Virus record (IMG/VR): IMGVR_UViG_3300021387_000143
Span: 25,384-89,383 of that record
From: a virus
Lineage: Duplodnaviria > Caudoviricetes
Reading direction: 5' to 3' (one strand)
DNA: 64,000 bases
In this document: in pieces, positions 1 through 64,000 of the stretch
Layout of the letters: each line of letters begins with the position of its first letter
How positions within the stretch are numbered: the stretch's first letter is position 1
Notes under the pieces: model-generated
Told to the model about the DNA's origin: nothing
Database searches by the model: none
Seen by the model: only the letters and a program-made list of their open reading frames with translations
Made by a program: the position numbers and the translations under genes

Positions 1-1
1 T

Positions 2-610
2 GAAGAGCAACAGATTTACATCATTAAGACTGCTTGGCAAGAAAGAGGTCAGAAAGGTGATGTTAATGGTTATATTGATTATCTCAAAAACAGCGGTACT
101 CTATTAGCTACAGCTCAAGAAGAATTGCAGGGTCTTAAAGAAAAAGATGCTGCATATCGAAAGCAAGTTGAAGAGAAAGCTGCTGCTGCTGAGAAACAAC
201 ATCAAGAAGAGATTAAACAATATTGGGATGGAGTTAAGCAAGTTATTGATAAGAGAGAACTTGCTGGTTATAAGATTCCAGAGACTATTGTTGTTAACCG
301 TAACGGAACTAAAACTTCTGCAACTCCTAATGATTTCTTTAACTATGTTTATATGGTAGATAAAGAAGGTCATTCTGCTTATGAAAGAGACCTTATGAAT
401 ACAAAGCCTGAAGATAGACTTAATGATGAACTTCTTAGAGCTTTTCTTATGTTTACTGGTGGTAATTATGCTAATTTAGTAGATTACGCAATCAATGAAA
501 AGAATGTTAAAACACTTCGATTGAAAGCTGCACAACGTGATAGAAAATCTACACTTAGAATAAGTAAACCTACCAAAGTTAATCCAAAAGATACTGACTT
601 CGGATATTAA
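2..610 (+). CDS. 5'-truncated conserved crAss-like protein immediately upstream of the major capsid gene (putative scaffold/structural)
   Basis: Frame is open from position 2 (EEQQIYIIKTAWQERG...) to TAA at 608-610; coiled-coil-like; position matches the conserved gene before MCP in crAss-like phages (synteny inference). Confidence 0.6.
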   Translation, partial: EEQQIYIIKTAWQERGQKGDVNGYIDYLKNSGTLLATAQEELQGLKEKDAAYRKQVEEKAAAAEKQHQEEIKQYWDGVKQVIDKRELAGYKIPETIVVNRNGTKTSATPNDFFNYVYMVDKEGHSAYERDLMNTKPEDRLNDELLRAFLMFTGGNYANLVDYAINEKNVKTLRLKAAQRDRKSTLRISKPTKVNPKDTDFGY

Positions 611-649
611 CCACAACTTAATTATTAACTTAAAAATTTTGTAATTAGT

Positions 650-2119
650 ATGTATAAAATGCACGTTGTGTCCAAAGGCAAGTTTGATGATAGAGGTTAT
701 AGCAATGAAGAAAGTATTGCTTATCTCCAGCTTCAAAAGCCTGAGGCTATTAATGCTTTCCTTACTTATAATTATGGTTTGGATGACGACAGATTTCCTC
801 TTACTTTCTTAACAGAAGGTCAGGGTAGAAATGGTGTTGTTGAAGTAAATACTGTTCAATGGACTTGGCCTGTTATGGGTCGTATGAAGTTTATTGATAT
901 GCTGACAAATGCTCCTACAGGAGAAAAGATTGGTCTTGGTGGTGCTGAATTTGTAGTTTCTTTCTCAACTCATTGGTTTATTGAGCAGCATACTCTGATT
1001 GCTCCCGATGGTGAAACTCAGTTCCGTATTCAGAAAGACATGGGTGAAGGTGTTAACGGTTATGAATATCTTATTCGTCTTGTTAGTCCTGACCCAAATG
1101 CTTATGTTCCTGCTGAGCTGTTAACTACTGGTAAGTATTGGAGTATTGGTGCTTCTACTGTTGAGGAATCGTATTCTAAGGGTAACCGTAGTAATGTTAT
1201 GGGGCCTGGTAAGATGACTAGCCAATTAGAGTTTTATCGTTATTCTAAGGAAATTGCTGGTAATCTTGCAAACACTATTACTGAGTATGAATTTAAGAAT
1301 GGTGCTGGAGCTTCTTCTCGTCTTTGGATTAATGAAGAAATGAAGCAGTTCAATATTCAGAATAGAGTTAAGAATGAAGAAAGACTTTGGCTTGCTCAGT
1401 ACAATAGAACTGAAAATGGCGAAGTAACTCTTCGTAGCCGTGATACAGGTAAGCCTATTCCTCACACTGCCGGTATGCTTGAAATCTGTAGAGAAAATAA
1501 TTATGACACCTATGGTGAGATTCTTACTCTGAACAAGATTAAGAGAACTATTGGTGATGTTATGGATAGAGATACCGATGATGGTAAGATGGATATTGTT
1601 CTTATGGGTGGTAAGGGCTTCCTTGAGGACTTTGATGAGGCTATCAAGCAGGATGCTCGTGAAAATGGTTTCTTGACTCCCCTTGGTGAGAAGGAAATTA
1701 GTGGTAGTGGCTATGGTCTTGAATATGGTGCTTACTTCCGTAAGTATAAGACTGTTGATGGTCATACTGTAACTGCTAAGCATTGTGCTTTCTTTGATAA
1801 GGGTACACTTGCTGAAGCTGCTAAGGCTAACGGTAATGTACATCCTCGTACTGGTTATCCTATCACTTCGCATCAGGCTGCTTTCATTGACTTTAGTTCT
1901 TACAATGGACATCAGAATGTTCGTTTAGTGCATCAGAAGGGTCGTGTTTATAAGGCTAAGGTCTATAAGGGAATGGCTGATATTCCTGCTTCTTGGGGTG
2001 TTGGAGATACTAACTATATCTCTACTGATGTCGATATGAGCCGCTATGAAATTATGGGTAGCATTGGCTTACAGGTCGACAACTCAAGCAAGATGTTCTT
2101 AATGCAGTGCAAGTTGTAA
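650..2119 (+). CDS. Major capsid protein (crAss-like, HK97 fold)
   Basis: 489 aa; resembles Crassvirales MCPs (LTYNYGLDDDRFPLTFLTEGQG, SQLEFYRYSKEIAGNL, HPRTGYPITSH); strongly biased codon usage typical of highly expressed genes. Confidence 0.88.
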   Translation: MYKMHVVSKGKFDDRGYSNEESIAYLQLQKPEAINAFLTYNYGLDDDRFPLTFLTEGQGRNGVVEVNTVQWTWPVMGRMKFIDMLTNAPTGEKIGLGGAEFVVSFSTHWFIEQHTLIAPDGETQFRIQKDMGEGVNGYEYLIRLVSPDPNAYVPAELLTTGKYWSIGASTVEESYSKGNRSNVMGPGKMTSQLEFYRYSKEIAGNLANTITEYEFKNGAGASSRLWINEEMKQFNIQNRVKNEERLWLAQYNRTENGEVTLRSRDTGKPIPHTAGMLEICRENNYDTYGEILTLNKIKRTIGDVMDRDTDDGKMDIVLMGGKGFLEDFDEAIKQDARENGFLTPLGEKEISGSGYGLEYGAYFRKYKTVDGHTVTAKHCAFFDKGTLAEAAKANGNVHPRTGYPITSHQAAFIDFSSYNGHQNVRLVHQKGRVYKAKVYKGMADIPASWGVGDTNYISTDVDMSRYEIMGSIGLQVDNSSKMFLMQCKL

Positions 2120-2148
2120 TTATTAATCAATTAAAACTAAAATAAGAT

Positions 2149-3276
2149 ATGGCAGATAGTGAAGCAGTACAAGTCAATTTTGGCAAAGCTAAACAAGAAA
2201 CTACTAATCTAAAAGAGCCAGATGGGACAAATAAGGGTTCCTCTGAAGAACATAAAGTTGAAAGAGATTTAGACGCTGAATTTGTTGAACATTCAAGTAT
2301 TACTATTGCTCTTATTCAAAAGTTTAGTTTATATCGTAGAGCAAACTTTAATGTATTGAATAAGAAAGTAGATTATATTGGTAGTTCAATTAATAGTAGT
2401 CGGATACTTTCTTCAAATAAAAAAGAAATTGAAACTTATTTTCCTGCTCTTATTGGTATTGCATCCAACAATGAGAATTTTATTACTCGAGTTAAGCAGT
2501 ACTTAAATAACATTAGAATACAAGTAGATGAAGACGGTAGAACATTTGATACTTCTTTTAGGTATAATACTTATAGAGATTATTTGAAAGTCAAGAGTGA
2601 AATTGAAAAAGTTGAAGATGAATACAATGCTGTAGATAAGAGAAATGAAGTTGCTTTGAAGAAAGCACTCAAAGTAAAATGTCTGCGACTTAATGAAATC
2701 GAAACTAGTAAATGCTCACTTGGCTATCCTATTAATCTTGAGGATTATCTGATGTATCGTCATTGTCTTTTGTACAATGATGTTTGTAAAGAGATTAGTC
2801 TTATTAATAGTGACCCCAATTATCGTTTTTATTTTAAGGATGATAATAAAGAACAAGAACGAATTGTTAAACTTCGTAAGTCGAAGAATATTGCAAAGGC
2901 TCATTACATTGAAGCAATTAGCGATAATGAGTTATTTGATAATATTTTTGTTCAGTATTGTTCTATTATGGGACTTCCTATTGTTCAGACTATGAAACTT
3001 GACAGAAATGTTAAGGAAGAATATCTTGACAAATTTAGTACTGAGGAACCTGAGAAATTTAATAGAATATTCTCAAATAAGAATTTAAAACTTGTTAGTC
3101 TAATAGAAATGTTAATCGCTCGTGGTGAGTTATTAAGAATTGGCAATAGTCAAAACATTACTACAAGTGATGGAACATTTATTGGTGCTAATATGAATGA
3201 AGCTGTTGCTTGGTTTAATGACCCTGCTAATGCTTCATTGGTTAATGCTTTTCAGAACAAATTAAATAATATGTAA
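2149..3276 (+). CDS. Conserved crAss-like protein following MCP, function unknown
   Basis: 375-aa ORF; GYPINLEDYLMYRHCL-type conserved segment; synteny. Confidence 0.6.
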   Translation: MADSEAVQVNFGKAKQETTNLKEPDGTNKGSSEEHKVERDLDAEFVEHSSITIALIQKFSLYRRANFNVLNKKVDYIGSSINSSRILSSNKKEIETYFPALIGIASNNENFITRVKQYLNNIRIQVDEDGRTFDTSFRYNTYRDYLKVKSEIEKVEDEYNAVDKRNEVALKKALKVKCLRLNEIETSKCSLGYPINLEDYLMYRHCLLYNDVCKEISLINSDPNYRFYFKDDNKEQERIVKLRKSKNIAKAHYIEAISDNELFDNIFVQYCSIMGLPIVQTMKLDRNVKEEYLDKFSTEEPEKFNRIFSNKNLKLVSLIEMLIARGELLRIGNSQNITTSDGTFIGANMNEAVAWFNDPANASLVNAFQNKLNNM

Positions 3277-3971
3277 TGAAAGTAGAAGATATACTGACAA
3301 TGTTTAAGATTCAAGGTCAATCTAAAGGTCTTGATTCTATGAGATTTATTTCTAATGAGGATATTGCAGTATACATTAATCAAGCTATTGTCAATAAAGT
3401 TAGAGCAACTGTTATGCAGAATGCTCAAAGTAAATTTACTGACAAAGTTTCAATGCAAGATAATCCTCTTGCTAGCACTAATATACTTAGAAATTTATTG
3501 ATGTATCGAGATGTTTCAGTTGAAGATACATTGTTTGGTTCTAAAAGTGGAAATATAGATTTAGATGTTAAAGTGATGTATTATACATCATTTGACGCAG
3601 TATATGAACATGAGGTTGTTAGTTGTAGAGTTGTAGATTATGATAAGTTCTATCAACACAGAAATGATTACTGTAATCAAGCGAGTTGGAGAACTCCTAT
3701 TGTTACCTATCTCTATAATAATGATAATCTTAGAATTTTGGTTGAATATAAAAGTAAAGCATTTCCTACTAGTAGGGAATTGAAAACTGTAAGAGTTGCT
3801 TTTGTAAAACAACCTAATGATTTTACTGTTAATAATCTAAGTTTTGATTACACTGAACTACCGGATTATGTTATTCCTGAAATAGTTGAGATTGCAGTTA
3901 ATACTTATTTTAGGTCTATTGGAGCTACAAGTCAACAAGTTTCACAACAACAAGAACAAAATAATCAATGA
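3276..3971 (+). CDS. Putative tail ring/adaptor protein
   Basis: 231 aa; ends with LPDYVIPEIVEIAVN, typical of head-tail adaptor/ring proteins; synteny with crAss ring genes. Confidence 0.55.
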   Translation: MKVEDILTMFKIQGQSKGLDSMRFISNEDIAVYINQAIVNKVRATVMQNAQSKFTDKVSMQDNPLASTNILRNLLMYRDVSVEDTLFGSKSGNIDLDVKVMYYTSFDAVYEHEVVSCRVVDYDKFYQHRNDYCNQASWRTPIVTYLYNNDNLRILVEYKSKAFPTSRELKTVRVAFVKQPNDFTVNNLSFDYTELPDYVIPEIVEIAVNTYFRSIGATSQQVSQQQEQNNQ

Positions 3972-4948
3972 TAAAGCATTTAATTTTAGTTAATGGTAAA
4001 TCTAAAGTTGACAGTATGAATGCTTTATCTGCAACTGAAAATGGTATTTTTCTTAATACTATTACTCATGGGAATAAACAATATGCTGAAATCTTTTTTA
4101 AGCATAATGGAACTGTAAATAAGTTCTCATTTCCTAAGAATGTTGCAGATTGGCTTGCATATACTTATTCTGACTTGAGTGGATTGATTAGTTCTAATGA
4201 TAGAAGAACTGATGTTGTATTAACTCCAAACACTACATTGCATTTGCCTAATCGTACTACAGAAACTGGTATTATTTCTAATGTAGAAGTAAATACTGAG
4301 GGTAATATTGTTCCTGGTGTGTATGGTTTTATGCTTGTTAAGAGAAATGTTCCTTTTAATAAGAGAAATAAATGGTATGTAGAAATTGTCGTTAATGAGG
4401 AAACAACTTATAATGACTTTGCCGATATACTTGATGAAAGATTCAGGGAAATTGATTCTACATTAGCTGTTAGATTAGATGGCTCAGATTTTAAGGTTGA
4501 TACTAGTGATTGGAAAGCACCTAGTTATGATGTAATGTTTGATGGTCTTGCTAAGTATGCTTTCTATAAGGATGCTGCTAAAAATGGTAATTATAAGAAT
4601 CATGATGTACATCATATGTTCAGAAAGTTAACTACTGAATGTGATGCCGATTATGGTTTTGATTATACTGAAACAGCAGGTGAAAATCTTTATAAAGGTA
4701 GAAATCCTGAGGCATTATATAATGAGTTAATTGAATTAGGTGTTGATAATAACAACCTCACTATTTTTTCTGTGAAAGTTAGTGAACCTAGTTTATTTAG
4801 AACTGTAGATCCTAGAATTAATCAGTCTTATACGTTTATTGGCAATAATACTGCTATTAGTTTTTTGGCTGAAACATTCTTTGGAATAACTCCTAGTAAT
4901 GCAGTTACTCCTTCTCCATTACCTGGTGGACTTAACAGTCAAAGTTAA
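3968..4948 (+). CDS. Structural protein, paralogue A (tail-hub-like)
   Basis: 326 aa; shares NKRNxW, DAxYGFDY and EP..(R/E)T..D motifs with the next ORF. Confidence 0.5.
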   Translation: MIKHLILVNGKSKVDSMNALSATENGIFLNTITHGNKQYAEIFFKHNGTVNKFSFPKNVADWLAYTYSDLSGLISSNDRRTDVVLTPNTTLHLPNRTTETGIISNVEVNTEGNIVPGVYGFMLVKRNVPFNKRNKWYVEIVVNEETTYNDFADILDERFREIDSTLAVRLDGSDFKVDTSDWKAPSYDVMFDGLAKYAFYKDAAKNGNYKNHDVHHMFRKLTTECDADYGFDYTETAGENLYKGRNPEALYNELIELGVDNNNLTIFSVKVSEPSLFRTVDPRINQSYTFIGNNTAISFLAETFFGITPSNAVTPSPLPGGLNSQS

Positions 4949-4965
4949 ATAATAAATGATAGTAC

Positions 4966-5952
4966 ATGAGAACAAATATATTTTTAACTAGTAATTCCAT
5001 TGCAAATGATTTTGTTGCAGATGTTAATGCTATGACCACCGATATTGCTTTGATGAAAGCAAAAACCAATGGTACAGTATTAGATAAGCAATTTAATCTT
5101 GTATGGAAAGGCGGAGATAGCAGATATGCTAATTTCGGCAATAGAGAGATTAGAGTTATTCCTATTAGTTTATGTGAGCTGTATTGTAAAGATACTGAAC
5201 AGAAGATTGCTAAGTACGATGATGGTGCTATAGGATTTGGTTTAGATATCGCTAATGACTATGATTTCACAAATATCATTGGTCAAGATATTACTGTAAG
5301 AGTTATTCTTCCTGCTAAGTTTAATAAACGTAATAGTTGGAATTTCTCTTATAGAGTAGCTGCTGATACAACTGTTGCTAAAGTACGAGAAAGTATTTAC
5401 AATCAGATTAAGAATAGCTCTATCAAGGAATGGGTAGATATGGAACTTGTATATGAAGAAGATGAAGATACTCAAGAGTCTACTCTTGCAGGTATTAAGT
5501 TCTATATGACTGAGTATGTTAACAATGTGTATGTATATCCTATGGATGCAACTTTATCTTCTTGGATAAGAGTTATTCCAAGTGTGGATGATACTAATAA
5601 GGTAGAACTTGTTACTAGAGCATTCCTTCGTAAACTAATTGTTGATGCTGATGCCAATTATGGTTTCGATTATATTAATTGTCCAGATGGTAATTTTTAT
5701 CCAAATAAGTTAAGACCTCGTGAGGTTGACTTTATGCTGGATACTTTAACTAATGTAGTTGAAAATGTATTTGGTGGAACATTAGGATTAACTCATATCA
5801 CTTTTGTTGAACCTAGGATTGTTGAAACCACAGGTGATGTCGTTAAGCAGGTTATTAACATTGTTCATCCTTTGAAAGATGTTGGTGATTTTGTTTATGA
5901 CGACTTTAAAGCAATGATTAATAAAATTGCTCCTGCTACTTTTGGCGATTAA
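4966..5952 (+). CDS. Structural protein, paralogue B (tail-hub-like)
   Basis: 328 aa; motifs NKRNSW, DADANYGFDY and EPRIVETTGD are shared with the previous ORF. Confidence 0.5.
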   Translation: MRTNIFLTSNSIANDFVADVNAMTTDIALMKAKTNGTVLDKQFNLVWKGGDSRYANFGNREIRVIPISLCELYCKDTEQKIAKYDDGAIGFGLDIANDYDFTNIIGQDITVRVILPAKFNKRNSWNFSYRVAADTTVAKVRESIYNQIKNSSIKEWVDMELVYEEDEDTQESTLAGIKFYMTEYVNNVYVYPMDATLSSWIRVIPSVDDTNKVELVTRAFLRKLIVDADANYGFDYINCPDGNFYPNKLRPREVDFMLDTLTNVVENVFGGTLGLTHITFVEPRIVETTGDVVKQVINIVHPLKDVGDFVYDDFKAMINKIAPATFGD

Positions 5953-5965
5953 ACATAACTTTCTT

Positions 5966-6000
5966 AGGCAGTAGTAGATTAAACTACTACTGCCTTTTTT
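5966..6000 (+). terminator. Rho-independent terminator
   Basis: Perfect 12-bp stem AGGCAGTAGTAG / CTACTACTGCCT, 6-nt loop, followed by a T-run. Confidence 0.9.
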
Positions 6001-6006
6001 AATAAA

Positions 6007-6567
6007 ATGGATATTCTTCAAACAGCATTGGAACAAGGTATTGCTCCAGCTATTGTTGTTGCAGTGTACCTTTTGATTATTCGTCTACTAGATAGTAAAA
6101 AAGAATCTAAAACTGCAAAACTAAATGGTCAGATGATAGAGTGTATTAATAATATAAATGAATTTCTAAAACATATAACACAAGATATTATAGATAAAGA
6201 ACCAGAACGATGTAATAAAAGTTTAACAGATGTATTTGACAGCTTTAGTTATAAAGTATTAAATTTTGTAGTATATACTCTTATTAATAATCATATTATT
6301 AAAAATAAAAAATCTATAATTGAAAATCTTAATAAAACTATAGATAAAGAATATCAAGATATATTTACTGTAGTTTTACTATATAGTGATTCTAAAAATA
6401 AACTAGTTACTAAAATAGATAAAGAATGGACATATTCTTTAAAGGATGCAATTATAGATATTATATATGATAAAAATCTTACTAAAGAACAAAAGATTTA
6501 TCAATGTAGTAATAAGATTAAACTATATGTAGATGAATATTGTGCTAATCTAATAAATCAGATATAA
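6007..6567 (+). CDS. N-terminally membrane-anchored protein (possibly holin-like)
   Basis: 186 aa; single hydrophobic helix GIAPAIVVAVYLLIIRLL. Confidence 0.5.
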   Translation: MDILQTALEQGIAPAIVVAVYLLIIRLLDSKKESKTAKLNGQMIECINNINEFLKHITQDIIDKEPERCNKSLTDVFDSFSYKVLNFVVYTLINNHIIKNKKSIIENLNKTIDKEYQDIFTVVLLYSDSKNKLVTKIDKEWTYSLKDAIIDIIYDKNLTKEQKIYQCSNKIKLYVDEYCANLINQI

Positions 6568-7265
6568 TGGATTTAGATAATGCAAAACTGAAAGTAGCAT
6601 CAACGCTATGGGGTCTGCTTTCGTCTACACAAGCGCAAAACTCCAAATATGTAGTGGTGGTAAGCGGACAGCAAAAATCGCTCAGATGCGAAAAAATCTT
6701 TTATTTAATAATTTTGTATTGTCTAGATTTCTACAATGAACTCTCCGAGGAACTAAAATATAAGATACAGGAAATAGTAAATGAATTGGAAGAGCCAGAT
6801 GAGAATTTCAAAGATATAGAAATAAATGGTTCTATTGAAACAATCGAAATTCCTGAAGAATATCAATGTCTTGGAATAACAGTTCTAGAGTATTTTCTAG
6901 AAAATCTTGACACAGTTCTTGATGAATGTAAGTCAGAGTGTTACTGTCAACACAATATAATTAATTGTTTTGTAACATTTATGGTTGCAGTTAATTTATT
7001 AACTAACCATAGAGAAAAAGAAGGTAAACTACTTATGAAATTTGTAGAAGGACAGATTAATAATATATATAGAGAAGGTGTTGAATATAGTGGAGCGTTT
7101 ACTTTGACTGAAGATCAAGAACTTTATGCATTTATTAAATGTACTTATGACAAATGTTATGTTGATACTATTAATAGCGCTTCTATGTTTGAGCTTTTTG
7201 CTCCAAATAGTTTTAATTTACAAGTTAAAGAAGGAGAATTGTATGGCAATAAACAAGAAAGTTAG
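6567..7265 (+). CDS. Hypothetical protein with Cys-containing C-terminal domain
   Basis: 232-aa ORF, translationally coupled on both sides; IPEEYQCL...DECKSECYC...NIINCF. Confidence 0.55.
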   Translation: MDLDNAKLKVASTLWGLLSSTQAQNSKYVVVVSGQQKSLRCEKIFYLIILYCLDFYNELSEELKYKIQEIVNELEEPDENFKDIEINGSIETIEIPEEYQCLGITVLEYFLENLDTVLDECKSECYCQHNIINCFVTFMVAVNLLTNHREKEGKLLMKFVEGQINNIYREGVEYSGAFTLTEDQELYAFIKCTYDKCYVDTINSASMFELFAPNSFNLQVKEGELYGNKQES

Positions 7266-8535
7266 TCTTGGTAGAATAGGAATTGTTATTGAAGGTGATT
7301 TTGATTCTACTAAAGCATATAAAAGACTTAGTTTGGTAAAGGTTCCTCTTACGGGGGATGTTTATATATCTAAAACTGATATACCAGCTAATACAGAAAT
7401 AACAGATGAAAGATGGTATAAATTGTTAAGTGGTAATGAAGGCGATGATGAAACAATAAGTAATATTAATGCTGCTATAAATAATTTAGATTTAAAAATA
7501 AATAACTCTGTAGTAGCATTAGGTAATAGAATTACTGCATTAGGAGATGAGCTTTCTGGTTTTATGGTATGGGGTCAAGCTTATAATAATGCTAATAATC
7601 CTGAATTATTAGTAGGAGTACCGAATAATATAGAACTTGAAAACATTAGTGGGATATTATTTAAATCACCTAGAGATGGATATAGTTCTATAAGTGTAGT
7701 TGCATACACGGATAATATTCCTACTGGACGGGAAATATTAAATATTGAATTGGATAATCCTTTATTCCAAGGAAATGTATATTGTATAGCAAAAGTTAAT
7801 ATATTTGGTGGTATAAGTTACATAGTAACAACATTACATGATTCTGTAAGATATATAGAATCCATTGCTTATTTAACTAAAAATGGAAGTAATCAGACAA
7901 AGAGTTTAATGATTAATGCTATGGCTAATGTTAAAAACATGGCTAATAATGTTCAATATAACTTCCATTGTGTAAATTGTGATTTTGCTATAGATCTATT
8001 TGCTTGTGTTAAAGTTAAAAGTGGAAACAGTACTTTAGCTTTAACTACTTTAGATGGTGGAGATCCTAATACTGCAAATTATAGAAGACTAGTATTTACA
8101 GATGCTTTAAGAATAATGTTCCATATAGGCGGTTATTATAAGAATGTAAATGTTAAAAGCGGAAATTATTATGATGGTACTGCTGGCAATCCAGGTACTG
8201 GCTCTAGATTTAGTGAAAATTATTCTTATCCTGGAACATACAATGAAGCTATAGATAATGATATTCCTTTATCAATTCCTCAATTATATGGAAGAGATAA
8301 TGTATCTTTAAGTCAATTCATTATACCTAGAAATACTAAGTTTACTATAATATTGCTTCCTAATATGGATGCCTCTACGGGCAATGTAACAAAAACTTCA
8401 TATTCTAAATGTCCATATAGTATGATGTTTTGGTTCGATGATTTTGAAGCTATTATTAGATATAATAATAATGGTGTAGATATAGATAGTAGAGATAATG
8501 ACCCAATAGACAATGAATTTGATGATGATGAATAA
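7243..8535 (+). CDS. Putative tail fibre / receptor-binding protein
   Basis: Likely ATG at 7243 (AAGGAGA upstream). The N-terminal module LGRIGIVIEGDFDSTKAYKRLSLV...YISKTDIPANTEITDERWY resembles common phage fibre N-termini; followed by a short coiled coil and a beta-rich body. Confidence 0.6.
   Translation: MAINKKVSLGRIGIVIEGDFDSTKAYKRLSLVKVPLTGDVYISKTDIPANTEITDERWYKLLSGNEGDDETISNINAAINNLDLKINNSVVALGNRITALGDELSGFMVWGQAYNNANNPELLVGVPNNIELENISGILFKSPRDGYSSISVVAYTDNIPTGREILNIELDNPLFQGNVYCIAKVNIFGGISYIVTTLHDSVRYIESIAYLTKNGSNQTKSLMINAMANVKNMANNVQYNFHCVNCDFAIDLFACVKVKSGNSTLALTTLDGGDPNTANYRRLVFTDALRIMFHIGGYYKNVNVKSGNYYDGTAGNPGTGSRFSENYSYPGTYNEAIDNDIPLSIPQLYGRDNVSLSQFIIPRNTKFTIILLPNMDASTGNVTKTSYSKCPYSMMFWFDDFEAIIRYNNNGVDIDSRDNDPIDNEFDDDE
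7343..7358 (+). repeat. Dispersed GC-rich motif, degenerate copy (TTCCTCTTACGGGGGA)
   Basis: Inside the tail fibre gene (VPLTGD). Confidence 0.5.
8369..8384 (+). repeat. Dispersed motif copy (ATGCCTCTACGGGCAA)
   Basis: CCTCTACGGGCA core, inside the tail fibre gene (DASTGN). Confidence 0.7.
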
Positions 8536-8701
8536 TATACTATCTACTAACTTTAGTTCTTATACCAAAGATTTATCTAAGGTAGCTAAAGATATTATTA
8601 ATGATTGTCAAACTTTTTGCAATGACAATGATGTACTTGATAAGTATATTGATGAAATTGCAAAAGTCAAAATAAATGAAGTTATTAACAATTTAAATTA
8701 A
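8528..8701 (+). CDS. Small hypothetical protein
   Basis: ORF overlapping the previous stop; several adjacent ATGs, so the start is uncertain. Confidence 0.45.
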   Translation: MNNILSTNFSSYTKDLSKVAKDIINDCQTFCNDNDVLDKYIDEIAKVKINEVINNLN

Positions 8702-8707
8702 TTAATT

Positions 8708-8953
8708 ATGAACATTCTTGATTCAGTTGTATCTGCAATTAGTGTATTTTTTGTTGCAGTTGTCACATTTCTTGTTGGTCGTCATGTAGGCGCAACCGCC
8801 GTTACAGGTGTTGGTATGACACTTTGTCTTGGTCTTTCATATGCTTTTGGCAAAATGAAGGAAGGTGCTACATTTGATACTAAGACTTTTATCGGTCATT
8901 GCGTTGGTGGAGTTATTGCTACTTTTCTTGCTTGTATGGTTAGTGTAGGATAA
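8708..8953 (+). CDS. Small membrane protein
   Basis: 81 aa with about three hydrophobic segments. Confidence 0.65.
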   Translation: MNILDSVVSAISVFFVAVVTFLVGRHVGATAVTGVGMTLCLGLSYAFGKMKEGATFDTKTFIGHCVGGVIATFLACMVSVG

Positions 8954-8954
8954 T

Positions 8955-9095
8955 ATGGCTAAGACTAGAGAACACAAGTCAAGTAAGCCTCTAGCTAGAG
9001 GTAATACTGAGAGAAAGTCTCATCCTATGGTTCCTAGAGCAGGAGTAAATAGGGGAAGAACTTATCCTTATGGAGGAAAGAAGAGCAATAACTAA
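8955..9095 (+). CDS. 46-aa basic protein absent from the ORF track (MAKTREHKSSKPLARGNTERKSHPMVPRAGVNRGRTYPYGGKKSNN)
   Basis: Translated by hand; ATG 1 nt after the previous stop; fills an otherwise empty gap; ends in a YxxGGK motif. Confidence 0.6.
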   Translation: MAKTREHKSSKPLARGNTERKSHPMVPRAGVNRGRTYPYGGKKSNN

Positions 9096-9465
9096 ACTAT
9101 TGTATAAGGTAGAATTGATAATATTAAAGTTTATACCAATGGTTCTAGCATTGATGTATTTCTTTAATACAATTCTACCTTATTTTAATATTGATACTAG
9201 AGTTCTTAATTATCTTGGAGGACTATCATTGATTCCTATGATATTTTTATATGTATCTTCTTATGTATTTAAGTTTTGTTTTTATCATAGGATTTTTCTA
9301 CATTATATAGTTATAAATTATGCAATTAGTGTATATGATGAATATATAGGAATACCATTAGATAATTATAATTATGTAGTAGTTAATTGTTTAATAATGT
9401 TTATTGTAATAGTTATAGCTACAGTATCTTATGTTAATCGACGTAATAAAGAAGTTATTACTTAA
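9070..9465 (+). CDS. Multi-pass membrane protein
   Basis: 131 aa with about four hydrophobic helices. Confidence 0.7.
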   Translation: MEERRAITKLLYKVELIILKFIPMVLALMYFFNTILPYFNIDTRVLNYLGGLSLIPMIFLYVSSYVFKFCFYHRIFLHYIVINYAISVYDEYIGIPLDNYNYVVVNCLIMFIVIVIATVSYVNRRNKEVIT

Positions 9466-9733
9466 AGTAATAGATGATATTGATTCTGGAAATTCAAATA
9501 TAACAGAATCTGATGCAAATGAGATTATTGAGTGTTTAACGAAATATACTCAAAAGGATAGACCAATGAGTAAATATGAGGCTTGTATATATCTTGGATT
9601 AGCAAGAAGTACATTTGATAAATATGTTGCTAATGGAATTATTCCAAAAGGTAAACATAGAGCAGGTTTCAAAGAACTTTATTGGATTAAGAAAGATTTA
9701 GATGATGTAGTAACAAAGTTAAAACATAAATAA
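9431..9733 (+). CDS. Excisionase/AlpA-like helix-turn-helix DNA-binding protein
   Basis: MSKYEACIYLGLARSTFDKYVANGIIPKG...LYWIKKDLD matches the winged-HTH excisionase-like pattern. Confidence 0.75.
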   Translation: MLIDVIKKLLLKVIDDIDSGNSNITESDANEIIECLTKYTQKDRPMSKYEACIYLGLARSTFDKYVANGIIPKGKHRAGFKELYWIKKDLDDVVTKLKHK

Positions 9734-9756
9734 CTGAAATACATCATTTTACAAAT

Positions 9757-9788
9757 TGCCATAGAACTATTATGTTCTATGGCATTTT
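9757..9788 (+). terminator. Rho-independent terminator
   Basis: 11-bp stem TGCCATAGAAC / GTTCTATGGCA, loop TATTAT, then TTTT. Confidence 0.8.
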
Positions 9789-9793
9789 CTATA

Positions 9794-9801
9794 TACTTTT
9801 G
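9794..9801 (+). promoter_or_regulatory. Possible Bacteroidota -7 promoter element (TACTTTTG)
   Basis: Matches TAnnTTTG directly after the terminator; no TTTG -33 element at 19-21 nt. Confidence 0.35.
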
Positions 9802-9869
9802 TACCTGTAAATATATTTACATAAGTTTTTTCAACTCATTTTATTAACAAATAAAATAATTTTATAATT

Positions 9870-10433
9870 ATGGACGTTACTGATGGCGCAAATGGAAAGA
9901 GCTATGCTTCTAAAGGTGTTGGTGGCACCGCTCTTGGTTTAGGTATTGCAGGTACTGCTCTTGGTTTACTGAATGGTGGTCTTGGTTTATTTGGTTCTAA
10001 TAAGGGTGCTGACGCTGCTCAGACTCAAGAAATTTGGAACAAGATAGCAGACAATCGTTATGAAGCTCAGGGTAATCTTTATAACTATGCTCTTGCTAAA
10101 GCTGACCAAAGATTTATGGATGCTCAGTTTGTAAATGGTCAGATGTTTGGTATGTATAGAGATATGCGTGATAGAGACGATAGACTTCAGCGAGAGATTT
10201 GCAATTTAAAGACTCAGTTGGCTGTTGTTAGTGCAACTACTCCTCTTCAGATTGCAAATGCTTCTCAGGCTGCATCTTACCAAACTCAGCTTGAAGCTGC
10301 TAAGCGTGCTTACGGAGATGGTATTATTGTAACTTATGTCAATGGAGAGTTTATGCCTCTTGAAATTGCTAGCGTTACAACTGGAGACACTGCAACTGCT
10401 AAGCCGACTTTTAATCCTTTAGCTAATCTTTAA
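9870..10433 (+). CDS. Hypothetical protein with Gly/Ala-rich hydrophobic N-terminus (GVGGTALGLGIAGTALGLLNGGLG)
   Basis: 187 aa; MCP-like biased codon usage; first gene of a terminator-bounded unit. Confidence 0.75.
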   Translation: MDVTDGANGKSYASKGVGGTALGLGIAGTALGLLNGGLGLFGSNKGADAAQTQEIWNKIADNRYEAQGNLYNYALAKADQRFMDAQFVNGQMFGMYRDMRDRDDRLQREICNLKTQLAVVSATTPLQIANASQAASYQTQLEAAKRAYGDGIIVTYVNGEFMPLEIASVTTGDTATAKPTFNPLANL

Positions 10434-10457
10434 TTATTAACTCATAAATTGTAAGTT

Positions 10458-10916
10458 ATGTATCCTCTAAATCAATTCATAGTTAGTCCTAATCCTTTTG
10501 AGAATAACACTGATATTGAAAGTCAACTTAAAAAGCTTGAAGAATATAAAGCTCAATTAAGTGAACTTAATCAGAGAAGACAAAGGGAAACTATATGGGA
10601 CAAAATAGACAAAGAAGTGTCTAGTATGACTGATGTTCAAAAACAAAAGTTAATTGCTAATCAAGATTATGCAGCCAATGCAACTAAATTGCAAGCTATT
10701 GTTCAAGAAGAATTATTGAAACTAGTTAGAGATAAAATTGAAAACACTGCCAATGGTAAGGCTCTTCTTGAAAATCAACTTGATTTAGTTAAGAAACTAA
10801 AAGAACAAATTATAAATGATACAAACAGAGAAATGGATTTATTTAATAGATTTAGAGAATATAGTAAAATGAATCCTAACATAACTTATGATGAATTTTT
10901 AAAGAATAACTTATGA
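10458..10916 (+). CDS. Hypothetical Gln/Glu-rich coiled-coil protein
   Basis: 152-aa ORF. Confidence 0.7.
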   Translation: MYPLNQFIVSPNPFENNTDIESQLKKLEEYKAQLSELNQRRQRETIWDKIDKEVSSMTDVQKQKLIANQDYAANATKLQAIVQEELLKLVRDKIENTANGKALLENQLDLVKKLKEQIINDTNREMDLFNRFREYSKMNPNITYDEFLKNNL

Positions 10917-11287
10917 TTAACATTGATATAATTAGTGATAAGCTAATCCAATTTTTAAATAGTGAGATTAGTAATATTGCAGGAAATCATCCAGCTATAG
11001 CATTTTTTAGACCATTAATTAGTAGGATACTTAATAATAATGTAGACAAAATTACTAATGTAATTAGACTTATTGCAGACGAAAATGGTAATGTAGATAT
11101 TATTCCTTTGCTTAATGATATGACTAAATCATTAATGGAAACAAGACCATTTATTATAGATACTGGTATATTAGGAGATGTAGAGATTGGTAATGGTCAA
11201 ATTAAACTTAAAGTTCCTATGATTGATAAGACTATTAGTCTTACAATGCAAGATATAAATAAGTTTAGACAAATGCTAACTATGTGA
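10913..11287 (+). CDS. Hypothetical protein
   Basis: 124-aa ORF with ATGA overlap. Confidence 0.7.
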   Translation: MINIDIISDKLIQFLNSEISNIAGNHPAIAFFRPLISRILNNNVDKITNVIRLIADENGNVDIIPLLNDMTKSLMETRPFIIDTGILGDVEIGNGQIKLKVPMIDKTISLTMQDINKFRQMLTM

Positions 11288-11288
11288 A

Positions 11289-11320
11289 AATGGGGGAGTT
11301 ATACACTCCCTCATTTTTTT
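11289..11320 (+). terminator. Rho-independent terminator
   Basis: ATGGGGGAGT / ACTCCCTCAT stem (one G-U pair), 5-nt loop, T-run. Confidence 0.85.
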
Positions 11321-11358
11321 TATATATTTTTAACTACTTATATAATATAAATAAGGAC

Positions 11359-11366
11359 TATATTTG
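11359..11366 (+). promoter_or_regulatory. Possible Bacteroidota -7 promoter element (TATATTTG)
   Basis: TAnnTTTG match after the terminator and before the ATG at 11433; no -33 match. Confidence 0.35.
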
Positions 11367-11432
11367 AACGGTTAATTAAAGAAGTTAGTTTAAATGCTAT
11401 TAATTATGTTTAATAAGCTAATAAAGTTTATT

Positions 11433-11900
11433 ATGAATATAACAAAATTTCATAAAATTCCTATAGATAATAAACATGATTCTGACGATATTGTTTTTCC
11501 TAAAATAGGTTTACTATATAATCTAGGAAATCAAATAGTTTTATTTAGATTTCCTGATGATGATAGAAATTTTCCTGCAAGTGCTTTTGGTGTAACTATT
11601 GAAGATTTTAGTCCTAATGCTAAAATACTTTTTAATGGAACATTTGATGGAAGTAATTATGTTGATAATAATAGAGGTAAATCTATATCAGAATTAAAAT
11701 TAGAAATTTCTAAAGATGATACTAATATAAAGTTATTTGGTGATATTAATGGAGAACCGATTTCTGCATTATTGGGTGTAAGTTCAGAAACACCTATTCC
11801 TATAGCAGGAAGTGTAATAGGTAATGTAGATGGTAATTTTAAGTTTGTAGCTATAATGAATGAAACATATGGCTATGGTTATTATTCAGAAATTAATTAA
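11433..11900 (+). CDS. Small accessory protein, pair 1A (MNITKFHKIP...)
   Basis: ATG at 11433 chosen because the N-terminus matches the next gene. Confidence 0.65.
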   Translation: MNITKFHKIPIDNKHDSDDIVFPKIGLLYNLGNQIVLFRFPDDDRNFPASAFGVTIEDFSPNAKILFNGTFDGSNYVDNNRGKSISELKLEISKDDTNIKLFGDINGEPISALLGVSSETPIPIAGSVIGNVDGNFKFVAIMNETYGYGYYSEIN

Positions 11901-11919
11901 TCAATTAATTAAATGACTT

Positions 11920-12438
11920 ATGAATTTAACAAAATTCACAAAAGTTCCTACAAATGGTGATTCTTCAAATCCTTTGTATGGAATTATATGGCAACCAACA
12001 AATAGATTATTGATATATAAACCTAATGACCCAAAAAATCCTTTTGGTGAAATGTTAGCAGTTTTAGATGATGAAGAACCTACATTTAATAAAATGATAT
12101 TTGGTGGTCAATATAATGGTCCAGATATTGGTTATAAAGATTTAAATACAGGGAAAACTATAATAATGCCTATTTTAGAGTTTTGTGATATTGCTAGTGG
12201 TGTACCTAGTACAATTCAAGATACAGATATATTAAATACAACTGACCTTACTCAATTTTTAAATTCAATAGGTATAGGTGAAGGAAGCACTATATTAGTT
12301 CTTCGTCAAGGAAATGGTTCATCTGAATTTGCATATATTCCTATAACCGATGTAAATAACAGTGATAATAATATAGGAATATATATAGAACATTATGATA
12401 ATGGTGGTGGCGGTGGTACCAGAAGTGAAGCAAAATGA
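11920..12438 (+). CDS. Small accessory protein, pair 1B (MNLTKFTKVP...)
   Basis: 172 aa; shares its leader with the previous gene. Confidence 0.65.
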   Translation: MNLTKFTKVPTNGDSSNPLYGIIWQPTNRLLIYKPNDPKNPFGEMLAVLDDEEPTFNKMIFGGQYNGPDIGYKDLNTGKTIIMPILEFCDIASGVPSTIQDTDILNTTDLTQFLNSIGIGEGSTILVLRQGNGSSEFAYIPITDVNNSDNNIGIYIEHYDNGGGGGTRSEAK

Positions 12439-12758
12439 TTAATCAAGCAATAGAAACAACTTTAGCAAGTTTTGATTTTGCATTTTGTATAGTTGTAAAT
12501 GTTTTAACTTATCTAATTATACAATTATGTAATTTCATAAATTATAAATTAGTCAATAACCCAACTAAAAAAAGAATAATTCTTTTACTTTGTGTTATAA
12601 TAGTTAGTATAATATATTATATAATAGGTTCAGATATAAAACTTATAATTAATAGTGCAGTTCTTGCACCAGTGTTTTGGAGTTGGGTTATAAAACCTGT
12701 TCTTGCTAAATTTGATTTAGATTATTTCAAATATAATGACTATGATATATTTAAATGA
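12435..12758 (+). CDS. Putative holin (3 TM)
   Basis: 107 aa, three hydrophobic helices, charged C-terminus. Confidence 0.5.
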   Translation: MINQAIETTLASFDFAFCIVVNVLTYLIIQLCNFINYKLVNNPTKKRIILLLCVIIVSIIYYIIGSDIKLIINSAVLAPVFWSWVIKPVLAKFDLDYFKYNDYDIFK

Positions 12759-12940
12759 AAAGAATTAAATTATCATACATAAAGCAATTATTATCTTATA
12801 TCAAAAATATTAATTATGTTACATTCAAACATGGATTAATTATTGGTAGTAAAGATAATAATTGCTTTGAATATGTAATAATAAATAGTGGAAACATTAA
12901 TTATTTATTAATTGATTATAATGAGAGCAACATTAAATAA
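12755..12940 (+). CDS. Small hypothetical protein
   Basis: 61-aa ORF coupled to its neighbours. Confidence 0.5.
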   Translation: MKRIKLSYIKQLLSYIKNINYVTFKHGLIIGSKDNNCFEYVIINSGNINYLLIDYNESNIK

Positions 12941-14385
12941 ATATAAAAGGATAAAAGGAATTAATAAAACTGTTCCTTTATATCCAAAAGATGAATCTAT
13001 AATAAAAACTACATATCAAAAATTAGTTAAACTTAGAGATGATGGCAAGTTGATTGTTGGTAAATTTTATCAAATTACTGATTATGTTTGTACAACGACT
13101 CAGGAAGAGACAAAAGCACGAAATAATCAGTTTGATATTATATTACCAGCAATATCTAAAAATAAACTTGCTGAAGAAGGATATGCAGCAGAACATGAAA
13201 TAGATGATGTATATGATGTAGAATTTTCAGATAATGTTATAAAAAAGTGCTATGTTAATAAAATACATACTTTAAATGATGGTACTGATATATATCACAT
13301 TGTAGATTGTAATACTTTACTCGGTTATCCAAAATCCATTAATAATATAGAATTTCTAGAAAATAAAAAAAATTAAAGTAACTGGTCTAAGTACAAACCT
13401 TAATAGAAAAATTATACGAAAATATTTTGATACTTCAAATCTATCTGCTTGGAAAGTATGGTATTGTTTGGATAATGATAATACTAGATTCTATTGGGCA
13501 GATACAGAAAATGGTAGGGGTGTGATTTATAGATTAATTGATGAATATAATAATGATTTACCATATGATTTTAAAAATATTTTATTTTTAAGATATATGG
13601 ATAACAATAATAAAGGAATATATACTACTCAAGGTGTAACTAGAGAAGAAATTTGGTGTTATACTTTTAGTATTTATAGTACTGGTGATTATGCTGTTGA
13701 TATTCTAACAGAAGGTGATATATGGGATTTAAGTATTTTTGGAAATATGTTAGTAAGTACTGATGTAGGTTGTGAAGAAGGTGTGATAGAGAATAAAATA
13801 GATCCTTGCATTGCATATTATGTAATAGGTGTTGATACGAGTCTAGATGTAGATCCAGGTGTAGATATTGTTAAACCTAGGTACGCTTTAGGAAATAATG
13901 TTATTTTAATGGTAGATTACGATTTCTCAGATAATGGTGGAATGGGTGTATGTTCATATAATAAAATAGGTAATAATTTTACATATAATACATTTAGTAG
14001 AATTTTTTCAGTTAGTAGTAATATTATAGGAAACTTATGTAGAAACAATGTATTTTCTGACTTTAATGATAATATTATAGGGAATAGCTTTAATAATAAT
14101 AATTTTAGAGAAACTTCTGTATATAGTGCTTTATTTGGTTCTCGTATAACAAATTTAACTATCTATAGTAATGTGAAATATGCTCAATATTTTATTATAG
14201 AAAGTTATATTCAACAAGTTACAATTCAAACTAGCAGCAGTGCAACTAGTAATACTATAAGTAATTTTACAATAACTTCTGGATTTGGAGCACGTGGAAA
14301 TAGTCAAATCATTAATCACGACCCTAGCAATAACAATAAACATACAACTTATGTTCCAACTGGTTCATCACAAATTGAAGTTTAA
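12921..14385 (+). pseudogene. Tail fibre-like gene split by a +1 frameshift in an A8 tract (track ORFs 12912..13376 and 13468..14385)
   Basis: Removing one A at 13365-13372 gives a continuous ~487-aa ORF reading ...FLENKKIKVTGLSTNLNRKIIRKYFDTSNLSAWKVWYCLDNDNTRFYWAD... The downstream frame is open only from 13360. The C-terminus has Asn-rich beta-helix-like repeats. Confidence 0.8.
13365..13372 (+). repeat. A8 homopolymer at the frameshift site
   Basis: GAAAAT AAAAAAAA TTAAAG seen directly. Confidence 0.9.
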
Positions 14386-14403
14386 AATATTAAAAACTAA
14401 ATT

Positions 14404-14820
14404 ATGAATAATTTTCTTAAATACCCTCAGGGGGGGGGAGGAGGTGGAGAAAACATTGATGTAACTCCACTAATAAATAAAGACAATCTAGTTAGTATTA
14501 CTGGTTATATTTATAGAGATGGTAAACCAGGGTTTTTTGTCAAATTATCTGAATTAAATAGTTCTAATAACTTTAGTAATGTAAATGAAAATCGTGATAT
14601 ACAGCCAACTGATTTAGAAGTAAAATTTAAAAATATATCATTTGTTATTCGTCCTCCACAGAATGATTCAGTAATTATGGGATTTAATAAAAGTCTTGAA
14701 GCAATTATTATGAGTGAAAATGATATTAGAATTTCTATTTTTGATTATACTGATGGTAAACAGGAAGAAACTATATTAGGAACATATTATTATGATAATA
14801 ACATTGAAGATATATCATAA
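14404..14820 (+). CDS. Small accessory protein, pair 2A (MNNFLKYPQGGGGGG...)
   Basis: 138-aa ORF with a G9 tract in codons 9-12. Confidence 0.65.
   Translation: MNNFLKYPQGGGGGGENIDVTPLINKDNLVSITGYIYRDGKPGFFVKLSELNSSNNFSNVNENRDIQPTDLEVKFKNISFVIRPPQNDSVIMGFNKSLEAIIMSENDIRISIFDYTDGKQEETILGTYYYDNNIEDIS
14430..14438 (+). repeat. G9 homopolymer tract
   Basis: CA GGGGGGGGG AGGAGG; the longest G-run I saw in this AT-rich window. Confidence 0.9.
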
Positions 14821-14859
14821 TACTAACTAGTAAACATTAATCTAGTTAATAACAAAACA

Positions 14860-15273
14860 ATGAATAATTTTTTTAAATATCCTACTGGAAGTTCAGGTTC
14901 TATGGAATTAGATTATGACAATATTATAGTGTCTACTTCTATGAATCCTGAAATAACATTTATTGCATTTAATATTCCATATAAAAATGGTGATAGCACA
15001 AATGGAATTTTTAAAGAAGGTGCAATGGTACATAAAAATAATATTTATATACTGATATTGCCAAAATTATCATTAAATAACGAAATACTAATGCCTAGGA
15101 TATGGGAAGGTAGAATGAAATATGTTATATACGAGAATGAAGAGCAATTCAATGAATATACTACTATTGATGAAATACTCCTTCAAAATGCAATTGATCC
15201 TACTGAGATATCTGGTGATGGAGATTTTGCTTTAATTAATGATATTCTCTATCATCGCAGAATGGCAGTTTAA
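14860..15273 (+). CDS. Small accessory protein, pair 2B (MNNFFKYPTGSSG...)
   Basis: 137 aa; first 8 codons are 22/24 nt identical to pair 2A. Confidence 0.65.
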   Translation: MNNFFKYPTGSSGSMELDYDNIIVSTSMNPEITFIAFNIPYKNGDSTNGIFKEGAMVHKNNIYILILPKLSLNNEILMPRIWEGRMKYVIYENEEQFNEYTTIDEILLQNAIDPTEISGDGDFALINDILYHRRMAV

Positions 15274-15289
15274 TTAAATATTTACAACA

Positions 15290-15799
15290 ATGAAAATAAC
15301 AGCTATAATAAATAAATTCAAGAATAAAGCATTAAGATATTATAGTAATACTAAAATAGATGTTATAGGTTTAGATATATTATATTATGTAACTACTACA
15401 TATACTTATAGTGGTATGGGTTTATATATAAATACTCCAACAAGAATAGAATCTAAATTTAGTACATTAGAAGAAATTGCAAATTCTTCTAATGACTGTT
15501 TAGTTATAGTATGTGCTGCACAAGGTGGTAGTAGTGATGGAAATTATCATCTTAGGTTACTTTTAAAAAATGAGTATTTTAGAAATAAAGGAAAAACAAT
15601 ATATTTAATTTTATGTAGACCACCAAAAAGCAATTATGATTGTAGAATTAGATGGAGTGATAATCCTGCTTATAGCTATACTATTGATAACGAAGAATTG
15701 TATAAATTTGAATATTATAAACCTGATATTGTAGGAAATGCAAAAGGTTTACTTACTAGGTTAAGTAATGGTCAAACTACTGAAATACAAGGTTTGTAA
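15290..15799 (+). CDS. Small accessory protein, pair 3A (MKITAIINKFKNK...)
   Basis: 169-aa ORF. Confidence 0.65.
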   Translation: MKITAIINKFKNKALRYYSNTKIDVIGLDILYYVTTTYTYSGMGLYINTPTRIESKFSTLEEIANSSNDCLVIVCAAQGGSSDGNYHLRLLLKNEYFRNKGKTIYLILCRPPKSNYDCRIRWSDNPAYSYTIDNEELYKFEYYKPDIVGNAKGLLTRLSNGQTTEIQGL

Positions 15800-15820
15800 T
15801 TTTAAATTAAATATATATAT

Positions 15821-16318
15821 ATGAAAACAACTACTATTTTAAGAGAAATAAAAAATAAATATTTTAAAAAGAATATTTTAGGATATTTATATGATAATTT
15901 AGAAAGTGAAGCATTATTTGATTTTCAAAAATTAGTATATTCTCAAAAATTTATTGTTAATAGAGATAGTTCTGGCAAGTATTATTATATTCCAAGTGGA
16001 AATAATTATGGACCAGAAATTAATGGACAATTTATTATATATTATTCTGAATCTTATTCTCATCGATTAGTTTTAAATAAAAATCTTATTTCTGAAAAAC
16101 CAGTAACTGTATATTTTACTATAGTATATGGTACAATTCAAACATCAATGGATGTTCTTATTAAAAATGATGATAACAGTGATTTTTATAAACTTGCTAA
16201 TATACAATCAAGTACTTTATATAAACTTGTAACAAATCCAAATTATAGCAGTGGTGATGTTGGAACTATAACAAATGTCCTTACTGGAGAAGAAATTAAA
16301 CTTATTATTCAAGAATAA
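15821..16318 (+). CDS. Small accessory protein, pair 3B (MKTTTILREIKNK...)
   Basis: 165 aa; similar leader and C-terminal G..T.(L)..G....I pattern to 3A. Confidence 0.65.
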   Translation: MKTTTILREIKNKYFKKNILGYLYDNLESEALFDFQKLVYSQKFIVNRDSSGKYYYIPSGNNYGPEINGQFIIYYSESYSHRLVLNKNLISEKPVTVYFTIVYGTIQTSMDVLIKNDDNSDFYKLANIQSSTLYKLVTNPNYSSGDVGTITNVLTGEEIKLIIQE

Positions 16319-16338
16319 ATATTTGTCTAAAATATTAA

Positions 16339-17091
16339 ATGCCAACACTTAATCAATTAACATCTGAAATTGCTCATAGTATTCAACAGCAAGATAATGT
16401 TGCTGCTAAAAGAGCAATAGCTTTGTCCATAATTCATAGTCGTAATCAACTAATTAGACATAGCTATGAAGGACATAATTATATTGATAGAGGGCTTCAA
16501 CAGAGATTCAGATGTGAATTAATTGATGTTCCAGATGGAGATTTACTTGGATTTAATAATTCTACTAAAATAAAGAGAACTAAAAATAAAGTTCCTAGAC
16601 CTGTAAGACTAACTAATAATTTACCTTTTAGTTCTGTTAGAACAATAGGTGTTGATAATCCTATTGAGATAGCATTTGTAAGAACTGCAACAAGTAAATA
16701 TTATGCTAATCTTCCAGGTTTTTGTCCTTCTGTAACATACGATTATCTTAATGATTATATTTATATAGATACAACTAAAAGCGATATACTTAAAGATTTA
16801 CAGTTTATAACTGTTGAAGCAGCATTTGAATATCCAAATTTAATATTAGACAATTTATGGCAAGATACTAAATTTGATGAAAATGGAATTGTAATTAATT
16901 CAGTAGAAGAATTAGATTTATATAATGGTATGACAGAGAAAATATCTGAGAAACTTATAGAACTTGAAGATAATGAGTTTCTTATTCCAGAAGATATGGT
17001 TAATGATATTAAGAAACTAGTATTGGAAACAATTAATGGTCAATTAGTTAAACAAACAAACGAAATACCTAGTCAATTAACAGCTCAATGA
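16339..17091 (+). CDS. Putative tail ring protein
   Basis: 250 aa; TLNQLTSEI N-terminus, YDYLNDYIYI and FLIPEDMVNDIK motifs; synteny in the crAss tail block. Confidence 0.55.
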   Translation: MPTLNQLTSEIAHSIQQQDNVAAKRAIALSIIHSRNQLIRHSYEGHNYIDRGLQQRFRCELIDVPDGDLLGFNNSTKIKRTKNKVPRPVRLTNNLPFSSVRTIGVDNPIEIAFVRTATSKYYANLPGFCPSVTYDYLNDYIYIDTTKSDILKDLQFITVEAAFEYPNLILDNLWQDTKFDENGIVINSVEELDLYNGMTEKISEKLIELEDNEFLIPEDMVNDIKKLVLETINGQLVKQTNEIPSQLTAQ

Positions 17092-18017
17092 CCTGTGATT
17101 TAAATCAAAAAGAATATTATTTTAATTTCATAAATAGAGCTAAAGTTGACAAATATAATTATAGTAATAAAGTAACTGAATTAACAGAAAGTATTAATGC
17201 TAGTAAATCATTGATAGTTGAAAATGTTGTTGCTATAGAAGCACTATTAGGAAAACCATTATCACCCCGTAGAGAGATAATAGACGAACTAGTAGATGCT
17301 GAAGAATCACTTTATCAACTAACAATGAGATGTCTTAGGGATAATGATAATCCTGATGATAGAAGACTACTTATAACTCTAGCTAGATATTGTAAGCTAA
17401 TTAAGTCACGAACTAATTATAATAAACTTCTTTCACTTTGTGATGATAGAGTTAACGTGACGTATGCTCAATATCGAGCTATACTTGAAACTTATTATGA
17501 AACAGTTAATCGTAATTTACTTCAAGGTTTTGGTTATAGGTATAACAATGGTCTTGGTGTTATTAGCATTAATAGATATAAACTTAGAGATGATGTAGGT
17601 AAAGTTGTAGATTTCTCTGCTACTCGTAAGGCTAAAAAAGAACTCTTAGATAAGGGGTTAAAGCCTTATGATAAAGCAGAGGCTAAATTATATGAAGAAA
17701 AAGGAATACCTTATGATGGTGTAGAATATGTCAAATATAGAAAAGGCTCTTATTATTATGAAATAACTTTATCTGATAGTAAAATTTATTCTTCTAGAAA
17801 TATTGAATTTTACAAAGATAAGAAATTAGGTAAGTTTAAAGGAATGAGTTATGAAGAACTTGCAGCTATTTGTAATACAGATGAAGAAGTTTATAATCTA
17901 CAAGTAGATACAACTGTTAAACTAAATGTCATTCTAATTAAACATCCAGAATATTATTATAAATTTATTCGTAATGTCGAAGAATCAAGGTACAAATATA
18001 GGAAGAATAATCGCTAA
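17088..18017 (+). CDS. Conserved crAss tail-block protein with possible IHF/HU-like domain
   Basis: 309 aa; YRYNNGLGVISINR...VDFSATRKAK resembles HU/IHF-like arm segments; synteny. Confidence 0.45.
   Translation: MTCDLNQKEYYFNFINRAKVDKYNYSNKVTELTESINASKSLIVENVVAIEALLGKPLSPRREIIDELVDAEESLYQLTMRCLRDNDNPDDRRLLITLARYCKLIKSRTNYNKLLSLCDDRVNVTYAQYRAILETYYETVNRNLLQGFGYRYNNGLGVISINRYKLRDDVGKVVDFSATRKAKKELLDKGLKPYDKAEAKLYEEKGIPYDGVEYVKYRKGSYYYEITLSDSKIYSSRNIEFYKDKKLGKFKGMSYEELAAICNTDEEVYNLQVDTTVKLNVILIKHPEYYYKFIRNVEESRYKYRKNNR
17263..17278 (-). repeat. Dispersed motif copy (ATCTCTCTACGGGGTG on -)
   Basis: CACCCCGTAGAGAGAT on +; encodes SPRRE. Confidence 0.65.
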
Positions 18018-18867
18018 GATTGATAATGATTTCAATCCTGATAATAGTGATTGGATTCCTAGAGTAGCAGCATGGGTATATGATGCTATGTCTATGCTTG
18101 ATTTATTAGAGGATGAAACTAAACGAATACCAATTCGTATAAATGATAGATTTGGAATTGCTGATTGTGATTTAGGATGTGATGATTTTAAGTTATATGA
18201 TAAGAATGGTTGTGAGATAGTAAAAGCAGAAGATAGTAAAAGTTGTGGTTGCGGAGCATCATCTCCCTCTACGGGGAGTTCTCAATGTGCTGAAATAGAT
18301 AGAATAGTAACTCCTCATACAGTTGTCCACACAGACGATAATATAACTCATCCAGTAAGTCAAGCAGTTTATCAACAAACAAAGTATCCTCCTAGATACA
18401 ATGTAGTTGAAGGTAATATTGGTAATCCCAATAATAACACTGAGCACAATTATGTTCGTATTGGCAGAAACCGATTAGAACTAAACTTTGATACTGATGT
18501 TGTTTATGCAGAAGTTAAATCTCTTAAAACTGAAACATATAATGGATGTGAATTTCCAGTAATTCCTGCCAATGGACTTCTAATTGAAGCTATTGGCTAT
18601 TATTGTATGTATAAGATGTTGACAAGAGGTTATAAACATCCTGTTATGAATCTTCAAGCTAGTCAATATGGTACTAATCCATTTTGGCTATGGACTCAAC
18701 TTAAAGACCAAGCAAAGAGAAGTGTTACTAATGGTAATACTAATGAAGATATAAATGATAGTGACTTATGGCAATCTGCATTTTACATTAATACTTTCGG
18801 TGGTTCTAAATCGACACAGAAGCCCGCTAGTGGGTCTAGTTCTTTAAGAAAATGTAATTGTGTATAG
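17974..18867 (+). CDS. Putative tail ring / tubular protein
   Basis: 297 aa; IIAKIDNDFNPDNSDWIPRVAAW and PVIPANGLLIEAIGYYCMYKML...HPV motifs; precedes the muzzle gene. Confidence 0.6.
   Translation: MSKNQGTNIGRIIAKIDNDFNPDNSDWIPRVAAWVYDAMSMLDLLEDETKRIPIRINDRFGIADCDLGCDDFKLYDKNGCEIVKAEDSKSCGCGASSPSTGSSQCAEIDRIVTPHTVVHTDDNITHPVSQAVYQQTKYPPRYNVVEGNIGNPNNNTEHNYVRIGRNRLELNFDTDVVYAEVKSLKTETYNGCEFPVIPANGLLIEAIGYYCMYKMLTRGYKHPVMNLQASQYGTNPFWLWTQLKDQAKRSVTNGNTNEDINDSDLWQSAFYINTFGGSKSTQKPASGSSSLRKCNCV
18263..18278 (+). repeat. Dispersed motif copy (CTCCCTCTACGGGGAG)
   Basis: Perfect CTCCC/GGGAG stem; encodes SPSTGS. Confidence 0.9.
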
Positions 18868-18935
18868 TTAATCAAGTTTAGGAATGACTTTCTTAAAACG
18901 CAAAAAAGTAAATAATTAATATTTTTCTATAGTAT

Positions 18936-21900
18936 ATGAATATAGTACCTAAACTTAATCAAAACAAACATCCTAAAGATTGTACTAATCTTAGTTTGGT
19001 TGACGCAAAGAATATAATGTTTGATGTAGATCAAAATAGTTTAAGTAATGATAACAAGTTAGTATATGATAGTTATGTTGTAGATAGTGTTAAAGGGGAA
19101 TTAGCAAGTTATTTAAGAGTTTCTGGAGCAGATATAACAATTAATATTGTAGGTTCTATAAATTGTAATAAAGAAACTGTCTATTTTCTTAGTTATTATA
19201 CTAGTGATGAAAATGATAAAAAACTAATATTATTAAGAAGATATGATTATACTGATAATCCTTTTACTTCTAGAGATAAAAAATATTTAATTAAAACTCC
19301 TTTAGATTATCATGATGGAGAAATTATAGGTACATTTACTTACAATAGAAATAATGAATTAATAATTGCATTTAGTGAATATAAAGAAGATAATAGTTTA
19401 AATGAACCTTTAAGAACATTTAATTTAGATGATATAGATAGTGATTTAATTCATTCACCTTTAGTTCCAGAAGTAAGAATTCCTCAAATAGATAAGTATT
19501 ATTATATTAGAAGGTCTTGGTATAAAGGTCAAAATCATGTATTTATAAGTTTTAAAATATCAGAAGATACATATACTCAATGGTATGATTTACATACAAA
19601 TATATATACTGATATGATAGAAGATAAATATTTTATAAATGCTCAGATACATGGAGTTAAAGATAATCAAAACCAAGATATTGATTATAATCTACAAGAA
19701 AAAATAACTTTATCAGATAGAAGTGATATATGTGATGTATCATTTGCATTAAAACTTACTAATATAAATTTTTATTCTCATTATAGATTGGCTATTATAA
19801 ATGTAGTAAAAAATGATACTAAAACATTTGTTAGTTATGATATTCCATATAGTACAAATTATGTAGAAGTAACAACTAGTTTATTTAGAAATACATCTGT
19901 TGCAGTAAGTGATATAATACAATCTTTTTATAATTATTATAATGCAAAAGAATTAATTAATTATAAGAACAAGTTATTTATATCTAATTTTAAAGAGGAA
20001 TATTATGATAATGTTATTTTAGAAGAATATGCTAATAGAGTTAATGGTAATGTTTATACAGCTATGACAGTAGACGCAGATGAGTTTATAAATTATAATC
20101 CAACATTTATTAATACTGATGTAGAATATTTTATAAAAGGAATAGTTAATAATAAAAACTATTATCAAATATCTAGAAAAAATATTACTTGTGATTTAGT
20201 TGCTTCATCAAATGGTGAAATTTTAAAAATAGATGATAGTCCATTCAATACTAGAGATTTTTCAATTTTTGCTGATGTAATTTGGTTATTACATCCTTTT
20301 ACAAATAATAATAATAGTTATGTATCATTTGACCCAACTAGAAGTATAACTAGTCAATATATAAATGGTATTAGTACGTTATTAATAACAAATTTAAGTA
20401 GTTCATTTAGAGCACATTTTTTATTTAATGATACTAGTATTTCTGATATTAATATAACTAATTCTGGTAATGATGATGAATTTCCAAATTCAAATTTAGT
20501 TTTATTACCTTTAACTAAAAAGGGACAAACTAATTTTGCATGGTATTTATTTAGATATATTAATAGTAATAATACATTTAAATTAATGACTACTAGTCCT
20601 GTCATTTCTTTTAATATAGATGGAATAACTGAAACATTTTATACAAATCAAATGACTGGAACTGGATGGGCATTAAATACTGTACAATATGATGTTACTC
20701 CATCTACAGAAAACCAAGAAAAAGCACAATTAAATATTAGAACTTTAATTGCTGGGGAATATTATCAATTCTTTATTCATTATGTTAATAAATATGGAAA
20801 TGTAAGTTTAGGATTTCCAATTAATGTTGGTGGAGAAGTTTCTGTAGTTAGAAATCTAAATGATGAAAAAGTTTACAAAATAAATGAAAATTCTAATGCG
20901 CAACTTAATGACATTGGATATTCTCAAAATGAATTTAAAATTAGAAAACTAAAAATAAAAGATGTAAAAATACCAGATGGTTATATTGGTTGGTTTATTA
21001 GTTATGCCCAATTTGAAGGAACTACTACATTACATGGATTAAGATTGCAAGATAGTTCAGCTCAAGAAGTACAAGATTTGACAGTAGATGCTGGAAAAAA
21101 TGCAGGTAGAGTATTAAGCTTAGAATTAGATATACTTGATAAAATTAATATGAATAACAATATAATAGAATATTTATATGACAATGTAGGAACTGCACCA
21201 AAATCGGATGAGATAACTAATTTTAAATTAGTTCCATCTAATAGTCCAGGTAATATGTTTAGAACTTCTTATATTAAAGTAAATTATGAATCATATAATG
21301 AAGCTATAAATGAACAACCTGTTAGACTTAAAAAAGTTCCATTAGATAGCGATGGTAGATTATTATTATATTTATCTAAAGTTAAATCATTAATACCATT
21401 AAGCTATATTTATTATGAAGATGCTAATGAGTATAAAGAAATATTTGTTGGAAACTATAATGGTGTTATTAGTAAATTTGAAGCTATAGAATATAAAACT
21501 GATTTAATATATGATGCTGGAGATGGTTCATATAGAAATTTAAATGGTTCAGCTGTAACAAAAGGTACTCTTGATAATTATATTGAAGTTCATACTTGGT
21601 ATGATTATTCTACATATTTTAATGAAAGTAAACGATATAGAAGCAATCCTCAAATAATTGTAACCGGAGATTATGATAATCAGCAAAATCCTCATTTTAC
21701 AGTTGGTGTTATAGCTCAAGGTAGAGATATTATAGATTTATTTGAGAATAATCAATTAGAAATGAATGAGAATTATCCTAAAGTAGAAATGTCATATTAT
21801 GAACTTGCTAAATATAAATATATATTTGATCAAACTATTAGACGCTCAAATGTTATTGCTGATGAATCATTAGAAAATAGTTGGCGAAAATTTGAAACTG

Positions 21901-22916
21901 ACCAATATATTAATATAAAAGAAAACAAAGGAAACATAATGAATTTATGTGCTATTGGAAATATATTTCTAGTACATACTGAACATTCATTATTCCAATT
22001 TGATTTTAACGATAGACTTACTAGTAATGGTGGAGTTGTAGAAGTAGACCAAAAAGATATATTTGAATCTAGATATACTGAGTTGTTTAATACAGAACTT
22101 GGTTTTGGTGGTCTTCAAGAAAGACGAGCTGCTATTGCTGGGGATTTTGGTTATATATGGTTTAATAATGATTTTAATCATTTCTTTGCATTAAGTAAAG
22201 AAGGTCCAAAAGTTTTAAGTGAAGATATAGATGCAAGACTTAAACTAATAAAACCAAAGAATGTTAGATTTGGTGATGATAAACAAAGAAGTAGATTATT
22301 AATTAGATATGAAAATGGTGATACTATAGAAACAATTAGTTTTAATTATAAACTTGGATGTTTTGTTTCTATGCACGATTATAATAATCCTGCATGGTTT
22401 GCTTATACTAAAGATAGAATATTTGTAGTAAACACAGATAAAATTAGAGTTGGACATTTTAATTCAAATAAATTTGTTGATAGTCAATTTTCTATAATTG
22501 TAAATTATTCTTATGATGAAATTAAGTTTTTAGAATATCTTAGTTACAAGTTTACTAGAATAACTGATATTGCTAACTTAGCTGTAATAGATTTTGTTAA
22601 TCTGCCCGTAGAGGGAAGATATGTGGAAGAAAGTGGTAATTATCTATATGTAGTATCTGATAAATGTAGAACTGGTCAATTAGTTTTAAAACGAACTGAT
22701 GCATATGATAATGATAATGCTACAAATAAATTTAGAACTAATTATCCTTATTTTGAATTAGGATATTTTAATATGAATAAATTAGTTAATATTAATGGTA
22801 AAGAAAGTAGAATGTTTGGTAATTATTTTGTGTTTACATTTGTAGTTAATACAACTAACGAAAATAAAATTAATTTTGAAAGTTTTGAATGTTCTTTAAC
22901 TAAAATAAGAAGATGA
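18936..22916 (+). CDS. Muzzle / tail stabilisation protein (P22 gp10-like)
   Basis: 1326 aa; MNIVPKLNQNKHPKD start, LIAGEYYQFFIHYVNKYG, IRRSNVIADESLENSWRKF, FLVHTEHSLF, ISFNYKLGCFVSMHDY; size and position match crAss muzzle genes. Confidence 0.75.
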   Translation: MNIVPKLNQNKHPKDCTNLSLVDAKNIMFDVDQNSLSNDNKLVYDSYVVDSVKGELASYLRVSGADITINIVGSINCNKETVYFLSYYTSDENDKKLILLRRYDYTDNPFTSRDKKYLIKTPLDYHDGEIIGTFTYNRNNELIIAFSEYKEDNSLNEPLRTFNLDDIDSDLIHSPLVPEVRIPQIDKYYYIRRSWYKGQNHVFISFKISEDTYTQWYDLHTNIYTDMIEDKYFINAQIHGVKDNQNQDIDYNLQEKITLSDRSDICDVSFALKLTNINFYSHYRLAIINVVKNDTKTFVSYDIPYSTNYVEVTTSLFRNTSVAVSDIIQSFYNYYNAKELINYKNKLFISNFKEEYYDNVILEEYANRVNGNVYTAMTVDADEFINYNPTFINTDVEYFIKGIVNNKNYYQISRKNITCDLVASSNGEILKIDDSPFNTRDFSIFADVIWLLHPFTNNNNSYVSFDPTRSITSQYINGISTLLITNLSSSFRAHFLFNDTSISDINITNSGNDDEFPNSNLVLLPLTKKGQTNFAWYLFRYINSNNTFKLMTTSPVISFNIDGITETFYTNQMTGTGWALNTVQYDVTPSTENQEKAQLNIRTLIAGEYYQFFIHYVNKYGNVSLGFPINVGGEVSVVRNLNDEKVYKINENSNAQLNDIGYSQNEFKIRKLKIKDVKIPDGYIGWFISYAQFEGTTTLHGLRLQDSSAQEVQDLTVDAGKNAGRVLSLELDILDKINMNNNIIEYLYDNVGTAPKSDEITNFKLVPSNSPGNMFRTSYIKVNYESYNEAINEQPVRLKKVPLDSDGRLLLYLSKVKSLIPLSYIYYEDANEYKEIFVGNYNGVISKFEAIEYKTDLIYDAGDGSYRNLNGSAVTKGTLDNYIEVHTWYDYSTYFNESKRYRSNPQIIVTGDYDNQQNPHFTVGVIAQGRDIIDLFENNQLEMNENYPKVEMSYYELAKYKYIFDQTIRRSNVIADESLENSWRKFETDQYINIKENKGNIMNLCAIGNIFLVHTEHSLFQFDFNDRLTSNGGVVEVDQKDIFESRYTELFNTELGFGGLQERRAAIAGDFGYIWFNNDFNHFFALSKEGPKVLSEDIDARLKLIKPKNVRFGDDKQRSRLLIRYENGDTIETISFNYKLGCFVSMHDYNNPAWFAYTKDRIFVVNTDKIRVGHFNSNKFVDSQFSIIVNYSYDEIKFLEYLSYKFTRITDIANLAVIDFVNLPVEGRYVEESGNYLYVVSDKCRTGQLVLKRTDAYDNDNATNKFRTNYPYFELGYFNMNKLVNINGKESRMFGNYFVFTFVVNTTNENKINFESFECSLTKIRR
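22602..22617 (-). repeat. Dispersed motif copy (TTCCCTCTACGGGCAG on -)
   Basis: CTGCCCGTAGAGGGAA on +; encodes LPVEG. Confidence 0.9.
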
Positions 22917-23416
22917 GAAAAGTTAAAAGAAATCAAAGAAATAAAGCCTTTCTTGGTGCTTTAATTGGTGCTGGTGTATCTTTAATAGGTAATACTATTG
23001 GAAGTATTATCGGTGCTAATGCACAAAAGAAACAACAGAGAGAACAAGAAAGACAACAAATAGAACAAAATAATTTAACAACTGCTGCTAATTTAGCAAA
23101 TGCAATTAATGGTAGTCAAGATGTTGTAGATTCTTATTATGATAGAGTTACATTAATGCCTCTTGGAGGTAAGAGAAGAATTGGAGCATGGGGAACTCAA
23201 GATACAAATGATGTAATAAGTGGAGTAAGTAGTGGTATAGGTTCTGTGGTTAAATCTGCTATAGGTGCAAGTACAATGGGTAATGTTCAAACAGTTAGAC
23301 AAGCTCCTGCACAATTTGAACCTAAAGTTTTAGTTAGACCTACATATTATAATAGAATACAACCTATGCAAAATGTTTATAAATGTGGTGGTAAATATAA
23401 AAGAAAATCAAAATGA
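22913..23416 (+). CDS. Cargo/ejection protein with hydrophobic helix (cargo protein 1-like)
   Basis: 167 aa; basic N-terminus, FLGALIGAGVSLIGNTIGSIIGA helix, Gln-rich coil, YKCGGK tail; follows the muzzle gene. Confidence 0.6.
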   Translation: MRKVKRNQRNKAFLGALIGAGVSLIGNTIGSIIGANAQKKQQREQERQQIEQNNLTTAANLANAINGSQDVVDSYYDRVTLMPLGGKRRIGAWGTQDTNDVISGVSSGIGSVVKSAIGASTMGNVQTVRQAPAQFEPKVLVRPTYYNRIQPMQNVYKCGGKYKRKSK

Positions 23417-25584
23417 AATGTAAAAGAAAGAAAGCTACATTTGGTGTTTTAGCACCCAATATTCAACGAGGTGGTATGGCTATTCCATTAGGTAATAATT
23501 TATATTGGATGAAAGGTAGAAAACATAAAACCGGTGGAATAGATATTGGTAAAGATTTAGAAGTAGAGAATAATGAAGTTATGCAAATGCTTCCGAATGA
23601 AACTAGAGTATTTAGTAGTGTAAAAATGTTAGGTGGTAATAGTCCTGCTGAATTAGTAGCTAGTGGAATGAATCCAAATATGGTTTTTAATGCACAAGAA
23701 GAATATAAGAGAATTAATAGAATTAAAGATGATGGAAGTAGATATAAAAGAGGAGGTAGAAAAAGAGCTGATGATGGTACTAGTGTAGAAACTAATAATC
23801 TTGCTAGAATATTATATAATAATAGATATAGAAATAATAAATCTACATCATTAAAAATGAATAATGAAGAAAAAGTTTTAACAATGGCTAATTACGTTAG
23901 ACCTAAAAATAATTATGAATATGCTGTAGATGGTGAAGATAATTATTTATTTCCTTTTAGAAAATTAGCTAATACAGCTGGGTTACCATCCGGTCTAAGT
24001 AATTGTACACTAACGGTTAGTCAACTATATAATCCTGCTAGACCTATAAATCATGCTAGAACTATTACTAAAAATCCTAGAGCAAACGGATTTTACGAAG
24101 TTGGTCCAGATTATGCAATTCCAGGAAGTATGGTTATAGCATCAAATAATTTAAATGATAATGATGAAAACAATGTATATCATACTATGGTATTAACTGG
24201 ATTTGCTGATAAAGATTATACATATAATTTTAATGGTAATTCATATAAAATTAAGAAAGGTGCACCATTAGTTAGTTATAGTAGAGGTGGAAACAATATT
24301 GGCGATTGGAGAACCAATATTCCTTTAGATGTTTATATGGATAATAGCGATGGGAGAAATTTTGTTAGATATTATAGACCTTTAGATGAAAATGGTAATC
24401 CAAATATATTATTAGACCAATTAACTGTTCAACCTAAAAAATATGGAGGTAAACAAATGAATTTACAAAATATTGACAATCCTCTTGCTAGAAATAGTAA
24501 GAGAATGATAAGTCCTAATAAATTAGGCACTATTGTTAGAGTAGATGGAAATGGAAGAGATAGATTAGCATACATTCCCTCTACGGGCAGTTCTAAACAA
24601 GATATGAAATGCGGTGGTAGAGCTAAAGCTCCATTTGGTAGTTCATTAAGTAGATTAAATTCTATGCTTAGTCAAATTGATATGGACGCTTTGTCAAATG
24701 CCTGGGATAGAGTTGAAGAAATAGAAGATGAAAAATATAATAATGTAAAATCTAATATGATACAATTAGATGATGGAACTTTTATTAAAGAAAGTTTGCC
24801 TGAAGTAGATGTAAGTCCAAAAAGAGATTTATTTAGATTCCCAACATTAAATATTACTTCAGCTCCATATACAGAACTAAGAAGACCCGATTTTAAGATA
24901 GGAAATCCTATAATTCCTGATAATGTAAGAAATGAAATAAAAGGTCCTGAAGATTATAAAGATTATCATTGGATTAAAAGTGCTACAGATTTATTAACAA
25001 CTGGATTAAGTACATTTAATAATTTATATTATCTTAATAAAATGAAAGAACCTCCTAGACCAGCAGTTAATCCAGGGGTTAAACTAAAAACAAAATGGAA
25101 CAATAATGCTACATTGTCTGCAATAAGGGAATCATTGGGTAATACTATAACAGATTTGGTAAGAAATACTGCTAGTTCACAAAATCTTAGAAATAGTATT
25201 AATCAAGCTAGAATAAATGCTCTAGGATTAATCAATAAATCAAATGAGGATAAAGAAAATAAAGAAACTGAATTAATTAATGCAGATTTAAGACAGAGAG
25301 CTACAAATATAAAAGATAATGTAGATAATTATAATACTTGGAGAAATTCACTTGCTGCTTTTAGAAATAATATATTTGATAAGAGAAGTGAAACATGGAA
25401 TAATATGATGTCAAATGTTAATAAAGTAGTAAATGAAGCTATTGAAAATAGAGAACAAAGAGATGCAGAAAGAAGACAGTTTGATTTTCTATCTTATGCT
25501 TATCCTATAGTTAGAAATAATCCAGCTATTTCTAATTATTTGTATGATATTTTATTTGGTAAAAATAAACAAAGTAAAAGTTAG
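23413..25584 (+). CDS. Cargo/ejection protein with an inserted Cys/His hydrolase-like domain
   Basis: 723 aa; KGRKHKTGGIDIG N-terminal segment; SNCT (C198) ... PGSMV ... YHTMV (H257); C-terminal coiled coil. Confidence 0.55.
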   Translation: MKCKRKKATFGVLAPNIQRGGMAIPLGNNLYWMKGRKHKTGGIDIGKDLEVENNEVMQMLPNETRVFSSVKMLGGNSPAELVASGMNPNMVFNAQEEYKRINRIKDDGSRYKRGGRKRADDGTSVETNNLARILYNNRYRNNKSTSLKMNNEEKVLTMANYVRPKNNYEYAVDGEDNYLFPFRKLANTAGLPSGLSNCTLTVSQLYNPARPINHARTITKNPRANGFYEVGPDYAIPGSMVIASNNLNDNDENNVYHTMVLTGFADKDYTYNFNGNSYKIKKGAPLVSYSRGGNNIGDWRTNIPLDVYMDNSDGRNFVRYYRPLDENGNPNILLDQLTVQPKKYGGKQMNLQNIDNPLARNSKRMISPNKLGTIVRVDGNGRDRLAYIPSTGSSKQDMKCGGRAKAPFGSSLSRLNSMLSQIDMDALSNAWDRVEEIEDEKYNNVKSNMIQLDDGTFIKESLPEVDVSPKRDLFRFPTLNITSAPYTELRRPDFKIGNPIIPDNVRNEIKGPEDYKDYHWIKSATDLLTTGLSTFNNLYYLNKMKEPPRPAVNPGVKLKTKWNNNATLSAIRESLGNTITDLVRNTASSQNLRNSINQARINALGLINKSNEDKENKETELINADLRQRATNIKDNVDNYNTWRNSLAAFRNNIFDKRSETWNNMMSNVNKVVNEAIENREQRDAERRQFDFLSYAYPIVRNNPAISNYLYDILFGKNKQSKS
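24575..24590 (+). repeat. Dispersed motif copy (TTCCCTCTACGGGCAG)
   Basis: Encodes IPSTGS. Confidence 0.9.
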
Positions 25585-25589
25585 ATAAT

Positions 25590-26528
25590 ATGAATTTTGT
25601 AGAATTAGTAAAACATAATCATGTAAGTCCGTATAGTGCGGAACTTACTACTAAAGTATTTGATACTTTACAAAGTAGACATGATTCTATTTCTAAAGCT
25701 AGAAATGATTTATATGCAGCAGTTATGAAAATGCCAATGCATCCATCAGAACAATTATTTAAACTTGCATTACTTCAAGAGATACAAAGTGGTATAAATG
25801 ATAATATTACAGACCCTAAAAGTCTTAATGATGATTTTGATAATATAATGAGAATGACTTCTGAGATTATGAATGACCCAGTTGTTACAGATAGAGTTTC
25901 ATGGTATGATGGCTGGCTTAAACAACAACAAAAAATTAGAGATAATAAAAATCTTCCTGAACGTTGGAAATTATGGTATTCGGCAAAAGAACCATATAGG
26001 TCTCCAGTAGGTGATGGAACTCCTTATACTCCTTTAACTCCAATTATAGAACCTGCTGATAAATATGAAGTATTTAAAAAGGCTGTTGGTATAACATCTC
26101 CAACTAAATATGGATATGCTGGTAATAAAATAGTTAAAAACGCAGAAGGTAAAATGGGATATATAAATAATAGTGGTAGATTTGAAACACTTAAAGCTGG
26201 AGATTTATGGAATAGTGTAAAAGAAATTATAGATGGCGATACTAAGACTTCAGAACAATTATTTAGAGAATATCAAATAGAAAAAGATTATGGAAATACT
26301 AAAATAGGTAATAGAGATATGAGTTTTCCTGAATGGGAATTTGCACAATTTGCTGGAATGTGTGAAGCAAAAGCTCATAGAGATAGTTATACTAGTACAA
26401 AGCTAAGTGGATTTGGTGTAGGAAAAAGTGGTGGAGATGGTGATGGAGATGATGATAATACTTCTGGAAATCAAGGAGAATTCCATTTAGAGGAAGGAGA
26501 AACAAGAGAACAATATCCAAGTAATTAA
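25590..26528 (+). CDS. Putative ejection protein (N-terminal part)
   Basis: 312 aa ending in a Gly/Asp-rich linker; in frame with the next ORF. Confidence 0.6.
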   Translation: MNFVELVKHNHVSPYSAELTTKVFDTLQSRHDSISKARNDLYAAVMKMPMHPSEQLFKLALLQEIQSGINDNITDPKSLNDDFDNIMRMTSEIMNDPVVTDRVSWYDGWLKQQQKIRDNKNLPERWKLWYSAKEPYRSPVGDGTPYTPLTPIIEPADKYEVFKKAVGITSPTKYGYAGNKIVKNAEGKMGYINNSGRFETLKAGDLWNSVKEIIDGDTKTSEQLFREYQIEKDYGNTKIGNRDMSFPEWEFAQFAGMCEAKAHRDSYTSTKLSGFGVGKSGGDGDGDDDNTSGNQGEFHLEEGETREQYPSN

Positions 26529-26540
26529 AATTTTAATATT

Positions 26541-28322
26541 ATGCCACAAGAACATATAGGACAAAATGTACAAAATTATACTCAAGGGTATAATGAAAAA
26601 ACTTACTGGAATCTTGAGGATTATACTAAAGCTCAATTTGCTGATATGGGAGTGAAACCAGATGATAATGGATTTTATCCCATAAATGAACTACAATTAC
26701 AACAATATGCTAATGATGTAGAAGAACATAACGATAATTTAAGTCATTATATAGAAACAGCTACTAGAATAGATGAAGTATTACTTAACGACCATAATTC
26801 TCAAGCAATAAAAGCTATGATAGGACTATTTAATGGAGATTTTAATAGTATAAAAATAGATGAAAATGATGGTCAACCTGGTCAAGTAAACGACGTTGCT
26901 AAAAGAATACACGATTGGAGTAATAATCTTTGGGTAGATAGTGCATCTGATAAATATGGGTATTTTCAAGTTAATTTTAAGGATGATGAAATCTATGATA
27001 GATTGGTAAATTTATATGGTTCTAGACTAAATAGATTAGGTGTAACTAGAATTGGAAAAGATAAATTATTTGCTCCAGATACTTATCACGCAGCATTACG
27101 AGTAGATAATCAAGATAAAATACCTATTCTTATGATGTATCTAAATATGGCTACTAGTTATAAAGATGTTAATGGAGCATCATCTGATTGGAATTTTTGG
27201 AATAATACTAGAGAATTATTTAGTTCATATCAAAGATGGGATATAGAAGGGTTAAATGGCGAATATAGTAGTAGAAAGAAAGACGAATTATATAATCAAA
27301 GAAGTTCTAGAGAAAATGATGTTTCTGGATATGACTTTGATGAAATAAATGAGTTTGGTAGAGAAATGACAGATTATTACAAAATATATACAAGTTATGG
27401 AGATATAAAAGAAGAAGAACATTATGTTCCATTAGAATATCATATGAAAATGAAAGCTATAAGAAGAGGTGATAGACCAGTTCATACTGCTATGGAATTA
27501 TTAAGGCCTGATGAAAAAGAAAGTAAATTAAAGAATATATTAAAAGATGATGTTAATAATAAATTAAATGTAGATTTTAAGAATATGCCTCAAGGCTCTA
27601 TATTATTCGAGGGAGAAGATGGAGTATGGAGTAAGTATGTAATTAATCCGGACACTAAAGAAAAAGAACTTCCAGATGATGAACTACTTGATTTACTTTC
27701 TGAGAGAGCAACTGCTATTATGAAATCTAGTGACCCGTGGTTTCAATTACAAATGTATATTGATAGAGATAGAACTAAGGGTAATGTGTTTTGTACTGCC
27801 ATAACTTTAAAAGATGAAACTACTATAACACAGAGTAATACAAATCAAGCAAATTCTACTAAAAGTTCTGCTAGATTAAAATTAACAAAATTAAAAAGAA
27901 TAATTGTTCCTAATTTATTTAGAGAAAATGAAAATGAAGAATTACAGGCTAAATATAATACTGATTCAGATAAAGCGATAGCTAGAGGAGAAAATATAAG
28001 AGCTAGTAATGGAAAGTATAATATAACATATGATGTTAATGGAACTCCAATGTATATAAAAAATATAATGGGTGATGATGGAATAAAACATTTATTTTTG
28101 TTAGTAGGAAACAATGCTTATGACTTAGATAAAATTGGTAGACAAACTGGTTCTGAATTAGCTGGTACTTTAGTATCTTTAGTTAATTCTTATAAAAAGT
28201 GGGAACAAGTTGCTCAGGTATATAATCATATGACCGGAAATAAAGATAAATTTAGCGAATATTTGAAAAAAGCTGAAAATGATGATACTACTATTAAACA
28301 AATAATAAATAGTTTAAAGTAA
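26541..28322 (+). CDS. Putative ejection protein
   Basis: 593-aa ORF upstream of the giant genes. Confidence 0.6.
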   Translation: MPQEHIGQNVQNYTQGYNEKTYWNLEDYTKAQFADMGVKPDDNGFYPINELQLQQYANDVEEHNDNLSHYIETATRIDEVLLNDHNSQAIKAMIGLFNGDFNSIKIDENDGQPGQVNDVAKRIHDWSNNLWVDSASDKYGYFQVNFKDDEIYDRLVNLYGSRLNRLGVTRIGKDKLFAPDTYHAALRVDNQDKIPILMMYLNMATSYKDVNGASSDWNFWNNTRELFSSYQRWDIEGLNGEYSSRKKDELYNQRSSRENDVSGYDFDEINEFGREMTDYYKIYTSYGDIKEEEHYVPLEYHMKMKAIRRGDRPVHTAMELLRPDEKESKLKNILKDDVNNKLNVDFKNMPQGSILFEGEDGVWSKYVINPDTKEKELPDDELLDLLSERATAIMKSSDPWFQLQMYIDRDRTKGNVFCTAITLKDETTITQSNTNQANSTKSSARLKLTKLKRIIVPNLFRENENEELQAKYNTDSDKAIARGENIRASNGKYNITYDVNGTPMYIKNIMGDDGIKHLFLLVGNNAYDLDKIGRQTGSELAGTLVSLVNSYKKWEQVAQVYNHMTGNKDKFSEYLKKAENDDTTIKQIINSLK

Positions 28323-31300
28323 ATGACTGGGGATATTTTAAATGCGCTAAATTCTGCAAGAAAAACTATTGCAGAAGATAATTATGTTTCTGATTCTGTA
28401 AAAAGAGTCGAAAAAACTTTAAGTCCTACAGATATAAAAGATATAAATACTATATATGGAAGTACTAATACTAAACATTTAGATTTTGGGTCTGGAGAAA
28501 ATGATAGAATCGCTGCTAGGCAAGAAGCAAAAGCTAAAGCACAAGGTAAATGGGCGCAATTGAGAAACTCTGTATTTCAAGGTTTATATAATGAAGCGTT
28601 AGTTGGTACTGTTGCTAGTATTTGGGATTTGGCTGTTGCTGATTATGAGGCAATGATGGCAGTTAATCCATTATTTGCTGCATTTAGTGAAAATAATGTT
28701 TATAGAAGTGATGATTGGAAAAAAGTTGCTCAAAGTAGATTAAAAGTTGTATATGATAATGCTATTGCTAATAAATTATATGAACATCAAAATTATATTA
28801 GAGAAGATTTTGCACCAATATATAGAAATGAACAAACTCCTTTAGCTTTTGGTGAATGGTCTTGGTATATGGAAAATCTTCCAAATGCTGTTAGCACTTT
28901 AACTTTGTTATTACCTGCAGCTGGTGAAGCTAAACTAGCAGGATATCTAGGAAAGGGTGCTAGAATGGCTATGAATGTAGCAAAAGGAGTTAAAGCTACT
29001 TCAGGACTTCGTAAAGGTTTTGGTATTTCTAGAGCAACAGCAGGTGCATTAGCTAGAAGCAGTAGTGCATTGGGTGAAAGAGTATTAGAAAGTGGATTTG
29101 GTCAAGCAGGTTTAGGTTTAAAAATAGGAACAGCATTAGAAACTGTTGGTTCAAGACCAGCTACAATAGCTAAAGCACTTAGAGGACTAGAAGAAACTGG
29201 TATAGAAGCATTCACAAGTAGAACTTTGGAAGGCATACAAGAAAGTAGGGAAGTATATAGTCAAGTTAAAGAAGATATGAAACAAACATTATCTTCTATG
29301 AATGATGCTCAAAAAGCTAATTTTAGAAAGAATAATACAGAAAATGGAAAATATATATTTGAAGGAATGAGTGATGACCAAATAGCTGACCAAATAGCTT
29401 TAGAAAGTGCAAATAAAACATTTATAGATGATTATCAAGCATTAATATTTGATGTTGCACAATTTTATGCTCTTAGAAAATTTATTAAACCTATAACTAG
29501 TGCTCCGTTAACAAGAAGTGTTTATAATGCGCAACAAAGAAGTCTTGCTAGATTAAGTGGAACAGAAGCTGCTGAAAAAACTTGGCTACAATGGCAAGGG
29601 TATAAATTAAAAAATGCTTTTGGTAGTCCTAAAAATTTTGCTAAATCAGCATTTACAAGTATGGAAGCTGCTTCATTTTTTGAAATGCCTGAAGAAATGA
29701 TTCAAGGCATTAATACAGAAAAAGGAAAAGAAGTAGCTAAACATTATTTAGACCCAAATTATGTAGATAGAACTTATGAAAGTTATTTACGCGACCCTGC
29801 TATTTGGGATCAAGGAGTTTGGGGTATGCTTGGTGGTATGATATTTAATTATGGTGGTAGAGGTTTGTCCCATGCTGCAAAAAGAGGTAATGCTGAAATA
29901 CAAAAAAGATTAGGTCTTATAACTGAGGATGCATATAACGCTTTGTTAATGACAAATGATAAAGTTAGAGCGAAAAATATTGAAGGTAGAGGGGAATTAT
30001 TAGATGAGTATATTAATAAAATGAATTTAATAGATGGTGGTAGAAATCCATATAGAAGATATGTAAATGAATCTGGAGAACAATATTTTGATGAAGAAGG
30101 TAATGCTTTTGAATATGCACAAGAAACAGAAAGAGAAGCGTTAAGACTTAAAGCAACTGAAGAATATGTCACAAAATTAGCATTAGATGCTTATGAAACT
30201 GGAAATGCAACATTAATTAAAGAATATTTAAATAATGAAGATTTCCATAAACTAATAGAATCAAAAGGTGTTAAATTTTCAAGTGATGAAATTAAAGTTG
30301 GGGATTTTATAAAAGATACAGTAAATAATATATTTGAAACATACGAACAAAAACTTGTAGATGTTATAGAAAATACAGATGTAGATAGTGATGTTATAGC
30401 TAGAATGGTAGCAAGAGATTTAACATTATTAAATAATAGAAAAGAAAATAATAGTTACTTACTAAATTATTATACTGATGATGTTACAAATGATAATTAT
30501 AATACTGCACAACCTACTACAGCACAACAATATGTAGATAATTATAGAAAAAGATATGGACTTAATAGATTAAAGCAACTAATAAATACAAAAGAATATT
30601 TTAGATTATGGAAAGATGAAGGTAGAATTAGTGACCAACGAATGGCTGAAATAGAAGAAAAAGCTAAAAGAGGTGAAATAACTTCTGAAAGATTAGAAAT
30701 GTATAGACAAATACATCAAAATCAATTACAATTTGAAGCAACTGGTCATTCAACAGAATTAAGTGTAGCAGGGTATAATTCTTATATTAAAGACATAAAT
30801 AAAGAAATAAATACTATAACTAAGTATTTAACTAGTAATGGATTATTAAAATATACTTATAAAAATGATGAAAATGAAGAAACTACTATAGATTATTTAA
30901 ATGCAGACATTGCTGATTTACAAGATATAGCCTATGGAAAAACATATAGTGAAGAATTAAATTCATTGCCTAAAGAAGTAAAAAAGATATTTGATATAGT
31001 TACTAATGATGATATGTTTGGCGATGTAACAAATGAATTTAAGAAAAAAGTTGCTAGAATGGTAACTAGTGAAATAGAAGGTGCTCAATATGATAATGAA
31101 ACTCCTACAACAAAACAAGATTATAAAGATTTATATGATAAATATGCTTATACTTTAGAGAGATACACGAGTAATTTAATGGGAGGATATACTAGAGATT
31201 TAATGGAATATTTACAAGATTCAAAAACAATTGAAGAACTAGAAGATAGATGGAATAGAATATTATCAGGTCAAGTTAATGAAGATTTAGAAGATGCTGT

Positions 31301-34300
31301 TGATGCTCTAAGAATTGGTTATTTAAAGCTATTACAAAACGGTAGAGGTAATTTTTTCAGTGATATGGTTAATTCAGCATATATAGGTAGAAAAAATGAA
31401 TTAATTGGAGAAAAAAATAATAATGAAGAAAGAGAAAATATAGAAACTAGAAAAGGAACAAAAAGAAGAGTAGAAAAAACAGATAAAGAAGAAAAAACAA
31501 AAGAATCTAAAAAACCAAAAGAAACTGAAAAACCTAAACCAAAACCTAAAAAAGAAGAAAAGAAACCTATTATAGATCCTATTCCTGAAGAAGAAGGTGA
31601 TGGAACAATAGTTTTGCCAGATAAAAAAGATGAAGAAGTTAAAGATAAAGAAAAACCAAAAAATGAAGGTTATAATGGGGAAGAAGAATATGACCCAGTA
31701 CTTGTAGCCGGTTCTATAATAGAAAGTGCTGTTGATGATGTACTAGATGAAAATAAAGAATTAGTTAAAAAATTAGGTGATGAAATTGATTTAAATTCTG
31801 CAGAATATAAAGAGCTATTTGATAAAGTTAAAGTTACTATAGAAAACTCTGGAATGAATTATGATCCTAAAATGGATAGTATTATTCATAGTGCTATAAG
31901 TTTAGCTAAAGATTTAATGAAAGATGAAAATCCTGATGATATAGCTGAAGGTATAATGGGTTCTATAGGATTTTCAAAAATAATTAATATGGGAGAAACT
32001 TCTGTTGATGAAAGAATAGAAAAATTCTTAGAAGCTTATTTAAAAACTATAGCAGAAGTTGATTATAATGGAAAAAGAGTTGTAAATGTATATAAATTAA
32101 TGCAAATGTTATTAAATGATAGAAAGGTTAGTTTTGATATAGCATTGACAATAATTAAAAATCTACAAGATTATATTAAATCTCAAGATAAATATGTTTT
32201 TATAGGAATAAATAATGAATTTACTAATAATCCAAGAAGTTATTTAAGGAAGCTAGCACAAGTAAAAGGTGAAGCAACCATAGTAAACGGTTTAAGAATA
32301 AATAGAACTAATGTAGGAACTCTTAGTAGAATGGGATATGATACAGAAGAAAAGAGAATAGAATATTATAAATTAAGAAATAGATTATTACTAGATTTAA
32401 ATAATCCAAATGCTGAATCTGAACCAAAAATTAAAATGGAGCAAAATGGTGATAAATCTAATTCTGTTAGATTTATAATTGAATATAAAGATAAAAAAGG
32501 TAATAAACAATCATTAGAAATTGGTTACATTGCTGCTCCTACAAGAACAAATAATAACAAAACATATAGCATATCTTCAACTAATACAGGTTTTAATTAT
32601 TCTATTACAAATGAAGGTGAAGGGGTATTTACAGCTAATGTTGATGAATTTTTTAATGCGCTAATTTTTGAATCTAGTAATGAAGCTGAGGAATTAAGAC
32701 AAATATGTAGAAATTATGCTTTTAGAATTAGAGAAAGAATAAAATCAGGAATTTCACAATATAGATTTGTTGCTCTAGAAGAAGAAGAAGCAAAAAAACT
32801 ATTAGATAATAAATTAATAAAGCAATTAAAAGAGAAAGGATTAATAACTGTTTCTAATAGGGATAATGTTAAAACTACTATACAAGGTAAAACTATTAGT
32901 GGAGAAGTAAATGAAGCTAGTAGAATAATACAAATAATAACAGATGTATTATATAAAACTGATGAAGATTCTGCTGATACATGGAAGACTGATGATGCTG
33001 CTGCAGATTATATTTTAACAGCAAGTCCTGATGAAATTAAAACTAGTTATGAAAAATGGAAATATAGAATTTGGGATCAATATGATAGAAGTTATCAAGT
33101 TATAGAAAAATTTAATAGAAATCAGAAACAAAATTTCTCTACAAATATGATAAACCAAGTTATATTACATGTAAATACTAGTGATGAATTAACTAATGTA
33201 AATGATGTTGTATCAAATAATCCTAAAAATAGATTAGTTTACATGGATGCAGATGGTTCTATAATAGATGAAAATGGTAATAGATTGGGTGTATCATCAA
33301 GAATTAATGAACTTGCAATTTTAATAGACACTGGAAGTTATGTTCAAGCAAATGGATATGAACCTTGTATGGTTTTTGTTAATAAGAAAAATAAAATAGG
33401 AACTGGAGGAAGACTATATGGTAAACTGAAAGAAGAATTAACTAATATTATAAAAAGTCAATTTAGTGATGAAGATAAATCTCCTAACTTTGATGAAATA
33501 AAAAGAAAATTAAATTCTTTATTTGGAGTAAAAGGATTATTTAGTGGTTATCAAGTTATAGATTTTACAACTAATGGTTCAAGAATGATAGCTCTTGCAA
33601 CTACAGGAGAAGATAGTACAAATATATTAACATTTTATGAAAATGCTAATAATAATGGCAGAACTGGTGTATCATATAATCCTTTTGGAACTAAATTTAA
33701 TTTTATTCACAGTGCTGATAAAACACTTATAGCTGGAGGTTCAGAAATAAACGCTGTAGATTTAATAGTTTCATCTATTATGAATGGAGATATTTTAGGT
33801 CATACAATATCTACAGGTGTGTTATTTAATACTTCATTTGCTTTAGTTAAAAAAGACCCCGATAATGAATATATAGAAAGAAAAGATGGAAATATTTATA
33901 TAATGGGTGAAAAATATAATAGTGCTTTGGATTTTGTTATGAAAGAAAAAGCATTTGCCACTCATGCTAAAAAGAATAAAGATGGAAGTTTAATATATGG
34001 AACTCCGGAGTTTAAAACTTTATATTTAGATGTTGATAATGATAGTAGTACTAGAGAACAAGAAGCTATATCTGGAATAAATATAAAAATTCCAAAGCCT
34101 AATGAAAAAGTTAATACATTAGAATTTTTAAAACAATTAGGATTTAGAGAAGATTATATTAAAGAGTTAATGGGTTATTCTAATGAAGATGGAAAAACTA
34201 CATTGCCTTTAATTCCTGAAGAATTTATATTTAGTGGAGTTACAAACAAAGTTAAAAATAAAGAAAATCCATTACTTGGAGATTTTGAAGGTATATATGA

Positions 34301-36269
34301 TCATAAAAGTGGACAAATTAAAATATCTTCTTTAAGTGCTTTAGGTACTATATTTGGTCAAAGTAGAAGTGCTAGAAATAATCTTGTCAGAGTATTATTA
34401 CATGAGCAATTACATAAAGCATTATCTGCTAGAGGATTTGCTGGAAGACAAAGATTGTTTTCTAAGAATGATTCTAGTGCTAAAGAAATTGTAGATGAAT
34501 TATTGAAAATAGCTAAATTTGCATATGACAAAGTAAGCGATGATATAGTGAATGGAAATAATGTAGGTGGATTAAATAAAGATGCTTTAACTAAGATAAA
34601 AAATTATCTTGAAAATGTTGTTAATAAAACCGGTGTATATAAAGATAAAGACGATTTCTATATTGCAGAAGAATTTATAGTTGAGAGTATGACAAGAACA
34701 GCACTACTTAAATATTTTAATAATACTGAATATGGAAGTGTTACTATAGATAATATAGAAAATAGTAAGAAAACAATTTGGCAAAGAATATTTGATAATT
34801 TGTTAAAAATACTTAATAGATTAGGACTTAATATTGGTTCTATAAAAAATAATACTATCTTAGCAAGACAATATGAAATATTTGGAGAAACATTTAATAA
34901 AGAAGTACAAGAAGCAGAAATTCGAGGAAATGAAAAAGGTACAAAACAAAACAATTTTGAAAAAACTGGAAAAATCATAGAAGAAAAAGAAAAAGAATTA
35001 AATGAAACATTTGAAGGATTACAACAAGGTGAAAATGAAGAAGATTGGGAAAAAAATCATATTTATATATATATAGACCCAAATGAAGTTCATCATAAAA
35101 TAGATATATCTGTAACAAGACTTACTACTGCTAAATCTGATGGTAGTAAAACAGAATATACTGGACCTGAAGTTGCTGGACCAATTGGAACAGAACTTGA
35201 TGAATATTTCAGATTATATTTTGATGCTAATGCTATTGACCCGGATAATGTAGTTACAGAATTTGAGAATAATGGAAGTTTGAAATATTTGGATAAACTT
35301 ACTGATGCACAAAGAGAAGCATATAATGAAGTAGTAGAAAATATAAGACAACAAATATTGGATAAATTCAATTTAAGAGGAAAAAGATTTAAAATTATAA
35401 CAGGACAGACTACTGTTGCTGGAACAGTAGATATAAATGATAAAGGTTCCTTAAATGGAAAAAGACTTGTTGCTGGAACAATGGATATGATTATACTAAC
35501 TGAAGATGGTTATTATATATTAGACTTTAAAACTAGTAGAAATTTTGATGGTTCTAAACAATCTATTCAAGAATTTCCAAATACACATCCACAATATGGA
35601 AAACAAGTTGATTTATATAGTAAATTTATTGATGCTAACACAGATAAACTAGGAAAATGTTTAGGAAAAGCTTTAATAGTTGTAGGAGTTAAATATGGAG
35701 ATAATTTAAAATATAATAAAGATACTAGAAGAATTGAATCTGAAGAAGAAATACCATTTACATTAACTGGTGGATATGCTGTTATAGATGTTAGTGATGA
35801 GAAATATGGAGTGAATTATGAAATTACTAATTTTGTTGATACACTAATTGATGATAAAGGTATAGATTTTAATGATGAAGATGAAAACAACGATAATGTC
35901 GATAAGACAAAGAAAACAGACAATACCGATAATACAGATAATGAAGAAAATTTAGATTCCCCCATAGAGGGAGATAATGAAAAAGCTGGTGAATTTATTA
36001 TTTTTACTGAAGATGGTGAAGAAATAGATGAAGATTTTGATATAGAAGATGATTTTGAAGATATTTCAGAATCTAAATTTATAGATTTAGATGAAGTAAA
36101 TACTAGTGAAGAAGTTCAAAGTATTTTTTATGATTATTCTAATGAAGTAGTTATAAGTAATGTTGAACAATTTTCTAGTGAAAATGAGTTTTTAAAGTCA
36201 GTAGATATAGAACAAAGACCAAAATTAGCCTCCCTTATGGCTCGTGGCTTCGTTAAATTTGTCTGCTGA
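28323..36269 (+). CDS. Giant virion protein with zincin metallopeptidase motif and RecB-family PD-(D/E)xK nuclease motif
   Basis: 2648 aa; HEQLH at 34401-34415 with downstream AEEF; GTMDMIIL...ILDFKT at 35484-35534 and QVDLY at 35604-35618; acidic C-terminal tail. Confidence 0.75.
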   Translation: MTGDILNALNSARKTIAEDNYVSDSVKRVEKTLSPTDIKDINTIYGSTNTKHLDFGSGENDRIAARQEAKAKAQGKWAQLRNSVFQGLYNEALVGTVASIWDLAVADYEAMMAVNPLFAAFSENNVYRSDDWKKVAQSRLKVVYDNAIANKLYEHQNYIREDFAPIYRNEQTPLAFGEWSWYMENLPNAVSTLTLLLPAAGEAKLAGYLGKGARMAMNVAKGVKATSGLRKGFGISRATAGALARSSSALGERVLESGFGQAGLGLKIGTALETVGSRPATIAKALRGLEETGIEAFTSRTLEGIQESREVYSQVKEDMKQTLSSMNDAQKANFRKNNTENGKYIFEGMSDDQIADQIALESANKTFIDDYQALIFDVAQFYALRKFIKPITSAPLTRSVYNAQQRSLARLSGTEAAEKTWLQWQGYKLKNAFGSPKNFAKSAFTSMEAASFFEMPEEMIQGINTEKGKEVAKHYLDPNYVDRTYESYLRDPAIWDQGVWGMLGGMIFNYGGRGLSHAAKRGNAEIQKRLGLITEDAYNALLMTNDKVRAKNIEGRGELLDEYINKMNLIDGGRNPYRRYVNESGEQYFDEEGNAFEYAQETEREALRLKATEEYVTKLALDAYETGNATLIKEYLNNEDFHKLIESKGVKFSSDEIKVGDFIKDTVNNIFETYEQKLVDVIENTDVDSDVIARMVARDLTLLNNRKENNSYLLNYYTDDVTNDNYNTAQPTTAQQYVDNYRKRYGLNRLKQLINTKEYFRLWKDEGRISDQRMAEIEEKAKRGEITSERLEMYRQIHQNQLQFEATGHSTELSVAGYNSYIKDINKEINTITKYLTSNGLLKYTYKNDENEETTIDYLNADIADLQDIAYGKTYSEELNSLPKEVKKIFDIVTNDDMFGDVTNEFKKKVARMVTSEIEGAQYDNETPTTKQDYKDLYDKYAYTLERYTSNLMGGYTRDLMEYLQDSKTIEELEDRWNRILSGQVNEDLEDAVDALRIGYLKLLQNGRGNFFSDMVNSAYIGRKNELIGEKNNNEERENIETRKGTKRRVEKTDKEEKTKESKKPKETEKPKPKPKKEEKKPIIDPIPEEEGDGTIVLPDKKDEEVKDKEKPKNEGYNGEEEYDPVLVAGSIIESAVDDVLDENKELVKKLGDEIDLNSAEYKELFDKVKVTIENSGMNYDPKMDSIIHSAISLAKDLMKDENPDDIAEGIMGSIGFSKIINMGETSVDERIEKFLEAYLKTIAEVDYNGKRVVNVYKLMQMLLNDRKVSFDIALTIIKNLQDYIKSQDKYVFIGINNEFTNNPRSYLRKLAQVKGEATIVNGLRINRTNVGTLSRMGYDTEEKRIEYYKLRNRLLLDLNNPNAESEPKIKMEQNGDKSNSVRFIIEYKDKKGNKQSLEIGYIAAPTRTNNNKTYSISSTNTGFNYSITNEGEGVFTANVDEFFNALIFESSNEAEELRQICRNYAFRIRERIKSGISQYRFVALEEEEAKKLLDNKLIKQLKEKGLITVSNRDNVKTTIQGKTISGEVNEASRIIQIITDVLYKTDEDSADTWKTDDAAADYILTASPDEIKTSYEKWKYRIWDQYDRSYQVIEKFNRNQKQNFSTNMINQVILHVNTSDELTNVNDVVSNNPKNRLVYMDADGSIIDENGNRLGVSSRINELAILIDTGSYVQANGYEPCMVFVNKKNKIGTGGRLYGKLKEELTNIIKSQFSDEDKSPNFDEIKRKLNSLFGVKGLFSGYQVIDFTTNGSRMIALATTGEDSTNILTFYENANNNGRTGVSYNPFGTKFNFIHSADKTLIAGGSEINAVDLIVSSIMNGDILGHTISTGVLFNTSFALVKKDPDNEYIERKDGNIYIMGEKYNSALDFVMKEKAFATHAKKNKDGSLIYGTPEFKTLYLDVDNDSSTREQEAISGINIKIPKPNEKVNTLEFLKQLGFREDYIKELMGYSNEDGKTTLPLIPEEFIFSGVTNKVKNKENPLLGDFEGIYDHKSGQIKISSLSALGTIFGQSRSARNNLVRVLLHEQLHKALSARGFAGRQRLFSKNDSSAKEIVDELLKIAKFAYDKVSDDIVNGNNVGGLNKDALTKIKNYLENVVNKTGVYKDKDDFYIAEEFIVESMTRTALLKYFNNTEYGSVTIDNIENSKKTIWQRIFDNLLKILNRLGLNIGSIKNNTILARQYEIFGETFNKEVQEAEIRGNEKGTKQNNFEKTGKIIEEKEKELNETFEGLQQGENEEDWEKNHIYIYIDPNEVHHKIDISVTRLTTAKSDGSKTEYTGPEVAGPIGTELDEYFRLYFDANAIDPDNVVTEFENNGSLKYLDKLTDAQREAYNEVVENIRQQILDKFNLRGKRFKIITGQTTVAGTVDINDKGSLNGKRLVAGTMDMIILTEDGYYILDFKTSRNFDGSKQSIQEFPNTHPQYGKQVDLYSKFIDANTDKLGKCLGKALIVVGVKYGDNLKYNKDTRRIESEEEIPFTLTGGYAVIDVSDEKYGVNYEITNFVDTLIDDKGIDFNDEDENNDNVDKTKKTDNTDNTDNEENLDSPIEGDNEKAGEFIIFTEDGEEIDEDFDIEDDFEDISESKFIDLDEVNTSEEVQSIFYDYSNEVVISNVEQFSSENEFLKSVDIEQRPKLASLMARGFVKFVC
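35958..35973 (-). repeat. Dispersed motif copy (CTCCCTCTATGGGGGA on -)
   Basis: TCCCCCATAGAGGGAG on +; encodes SPIEG. Confidence 0.75.
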
Positions 36270-36285
36270 TAAATTATATGTTTTT

Positions 36286-36332
36286 AGTGCAAAGGGGCTG
36301 TAATCTAAAAAATTACAATCCCTTGCACTTTT
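36286..36332 (+). terminator. Probable terminator hairpin between the two giant genes
   Basis: AGTGCAA-A-GGGG-C-TGTAAT / ATTACA-A-TCCC-TTGCACT stem followed by TTTT. Confidence 0.7.
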
Positions 36333-36372
36333 ATAAAATCAATTCTTATTATACTGTTTAATCTTATAATGT

Positions 36373-39300
36373 ATGAGTTGTAAAAAGTATTCTATCTCTA
36401 TTCCTGGAGATATAGATGGCAAGTTGGCTAAAGCCATATCAGATATTAGCCAAAGTTTAGGATTTAAATATAAAACTATAGAAACTGCTCTTTCTATTAT
36501 TGCTGCTGAAAAATATGAAAGAGAAGATTTGCAGAAAGCTTTAGACGAAAAAGGTATTAATAAAATAAAGAAAGAATTAATTAATGAATACATAGCTCAA
36601 AATCCTACTGGAACAAATTCTATAGTTAGAATTTATGATGAAGATAATTTAAGAGGGTTTACAAGTGGTGTAGCTAAAGCTACAGCTATTAATTATGTCG
36701 CTTCTAATATTATATTGGAGTTACAAAGAAACATAAATACTCCAGAATCAGAACAAGAAACTAATGATAAAATTATAGAGAAGATTGTTAATGATTTAAG
36801 AAAACAATTATTTTTAAAAATTGATGAAATAATTAATGACCCATCTTATAAAGAAAAAAATAAAGATTTAACTCAAAGATTAATAGATGCATATGTTAAC
36901 AATTCTAGAAAATTAACAGAATCTATAGCTAATTATAATTCTATAAATAAAAGACTCAGAGCAATATCTTCAGCAATAAAAAAAGGTGAAGATAAATCTA
37001 AATTTAAAGATGAAGTAAAAGAATTAAATCGAGAGAAAGCAAGATTAACTGAAGATATTGCAGTTTTAAGAGGATATAAATATATAGATGCTATAAATAT
37101 TGTTAATGCTTTAAATAGAGAAGACTCATCTAATTTTAGAATTAGAGATTTTGCAAACTTAGTTAGTTTAGCTAGTGTTAATAGTAGAGATTTCTTTAAA
37201 GAAGTTGCTATTAATCAAGCATTAACTAATATAAATAAGTCATTTATTGATTCTCTTAATAATTCTCAAGTTCATTATCTTGACGATGATGTACAATCAT
37301 TTAATTCTGAAGATGCTATAATTATATTAGGAGCTAATGATGAAACTGATGAATATAGTAAATCTTGGAATGAAAATATTTTCAAAAGTTATACTCAATA
37401 TATAGATACAGCTATTAAATTTGAATTATCTACAATTCCTAGATTGACTGAATTTTATGATGATATGACTGCTACAATAAATAATGAAGAGAATAAATTG
37501 CCTTATGATACAGATAATCCCTTAGGAGTAAGAACATTTTATAATTATAAATTTGTAGTTCAACAATTAGTAAGACTTGGCAATTTTAATAGTCCTGATG
37601 ATTTCATTGAAAGTGTAGCAAAAATGGCAAGTAGAATAAAAGAACTAAATGGATTTAGTGTATTATATAATAAAATGTTATTTGATAGAGCTTTAGCAAA
37701 TAGAATATTTGTAGCATTAGGACAGCCAATAGTTGACAAAACTATTATTGATGTTGCAGATGGTCAATTAGATGTTAGTAATCCATTAGCTACTGCAGAT
37801 GTTGCAACCTATTTTAAATATAGAAATGTGTTCAAATCTACATTTTATGATGCTTATGATGTATTAGATGTAACAGGAGTTGAAAATTTAATTAAGAAAA
37901 TAAAAAGTAAAAATTTAAATATACGAGCAAAAATTAAAGAATTTAATCAAAATAAAAACTTAATAGTTTCTATATTAAATAAATATTTACCAACAGTAGA
38001 TAGTGATGTATTATTTAATTATATAAATGAGGATAGTCTTGAACAACAACAATTTAGAAGAATAAATGAAGTATTATCAATAGTTAATAATTTAGTAGAT
38101 GCAGCTTCTAAAGCATTAAATGAATTTAATAAAATAAATAAACAAAATAGAGATATATCTTTTTCAAATGCTTTTATTAGACAAAGTGGAGGAATTATAG
38201 ATGGTGTTACAGTTAAAGAACAAGAATATAAGAAATTTGATTTTTCTTCTTTAAATATTAGAGCACTTGATGCTTCATTAATAACATTATCAAAAATAAT
38301 AAATAGATATTCTGCTATAAGTATAGAATTAAATAGTAGTAATGCAGAAGGAAATATGTCAACTAATATGATGAAAAATTCATATTTTGGCAGATTCTTT
38401 CAAAAACTAAAAATGGAAGAAGAAGTACAAGATGATACAGGTCAAATTGTTACAATTAGGTCAGGATTAGAATCAATTAAAAATGAAGTAACAAAAGGTG
38501 AAAGTAATGGTGCTTCAAATCAATATGCGTACAATCCTATTTATTTTGGAATAAGAAATGCTAAAGGTTCCACTATTGTTCCTGGGTTATTTAGTAGAGA
38601 TGGGCAAAATGTTGTAACTACAAGAAATGCTCATAATATATTACAAAGTTCTTTATTTGATGGAGTACGAGATTTAGGAACTGTTAGAAGTGCTCTATAT
38701 AATACTATGAGTAGAAGTGATTATTTTTTGACACAATTCTTATCATTTCTGCATCCTGCTAAAAGAGTTATGAATGGAACATTCTCTGACACTCTAGAAG
38801 GTCATCCTAGAGCTGAATATTTTATGAGAACTCCATCAGATGCTCCTAAGAATTTTACAGTACAATATTTTAGATTAAATGATGTTGAACTTAGAGCAAG
38901 TTTTACTCAGCATTTAACTCAAGAATTGTGTGATTTTATAACACAATTAAATAATGTACTAAATGCAAATGATGATTTTTCTGTTAGAGAGGATACAACA
39001 GGATTAATAGATAGAGCACATCATGATAGAGGTAAAATAATTAAAAATGGTAGATTAGCTGGTAATCTTTTTAAGTTTAATAAATTGTTTAAAGTAGGCT
39101 CTTTAGATGTAAATGAGAGAATGGTTAACAGTCTTTCCCTCTACGGGGAGGGTAAAGATAGCCTTATTAAATATGACAGCGTTAGTGGTAAATATCGTCT
39201 TAATATGAATCAACTTGGTAAACTATTTACAATAGAAGATGGTAAAATTAAATTTATATTAACTAAAGAAACAAAGAAAATTATAGGCGGTATTGCTGGG

Positions 39301-42300
39301 CAATGGCAAAACGAATTTACTAAATATATTATAAATAATTCTCAAGAATTTAAAGATATAATTGGAAAAACAGTATATGAATATAATGAAAATGATTTAG
39401 TATCATTCTTTTTGAATAGTGCAAATATGAATATGAATTTTGATATGCTTTTTGAAGGTGATACTAAATTTTATAGAAATGCAAGAGATTTTCTTAAAAG
39501 AACAAAGGAAGGTCAAGCTGGTGGTTTAAATTATACAGGATATAATTTATCTGATGAAAGTTTTGATGATGTTCATGATATTTTAGATGCAGAAGGATTA
39601 TTTATACCAATTATGATAAAAAAGGATGGTAAATTACAAGAAAGTGGGATGAATGCTAGAAATGGATTTAGAGCTATAACTATTACAAATAAAATTAATT
39701 TTGCTAAAAGTAGACACAGATTACTTAATGAGCTAAAACAAATTCATATTAATGAAGGAATGAGTGAAATAGAAGCTACAACTGCTGCTTCTAAAGAAAC
39801 AATCGCTTATTTTGAACAAGGAAAATTTGATGATGCTCAATCTTATATAACATTTGAAGAATGGATTAGAAGAAGATTTGCTGATGGAACAATAGGAGAT
39901 TATCAAGATATAATACAACAAATATATGAAGTAAGAAGTGGTAAAAGAACAAGACAAGAAATAGATTTATCATCAATTATAAAAAGAATTCAAGTAGATA
40001 AAAACTTTTATTTTGACCATTATTATGATACAGAAACACAGACTTATTATCCTAGACAAATTAAAAATGCTGAGTTTGTAATTATACCAGAACTATTATC
40101 AGATGAAGGAATAAAAGATGAATCAAATGATTTAATTAGGCTTTATAATATTTGTGTTAGAAATGATATAGGCCAAATTAATACATCTGAAACAAGTAAA
40201 GCTGCAAAAAAGAATGTATTAACATTTTGGGATAATAATGGTGTTGTTAATAAAAACTTTGAAAAAGATATAAAGAATTTATCTGCTATAGAAAACTTTT
40301 ATTATCAATATTTATGGAAGCAACAAGAAGTTCCTGAACACATGAAAGATAAAACAAATAAGGCTGGTGTTCAGATTATGAAAAAAGTTCTTGATAATTT
40401 ATCTAATGATGAAACTAGAAGTATTGCTGAAGATTTTATGAGGAACTATGTTGCTAATATAAAACAAGACTTTGAATATTTATTAGATAATTGTGGTTGG
40501 AAATTTGATGAAAAAACTGGTCATATTGTAAATAAAGATGGTAGTGAAGATTTAGATTTTACAGTATTTTATGAAAAAGCACTAAGAGAGGCAGCAAGAT
40601 TAGGTATGGATAGTAATTTTATAGAATATTTTATACCAGACCCTGACACCGGAAAACCAAAAATGCCTAATTATATGAATAATACAGGTAGTAAGATTGA
40701 AAGTATTGTTCAAGCTATTTTTAATTCTACAATTACTAGACAAACATTACCTGGATGGCATGCTGCTCAAATTACAGACGTTGGTTATAGTGGAGAACTA
40801 AAATATCATCCTGCAGTATACAAAAAAGATGATGAAACTTTATCTGAAGAAGAATATAATAAACTGGATGATAAAACTGGATGGAATATGGAAGTTGAAG
40901 CATATATGGAAGTGTATCTTCCTAGATGGTCTTCTTTAATTCCAAAAGGTAAAACTTCTGAAGAAGATAAACAAATATTAGACCAAATATCTAAAGAAGG
41001 ACTCGATATACATATTGGTTATCGTATTCCTACTGAAGGCAAACAATCAGTATCTGTACTTAAAGTTGTAGGATTTGTTGATGATAGTTATGGTAGTACT
41101 ATTGTAGTTCCAGATGAATGGGTTATTCAGTCTGGTGCAGACTTTGACGTTGATAGTATTTATGGTATATGTTATGAAATGTATAGAGATAAATATGATA
41201 TGCTACATAAAATAGAATTTATAAATCCTTGGGCTGAAGATGTTTCAGATGAAGAAAGAGAGAATATTATACAAAAAATGTATGCTGACTATATAAATGA
41301 AAGATTAGTAAAACGGCAAAATTTTGTAGCATTAGATGATATAGATAGAGAAGAAATTAAAGAATCATTAAAATCAAATGAAAAATTAAAAGAACTTAGA
41401 AAAGCTAAAAATCAATTTAGATTTTTAGATGCAAAACTTGGTGAAAAATATGATAAATTATCTAAGGATGCAAAAGAAAGAGTGGATGTAGCAACAAAAT
41501 ATATTGAATCAAAAACTTCCAATGGTAATTATAGTGCTGCTGATATAACTAGATTAAGATCTAGAAATATAATTGCTGGTCTTACTCAATTATTAAATTC
41601 TGTAACAGATGAAACACAAAAAGAAAAAATAGAATCCTATATAGAAACACAAAAACAATTATTAGAACAAGTGAATATATTGGAAACTTTAGATAAGAAT
41701 AATATAAATTATGAAGCTATTAGAAATAAACTATATGAAGACGTTGTAAAAGAAAACTGGGATAATTATTTTGCTGCAATGCAATCTATTGCAAAAGAAA
41801 ACGGGATTATAACATATGAAGAATTTAAAGAACTCCCCGTGGAGGAAATGAATACAAAACAAGCTAGAAATAATAAAATTTTAGATTCTATTATTGCAAT
41901 TATGAATAATCCTAGTAGTAGAACTGAAAATTATGCTACTTCTAACTTTAGAGATATTACTGAAGCTAAAATTGTATTAGAAAAAATATTAGGTGTTGAC
42001 TTTACAAATAGTAGTCCTTATGACCCATTTATCCAATTAAGATTTATGGATGATGTTATGAGTGGTGCTAGACTTAAGGCTATATCTGTGAATTATGATA
42101 CTTTTGCATCTGTTGCAAATTATACAAAAGCATTACTTGGTTCTGAAACTGTTGATATATCATATGATTTAACAAGAGAAAAAGATGGAAAAAAAGTTTA
42201 TAATTTAGAGTCAATACAAAAAGCATATAATAGAGAAGGTGAAATTGAAGTTATAAGAGATAAAAATAATGTTCCAGTAAAAGTAATAGTACATCATTCT

Positions 42301-45300
42301 AGAATAGGATGGAGTGAAACAAATAAGAATGTTACAGATTCAATTATAACAGTATATAATTCAGAAACTACAGCTCATACTCTTGATGCAGTGAAGGAAG
42401 GCTCTATTTATAATTTAAATGAAGAAACTTTTGGTGCATATAAGTTACTTCCTATGATTGGAGCTGATTATGATACTGCGATTGCATTTATAATGCAACC
42501 TGCTATAACTGAACTTAACAGAATAAATGTTGGTAAGAAATCTCCATATTTTACAGAATCCGGAAAACCTATTTTTACAGCAATAAAACAATTATACGGT
42601 AGATATTATAAAACTAAAAAATATGTAAGTTGGAAAGAGATAGAAAAAACAATAAAAAATGATACTGAATTAGCTAAATGTTTTGAGCAAATTAATTTTT
42701 CATTTACAGAAGGAAGAAGTATATTAAGTGGAAAATCAATATTAGATTATAATGTATTAGTTAGCAGATTAAAGAAAGAGAAAGAATTAAACAATAAAAG
42801 TGATGCTGAATATACTACAATGGATTTTGCTATTGACTTAATGACTCTTATAGAATTTAATAGACTTAGTGAAATATCAAATAATATAAACCAAATTATG
42901 AATGATGTTAAATCAGATAAATTTGGTGCAAAACAAACTGTAAATGAAACAAGAAAACTATATAAAGATATTATAGAACATAGTTATCCAAGAGATTCAA
43001 TAGAAGCAAGAATAGCAAATACTGTTGTGGTTGAAGTTAAAGACCAAACTATTCCATTAGTACAAGCTGTGTATCCAAGAGATGTAGAAAATTCTGGTAA
43101 AGTTGTAATAGATAGAAGTAAATATATGTTTTTGGCTGCATTTCTTAACTATTCTACAGAAGCAGCCATTGAAACAAATAGTCAATTTTTTGAATTAGAA
43201 AGTTCTAAATATGATGATATAAGAACTAGATTAGAAGAAAGAATTGGTAGAAAACTAACAGCTGAACAATATAAAGATTATACTAAATATATAGTTAATT
43301 ATTTCTATAATTCAATTCCACAAATTACAAATCCTATAACTGTTGATGATTTTGGAAATATTCAATTTGCAGAATATGATGTAGATGAAAATGAAAGTGT
43401 ATTTAGTAAAGAAATGAATAGAATAGTAGGTTATACAACTACTAGTACAAACTTATTTGTACAAGATATTAATAATCCTACAAGAGAAGAAATAGATAAA
43501 TTTAGAGAATTAACTCCTGCTCAAAAAGTTATATTTATTCAAACTAATTTTAAAAGAAATGGTGGATTAGTATTTGATAATATAGAAGCTAGTGTTCAAA
43601 GAGAAACAATTAATAAATTATTTGGATATAGTGGACAATCTATAAGATTTAATTCTAGTATAGAATTTCTAGAAGATTTATTTATACAATTTAATAGCGC
43701 ATTTTATAATTCAAATCCTTTAATAAAACTTGCTGCTATAGATTTAGTTAAATATGCAATAGTTGTTGATGGTATGATGTTTAAAAAAGGTGGTATTTCT
43801 AGAATTATAACTAATAAGTCTTTATTAGGAGAAGATTCTACTTCTTTAGATATTGTTCCTCAATTACGAGCAAAAGTTGCAAATTCAACATCTAGTGAAT
43901 TATTAAATGGTGAATTTCTTAATTTATATCTTAGGAGTCATTCAGAAGTATTACCTGTATATAATCTTGGATATGTTAAAAGTACAAAACTTCAGCCTTA
44001 TCAAAAAGCATTTATAAAATCAACTAACCATACTACTTTTGGTTTAAGACATATAATGCCTGGTTCAAATAATAATACTCAAGATACTGAAAATACTGAA
44101 TTATTGAATAGATTAGAGTTAACAATAGGTGAAGGTGAGAATATACAAAAATTAGATGGAAGATATATAAAAATAGTATGGAAGGATAAGATAAATGATA
44201 AAGTAACTCAAATTACTACAATATTTAAAGTTAGAATAGCAGCTGATAATTCAATATTTTTAATTCCCCAACCAAAACTAGAAAGAGGAGAAACTACACA
44301 ATATAGTTATAATAAATCAAATAATAGAGGATTTAGAGTAAGGGAATTTTATGATTCATTTATTGATATATATAATACAATGGTTTCTAAAAAAGGAACA
44401 ATACTTGATATAAATGATTTAGATGAATTTAAATCTAAGTTAAAAGAAGAAGGTAGAAAAGAAGAAACTAAAATACCAGAAAATACTTTATATACTGAAT
44501 ATGATGCAACTAGTAATCCAAATACATTAATGGAAGTATTAGAAAGTAAAGATAAGGAAAAACAATTAGTAAAAGGTGGTATACAACTTTTAATAGATGA
44601 TATTTTTAATGAAAAATTTGGAGTTATTGGTGAAGAAAACTCTACAAGTAAGATGTTTACATTTAATATGAATCCTTATATAAGAATGTTATTCCCTTAT
44701 AATGCTAAAGTTAAACAAGTTATTAGAAAAGAAATAAATGGTGAAATGCAAGAAATAGAAGTTACTATTGTTAGAGGAATGAGACCATCTAAATTAACTA
44801 GTAAAAATGAACATCAGAGAAAAATTTATGATTCTAGAGTTGGCTCTAAAGGTATATCTACTATTACAAATGAAGATGGAACTAAATCTAAAAATACTGT
44901 TTCAGCAGGTGATTGTTATATGATAGAGAAAGATAATACTCCTACTGAAGATGAAACATATAATGCTTCTTTATATATAGACTTAGATGAATATACTACT
45001 GTGGGAGAATTGGATTCTGAATTTAATAAGCAAACAGCGACTATAGTTAATGTATTGCATTGGCTAGCATTAGGTAATGATGAAACTGCTTCTGAATTTG
45101 ATAGACTAATGGATATAAATTATGTAAATTCTAGATTAACTGAAAGTCTGGAAGAGAATACTAAAATTATTTACAGAGAAGCATCTATTTATTTTAGAAA
45201 AGTTAGTAATAAATTACTAAAGGATATGAATAATTTCGAATTAGCAAATGGTAATGTATATTCAATAGATGATGAGAGATTGTATAAAGAGCTTCAACCA

Positions 45301-48300
45301 AATAGCGAAGATTATCATAGACTAGTTAAACTATTATTGGATGCAAGAACTTTTGGTCATTTTATTGTAAATGCAAAATTTAGCAAAGATCCTACAATAA
45401 ATAAATATATAGAAGATATAAATAAATTTGTTTCTAATGTTAAGAACTCTGATTTAACATTAAAAGGATTTGAAAATATGTTTAATATATATTATGCTAG
45501 ATTCAGTAGTAATCCTAATATTGCTCAAGGTATTCTAAAGTTAAGAGATGTATTTGGGGATGTTAGTAAATTAGATATGCTAGTTGCAGATATTTCAGAT
45601 GTTACTCACCCAGAAATTCAAGTCATAACTAAAATAATTAATGCTATGAATTCAGAAATACAGGGTGTTGTAATTCCTGAAGAAATTGAAAAATTTGAAC
45701 AAGAACTAGCAGAGTTAATGAAACTTCCTGGAGAATTTAGAATAGATAATATAATAACTTCTGATGGGAGATGGAGAACAAATTATACAGATGAATTTTT
45801 AAGAGATAAAGAAAAAGTTATAGATATGGCTAGAGATGCTGTATATAAACATGGGATGTATTCTATGGAATGGCTAGATGCTAGGATTGCTAGAGATGAA
45901 TGGCTATTAGAAAATACAGAACAACCTATAGTAGAAGATTATTATAGAAGATCTTTAAATAATCTTAAAAGAATTAGATTAATTGCTCCAGAATTATATT
46001 TGGAATATATGAAAATTCAATCTAGATTATATGAAGATGTCTATGATGAATCATTAAGTGAAGAAGAAAGAATAAAACTTAGAGTACATTTAAGAGAACA
46101 ATTAAATAGTCTATTATCTAAAACAGATGAAGATGGTGAAGAAAAATCTCCTCAAGAATTAAGAAAAGTTGAAGCACTAAAAGATTTTCTTGCAGCTAGA
46201 AAAAATATAAATGCTGAATATTTTACTTATGAGGAATATGAAGGTTTTCAAGATGATGTTGATAATTATTTAGCTATTAGAGATAGATATGATAAGAAAT
46301 ATGCCACATTAACATTAAATGAAAAATTAGACCAATTTGAAGAATATAGAGAAGCATATTATTGGTTAAAAGAAAATGTAAGGTTCCAATTAAGTGATGA
46401 AAATCAAGATAAATTAGAAAAAGCTTACTTTATTATAACTGGTGCTTCAGGTGGTACTTCTCAAGATATAATTGAAATACTTAATGATGAAAATGCGTAT
46501 GATGAATTTGGTAGAAGAGATCCAAGAAAACTTAGTGATAGGGCATTAGAACAAATAAAGCAAAAGCAATTAAGTAGAATTAAAAAGATTGGAGGAACAT
46601 CGCATAATAGTTTAATAAAAGAAGTTCCTAAAGATATTCCACTACTTAATGCTAAAGCAAAAAGAGAATTAGAAAGAGTAAGAGCTAAAGAAAGTGGAAA
46701 ACCTAGGGATAATTCTAAGAAAGATGAATATATAAAGAAAATTAATGCTATAATTGAACCATTCTTTGATAAGGATAATAATACTTTAGATACAGTAAGA
46801 ATGTTTAAAACATTAAGTAAAGAAGAGAGAAACAGATTAAATACTATGTATATAGATTTATTTGATATACCTGTTCAAGATGGTAAAATTAATAGACAAT
46901 ATTATAAATTATTATTTGAAGAATATGTTACTAAAGCTTATAATAATGCTGCTTTTAAAAGAGAACAAGCAAAAGCTAGAAGAGAATTAAGTGAAGATGA
47001 ATATAAAGAATGGTTAAAAATGTTTGCAGATGCTAAAATTGGTAGAAAGAATGGTAAAGTTATATCTTTATATACTCCAAAATTCCAATTTTTTGGATAT
47101 TATGTACCAACTAAAGAAGAATATGAAGATAAAGAAAAGGCAAAAGCACTAGCAACAATAAATGATATGGTAGAAAGAGTGCCAAGTGAATATTATCTTG
47201 ATGCAGAAAAACAAGCTATTGCTGATGGTACATATGATGAATGGTATGAAAAGAACCATATATTCAATCAATATACTCAAAGATGGGAACCATTAAGTAT
47301 ATGGACTGTACCACAATATAAAGGTTCTGCAAAAGATTCTATTCAAAGATTGCCAAGATATGAAGCTGCAAGTAGAGCTGCTGTAAAAGAAAAGCAAAAT
47401 GAAAAATTTAGTAAATTTGGAGATAATTTTAAAGATGCTGGCAATCCTATATATACTTCTACTACAAGAATGACTGAAAAAGAAAGAAGAATACAAGAAT
47501 ATTTAAAGTCTATAGTTATGAAGTATGCTAGTGGTAATTATCAAATGGAAAAATTTGCTGCAAAGGGATATTTACCTAGAAGATATAAAAAAGAATATAC
47601 AGCTACTAATTTTGCTAGAGATTTATTGAATGTTGCAGGTTTGGCATATTATAGTACTAGAAATGTTAAAGACCATGAAGGAATATTAGATTATACTAAG
47701 CAATGGACTGATAATTTCGAGATGATGGAAACTCTCAAAACAAAAGGTTTTAAACCTATGCCCGATTATCCAAAACGTGAAGGAAAAACAAAAGAAGAAT
47801 ATCAAGAAGAACTTAGAAAATATAGAGAAGAAAGTAGAAAAATTGAAGCACATAATAGAGAATTAGAAAAAGCAGTTCTTGATAAGGATTGGATTAATGT
47901 AATCAAAGATTATATTGCCGGAGCTATAGAATATAATAATAGACACACAATGGCTAATACTATATTTCTATTAATGGAAGAATTAAAGATTAATAAGCAT
48001 TATCTTATAAATTCTAAAGGCAAAATGGAAAGAGATTCAATTAGAAGTATAGATACTAATGAATATAAAACTGAAGAAAGTAAGAATGCTATGGAAATTT
48101 TAGAGAATTGGGCAAGAAGAATTATATATAAAGATTATAATAGACATAATGTATGGAGAGATATATTTGATAGTTTTAGAACAAATGCTAGTAGTAGATA
48201 CATTGCATTAAATCCTTATTCTGGTTTTGCAAATATAGCAACTGGTTATGTTAATATGACAATGGAATTTTTTGGAAATGAATATTTTACAAAAGCAGAT

Positions 48301-49938
48301 GCTATAAAAGCACAAGCAGAATATGCTAAAGGTGGTTTTAGTTATCTTCAAGACGTTTTGAATTTTAGCGATGAAGATAGAAAGAATATTACCAATAGAA
48401 TTAACTTAATAATTCATAGATTTAATATAATTGACTATGACTTAAAACTTGAAACTAGACCTAATGATAAAATGCACAATGGTATGAAACATCTTAGAAA
48501 TATTATGTTTGGTACTCAAAGTGCTGGTGAGCATTTAATGCAAAATACTGTATTAATAGCTATGCTTAATGGTACAAAAATAATGAGAAATAAATTAAAT
48601 GGTAATGAAGAATTAGTTAGTAAAGAACAATATAAGAGATATAATGAAATAGTTGCATTATATAATATTCTTCAAGGTGATCAAAAACTATTAGATGCTT
48701 TTGAACAATATAAAAGAAAGAAACTTGGAGATAAAAGAGAGATGTACAAGTATGCTAAATTTAAATATAATTTTAGTATTGATTTTATAAAAGAAGTTTA
48801 CTATGGTTCAATTACTGGAACTAAAGATAAAAAGATTTTAGATAAATACTTAAAAGAAAAAGAAAGACTAGATAAAGAAGCTGAAGAAGAATTTAATGAT
48901 TCAAGAAATAAGACATTGAATCAAATGATAAAAGTAGTTAATGGTAAACTTGTATTTGATGAAAAGTTTAAGAAGTATTATGGAGAATTTAGAGAAAGAG
49001 TAATTGGTGTTAATAAGAAAATTCATGGTGTATATGATAAAGATGGTGCGGCATTGATAGAGAAATATGCTTTTGGTGCAAATATTATGCAATTCCATAA
49101 GCATCTATGGACTGGTTTTATGAAACATTATAAGAATAAAGGTAACTTTAGTGAACGTAGAGGAACAGTTGATAGAGGTATGTTTACAGATATAGCTCAT
49201 TTACTTGTTCAATCAATGTCAATTATAAATAATTATAATAATGCTAGAAAAGATGGAACAAATCCTGCTCTTGCAGCATTTCAAGCTATTGTTAAATCTA
49301 CTATAGGCTTAATACCAGAATTATATATTAACTATCGTTTTCTTCCTAGACATCAGAAGCAAAATATGAAAAAGATTATGGGAGAATTAATTGGTATGAC
49401 TGTTCCAATTGTTGTTCAAGCTATGGTATTTTCTGCTTTTGGTGGAGATGATGATGAATTAAGAGATAATAATTTAGCAAGTAGTATTATATATGCTATG
49501 GATAGATTAATGTCTGAAACCATTGCTTATAATGGGTATGGTACAGTTCAAGAAGCTAAAACACTTTGGGGTTCTCCAGTTGCAAGTGGTTCAGCAGCAT
49601 TGGATTGGATATATCTATTATATTATGGAACTGAAACTTTAATGGGAGAAGATTTAACAATTCATAGTGGTCCAAATGCAGGTGATAATAGACTCAATGT
49701 TGTTGCTAAAAGATTGTTTGCTCCTACTAGAGTAATAAATAGAATTAAAAATATAGGAAAAAATAATAGATATTACAGAGTTGGCAATAAGGGAATATCT
49801 ACAAAAATAGCTAAAGCTCTTGCTGGATATGAAAGTGATTATGATTCTGGTGTTCAATATGATTATCTAAATAGAGATTTTAATTATACTTTTGATGCAA
49901 GTCAAAATGATTTCAACTCAAATTTAAATTCTTGGTAG
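36373..49938 (+). CDS. Virion-associated RNA polymerase (fused beta/beta'-like double-psi-barrel), giant polyprotein
   Basis: 4521 aa; catalytic GADFDVD (DxDxD at 41140-41154), preceded by GYRIPTEGKQS and RQTLPGWHAAQ segments typical of crAss vRNAPs. Confidence 0.9.
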   Translation: MSCKKYSISIPGDIDGKLAKAISDISQSLGFKYKTIETALSIIAAEKYEREDLQKALDEKGINKIKKELINEYIAQNPTGTNSIVRIYDEDNLRGFTSGVAKATAINYVASNIILELQRNINTPESEQETNDKIIEKIVNDLRKQLFLKIDEIINDPSYKEKNKDLTQRLIDAYVNNSRKLTESIANYNSINKRLRAISSAIKKGEDKSKFKDEVKELNREKARLTEDIAVLRGYKYIDAINIVNALNREDSSNFRIRDFANLVSLASVNSRDFFKEVAINQALTNINKSFIDSLNNSQVHYLDDDVQSFNSEDAIIILGANDETDEYSKSWNENIFKSYTQYIDTAIKFELSTIPRLTEFYDDMTATINNEENKLPYDTDNPLGVRTFYNYKFVVQQLVRLGNFNSPDDFIESVAKMASRIKELNGFSVLYNKMLFDRALANRIFVALGQPIVDKTIIDVADGQLDVSNPLATADVATYFKYRNVFKSTFYDAYDVLDVTGVENLIKKIKSKNLNIRAKIKEFNQNKNLIVSILNKYLPTVDSDVLFNYINEDSLEQQQFRRINEVLSIVNNLVDAASKALNEFNKINKQNRDISFSNAFIRQSGGIIDGVTVKEQEYKKFDFSSLNIRALDASLITLSKIINRYSAISIELNSSNAEGNMSTNMMKNSYFGRFFQKLKMEEEVQDDTGQIVTIRSGLESIKNEVTKGESNGASNQYAYNPIYFGIRNAKGSTIVPGLFSRDGQNVVTTRNAHNILQSSLFDGVRDLGTVRSALYNTMSRSDYFLTQFLSFLHPAKRVMNGTFSDTLEGHPRAEYFMRTPSDAPKNFTVQYFRLNDVELRASFTQHLTQELCDFITQLNNVLNANDDFSVREDTTGLIDRAHHDRGKIIKNGRLAGNLFKFNKLFKVGSLDVNERMVNSLSLYGEGKDSLIKYDSVSGKYRLNMNQLGKLFTIEDGKIKFILTKETKKIIGGIAGQWQNEFTKYIINNSQEFKDIIGKTVYEYNENDLVSFFLNSANMNMNFDMLFEGDTKFYRNARDFLKRTKEGQAGGLNYTGYNLSDESFDDVHDILDAEGLFIPIMIKKDGKLQESGMNARNGFRAITITNKINFAKSRHRLLNELKQIHINEGMSEIEATTAASKETIAYFEQGKFDDAQSYITFEEWIRRRFADGTIGDYQDIIQQIYEVRSGKRTRQEIDLSSIIKRIQVDKNFYFDHYYDTETQTYYPRQIKNAEFVIIPELLSDEGIKDESNDLIRLYNICVRNDIGQINTSETSKAAKKNVLTFWDNNGVVNKNFEKDIKNLSAIENFYYQYLWKQQEVPEHMKDKTNKAGVQIMKKVLDNLSNDETRSIAEDFMRNYVANIKQDFEYLLDNCGWKFDEKTGHIVNKDGSEDLDFTVFYEKALREAARLGMDSNFIEYFIPDPDTGKPKMPNYMNNTGSKIESIVQAIFNSTITRQTLPGWHAAQITDVGYSGELKYHPAVYKKDDETLSEEEYNKLDDKTGWNMEVEAYMEVYLPRWSSLIPKGKTSEEDKQILDQISKEGLDIHIGYRIPTEGKQSVSVLKVVGFVDDSYGSTIVVPDEWVIQSGADFDVDSIYGICYEMYRDKYDMLHKIEFINPWAEDVSDEERENIIQKMYADYINERLVKRQNFVALDDIDREEIKESLKSNEKLKELRKAKNQFRFLDAKLGEKYDKLSKDAKERVDVATKYIESKTSNGNYSAADITRLRSRNIIAGLTQLLNSVTDETQKEKIESYIETQKQLLEQVNILETLDKNNINYEAIRNKLYEDVVKENWDNYFAAMQSIAKENGIITYEEFKELPVEEMNTKQARNNKILDSIIAIMNNPSSRTENYATSNFRDITEAKIVLEKILGVDFTNSSPYDPFIQLRFMDDVMSGARLKAISVNYDTFASVANYTKALLGSETVDISYDLTREKDGKKVYNLESIQKAYNREGEIEVIRDKNNVPVKVIVHHSRIGWSETNKNVTDSIITVYNSETTAHTLDAVKEGSIYNLNEETFGAYKLLPMIGADYDTAIAFIMQPAITELNRINVGKKSPYFTESGKPIFTAIKQLYGRYYKTKKYVSWKEIEKTIKNDTELAKCFEQINFSFTEGRSILSGKSILDYNVLVSRLKKEKELNNKSDAEYTTMDFAIDLMTLIEFNRLSEISNNINQIMNDVKSDKFGAKQTVNETRKLYKDIIEHSYPRDSIEARIANTVVVEVKDQTIPLVQAVYPRDVENSGKVVIDRSKYMFLAAFLNYSTEAAIETNSQFFELESSKYDDIRTRLEERIGRKLTAEQYKDYTKYIVNYFYNSIPQITNPITVDDFGNIQFAEYDVDENESVFSKEMNRIVGYTTTSTNLFVQDINNPTREEIDKFRELTPAQKVIFIQTNFKRNGGLVFDNIEASVQRETINKLFGYSGQSIRFNSSIEFLEDLFIQFNSAFYNSNPLIKLAAIDLVKYAIVVDGMMFKKGGISRIITNKSLLGEDSTSLDIVPQLRAKVANSTSSELLNGEFLNLYLRSHSEVLPVYNLGYVKSTKLQPYQKAFIKSTNHTTFGLRHIMPGSNNNTQDTENTELLNRLELTIGEGENIQKLDGRYIKIVWKDKINDKVTQITTIFKVRIAADNSIFLIPQPKLERGETTQYSYNKSNNRGFRVREFYDSFIDIYNTMVSKKGTILDINDLDEFKSKLKEEGRKEETKIPENTLYTEYDATSNPNTLMEVLESKDKEKQLVKGGIQLLIDDIFNEKFGVIGEENSTSKMFTFNMNPYIRMLFPYNAKVKQVIRKEINGEMQEIEVTIVRGMRPSKLTSKNEHQRKIYDSRVGSKGISTITNEDGTKSKNTVSAGDCYMIEKDNTPTEDETYNASLYIDLDEYTTVGELDSEFNKQTATIVNVLHWLALGNDETASEFDRLMDINYVNSRLTESLEENTKIIYREASIYFRKVSNKLLKDMNNFELANGNVYSIDDERLYKELQPNSEDYHRLVKLLLDARTFGHFIVNAKFSKDPTINKYIEDINKFVSNVKNSDLTLKGFENMFNIYYARFSSNPNIAQGILKLRDVFGDVSKLDMLVADISDVTHPEIQVITKIINAMNSEIQGVVIPEEIEKFEQELAELMKLPGEFRIDNIITSDGRWRTNYTDEFLRDKEKVIDMARDAVYKHGMYSMEWLDARIARDEWLLENTEQPIVEDYYRRSLNNLKRIRLIAPELYLEYMKIQSRLYEDVYDESLSEEERIKLRVHLREQLNSLLSKTDEDGEEKSPQELRKVEALKDFLAARKNINAEYFTYEEYEGFQDDVDNYLAIRDRYDKKYATLTLNEKLDQFEEYREAYYWLKENVRFQLSDENQDKLEKAYFIITGASGGTSQDIIEILNDENAYDEFGRRDPRKLSDRALEQIKQKQLSRIKKIGGTSHNSLIKEVPKDIPLLNAKAKRELERVRAKESGKPRDNSKKDEYIKKINAIIEPFFDKDNNTLDTVRMFKTLSKEERNRLNTMYIDLFDIPVQDGKINRQYYKLLFEEYVTKAYNNAAFKREQAKARRELSEDEYKEWLKMFADAKIGRKNGKVISLYTPKFQFFGYYVPTKEEYEDKEKAKALATINDMVERVPSEYYLDAEKQAIADGTYDEWYEKNHIFNQYTQRWEPLSIWTVPQYKGSAKDSIQRLPRYEAASRAAVKEKQNEKFSKFGDNFKDAGNPIYTSTTRMTEKERRIQEYLKSIVMKYASGNYQMEKFAAKGYLPRRYKKEYTATNFARDLLNVAGLAYYSTRNVKDHEGILDYTKQWTDNFEMMETLKTKGFKPMPDYPKREGKTKEEYQEELRKYREESRKIEAHNRELEKAVLDKDWINVIKDYIAGAIEYNNRHTMANTIFLLMEELKINKHYLINSKGKMERDSIRSIDTNEYKTEESKNAMEILENWARRIIYKDYNRHNVWRDIFDSFRTNASSRYIALNPYSGFANIATGYVNMTMEFFGNEYFTKADAIKAQAEYAKGGFSYLQDVLNFSDEDRKNITNRINLIIHRFNIIDYDLKLETRPNDKMHNGMKHLRNIMFGTQSAGEHLMQNTVLIAMLNGTKIMRNKLNGNEELVSKEQYKRYNEIVALYNILQGDQKLLDAFEQYKRKKLGDKREMYKYAKFKYNFSIDFIKEVYYGSITGTKDKKILDKYLKEKERLDKEAEEEFNDSRNKTLNQMIKVVNGKLVFDEKFKKYYGEFRERVIGVNKKIHGVYDKDGAALIEKYAFGANIMQFHKHLWTGFMKHYKNKGNFSERRGTVDRGMFTDIAHLLVQSMSIINNYNNARKDGTNPALAAFQAIVKSTIGLIPELYINYRFLPRHQKQNMKKIMGELIGMTVPIVVQAMVFSAFGGDDDELRDNNLASSIIYAMDRLMSETIAYNGYGTVQEAKTLWGSPVASGSAALDWIYLLYYGTETLMGEDLTIHSGPNAGDNRLNVVAKRLFAPTRVINRIKNIGKNNRYYRVGNKGISTKIAKALAGYESDYDSGVQYDYLNRDFNYTFDASQNDFNSNLNSW
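39135..39150 (+). repeat. Dispersed motif copy (TTCCCTCTACGGGGAG)
   Basis: Inside vRNAP; encodes SLYGE. Confidence 0.9.
41833..41848 (-). repeat. Dispersed motif copy (TTTCCTCCACGGGGAG on -)
   Basis: CTCCCCGTGGAGGAAA on +; encodes LPVEE. Confidence 0.75.
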
Positions 49939-49941
49939 TAG

Positions 49942-49990
49942 AAAAAAAATGCCCCACAACCGCCATAATTGGCAGCTGTGGGGCTTTCTT
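49942..49990. terminator. Bidirectional terminator at the convergence of virion and replication modules
   Basis: A8, then GCCCCACA...GCCA-TAAT-TGGC...TGTGGGGC, then TTTCTT. Confidence 0.85.
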
Positions 49991-50062
49991 ATTGAATTTG
50001 ATGAACTATATTACTATGAAGATTAAACCGCTAAGTCGTCGAGAAATTTAATAGTTCATAAA

Positions 50063-50413
50063 TTATTTTTCACTAGTTGTATCTTTCTTTGTTCTTCTTT
50101 TAGGTAATTGAGATTTTATATTATAAACTGCATTACCTATTGCATCTATCACATCATTTGTTTTTTCAGTTACTGTTTCACAAATCTTATCAATTTCATT
50201 TTGAGATTCAATACTAACAAGTATTGATTTAGTATTTGATTCTATTAGAGTAAACAGTGCATCTACTTTTTTACTTAATTTATCATAATCATCTAAGTCT
50301 TCATCACAATCTAAAACATCTTTTAATTTAAAATATAATGAAGTACACATCATAGTGTTGCAAACACAACACACAATAGCAATTCCGATTAAAACATAAA
50401 CTAAAGTTTCCAT
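50063..50413 (-). CDS. Membrane-anchored coiled-coil protein
   Basis: 116 aa; hydrophobic N-terminus, helical body. Confidence 0.6.
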   Translation of the reverse strand: METLVYVLIGIAIVCCVCNTMMCTSLYFKLKDVLDCDEDLDDYDKLSKKVDALFTLIESNTKSILVSIESQNEIDKICETVTEKTNDVIDAIGNAVYNIKSQLPKRRTKKDTTSEK

Positions 50414-50457
50414 TTTTATAAATTAAATATTAGTAAAACAAGTTAGAGAAGCAATAA

Positions 50458-50473
50458 TTCCCTCTACGGGCAG
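50458..50473 (+). repeat. Dispersed motif copy, intergenic (TTCCCTCTACGGGCAG)
   Basis: Left arm of an inverted pair. Confidence 0.9.
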
Positions 50474-50580
50474 ATTATAATAAGCAAATTTGTTTACAAG
50501 ATGTACAAAACCAATGATTATTTAACTAAGTTTATCATCAATGTTAACGCAAGCGTAACATCAATGTTGCTTACTAGTCA

Positions 50581-50596
50581 CTCCCCGTGGAGGGAA
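50581..50596 (-). repeat. Dispersed motif copy, intergenic (TTCCCTCCACGGGGAG on -)
   Basis: Right arm of the inverted pair. Confidence 0.85.
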
Positions 50597-50604
50597 CATT
50601 AGCA

Positions 50605-50790
50605 TCAATCAATAAATACCTTTATATCTTGTCCACAATCATTACATTCAACTTGAAGTCCATAACCAAGTTCAAGAGTCATTTCTTCTTCCATAGAAAG
50701 ATTCATTACATGTTTCTTTTCACAAGTAGGACATTCAAATTCATAACAATTATTTAAGATATTATACGTGGCAGTTACTTTTTTAGGCAT
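50605..50790 (-). CDS. Small zinc-ribbon protein
   Basis: 61 aa with CPTC...CNDC. Confidence 0.65.
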   Translation of the reverse strand: MPKKVTATYNILNNCYEFECPTCEKKHVMNLSMEEEMTLELGYGLQVECNDCGQDIKVFID

Positions 50791-51074
50791 TACATATATA
50801 TAAGGATAAGTTCATCTATATTTTCACTCTTATCAATATTTACTTTTTCTATACCACTTCTAAAGATTAAATAATATAAATACATTGCCATAGCATGAAG
50901 CTGCTTTATATAAAATTCTCTACTCATATTTGGGGTAAAAGTAAGTTTATCCCAATTTCCAACCATAGATGCAAGTTTAATAAATCTAGTTTCTAGTTGA
51001 TAATATTCAGCTTTAAATCTGTCTATATAATCATCAGACAGCATTAAATCAACAGTATCTTTTAGTTCTTTCAT
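50790..51074 (-). CDS. Conserved phage protein (resembles crAss001_48-related family)
   Basis: LKDTVDLMLSDDYIDRFKAEYYQL motif recognised from memory. Confidence 0.55.
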   Translation of the reverse strand: MKELKDTVDLMLSDDYIDRFKAEYYQLETRFIKLASMVGNWDKLTFTPNMSREFYIKQLHAMAMYLYYLIFRSGIEKVNIDKSENIDELILIYM

Positions 51075-51080
51075 AATTTC

Positions 51081-51407
51081 TTATGATTTACAACATTTTT
51101 CGTTTTCAAATTCTTTATTACAAAAGAAATACTTTGTTATAGGAATCATATAACAAAATTCACAATAACATCTTTTTATAGGACAAAATATATCTTCATC
51201 TAGCATTATAAAATTCTCTAAAAATGATTCTAAACTCCTTACAAATCTTTCTTTAGATTCTACTTGATAATATAGCACTGCATAATACCATTCACCAGTA
51301 TCAGGATGTTTAGATTTTAGAACATCTCTAATGAAATATGTATGTCCTTTTTCAACATGAGTAAATTTAGCACAGCCAATGAAGCCTTTAAGCTCCTGTA
51401 CTGCCAT
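51081..51407 (-). CDS. DUF1653-like protein
   Basis: FTHVEKGHTY...HPDTGEWYYAVLY...RFVRSLESF pattern; start uncertain (track gives 51452). Confidence 0.6.
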   Translation of the reverse strand: MAVQELKGFIGCAKFTHVEKGHTYFIRDVLKSKHPDTGEWYYAVLYYQVESKERFVRSLESFLENFIMLDEDIFCPIKRCYCEFCYMIPITKYFFCNKEFENEKCCKS

Positions 51408-51837
51408 GCCCACCTGTTCCTCGCTCAGTTTCGGAAAGCTCATCTGTTTCAACTAGATTAATTTGTGGATAAGGCATAATAATTAATTGAGCAATTCTAT
51501 CACCAACTTTATATGGAGTTGGAGTTTCATCAGTAATCGGGTCGCCATTGAAATCCCTTTGCTTAAATGTTACCATAATTTCCCCTCTATATCCAGAATC
51601 AATAATGCCAACATGATTAGTCATATAAGCACTAGTTTTTCTATTGGAACTTCTAGGAAATACTAAACCAACGTAACCTTCAGGAATTTCAATCGCAATG
51701 CCAGTTCCATAAATATGATTATCTAATTCTTCATCATATTTATAATTCACAGCAACTAAATCCATTCCAGCATCACCTGGCTTGGCATACTTTGGAGTAA
51801 CTACTCCATCAACAAGTTTTTTAAACTTTACATCCAT
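51388..51837 (-). CDS. dut: Trimeric dUTPase
   Basis: All five motifs present: AGMDL, PRSS, GIIDSGYRGEI, RIAQL, RGTGGHGSTG. Confidence 0.97.
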   Translation of the reverse strand: MDVKFKKLVDGVVTPKYAKPGDAGMDLVAVNYKYDEELDNHIYGTGIAIEIPEGYVGLVFPRSSNRKTSAYMTNHVGIIDSGYRGEIMVTFKQRDFNGDPITDETPTPYKVGDRIAQLIIMPYPQINLVETDELSETERGTGGHGSTGA

Positions 51838-51839
51838 AA

Positions 51840-52862
51840 TTAAACTTCAAGTAAATAATCACTAAATGCTTTAATTTTGTTAGCTTTATCTCCAAACAGA
51901 AGAGAATCAAATCTCTTTTGCCCTTCGACATTGTCTACATTTGAATAATAACCGGTAACAGCATTATATACTCCCCATGCTGTACCGATGATTTCTTTCT
52001 GAGCAATACCATTATAATAATAATCATTTAGATTACTAATAGTATTAACTTTCTTCATAGATATTCCGCTATCGTTAATAGCTCTATAATTTCTATTAAC
52101 AATTTCAAACTTGGTATGACCTGTATCAGCAAGTTGTTGAACCTCAGCATCACTTAAAATTAAATCACAAAATGCTTCTTGTGCTTTAGCATCATTCATT
52201 TCCTTTTTACCAAGTAAATCATAAACTAACTGTAAATTCTTAATTTTAGTATTACAAATACCAAGGATTTCATGAGCTAAATCTATATTTTTATGAACAC
52301 TCTTAGTATGTCTATAACTAATATAACTATCAGCATTTTTAACAGCAGCATTTAAACAATTCTGACAAAAGATTCTAATTGGTGTAAGCATAATCTTTAC
52401 ACCAGTACTTCCATCATGACTAGTTACAAATACTAAATAATTATCTACCGGATCTCCATTTATTGTAATTGTATTAGGTAACTTAGCACTAACAAATACT
52501 CTACTACCACCATCACAACATCCAGCAGTTTGCCAAATTGCTTCATTCTTACCAATAGCATCATTAAAGAATTTAAAAGCATCTCTATTTTGCACAGGTT
52601 CATATCTACCTTTAACAATACCAAGTGGTTGCCCAGTATCACTTCTATAAGTAGCATACATATTTTCTACAGGATTATATGCACCTGAATCAGTAAATAT
52701 ACCTCCAGGACATATAGTTTTTGCATTAGGAATCTTAGCAAATATTTCAGCTTTTCTTACATCCCAATTTAAACCAGCTTTTTCAATAACCTCTTCAGCA
52801 GTTTTGCAGTCGTCAACATTTTTAACTCCTCCAAAAACAAAAGGCATTCCTCTAGTTTCCAT
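51840..52862 (-). CDS. DUF932-family protein
   Basis: AGLNWDV, RSDTGQPLGIVKGRYEPVQN, TSHDGS, TPIRIFCQN, TAWGVYNAVT motifs. Confidence 0.85.
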   Translation of the reverse strand: METRGMPFVFGGVKNVDDCKTAEEVIEKAGLNWDVRKAEIFAKIPNAKTICPGGIFTDSGAYNPVENMYATYRSDTGQPLGIVKGRYEPVQNRDAFKFFNDAIGKNEAIWQTAGCCDGGSRVFVSAKLPNTITINGDPVDNYLVFVTSHDGSTGVKIMLTPIRIFCQNCLNAAVKNADSYISYRHTKSVHKNIDLAHEILGICNTKIKNLQLVYDLLGKKEMNDAKAQEAFCDLILSDAEVQQLADTGHTKFEIVNRNYRAINDSGISMKKVNTISNLNDYYYNGIAQKEIIGTAWGVYNAVTGYYSNVDNVEGQKRFDSLLFGDKANKIKAFSDYLLEV

Positions 52863-53289
52863 AATTTAGTGTTTTGTAATTAACAATATAATGTTGATTT
52901 TTTATTTCTTCATTAATTTTAAATTCTATAACATGAGTTTGTTTTAATGTTTCTATATACTTATTTAATATTTTAACATCACATATAAATATATATGTAT
53001 CTAAAACTGCATCATATAATGATGTAACTGGAATTAATATTGGTTCAACATATCTATTCATTCTATCCATTTCTTCAAAATTATTAAAATCTCTATCATA
53101 ATATAATTGAGAAGGTAAATATTTACCTGTTATAAATCCTCCTCCAGATTTTACAAATATAGAAACATTTTCATCATTAAATCTAGATGGGATACTAGAT
53201 TCTTTAAATTGTTTCTTTGTACCCCATCTAGAAACTTCAAGTGCCCTAGTTATTTTAATTCTAAAAGGGCAATGGTTTACACATTTCAT
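52852..53289 (-). CDS. Hypothetical protein
   Basis: 145-aa ORF coupled to its neighbours. Confidence 0.6.
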   Translation of the reverse strand: MKCVNHCPFRIKITRALEVSRWGTKKQFKESSIPSRFNDENVSIFVKSGGGFITGKYLPSQLYYDRDFNNFEEMDRMNRYVEPILIPVTSLYDAVLDTYIFICDVKILNKYIETLKQTHVIEFKINEEIKNQHYIVNYKTLNYGN

Positions 53290-54050
53290 TTCATTGTTAA
53301 CGATACATTGTTATTTAACTCTGCAAATGTAACTTTTTTATCATTTAATATTTCTTTCATCTCAGTTTTACTAGTATTGCATTCACAAGATGAATCAATA
53401 TATGTAGCATTATGTTCTGCAATTAATGGTTCATTTCTTAATAAATCAATCAATTTACCATCAAAAACAAATTTACACTTTATACTAATTAAATCATTTG
53501 CAGTAATAGGGATAAATTCTTTATCAGCATTGAATGGATTAGCATCAAATTCTGCTTTATAATTAGCATTTAATGCTTGCAAGAATCCTTCCATATCGAA
53601 ATTATCTATATCAAATATACCTTCATCCATCAATTCATCTACATACTGAATAGTTCTATCAATAATTTCTTGTTCTCTATATTCATCTAATGTAACAGAT
53701 GTACTATTTCTAGTTCCTAATCTCATAGTAGGTAATTCAATATACTTACTACCAGATTTTGTTTCTTTACCAAACACTTGAACTGCATCAAGCATCACCT
53801 TTTTAAGTCGTTCAATTCGTTTGGTATAAACATCTCTTCTAGCCTTGATACGTTTCTCTTCTTCTTTGCAAGAGTTAATATCTAATTCAAATTGTCTTAC
53901 TGCTTGAGCATATTTTTGAAGTTTATCAGAAAGTTCTTCTTCTTTAATTTCTAATAGTTTTTCTTGCTCTTCAGTAATTTCTCCTTCTTGGTCTTCAATT
54001 ACTTGGAATAATTCTAGAAGGTCAGAACTAATATTATAAATACTTGCCAT
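53286..54050 (-). CDS. Siphovirus Gp157 / Gam-like coiled-coil protein
   Basis: MASIYNISSDL...KLQKYAQAVRQFELDINSCKEEEKRIKARR...IERLKKVM pattern. Confidence 0.75.
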   Translation of the reverse strand: MASIYNISSDLLELFQVIEDQEGEITEEQEKLLEIKEEELSDKLQKYAQAVRQFELDINSCKEEEKRIKARRDVYTKRIERLKKVMLDAVQVFGKETKSGSKYIELPTMRLGTRNSTSVTLDEYREQEIIDRTIQYVDELMDEGIFDIDNFDMEGFLQALNANYKAEFDANPFNADKEFIPITANDLISIKCKFVFDGKLIDLLRNEPLIAEHNATYIDSSCECNTSKTEMKEILNDKKVTFAELNNNVSLTMK

Positions 54051-54052
54051 AA

Positions 54053-54226
54053 TTAATTAAGTTGTTTAATTGTTAATACTCCGTCCGCTACCATCCACGA
54101 AATCTCATCTAAATTTAGATTGTATTCATTTTGTAGCATATCCTCAATTTCTTCTCCATCGAGGTTGTTATCACACTGAATACTAAGTATTTCAGTTGTA
54201 TTATGATTAAGAATATAAACAAACAT
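54053..54226 (-). CDS. 57-aa acidic protein absent from the ORF track
   Basis: Hand-translated MFVYILNHNTTEILSIQCDNNLDGEEIEDMLQNEYNLNLDEISWMVADGVLTIKQLN; fits between neighbours. Confidence 0.65.
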   Translation of the reverse strand: MFVYILNHNTTEILSIQCDNNLDGEEIEDMLQNEYNLNLDEISWMVADGVLTIKQLN

Positions 54227-54229
54227 AAC

Positions 54230-54388
54230 TTAATATTTTACAGTATGATACCTATATTCTTTAATTTTTCCACAATTAGCACATCTGCTGATAATAATTT
54301 TACCAACAACTTTATCGAACATAACTAAATCTTCTTCTTTGATTACTTCATAGTTATGTAAACCTAAAATACACATTAACCTTTTCAT
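54230..54388 (-). CDS. 52-aa DUF1660-like zinc-binding protein absent from the ORF track
   Basis: Hand-translated MKRLMCILGLHNYEV...SRCANCGKIKEY...; C-x-x-G-x-H...C-x-x-C. Confidence 0.7.
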   Translation of the reverse strand: MKRLMCILGLHNYEVIKEEDLVMFDKVVGKIIISRCANCGKIKEYRYHTVKY

Positions 54389-54735
54389 ATTGCTTGATTT
54401 AGTATTTCTTTAAATTTTTCATCATAAAAATCATCCCATTCATAATCTGATTCTACTATTTTCATATGTTCTCTAGAATCTTCTACAAATTTAGATAAAA
54501 CTTTTTTATTTTGTTTATTATATTTTTTAATTAATCTACAAGAACAAAATATACCATTACTACATATTGACGGTATATTTCCAACGCAATTTGCGCATCC
54601 TTCCTTTTCTTTTCTAATTACATACAAATTTCCATATTTAGTATGCAAACAAATTGGAATATTATATTCTGTATTAATGTGAACTTCATTTAAATGTAAT
54701 ATTCCAAAATACTTTTTACCTATTTCTAAACTCAT
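54385..54735 (-). CDS. Hypothetical Cys-rich protein
   Basis: 116 aa; CANC...C...CSC cluster. Confidence 0.6.
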   Translation of the reverse strand: MSLEIGKKYFGILHLNEVHINTEYNIPICLHTKYGNLYVIRKEKEGCANCVGNIPSICSNGIFCSCRLIKKYNKQNKKVLSKFVEDSREHMKIVESDYEWDDFYDEKFKEILNQAI

Positions 54736-55534
54736 GACCTTCTTCTTTTAAAAGATTAACAATTTTCTCCATTATTTCAACACAATTTGGATGTGGTCTA
54801 CCAGTAGTACCATAATATCTTTTATCTATAATATCTCTCCATTCTTTAATTGAATATGTATATACAACATGAGTACAAGTATCTAAAGGTAATAATCCTC
54901 TAGCATCTTGTTTATTCATGCCTTCCATTAAATTAATTTGATAATTATAAAATGATTCATTTATAGAATTAAGGTATCTATCTTTAATACGTTTATCATA
55001 CTTATTTGGTAAATCAAACCACCAAGGTCTGCATATAGTTCCTTGATCTACATATCTAGTACTTTCTTCTAATATATTATTAGGACTAACTCTATTAAGT
55101 TCTCTAGTTGTTGAAATTTGTGTTTGCAAATAAAAACTATATCTAAATATATTTTTAAAAATAATTTCAGTACTTTCAGCTTCTAATATATCTATTTCAA
55201 ATTTTTCAATAGCATAACTAAAAAACTCATTATCTAATAAATACTGAGAATTAATTGCAAGATATACGCAACTTTGTTTACATATATGATTAATAAAAAC
55301 ATTATTAGATATTACTTTCGCTATATGATCAGTAAGGTTGACAATTGGAATTTTATAATATTTAGTACCATGTCTAAATATAGATAAGTGACCACCTTTA
55401 ATACGAGCATCTAAAAATTTATCATTATCTACATCTCTTTCGCTTCTATAACATACTTTGGCACATCTAACAATATGTGCTTTAATATCTTCACCTTGTT
55501 TCCAAAGTTCTGCTTTTGGCTCAACTATAATCAT
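54716..55534 (-). CDS. thyX: Flavin-dependent thymidylate synthase ThyX (divergent)
   Basis: GHLSIFRHG, ISTTRELNRVS...EESTRYV, QDARGLLPL, GRPHP motifs; next to dNMP kinase. Confidence 0.85.
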   Translation of the reverse strand: MIIVEPKAELWKQGEDIKAHIVRCAKVCYRSERDVDNDKFLDARIKGGHLSIFRHGTKYYKIPIVNLTDHIAKVISNNVFINHICKQSCVYLAINSQYLLDNEFFSYAIEKFEIDILEAESTEIIFKNIFRYSFYLQTQISTTRELNRVSPNNILEESTRYVDQGTICRPWWFDLPNKYDKRIKDRYLNSINESFYNYQINLMEGMNKQDARGLLPLDTCTHVVYTYSIKEWRDIIDKRYYGTTGRPHPNCVEIMEKIVNLLKEEGHEFRNR

Positions 55535-56268
55535 AATACGTCGTGTGTTATTTGAAGTACTTGATAAAACAGGTTTGCAAGACTCTTATTATTATAAATA
55601 ACAATATGTGGATTAACATCTATAATTTCAGAATCATGAGTGTCTTCAACTTCATCATCTTCATTTCTAACAATTTTAATTATTCTACCATCAAGTTCAC
55701 ATATTAAATCTGCTCCATTTTTATATCTTACATCAGAAACATAACAAATATTGTGAACTTTAAGTAAATGTTTTATTGTATTTTCAGTAATATTAATCCA
55801 TATATCTTCACCTAGAATTTTTCTGCATATATCTGTTCCAAAATATTGCATTATATCTCTTAACTTTAAAACAATATATTTACCTTTAACTTTAAGTTCA
55901 CTATTAATGAAATCAGCAAATTCAAATAAATCATATTCATCTTTACATATATACATATAATTAAATTTTTGAATATCTGCCCAACTTTTAAATTTACCAG
56001 TATGTGGACAAAAGTACATTAAATCCTTATGTTTTCTATCATCAAAATATGCTCTAGGTATTTGAAACATTCTTGCAAGAATATCTTTCATAGGGTCAGC
56101 AAAGGCAACTTTAACTAATGATAAACTCCCCGTAAGGGAAGCATTACGCGCTACCCATCCTTCATAGCTAGCAATAGTACCGACAGTATTAATATAATGA
56201 ATCATACTAATCACTGTATCTTTACCACTGCCTTTCTTTCCGGCAACTGCTACAAGTTTAGTTTTCAT
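55531..56268 (-). CDS. Deoxynucleoside monophosphate kinase
   Basis: P-loop GKKGSGKDT, FADPMK, RDIMQYFGTDICR, SDVRY. Confidence 0.9.
   Translation of the reverse strand: MKTKLVAVAGKKGSGKDTVISMIHYINTVGTIASYEGWVARNASLTGSLSLVKVAFADPMKDILARMFQIPRAYFDDRKHKDLMYFCPHTGKFKSWADIQKFNYMYICKDEYDLFEFADFINSELKVKGKYIVLKLRDIMQYFGTDICRKILGEDIWINITENTIKHLLKVHNICYVSDVRYKNGADLICELDGRIIKIVRNEDDEVEDTHDSEIIDVNPHIVIYNNKSLANLFYQVLQITHDVL
56126..56140 (-). repeat. Dispersed motif copy with 1-nt deletion (TTCCCTTACGGGGAG on -)
   Basis: Inside dNMP kinase; encodes SLTGS. Confidence 0.75.
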
Positions 56269-56464
56269 ATATTTCTTTAATTTTGTTCATTGTTACTGTA
56301 ATAAGAGAACCTTCTTCAAGTTCTATAGTAGTACCATCAAGAAATTGTACAAATATTTGTCTATCTTTTCCTCTATAAACTCTCGCAATTAAGTTGACAT
56401 TAACATAATGTGGTTCATCATAACCTTTAACATCAACTTGTATAAAAGGAAATATACTACTCAT
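56258..56464 (-). CDS. Small hypothetical protein
   Basis: 68-aa ORF coupled to its neighbours. Confidence 0.6.
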   Translation of the reverse strand: MSSIFPFIQVDVKGYDEPHYVNVNLIARVYRGKDRQIFVQFLDGTTIELEEGSLITVTMNKIKEIYEN

Positions 56465-56718
56465 TTTATTAAATTTAATGCAATAAAATTTTTTACTTTA
56501 TCTTGTAAATCTGATACTTGAGAATTTATTTCAGTAATTATTCTATTAAGAACAACATTATGAATTTTGTTTCCAGTATCACGAACTTCAAAACTATTAA
56601 TCCAACTTTGTAGAAATAATACTATTTCTGAGTACATAACACATTTATCTACTCTTGAATTATTAGTTTCTTCAATTCGTTCAAGAATATCATCAATATC
56701 AATCATATTCAATATCAA
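56461..56718 (-). CDS. Small hypothetical protein
   Basis: 85-aa helical ORF. Confidence 0.6.
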   Translation of the reverse strand: MILNMIDIDDILERIEETNNSRVDKCVMYSEIVLFLQSWINSFEVRDTGNKIHNVVLNRIITEINSQVSDLQDKVKNFIALNLIK

Positions 56719-56728
56719 TTATTTTCAG

Positions 56729-56736
56729 CAAATTTA
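56729..56736 (-). promoter_or_regulatory. Possible Bacteroidota -7 element (TAAATTTG on -)
   Basis: TAnnTTTG(C) just upstream of the ORF starting at 56718; no clear -33. Confidence 0.45.
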
Positions 56737-56786
56737 CAAAATGTTTCGTAAAAATGTGAATTATTTTGACTTAAATACAGGCTTTC

Positions 56787-56841
56787 TGAGGGCGTTAAAT
56801 GTGGAGTAATATAGTTATTCATTCTCCACATAAAACGCTCA
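56787..56841. other. Long imperfect intergenic inverted repeat
   Basis: TGAGGGCGTTAAATGTGGAG ... CTCCACATAAAACGCTCA. Confidence 0.6.
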
Positions 56842-56866
56842 CACAATCAATGCTAGGTAGCAAATT

Positions 56867-57217
56867 TTAGATTATTTGCCACACATCACAAGAATCCAAT
56901 GACTCGATATAATTAAGTTCAAAATTAGGTATATCATCTGTTGTATTACTAACATATTCTTTTAATTCTTTAGTTAATCTAATTTTATATCTACCAATAT
57001 CATCTTTATAACATTTTTTACAACTATCATGAAATTTATCTTTTCCTAATAATATAAAATAATCATAATCACCATATTTATTACTTTGTTTAGCTTGTAA
57101 AAAATAATTATATTCTTTGTCATCAATTCTAAACACAAAAAAACCTCTCTTCTTATCGAAGAAAGGTTTGTTTTTATTAACAATTTTATCTATTATGTCA
57201 TATTTAACTATTTCCAT
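56867..57217 (-). CDS. Hypothetical protein
   Basis: Likely start MEIVKYDII at 57217 (track gives 57274). Confidence 0.6.
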   Translation of the reverse strand: MEIVKYDIIDKIVNKNKPFFDKKRGFFVFRIDDKEYNYFLQAKQSNKYGDYDYFILLGKDKFHDSCKKCYKDDIGRYKIRLTKELKEYVSNTTDDIPNFELNYIESLDSCDVWQII

Positions 57218-58436
57218 AGAGTTTAACTTCCTTGACATGAAATGGAACTTGATTAACTCCACTTCTTTCACCATAACTAATATATAGCTTTTTGCCTATA
57301 TATTCATCTCTATGTTTAAGATAATAGGCTTGAGAATCTAATGTTCCATTAATATGTACTTCAAATGTCTCACTATTAATATCATTTTTACATTTGAACA
57401 AAGGTATATCATGTCTTATTCCTCCTTCAGGATAAATATCAACAATAGTAAATATACCATCAGTGGTTCTTTTATATTTAATCATAGAACCATTCCGTTT
57501 ACCAAATTGATATTCTTTATCAGGATGACGCATAATAAGACCTTCAAAACCTTCATCTATAAATTTATTTCTATAATCAAATGCCTCAGCTTCTGAACCA
57601 ACTAAAAATGAAGGAAGAACTACAAATCTATCAGTGTTAGCAAAATGTTGTTCTTTTGAGTTAATACTAATTAGAAATTCACCAAAATAAGAACGAAGAA
57701 CATGATTTCTTCTATATTGTGGCATATCTTCAATAGCTAAATCATAACACCAAAATTGAACATCTTTATTTCTAAAACTAGTAGGATCCTTCACATAATG
57801 ATTAATTTGATTTACAGTACAATTAGGAATATATAATTCTCCATCTAAAGCTATATGGTCTTCACACATAACTTTAAGAAGTTTATCATCTATAACTGAA
57901 AGAAGATATTGCTCTAAATTATTTAAACTAGTCCAAATAGTTCCTTCTCTAGATTGAAATCTAAGTTTATATTTATTAAATAAATCATTTTCATTAACTT
58001 CTACTGTGATAAAACATCTCAATCCATTGATTTTCCATTGACCAAGATAACTAGCAACACTCTTAAATAATTTATTTTTAGTATTATCAAATACTTTTGC
58101 TAGCATAGGTAATAGATTACCTTCACTATTAGTTCTATCTATAGGAAGATATGTATTGAGATAATTCAGTAACTCTCCCTCTACGGGCAGATTAACATTA
58201 TCTTTAATTTCATAAAGATATTTATATCCGGCTTTTCTTTTAGCATTGACTCTAGATTTAATCTCAGCATCCAAACTTCTAGGAGTAACTATTATTTCCT
58301 TTATTAGTTTTTTTCCAACTCTACCATGATATATATTTAGACTAGTATCATCATATTTTTCAATAGCCCAAATACATGGCTCATTATAGTTATTTCTTCT
58401 ATAAAGAGCTTTAACCCAATTAAAGGTGTACATCAT
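57204..58436 (-). CDS. ATP-dependent DNA ligase
   Basis: Motif I QWKINGLRC, ALDGELY, FWCYDL, EGFEGLIMR, YQFGKRNGSMIKYK. Confidence 0.9.
   Translation of the reverse strand: MMYTFNWVKALYRRNNYNEPCIWAIEKYDDTSLNIYHGRVGKKLIKEIIVTPRSLDAEIKSRVNAKRKAGYKYLYEIKDNVNLPVEGELLNYLNTYLPIDRTNSEGNLLPMLAKVFDNTKNKLFKSVASYLGQWKINGLRCFITVEVNENDLFNKYKLRFQSREGTIWTSLNNLEQYLLSVIDDKLLKVMCEDHIALDGELYIPNCTVNQINHYVKDPTSFRNKDVQFWCYDLAIEDMPQYRRNHVLRSYFGEFLISINSKEQHFANTDRFVVLPSFLVGSEAEAFDYRNKFIDEGFEGLIMRHPDKEYQFGKRNGSMIKYKRTTDGIFTIVDIYPEGGIRHDIPLFKCKNDINSETFEVHINGTLDSQAYYLKHRDEYIGKKLYISYGERSGVNQVPFHVKEVKLYGNS
58175..58190 (+). repeat. Dispersed motif copy (CTCCCTCTACGGGCAG)
   Basis: Inside the ligase gene (antisense); encodes LPVEGE. 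Confidence 0.9.
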
Positions 58437-58761
58437 AGTCTTGTTTTTTATTATTATTAATAATTTTTTCTATGCCTTTTCTAATCTTTGGATTCCTCTC
58501 TACACTTTCAGGTTTAAGTAAATAAGCAATTTTCTTAAACTTTTTCCAATCTTTTTCACCAATAACTAATTCAGCAAAAGCACCTTCACCTAAAGTGCTT
58601 CTATGTCCAAATATATATTTAATTCCATATACTAATCGCTTCCAAAAAGGAAGTCTATTTAAATGAATATTAATATAAACTTCCTTGTCTTCTTCATTGT
58701 ATGTAATAATACAACAATGATTTATTTCTGCACATTTGCAAATAATCACTTCATCTTTCAT
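58420..58761 (-). CDS. Hypothetical protein
   Basis: 113 aa; IICKCAEINH...FWKRLVYGIKYIFG. Confidence 0.65.
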   Translation of the reverse strand: MKDEVIICKCAEINHCCIITYNEEDKEVYINIHLNRLPFWKRLVYGIKYIFGHRSTLGEGAFAELVIGEKDWKKFKKIAYLLKPESVERNPKIRKGIEKIINNNKKQDYDVHL

Positions 58762-59264
58762 TTCTTTTTAAAACTGAATGTCATATTATCTAGAGATATT
58801 ACATTAGTTTTAACTTTCTTCTTATTAAGTTCATCAAGAAGATTAGAGTCATCACTAAAGAAACTATCTCCAGTTTTAGGATTAACATAATTATAAGTAG
58901 TTTTGCCAAAAATATCTTTAGTTTCTAATTTATAATATTGATTCTTTACTTTTGGCTTTTTATTTGTAGTCTTAACTTTAACTTTTTCTATTCCAATACT
59001 AGCATCCTTTATTATAATATTTTCTTCATGAACTGCAAGAAACATATTATACATTTTATTATAAGTAAAAGGATTGCTGATATGGTCAATATAATAGGCA
59101 AAAGCATTTTTGAAAGACTCTTCATAATTTCTTGTAGTATAGTCAGTTTCAAAATTAAGACCTCTTCTTTTTGCACTATGCCATCTTAATAGTTCTTCGC
59201 ATAATACAATTGCAGATTTACTATTAAGATTACTACTCAGTGTTCTCCATTCTGTATAATTCAT
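58758..59264 (-). CDS. Hypothetical protein
   Basis: 168-aa ORF. Confidence 0.6.
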   Translation of the reverse strand: MNYTEWRTLSSNLNSKSAIVLCEELLRWHSAKRRGLNFETDYTTRNYEESFKNAFAYYIDHISNPFTYNKMYNMFLAVHEENIIIKDASIGIEKVKVKTTNKKPKVKNQYYKLETKDIFGKTTYNYVNPKTGDSFFSDDSNLLDELNKKKVKTNVISLDNMTFSFKKK

Positions 59265-59727
59265 TTAGTCTATTATAATTCTTTCTACTAATTCTATAAA
59301 TAATAATTCTTTCAGGTTTACCAATCATACAATGATGATATTTAAACCATAAAAGATTATCCCAAGTATGACTCCAAGGATTTATTCCATCTATTGTTCC
59401 AGCATTGTAATCAAAAGTAGTAGGAATAATATTTTTACAATCCATAACATTATCATCTACAATTGGTAGATTTCTAATAAATTCTATATCATTTTCATCT
59501 TTTAGATTAACTTTTCCATAAGCTAAAATTTCTTTACCTTCAACAAATAATTCAGAATCTAAATAAAATCTACTTCTTTTATAAATATTTTCATTCACTG
59601 AATTATCTATATCTTCCTCCTCTTTTGGAGTAATTTGCTGCATCACAATGACACTTGGGTCATGTTTAGTTCCAATACGGCAAAGTATTGTTCTCTTCTT
59701 CGTATTTAAGATATTGTACTTTGACAT
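59233..59727 (-). CDS. Hypothetical protein
   Basis: 164-aa ORF. Confidence 0.6.
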   Translation of the reverse strand: MSKYNILNTKKRTILCRIGTKHDPSVIVMQQITPKEEEDIDNSVNENIYKRSRFYLDSELFVEGKEILAYGKVNLKDENDIEFIRNLPIVDDNVMDCKNIIPTTFDYNAGTIDGINPWSHTWDNLLWFKYHHCMIGKPERIIIYRISRKNYNRLNELYRMENTE

Positions 59728-60853
59728 TTTCTAAATACATTAAAGTTTGTGTAATTAATCTATCTACGGTATCTTTATCATTATTAGCAACGAGTTCACT
59801 AAAATCTTTGGCATTATATTTATGATTAATTAATATAGGTTTTATCCCATAAGTTTTACGAAGCCAAAGTGCTTCAAGTTTACCAGTTCTATCATTATCC
59901 ATAAGAGATAATATAACTCCTTGTTTAGATAGTTTACTAGTAAGCCAATCATACTCGTTATGTCTTAAATGATATGTTTCATGTGGAATATTAATAACTC
60001 CAATGTTGCCTACATTAATTCCCCCGTAGAGGGAAATGTATCGCTTAACAGCACAACCTATTGCAATTCTATCTTTTGTAGATTTAGTAATAATGATACA
60101 GTCATAATCATTTCTTTCAAGCTGATAAATTCCTTCAAGATGATTACAATTACACATAAATTTAGTATAACCTTTATCTCTTTTAGGAAAATACAACTTG
60201 ATATTACTAATTCCATTTCTATCTCTACCTAATAAATAACCGTAACATGGATCTTTAACATCATAATAATATTTAGGTTTAGGATTTATTTTTCTATTCA
60301 CATAGAATTGGTCAACAGGATATACAAAATTGATATTTAAATCCTTTAGTCCTATACCAAATTGTTTCCAATATTTTATATCATCATTGTTCCAATCCCT
60401 AGTTACTAGTTCTATTATATTCTTTTTATTTTTAATAGAATCAATAGAAGTGTTTATTTCGTTTATGAGATTTACATCTCTTTCTTTGCCATAAAATATA
60501 TCTTTAAAAACTCGAGTTATATGGGTTAAAACTCCTATAAAATCTTTTTTATCAGAAACATCTATTTTTTTATCTGTTATATTACTAATTACATAAGCTA
60601 CTAAATCAAAACAATCTCCCCAAAAATATCCAGCAAAATCTCTAAATTTAAGCTTACCTTTTTTATCATATCTAAATCCACAAGTTGGATGAGCATCAAT
60701 TCTTAATGGAGAACGAATTAACTCACCTGTTTCTATACAATGTTGAATTATAGAATCAGATATTCCAAGATAAGTACTAAAAATAGTTATTTGACTGACT
60801 TTAGAAAGAACATATTGTTTTGTTAATTTACCACTATTTATGTTTCTTCCCAT
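59666..60853 (-). CDS. dnaG: DnaG-like primase
   Basis: SPLRIDAHPTCGF, FRDFAG...GDCFD, TOPRIM-like IITKSTKD and MDNDRTG; ATG at 60853. Confidence 0.8.
   Translation of the reverse strand: MGRNINSGKLTKQYVLSKVSQITIFSTYLGISDSIIQHCIETGELIRSPLRIDAHPTCGFRYDKKGKLKFRDFAGYFWGDCFDLVAYVISNITDKKIDVSDKKDFIGVLTHITRVFKDIFYGKERDVNLINEINTSIDSIKNKKNIIELVTRDWNNDDIKYWKQFGIGLKDLNINFVYPVDQFYVNRKINPKPKYYYDVKDPCYGYLLGRDRNGISNIKLYFPKRDKGYTKFMCNCNHLEGIYQLERNDYDCIIITKSTKDRIAIGCAVKRYISLYGGINVGNIGVINIPHETYHLRHNEYDWLTSKLSKQGVILSLMDNDRTGKLEALWLRKTYGIKPILINHKYNAKDFSELVANNDKDTVDRLITQTLMYLENVKVQYLKYEEENNTLPYWN
60020..60035 (-). repeat. Dispersed motif copy (TTCCCTCTACGGGGGA on -)
   Basis: Inside primase; encodes SLYGG. Confidence 0.9.
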
Positions 60854-60857
60854 ATAC

Positions 60858-60900
60858 AAAAATAGCCTAGAGTTATAGAATATTCTACAACTCCAGGCTA
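60858..60900 (-). terminator. Hairpin plus U-tract between the SSB-like gene and primase
   Basis: TAGCCT-A-GAGTT-A-TAGAA / TTCTA-C-AACTC-C-AGGCTA, with A5 at 60858-60862 (U-tract on -). Confidence 0.7.
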
Positions 60901-60912
60901 ATTATAAAGAGT

Positions 60913-61845
60913 TTAGAATGGCATTTCTTCAGCAGCTTCCATTCCAATTCCTCCCATATCCTCAAATCCTTGAGCCATTGGGTCAGAAACTGGAACTCCA
61001 CCCATAGCATTGAAGCCTCCACCAACTTGTACACCAACATTTGGAGTCTTAGCCTCTTCAATCTGCTTAGGCTGAATACTTTCAGTAAGAACATTAACAC
61101 GAAGAGCAGGCATTGTATTAGCCTTATAAAGCTCAATACATCCTTCACCGACAATAGCGGGAAAACCTAAATCTCCGTTGTTACCAACATTCTTCCATTT
61201 AGCATTACGACCTTTTCCAGTCTTAATATGACGAAGAAGCTTCATCCAAATAGTCTTAGGCTTACCATTAGCATCTTGATAAATGGGCTTACCATTACTA
61301 CCTGTAGTAATAAGAGTGTAAACATTCTCAAAGAACTCCTTCCAACCAGCAACTACAGTTTCTGGGTCTACTTGTACATACTGACCATCGTCATCAGTAT
61401 CATCAAAAGGCAAAGCAAGAACATCAAGTTGTTCCTCTGTAACTGTAGGAAGATAAGTTACAATAATATGCTTTAACCAATTAAATACTGAATCTACAGC
61501 CCATGCTTTACTTCCTCCAGGAATAGTTTCAATATTACTTTCTTGAGCTTGGAACTGAAGAGTTACAAACTTACGCTTTGCAACTTCAGGTTCGTTACTT
61601 GCAAAAGTAAATAAAAGACGAGGGATTTCAAGACCATTAAAGCTAGGCATACCAGTGGTATCTTCACCAATCTTGATATTCTTAAGCTCAACACTATCAA
61701 GATGACCAAGAAACAAACCATTTCCTTTAGCATCTTTGTGGTCAAACTTAAGACGATTAGTACCACGAGCATTACCTAGACCTCTACGGTTCTTTTTAGC
61801 AACAGGTTGCGCAGTTGTTGCTTCATTCTTAATTTCTTCTGCCAT
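60913..61845 (-). CDS. Putative single-stranded DNA-binding protein
   Basis: 310 aa; Gly-rich flexible tail ending in acidic-aromatic EEMPF; upstream of primase; highly biased codons. Confidence 0.55.
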   Translation of the reverse strand: MAEEIKNEATTAQPVAKKNRRGLGNARGTNRLKFDHKDAKGNGLFLGHLDSVELKNIKIGEDTTGMPSFNGLEIPRLLFTFASNEPEVAKRKFVTLQFQAQESNIETIPGGSKAWAVDSVFNWLKHIIVTYLPTVTEEQLDVLALPFDDTDDDGQYVQVDPETVVAGWKEFFENVYTLITTGSNGKPIYQDANGKPKTIWMKLLRHIKTGKGRNAKWKNVGNNGDLGFPAIVGEGCIELYKANTMPALRVNVLTESIQPKQIEEAKTPNVGVQVGGGFNAMGGVPVSDPMAQGFEDMGGIGMEAAEEMPF

Positions 61846-61884
61846 TTTTAAAAGCTTTTTAAAATGTTAAATAATAGGGATAAT

Positions 61885-61924
61885 AAAAGGTGTGATAGAG
61901 TTAATTTCTCATACCACACCTTTT
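61885..61924 (-). terminator. Probable terminator
   Basis: AAAAGGTGTG / CACACCTTTT stem with an extended inner stem. Confidence 0.7.
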
Positions 61925-61958
61925 AAAAAATCTATCTTTGTATTATGAACGAGATAAA

Positions 61959-62753
61959 TTACTCAGCATCCTTGCCACCACGAACGATAGGAGCCTCATC
62001 CTTCGAAGCACCGAGAGCATAAGCAACAACAGTTACATCCTCGTAACCATTGCTTATTTCCATCTGATAAGGCTCACTAAGGTCAATCTCGAAAATACGA
62101 TTGACACTTTCCTTATCGTCAAGGTCTTCTTTAAGCTGGTTCCAAACATTGCTATCAGTACCAGTAAGAGCAGCACCAATACCAGTAAGCTTACTATTGT
62201 TAGCCAACTTGCAGCCCTGATACTTCTTAATCTCCTTCGGCATTACAAAGTTCGACAGAATGTCAATCTGCTCTTCTTTAGTGATACCCTCACGAGTAAG
62301 AGAAGCAACAGTCTCCTCATCAGCACCCTCAAGAGCTGCATTGTACATAGCGTCAAAATTCTGAGTAGCATAAGTAACCTTATCCTTCTTAGTAAGACGC
62401 TCGCTAGTAGTCTGATAATTGCCCTTACCATCCTTCAGAACAATACCCTTAGCAACAAACCACTGGTCAAATGCCTTATGAATAGCAATAGCTGCCTCAG
62501 GAGTACCAAACTCAAGTTCATGCTCTTCGCAATAAGCAACAAGATTAGGGTCATTGTTACGAATTGCAGCCTCAACACCATCAATAGTATTAAGGAACAT
62601 CATGTAATCACCATGAGCACAAGACAGAGCACGGCTCACAGGAGCGGTCATACGAAAACCACCATTAGTACTTGTTGCAATGATAGCGGGAGCAACCTCA
62701 ACATTACGCTGACCAGCATTCACGGCGTTAACGCCAAACATAACTTTCTTCAT
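61959..62753 (-). CDS. Conserved highly expressed hypothetical protein of the replication module
   Basis: 264 aa; strongest codon bias in the window. Confidence 0.75.
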   Translation of the reverse strand: MKKVMFGVNAVNAGQRNVEVAPAIIATSTNGGFRMTAPVSRALSCAHGDYMMFLNTIDGVEAAIRNNDPNLVAYCEEHELEFGTPEAAIAIHKAFDQWFVAKGIVLKDGKGNYQTTSERLTKKDKVTYATQNFDAMYNAALEGADEETVASLTREGITKEEQIDILSNFVMPKEIKKYQGCKLANNSKLTGIGAALTGTDSNVWNQLKEDLDDKESVNRIFEIDLSEPYQMEISNGYEDVTVVAYALGASKDEAPIVRGGKDAE

Positions 62754-62811
62754 TGTTTTGAAAATTTTGATAGTTAAACATTAATGTTTTAATAACTAAA
62801 TAATTAGTTTA

Positions 62812-63786
62812 CTAATTTATTTCTGATGCTTCAATATCAACAATATCAGCATCATTTAATTCTTTGCCTGCGACAACCTTCAATTCAGTAGTTTCCATAA
62901 CACCAAATAAGACGTCGCTAGCAATTTCTCTAGCACCATAGGTGAAAGCTCTATGACCAATCATAACTCTAGGATATTTAGCATAAGTATCCTTAGAGAA
63001 CATATCAGCTTGTTGAGCTTCACTATATGAGAAATGACCATACGCAATCACATTCCTTCCATTAACCATTCTTTCAAATTTGTATTCATCTACAAAATCT
63101 ACTGGTTTACTAGGAATACGATATACGGCAATTTTTCCACTATTGGAAATTTCAGCAATTTGTTGCCGAGTAACTGCAATACCAAATTTAGAAGAACTTA
63201 GTTGATACTCTTTATAAAGATTACCTTTAAAATCTTGATACCACTTTACAGGATATACATAAATATCTTCACGTTCTTCAGATGCTGCCTTTTCATTAGC
63301 TTCTCTAGCACTTTTAGCATCTCGGCACTTATGAACATAATCGGGAAGACTTCCATCAAGAAAAACATTGAAGCCGTCTGTATATTCATACAGAGGAGCA
63401 TAATCTTTAGTGTGTTCCCAAATTACTCCTGCCCTCGACAACAAAGCTTTTATAACATGAATATCAACTCCAGTTTTACCATTAATAACATGTACGTGTT
63501 CAATACAAGTTGAGAAAGGAAGATTTAAATCCTTTGCTCGCATCATTATTGCAAATCCATCTTCAACTGTTTTAATACCACCCTTTTCACTTCTCATAAT
63601 TCTCTTGAGAAATGACTCAGCAGCAGCAAGTTGTTCAGGATTAAACAAATCAATTGAACTCATACCATTATCAACAATAACAGAAGCTTTATGCTCATGT
63701 TTTACAATAGAAGAAGATTTACTAGTTTGTTCATTAGTGCCATCATTAATTTGATTAGCACTTTGTTCTTCTTTTATCTCATTCAT
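62812..63786 (-). CDS. RecT/Red-beta-like single-strand annealing protein
   Basis: HVHVINGK N-terminal segment and KDTYAKYPRVMIGHRAFTYGAREIASDVLFG C-terminal signature. Confidence 0.65.
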   Translation of the reverse strand: MNEIKEEQSANQINDGTNEQTSKSSSIVKHEHKASVIVDNGMSSIDLFNPEQLAAAESFLKRIMRSEKGGIKTVEDGFAIMMRAKDLNLPFSTCIEHVHVINGKTGVDIHVIKALLSRAGVIWEHTKDYAPLYEYTDGFNVFLDGSLPDYVHKCRDAKSAREANEKAASEEREDIYVYPVKWYQDFKGNLYKEYQLSSSKFGIAVTRQQIAEISNSGKIAVYRIPSKPVDFVDEYKFERMVNGRNVIAYGHFSYSEAQQADMFSKDTYAKYPRVMIGHRAFTYGAREIASDVLFGVMETTELKVVAGKELNDADIVDIEASEIN

Positions 63787-63813
63787 AATGTCAAGGAACT
63801 TTTAATTACACTG

Positions 63814-63844
63814 CAAATATAACACATAGTTTTTAACCTACAAA
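63814..63844 (-). promoter_or_regulatory. Bacteroidota primary-sigma promoter
   Basis: On -: TTTG-N19-TATATTTG, an exact match to the -33/-7 consensus, 27 nt upstream of the RecT-like ATG. Confidence 0.85.
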
Positions 63845-64000
63845 ATTATTTGGTTACTATTTTCGTCAAACACTGCATTTTTTTCTTGTTCATTATGTAG
63901 TGTTAAAAAAGGTATTGTTTGCAGATTCTTTATGTTATTTTCTTCTATCGTATCACTACTATATATATAATACACTTTATTCGGAATACCATTTATTTTA

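Follow-up and report, generated by a model that had tools for sequence, protein, structure and literature searches.

The genome of the query phage, an 89 kb member of the Intestiviridae, carries a short dispersed word, and the question raised by this locus is what the word is and what reads it. The window analysed here is a 64,000-nucleotide stretch of that genome (positions 25,384 to 89,383 of IMG/VR record IMGVR_UViG_3300021387_000143), to which all coordinates refer. The word is 15-16 letters long and occurs at 22 sites genome-wide, 12 on the plus and 10 on the minus strand. It is polar, running from a pyrimidine run through Y-Y-A-C to a G run, and is also a pseudo-palindrome around TA. It was recovered as the most over-represented 12-mer of the query genome, with 12 exact occurrences (P ~1e-50 under an order-3 Markov model).

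A sequence-only reading had listed 14 copies in the window, and the coordinate and strand of all of them were correct. Twelve are located in coding sequences, as that reading had claimed, and the other two are intergenic. The gene for a 469-aa tail protein holds two plus-strand copies, at 7343..7358 and 8369..8384, the former being degenerate and the weakest of the 14, with a near-consensus counterpart in the relative G017. Minus-strand copies lie antisense in a 309-aa gene (17263..17278, PRRE), a 1326-aa gene (22602..22617, LPVEG), a 2648-aa RNAP-associated gene (35958..35973) and the virion RNA polymerase gene (41833..41848), the last of which also carries a plus-strand copy (39135..39150, SLYG). 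Further plus-strand copies are found in a loop of the tail tubular gene (18263..18278), a place shared by 7 of 11 genomes, in a 723-aa gene (24575..24590, PSTG) and, antisense, in the ATP-dependent DNA ligase gene (58175..58190; gene at 57204..58436, minus strand), a place shared by 9 of 14 genomes. The dNMP kinase gene (56126..56141) and the primase gene (60020..60035) each contain a minus-strand copy, and the latter place recurs in 13 of 14 genomes, where the word is read in two frames (LYGG and LRG). The intergenic copies (50458..50473, plus strand; 50581..50596, minus strand) form a close opposite-strand pair where two gene modules converge; close opposite-strand pairs of the word were found again in other IMG/VR contigs.

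When the pattern proposed by the sequence-only reading was searched with up to 2 mismatches, 9 matches were obtained versus 0.00 expected from 100 dinucleotide shuffles. The codon-shuffle check suggested at the same time gave 14 observed copies against a mean of 0.12 and a maximum of 1 after synonymous-codon shuffling, and the synonymous-site check, performed with a 94%-identical relative, showed that G/C within the word had changed in 0 of 37 cases versus 40% elsewhere. The four frame and strand readings (PSTG, SLYG, LPVEG and PRRE) were also borne out. The constraint is placed on the nucleic acid and not on the protein, as had been proposed.

The idea that the word is a crAss phage feature kept in relatives was upheld, as all 14 Intestiviridae profiled carry it, with 21-36 copies each, in lineage dialects; the carriers include the prototype p-crAssphage and the cultured crAss002. 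Word sites stay at homologous protein loops although the reading frame changes. We conclude that the Intestiviridae have kept the word since ancient times, under selection, as a polar cis-signal. No description of it was found in the papers searched, a full-text search for the word returned unrelated papers only, and term searches of Dutilh 2014, Yutin 2021, Guerin 2021, a 2023 review and a 2024 phage-plasmid preprint yielded no passage on it. The family includes p-crAssphage, which is among the most abundant human gut phages, and the signal is family-wide and strong enough to dictate protein sequence. It provides fixed coordinates for work in the cultured members crAss002, 'jaberico' and C. 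communis, can be used to assign short contigs to the family, and would need to be left intact in any recoding of these phages.

Each strand was observed to be evenly spaced on its own, with a median interval of 6.1 kb whatever the gene direction, and copies are kept within essential genes too; one query strand has a gap of 24.8 kb without the word. Across the Intestiviridae the per-strand interval is about 4-8 kb, and of 28 strand sets, 23 were spaced more evenly than expected by chance (p<0.02). Same-strand gaps shorter than 1.5 kb were seen in only 6 of 367 cases, and opposite-strand neighbours were as near as 25 bp. Since the strands are spaced independently, the reader acts on a single strand or directionally, with a range of several kb. 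Within genes the word is sense at 152 sites and antisense at 129; RNA started at the intergenic sites would be sense at 43 and antisense at 58. An orientation tied to transcription, as for stoperators or promoters, was thus not found, and the earlier proposal of hairpin sites for the virion RNA polymerase (vRNAP), taken as promoters for mRNA, does not fit these counts. Between same-strand sites, the skew at 4-fold positions showed no gradient (largest z 2.0 in 8 tests). A strand-specific step in phage DNA handling that has not been described before is indicated, most likely the initiation of new strands.

Both flanks of all 22 query sites were collinear in G017, the one genome compared, and no inversion or excision of the kind expected between site-specific recombination sites was seen. 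In addition, no strand-changing joint at a word site was present among the matches listed from assembled contigs of sequencing runs. In 20 genomes of Bacteroidales, a set which may not include the true host, 41 matches to the word were counted versus 37 with a reversed-pattern control in a test for host enrichment; a second word pattern, counted in 121 Bacteroidales genomes, mostly did not exceed its control. Because the word is at background there, its reader is not a host factor marking host chromosomes.

The stem formed by the word itself is only 3-6 bp long and mostly no stabler than in shuffles, and because no compensatory covariation was detected inside the word, the hairpin part of the sequence-only reading is weak; its DNA constraint stood, while the even spacing per strand and the primase lead had been missed. 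Likewise, the word did not show the conserved, covarying stem of an N4 hairpin promoter, and extended flanking stems, convincing by eye, gave no site-specific covariation over 367 sites. Of 415 sites, 30 had a GNA mini-hairpin 7-52 nt 3' of the word on its own strand, where 1.9 were expected, and none had one downstream on the other strand; among 16 genomes, the mini-hairpin was absent from the query (0/22) and from 7 others. Hairpins of this type are found at the G4 primase origin, at RSF1010 ssiA and at the N4 promoter (PMC13037366). Their position 3' of the word on its own strand suggests that the word is read as single-stranded DNA.

The best explanation, which we put forward tentatively, is that the word may be a single-strand initiation (ssi or G-site-like) priming signal for the phage DnaG-type primase. 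This candidate reader is encoded at 59666..60853 on the minus strand (PHROG primase, E 9e-86), and its structural model (pLDDT 82.5) had Aquifex DnaG 2au3 as best Foldseek match (E 6e-7). None of the Intestiviridae and Crevaviridae genomes searched yielded a DnaB, and the protein with the DnaG fold is a putative cognate primase that would act without it. With no DnaB helicase to deliver the primase, the signal would serve on the strand exposed in displacement or recombination-driven replication of a circularly permuted genome, such as that predicted for crAss002 (PMC8042965). Acting by itself, or after being loaded together with SSB (the p-crAssphage gp20 homologue, 60913..61845, minus strand) and an SF1 helicase, the primase would start at a CTA, TTA or CCA triplet, the pyrimidine run would be copied into a purine-rich primer, and the resulting fragments of ~6 kb would be joined by the phage ligase. 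Forks would pass in both directions over every region, and sites would therefore be needed on both strands everywhere. DnaG primases start at d(CTA) or d(TTA), the third base being cryptic (PMC2978363, PMC6163395), and the core triplet was CTA at 227, TTA at 115 and CCA at 20 of the 367 sites (362/367), a match that is post hoc and partly built into the seed pattern. More speculatively, and with still less assurance, the alpha/gamma crAss phages could have swapped DnaB-coupled priming for a per-strand lattice of ~30 long signals, embedded in their genes and yielding fixed fragments of ~6 kb, a design undescribed for double-stranded DNA phages.

The distribution of DnaB bears on this priming role. 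The word is missing from four Suoliviridae, Fpv3 and phi14:2, all of which have DnaB, and the ligase, SSB, DUF932, Gp157, SNF2 and gp19 genes follow the same distribution as the word and the absence of DnaB. This correlation rests on about one evolutionary event. In favour of priming, longer two-strand elements are present in two genomes of Crevaviridae type that lack DnaB, and one of these has the same core together with 3' hairpins. Against priming, crAss001 with a DnaB-like gene still has its own evenly spaced 9-mer; in an Azobacteroides phage neither DnaB nor the word was seen, a weak observation as the profiles missed all of its replication genes. Dialect was not correlated with primase distance (partial r 0.18, p 0.16). 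It also counts against priming that the DnaG enzymes known so far recognise 3 bases, where the word has 15, and that their fragments are of 1-2 kb, as do the 24.8 kb gap on one query strand, the flat skew around sites and the absence of the mini-hairpin from the query and 7 other genomes. The ssi signals of the phage G4 origin, plasmid G-sites and RSF1010 ssiA/ssiB are polar, act on a single strand, are read by a primase without DnaB and have GNA mini-hairpins nearby, and in RSF1010 the strand that carries ssiA is not the one that carries ssiB (PMC8567376, PMC13037366). The ssi signals are, however, non-coding and occur once or twice per replicon at the origin, whereas the word is present at 21-36 evenly spread, mostly intragenic and mostly hairpin-free sites.

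An alternative that we consider unlikely is a Chi-like or loading signal for a phage recombination and end-processing module comprising RecT (a RecT-like annealing protein, 62812..63786, minus strand), SSB, an SF1 helicase, Gp157, DUF932 and a PD-(D/E)XK nuclease. Any genome end or break would then have a correctly oriented site within a few kb each way, which fits the polarity, the per-strand spacing and the permuted genome ends (PMC8042965), and the module shares the distribution of the word. Among the replication proteins, dialect was tracked best by the distances of RecT, SSB1 and ligase (partial r 0.4-0.5, p ~0.01 uncorrected), but nothing survived correction over the 34 proteins compared, and the exonuclease partner of RecT was not identified. 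Known Chi sites are 5-8 bases long, host-read and host-enriched. Chi and KOPS are, like the word, oriented and overprinted on genes, and are read by processive directional enzymes, but they are short, host-chromosomal and replichore-skewed, whereas in Bacteroidales the word does not exceed background, and it has no strand switch. The Chi proposal of the sequence-only reading could thus apply only to a phage-specific role, the host type being excluded by that background. It is improbable that the word marks sites of programmed single-strand nicking in the packaged DNA, of the kind known from T5, phiKMV, tf and Rembedalsseter but on both strands. The nick motifs of those phages are likewise dispersed, group-conserved and mostly (88%) inside genes, and the packaging module contains a PD-(D/E)XK gene, but they are 9 bases long, restricted to one strand and clustered in part of the genome (PMC11780129), whereas the 15-base word is even on both strands, its strands being balanced in the relatives as in the query. 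Opposite-strand sites 25-40 bp apart would risk double-strand breaks upon nicking, and Fpv3 has the nuclease and lacks the word. A priming lattice, two-strand nicks or a phage-specific Chi would each, if true, add a new step to phage DNA handling.

Equally improbable is a double-stranded binding site for a phage protein that organises, partitions or self-marks the genome in a carrier or plasmid-like state. The pseudo-palindrome around TA fits, p-crAssphage behaves as a phage-plasmid (PMC10983915), and gp19, a second candidate reader (61959..62753, minus strand), is confined to word-bearing families. However, gp19 had no Pfam, PHROG, PDB or BFVD identification and no clear fold, its single weak B3-domain match (Z 3.0, 93 residues, rmsd 4.0) being at noise level; a RepL homologue was not found in the query by BLAST; and the IHF-annotated gene, earlier suggested as a genome organiser, has its match in a 'virion structural protein' family. 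A site blind to orientation would not yield per-strand spacing with close opposite pairs, which counts against a duplex site. Mycobacteriophage L5 stoperators and N15 sopC are also sites of ~13-16 bp dispersed over a phage genome, but the former are mostly intergenic and follow the direction of transcription, and the latter are few and depend on a partition pair, no such pair having been identified in the present analysis. The DUS of Neisseria and USS of Pasteurellaceae resemble the word in being genome-wide, with lineage dialects, variable protein loops and selected frames; they are bacterial, present in thousands of copies and kept by uptake bias, whereas the hosts of the word phages lack it, and we know of no uptake-bias route for a phage. 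Very unlikely, in our view, are N4-like vRNAP start sites used to pull DNA in or to prime rather than to make mRNA. The pyrimidine start and 3' GNA-loop hairpin on the template strand, seen at some word sites, are the N4 promoter layout (PMC13037366), a crAss-type enzyme prefers single-stranded DNA (10.1101/2020.03.07.982082), and random genome ends would require dispersed starts. N4 promoters are, however, three in number, at one genome end and sense with early genes, whereas the word has no tie to gene direction. Ejection in one direction would need a single orientation, the word is absent in families with the same kind of polymerase, polymerase distance fails to track dialect, and phi14:2 early transcripts have no common upstream motif (10.1101/2020.03.07.982082).

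A relic or domesticated REP-like mobile element is scarcely credible as an explanation. The other strand of the word reads GTAG or GTGG and some sites adjoin indels, but the flanks have nothing in common, the sites are fixed at homologous places family-wide under purifying selection, and insertions do not land evenly, so that such an element could explain the origin of the word and not its maintenance. REP sequences have a GTAG-GG-hairpin layout, which was found in G040 only; no significant match to the G040 element was obtained by BLAST among plasmids and phages.

All 14 copies of the dispersed word that the sequence-only reading had listed were confirmed in coordinate and strand, and 22 sites were found in the whole query genome, where the word ranks first among over-represented 12-mers. 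Synonymous codon shuffling that left all proteins unchanged yielded 0.12 matches against the 14 observed. In a comparison with the relative G017 (94.4% identical), G/C at four-fold degenerate positions within the word had changed in 0 of 37 cases, versus 260 of 646 outside it. The DNA sequence itself is therefore under selection, in agreement with the earlier claim that the constraint lies on nucleic acid and not on protein.

The word is a real, family-wide signal. In de novo searching, some form of it ranked first in 14/14 Intestiviridae genomes profiled, from three subfamilies, with 21-36 copies per genome; p-crAssphage carries 33, crAss002 35 and 'jaberico' 29. The common core is a pyrimidine run, then Y-Y-A-C, then a G run, with lineage-specific flanking letters. 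One more complete genome and one distant contig reached via gp19 also contain it. Nothing comparable was detected in five Suoliviridae, Fpv3 or phi14:2, and Bacteroidales chromosomes showed background levels only. In the 92 kb Crevaviridae-type contig G040, a longer element of roughly 60 bases is repeated about 14 times. It consists of a 7-bp hairpin upstream, the shared core (Y-run/TAC) and, at 9 of the copies, a 3' GNA mini-hairpin; the opposite strand of this element resembles a REP sequence. A 35-base G+C-rich two-strand element is present in cr127_1 in ten copies, 5 on each strand, and several of these lie close to a copy on the opposite strand. The 9-mer CTCCAGAAG occurs on both strands in crAss001 (MH675552; 29 copies, evenly spaced, CV 0.46 and 0.61) and OQ198717 (25 copies). 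DAC15, 'frurule' and phi14:2 have 0-3 copies, and the 9-mer may be a Kehishuvirus-specific counterpart of the word.

The word recurs at the same position in the gp78 homologue (14/14 genomes), primase (13/14), ligase (9/14), tail tubular protein (7/11) and PolB (7/13), and the family-wide conserved positions fall in variable protein loops. At the same position the reading frame differs by lineage (PSTG versus PLRG; LYGG versus LRG), showing that the word persisted in the DNA although the amino acids it encodes changed. The frame placing TAG in register is used at 1 of 281 sites. About a quarter of sites lie outside called genes, versus a non-coding share of about 8% by crude gene calls.

Site orientation alternates in the query (18/22 steps, p 0.004) and in crAss002 (30/35 steps) because spacing is even on each strand independently. 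In 23 of 28 strand sets the spacing was more even than chance would give (p<0.02), although these tests are not independent because ancestral sites are common to genomes. Same-strand gaps have a median of 6.1 kb, only 6 of 367 being shorter than 1.5 kb, and opposite-strand neighbours lie down to 25 bases apart. No association with gene direction was observed. From this robust per-strand pattern we infer that the reader of the word is directional or single-strand specific, with a range of several kb. The strand antisense to the head/tail genes has no site over 24.8 kb (query genome 17837-42654, reaching window 17263); in the genomes G017, G005, G006 and cr271_1, too, the matching strand is the irregular one of the two.

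The suggestion that the word folds as a hairpin was not borne out: its own stem has 3-6 pairs, mostly no stabler than shuffles, and covariation is absent. Of 415 sites, 30 have a GNA mini-hairpin directly 3' of the word on the same strand, versus 1.9 expected, and none has one downstream on the other strand. Their loops are GAA, GGA and GTA variants, and they are present in p-crAssphage, crAss002, the genomes G007 and G008 and others; word sites in the query genome have none. GNA loops are the rule for stable DNA mini-hairpins, of which the G4 primase origin, RSF1010 ssiA and the N4 promoter provide examples (PMC13037366). In p-crAssphage, close opposite-strand word pairs with GNA hairpins (L079:28075-28185 and L080:46743-46877) adjoin both repL genes, near proposed origins.

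The best-supported mechanism, though less likely than not and tentative at every step, is that the word would form a lattice of priming signals. The window encodes a predicted DnaG-type primase (59666-60853, minus strand), CTA, TTA or CCA makes up the core triplet at 362 of 367 sites, and DnaG enzymes initiate at d(CTA)/d(TTA) (PMC2978363). No DnaB was found in the Intestiviridae or Crevaviridae genomes searched and word-less relatives carry it, consistent with differential loss of these genes (Yutin 2021, PMC7886860). Forks could traverse every region in both directions, given the permuted genome ends (PMC8042965) and the RecT/SSB/SNF2/SF1 module. However, the DnaB correlation amounts to about one evolutionary event, and six other genes (ligase, SSB, DUF932, Gp157, SNF2 and gp19) have the same distribution. 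Moreover, crAss001 has a DnaB-like gene together with its evenly spaced 9-mer, which a close relative also has; neither the skew gradient around sites nor primase distance against dialect (lineage-specific version) was supportive, and the long gap on one query strand also speaks against priming. In all aligned crAss primases, the acidic residue usual in TOPRIM motif 1 is replaced by K or C/S (TKSxKD), and a predicted zinc-binding-like domain is without the usual cysteines.

Overprinted, dispersed, oriented words are a known kind, represented by Chi, DUS, nick motifs and stoperators. None of these forms two independent, evenly spaced lattices within a phage, and our literature search found no description of the word. 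A phage-specific Chi-like or loading signal is unlikely, if less so than the other alternatives to priming; nicks on two strands at the sites are somewhat harder to credit. Equally doubtful is a duplex site for a protein such as gp19, which has the word's distribution. Start sites for the virion polymerase, with the N4 promoter as the mini-hairpin parallel, seem the least probable of these. Either a failed test or a lack of support tells against each of the following: host Chi, uptake sequences, mRNA promoters, stoperators, RepL iterons, recombination sites and active mobility. The gp19 homologue (61959-62753, minus strand) belongs to a closed family of 181 representatives; its confident model has two helical insertions and no clear fold match, and its predicted beta core may weakly resemble B3 DNA-binding domains.

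The query record is circular (89,383 bases, 28.8% G+C; the window is bases 25384-89383), and capsid protein identities of 71% to cr3_1 and 66% to p-crAssphage place it in Intestiviridae. According to the run record, the sequencing runs containing it are animal gut metagenomes. Assembly overlap accounts for its 107-base 'terminal repeat', which the SNF2 ATPase gene spans. Across the whole genome GATC is strongly avoided (62 observed versus 478 expected), as are CATG, GATATC and GAATTC, which suggests host restriction systems.
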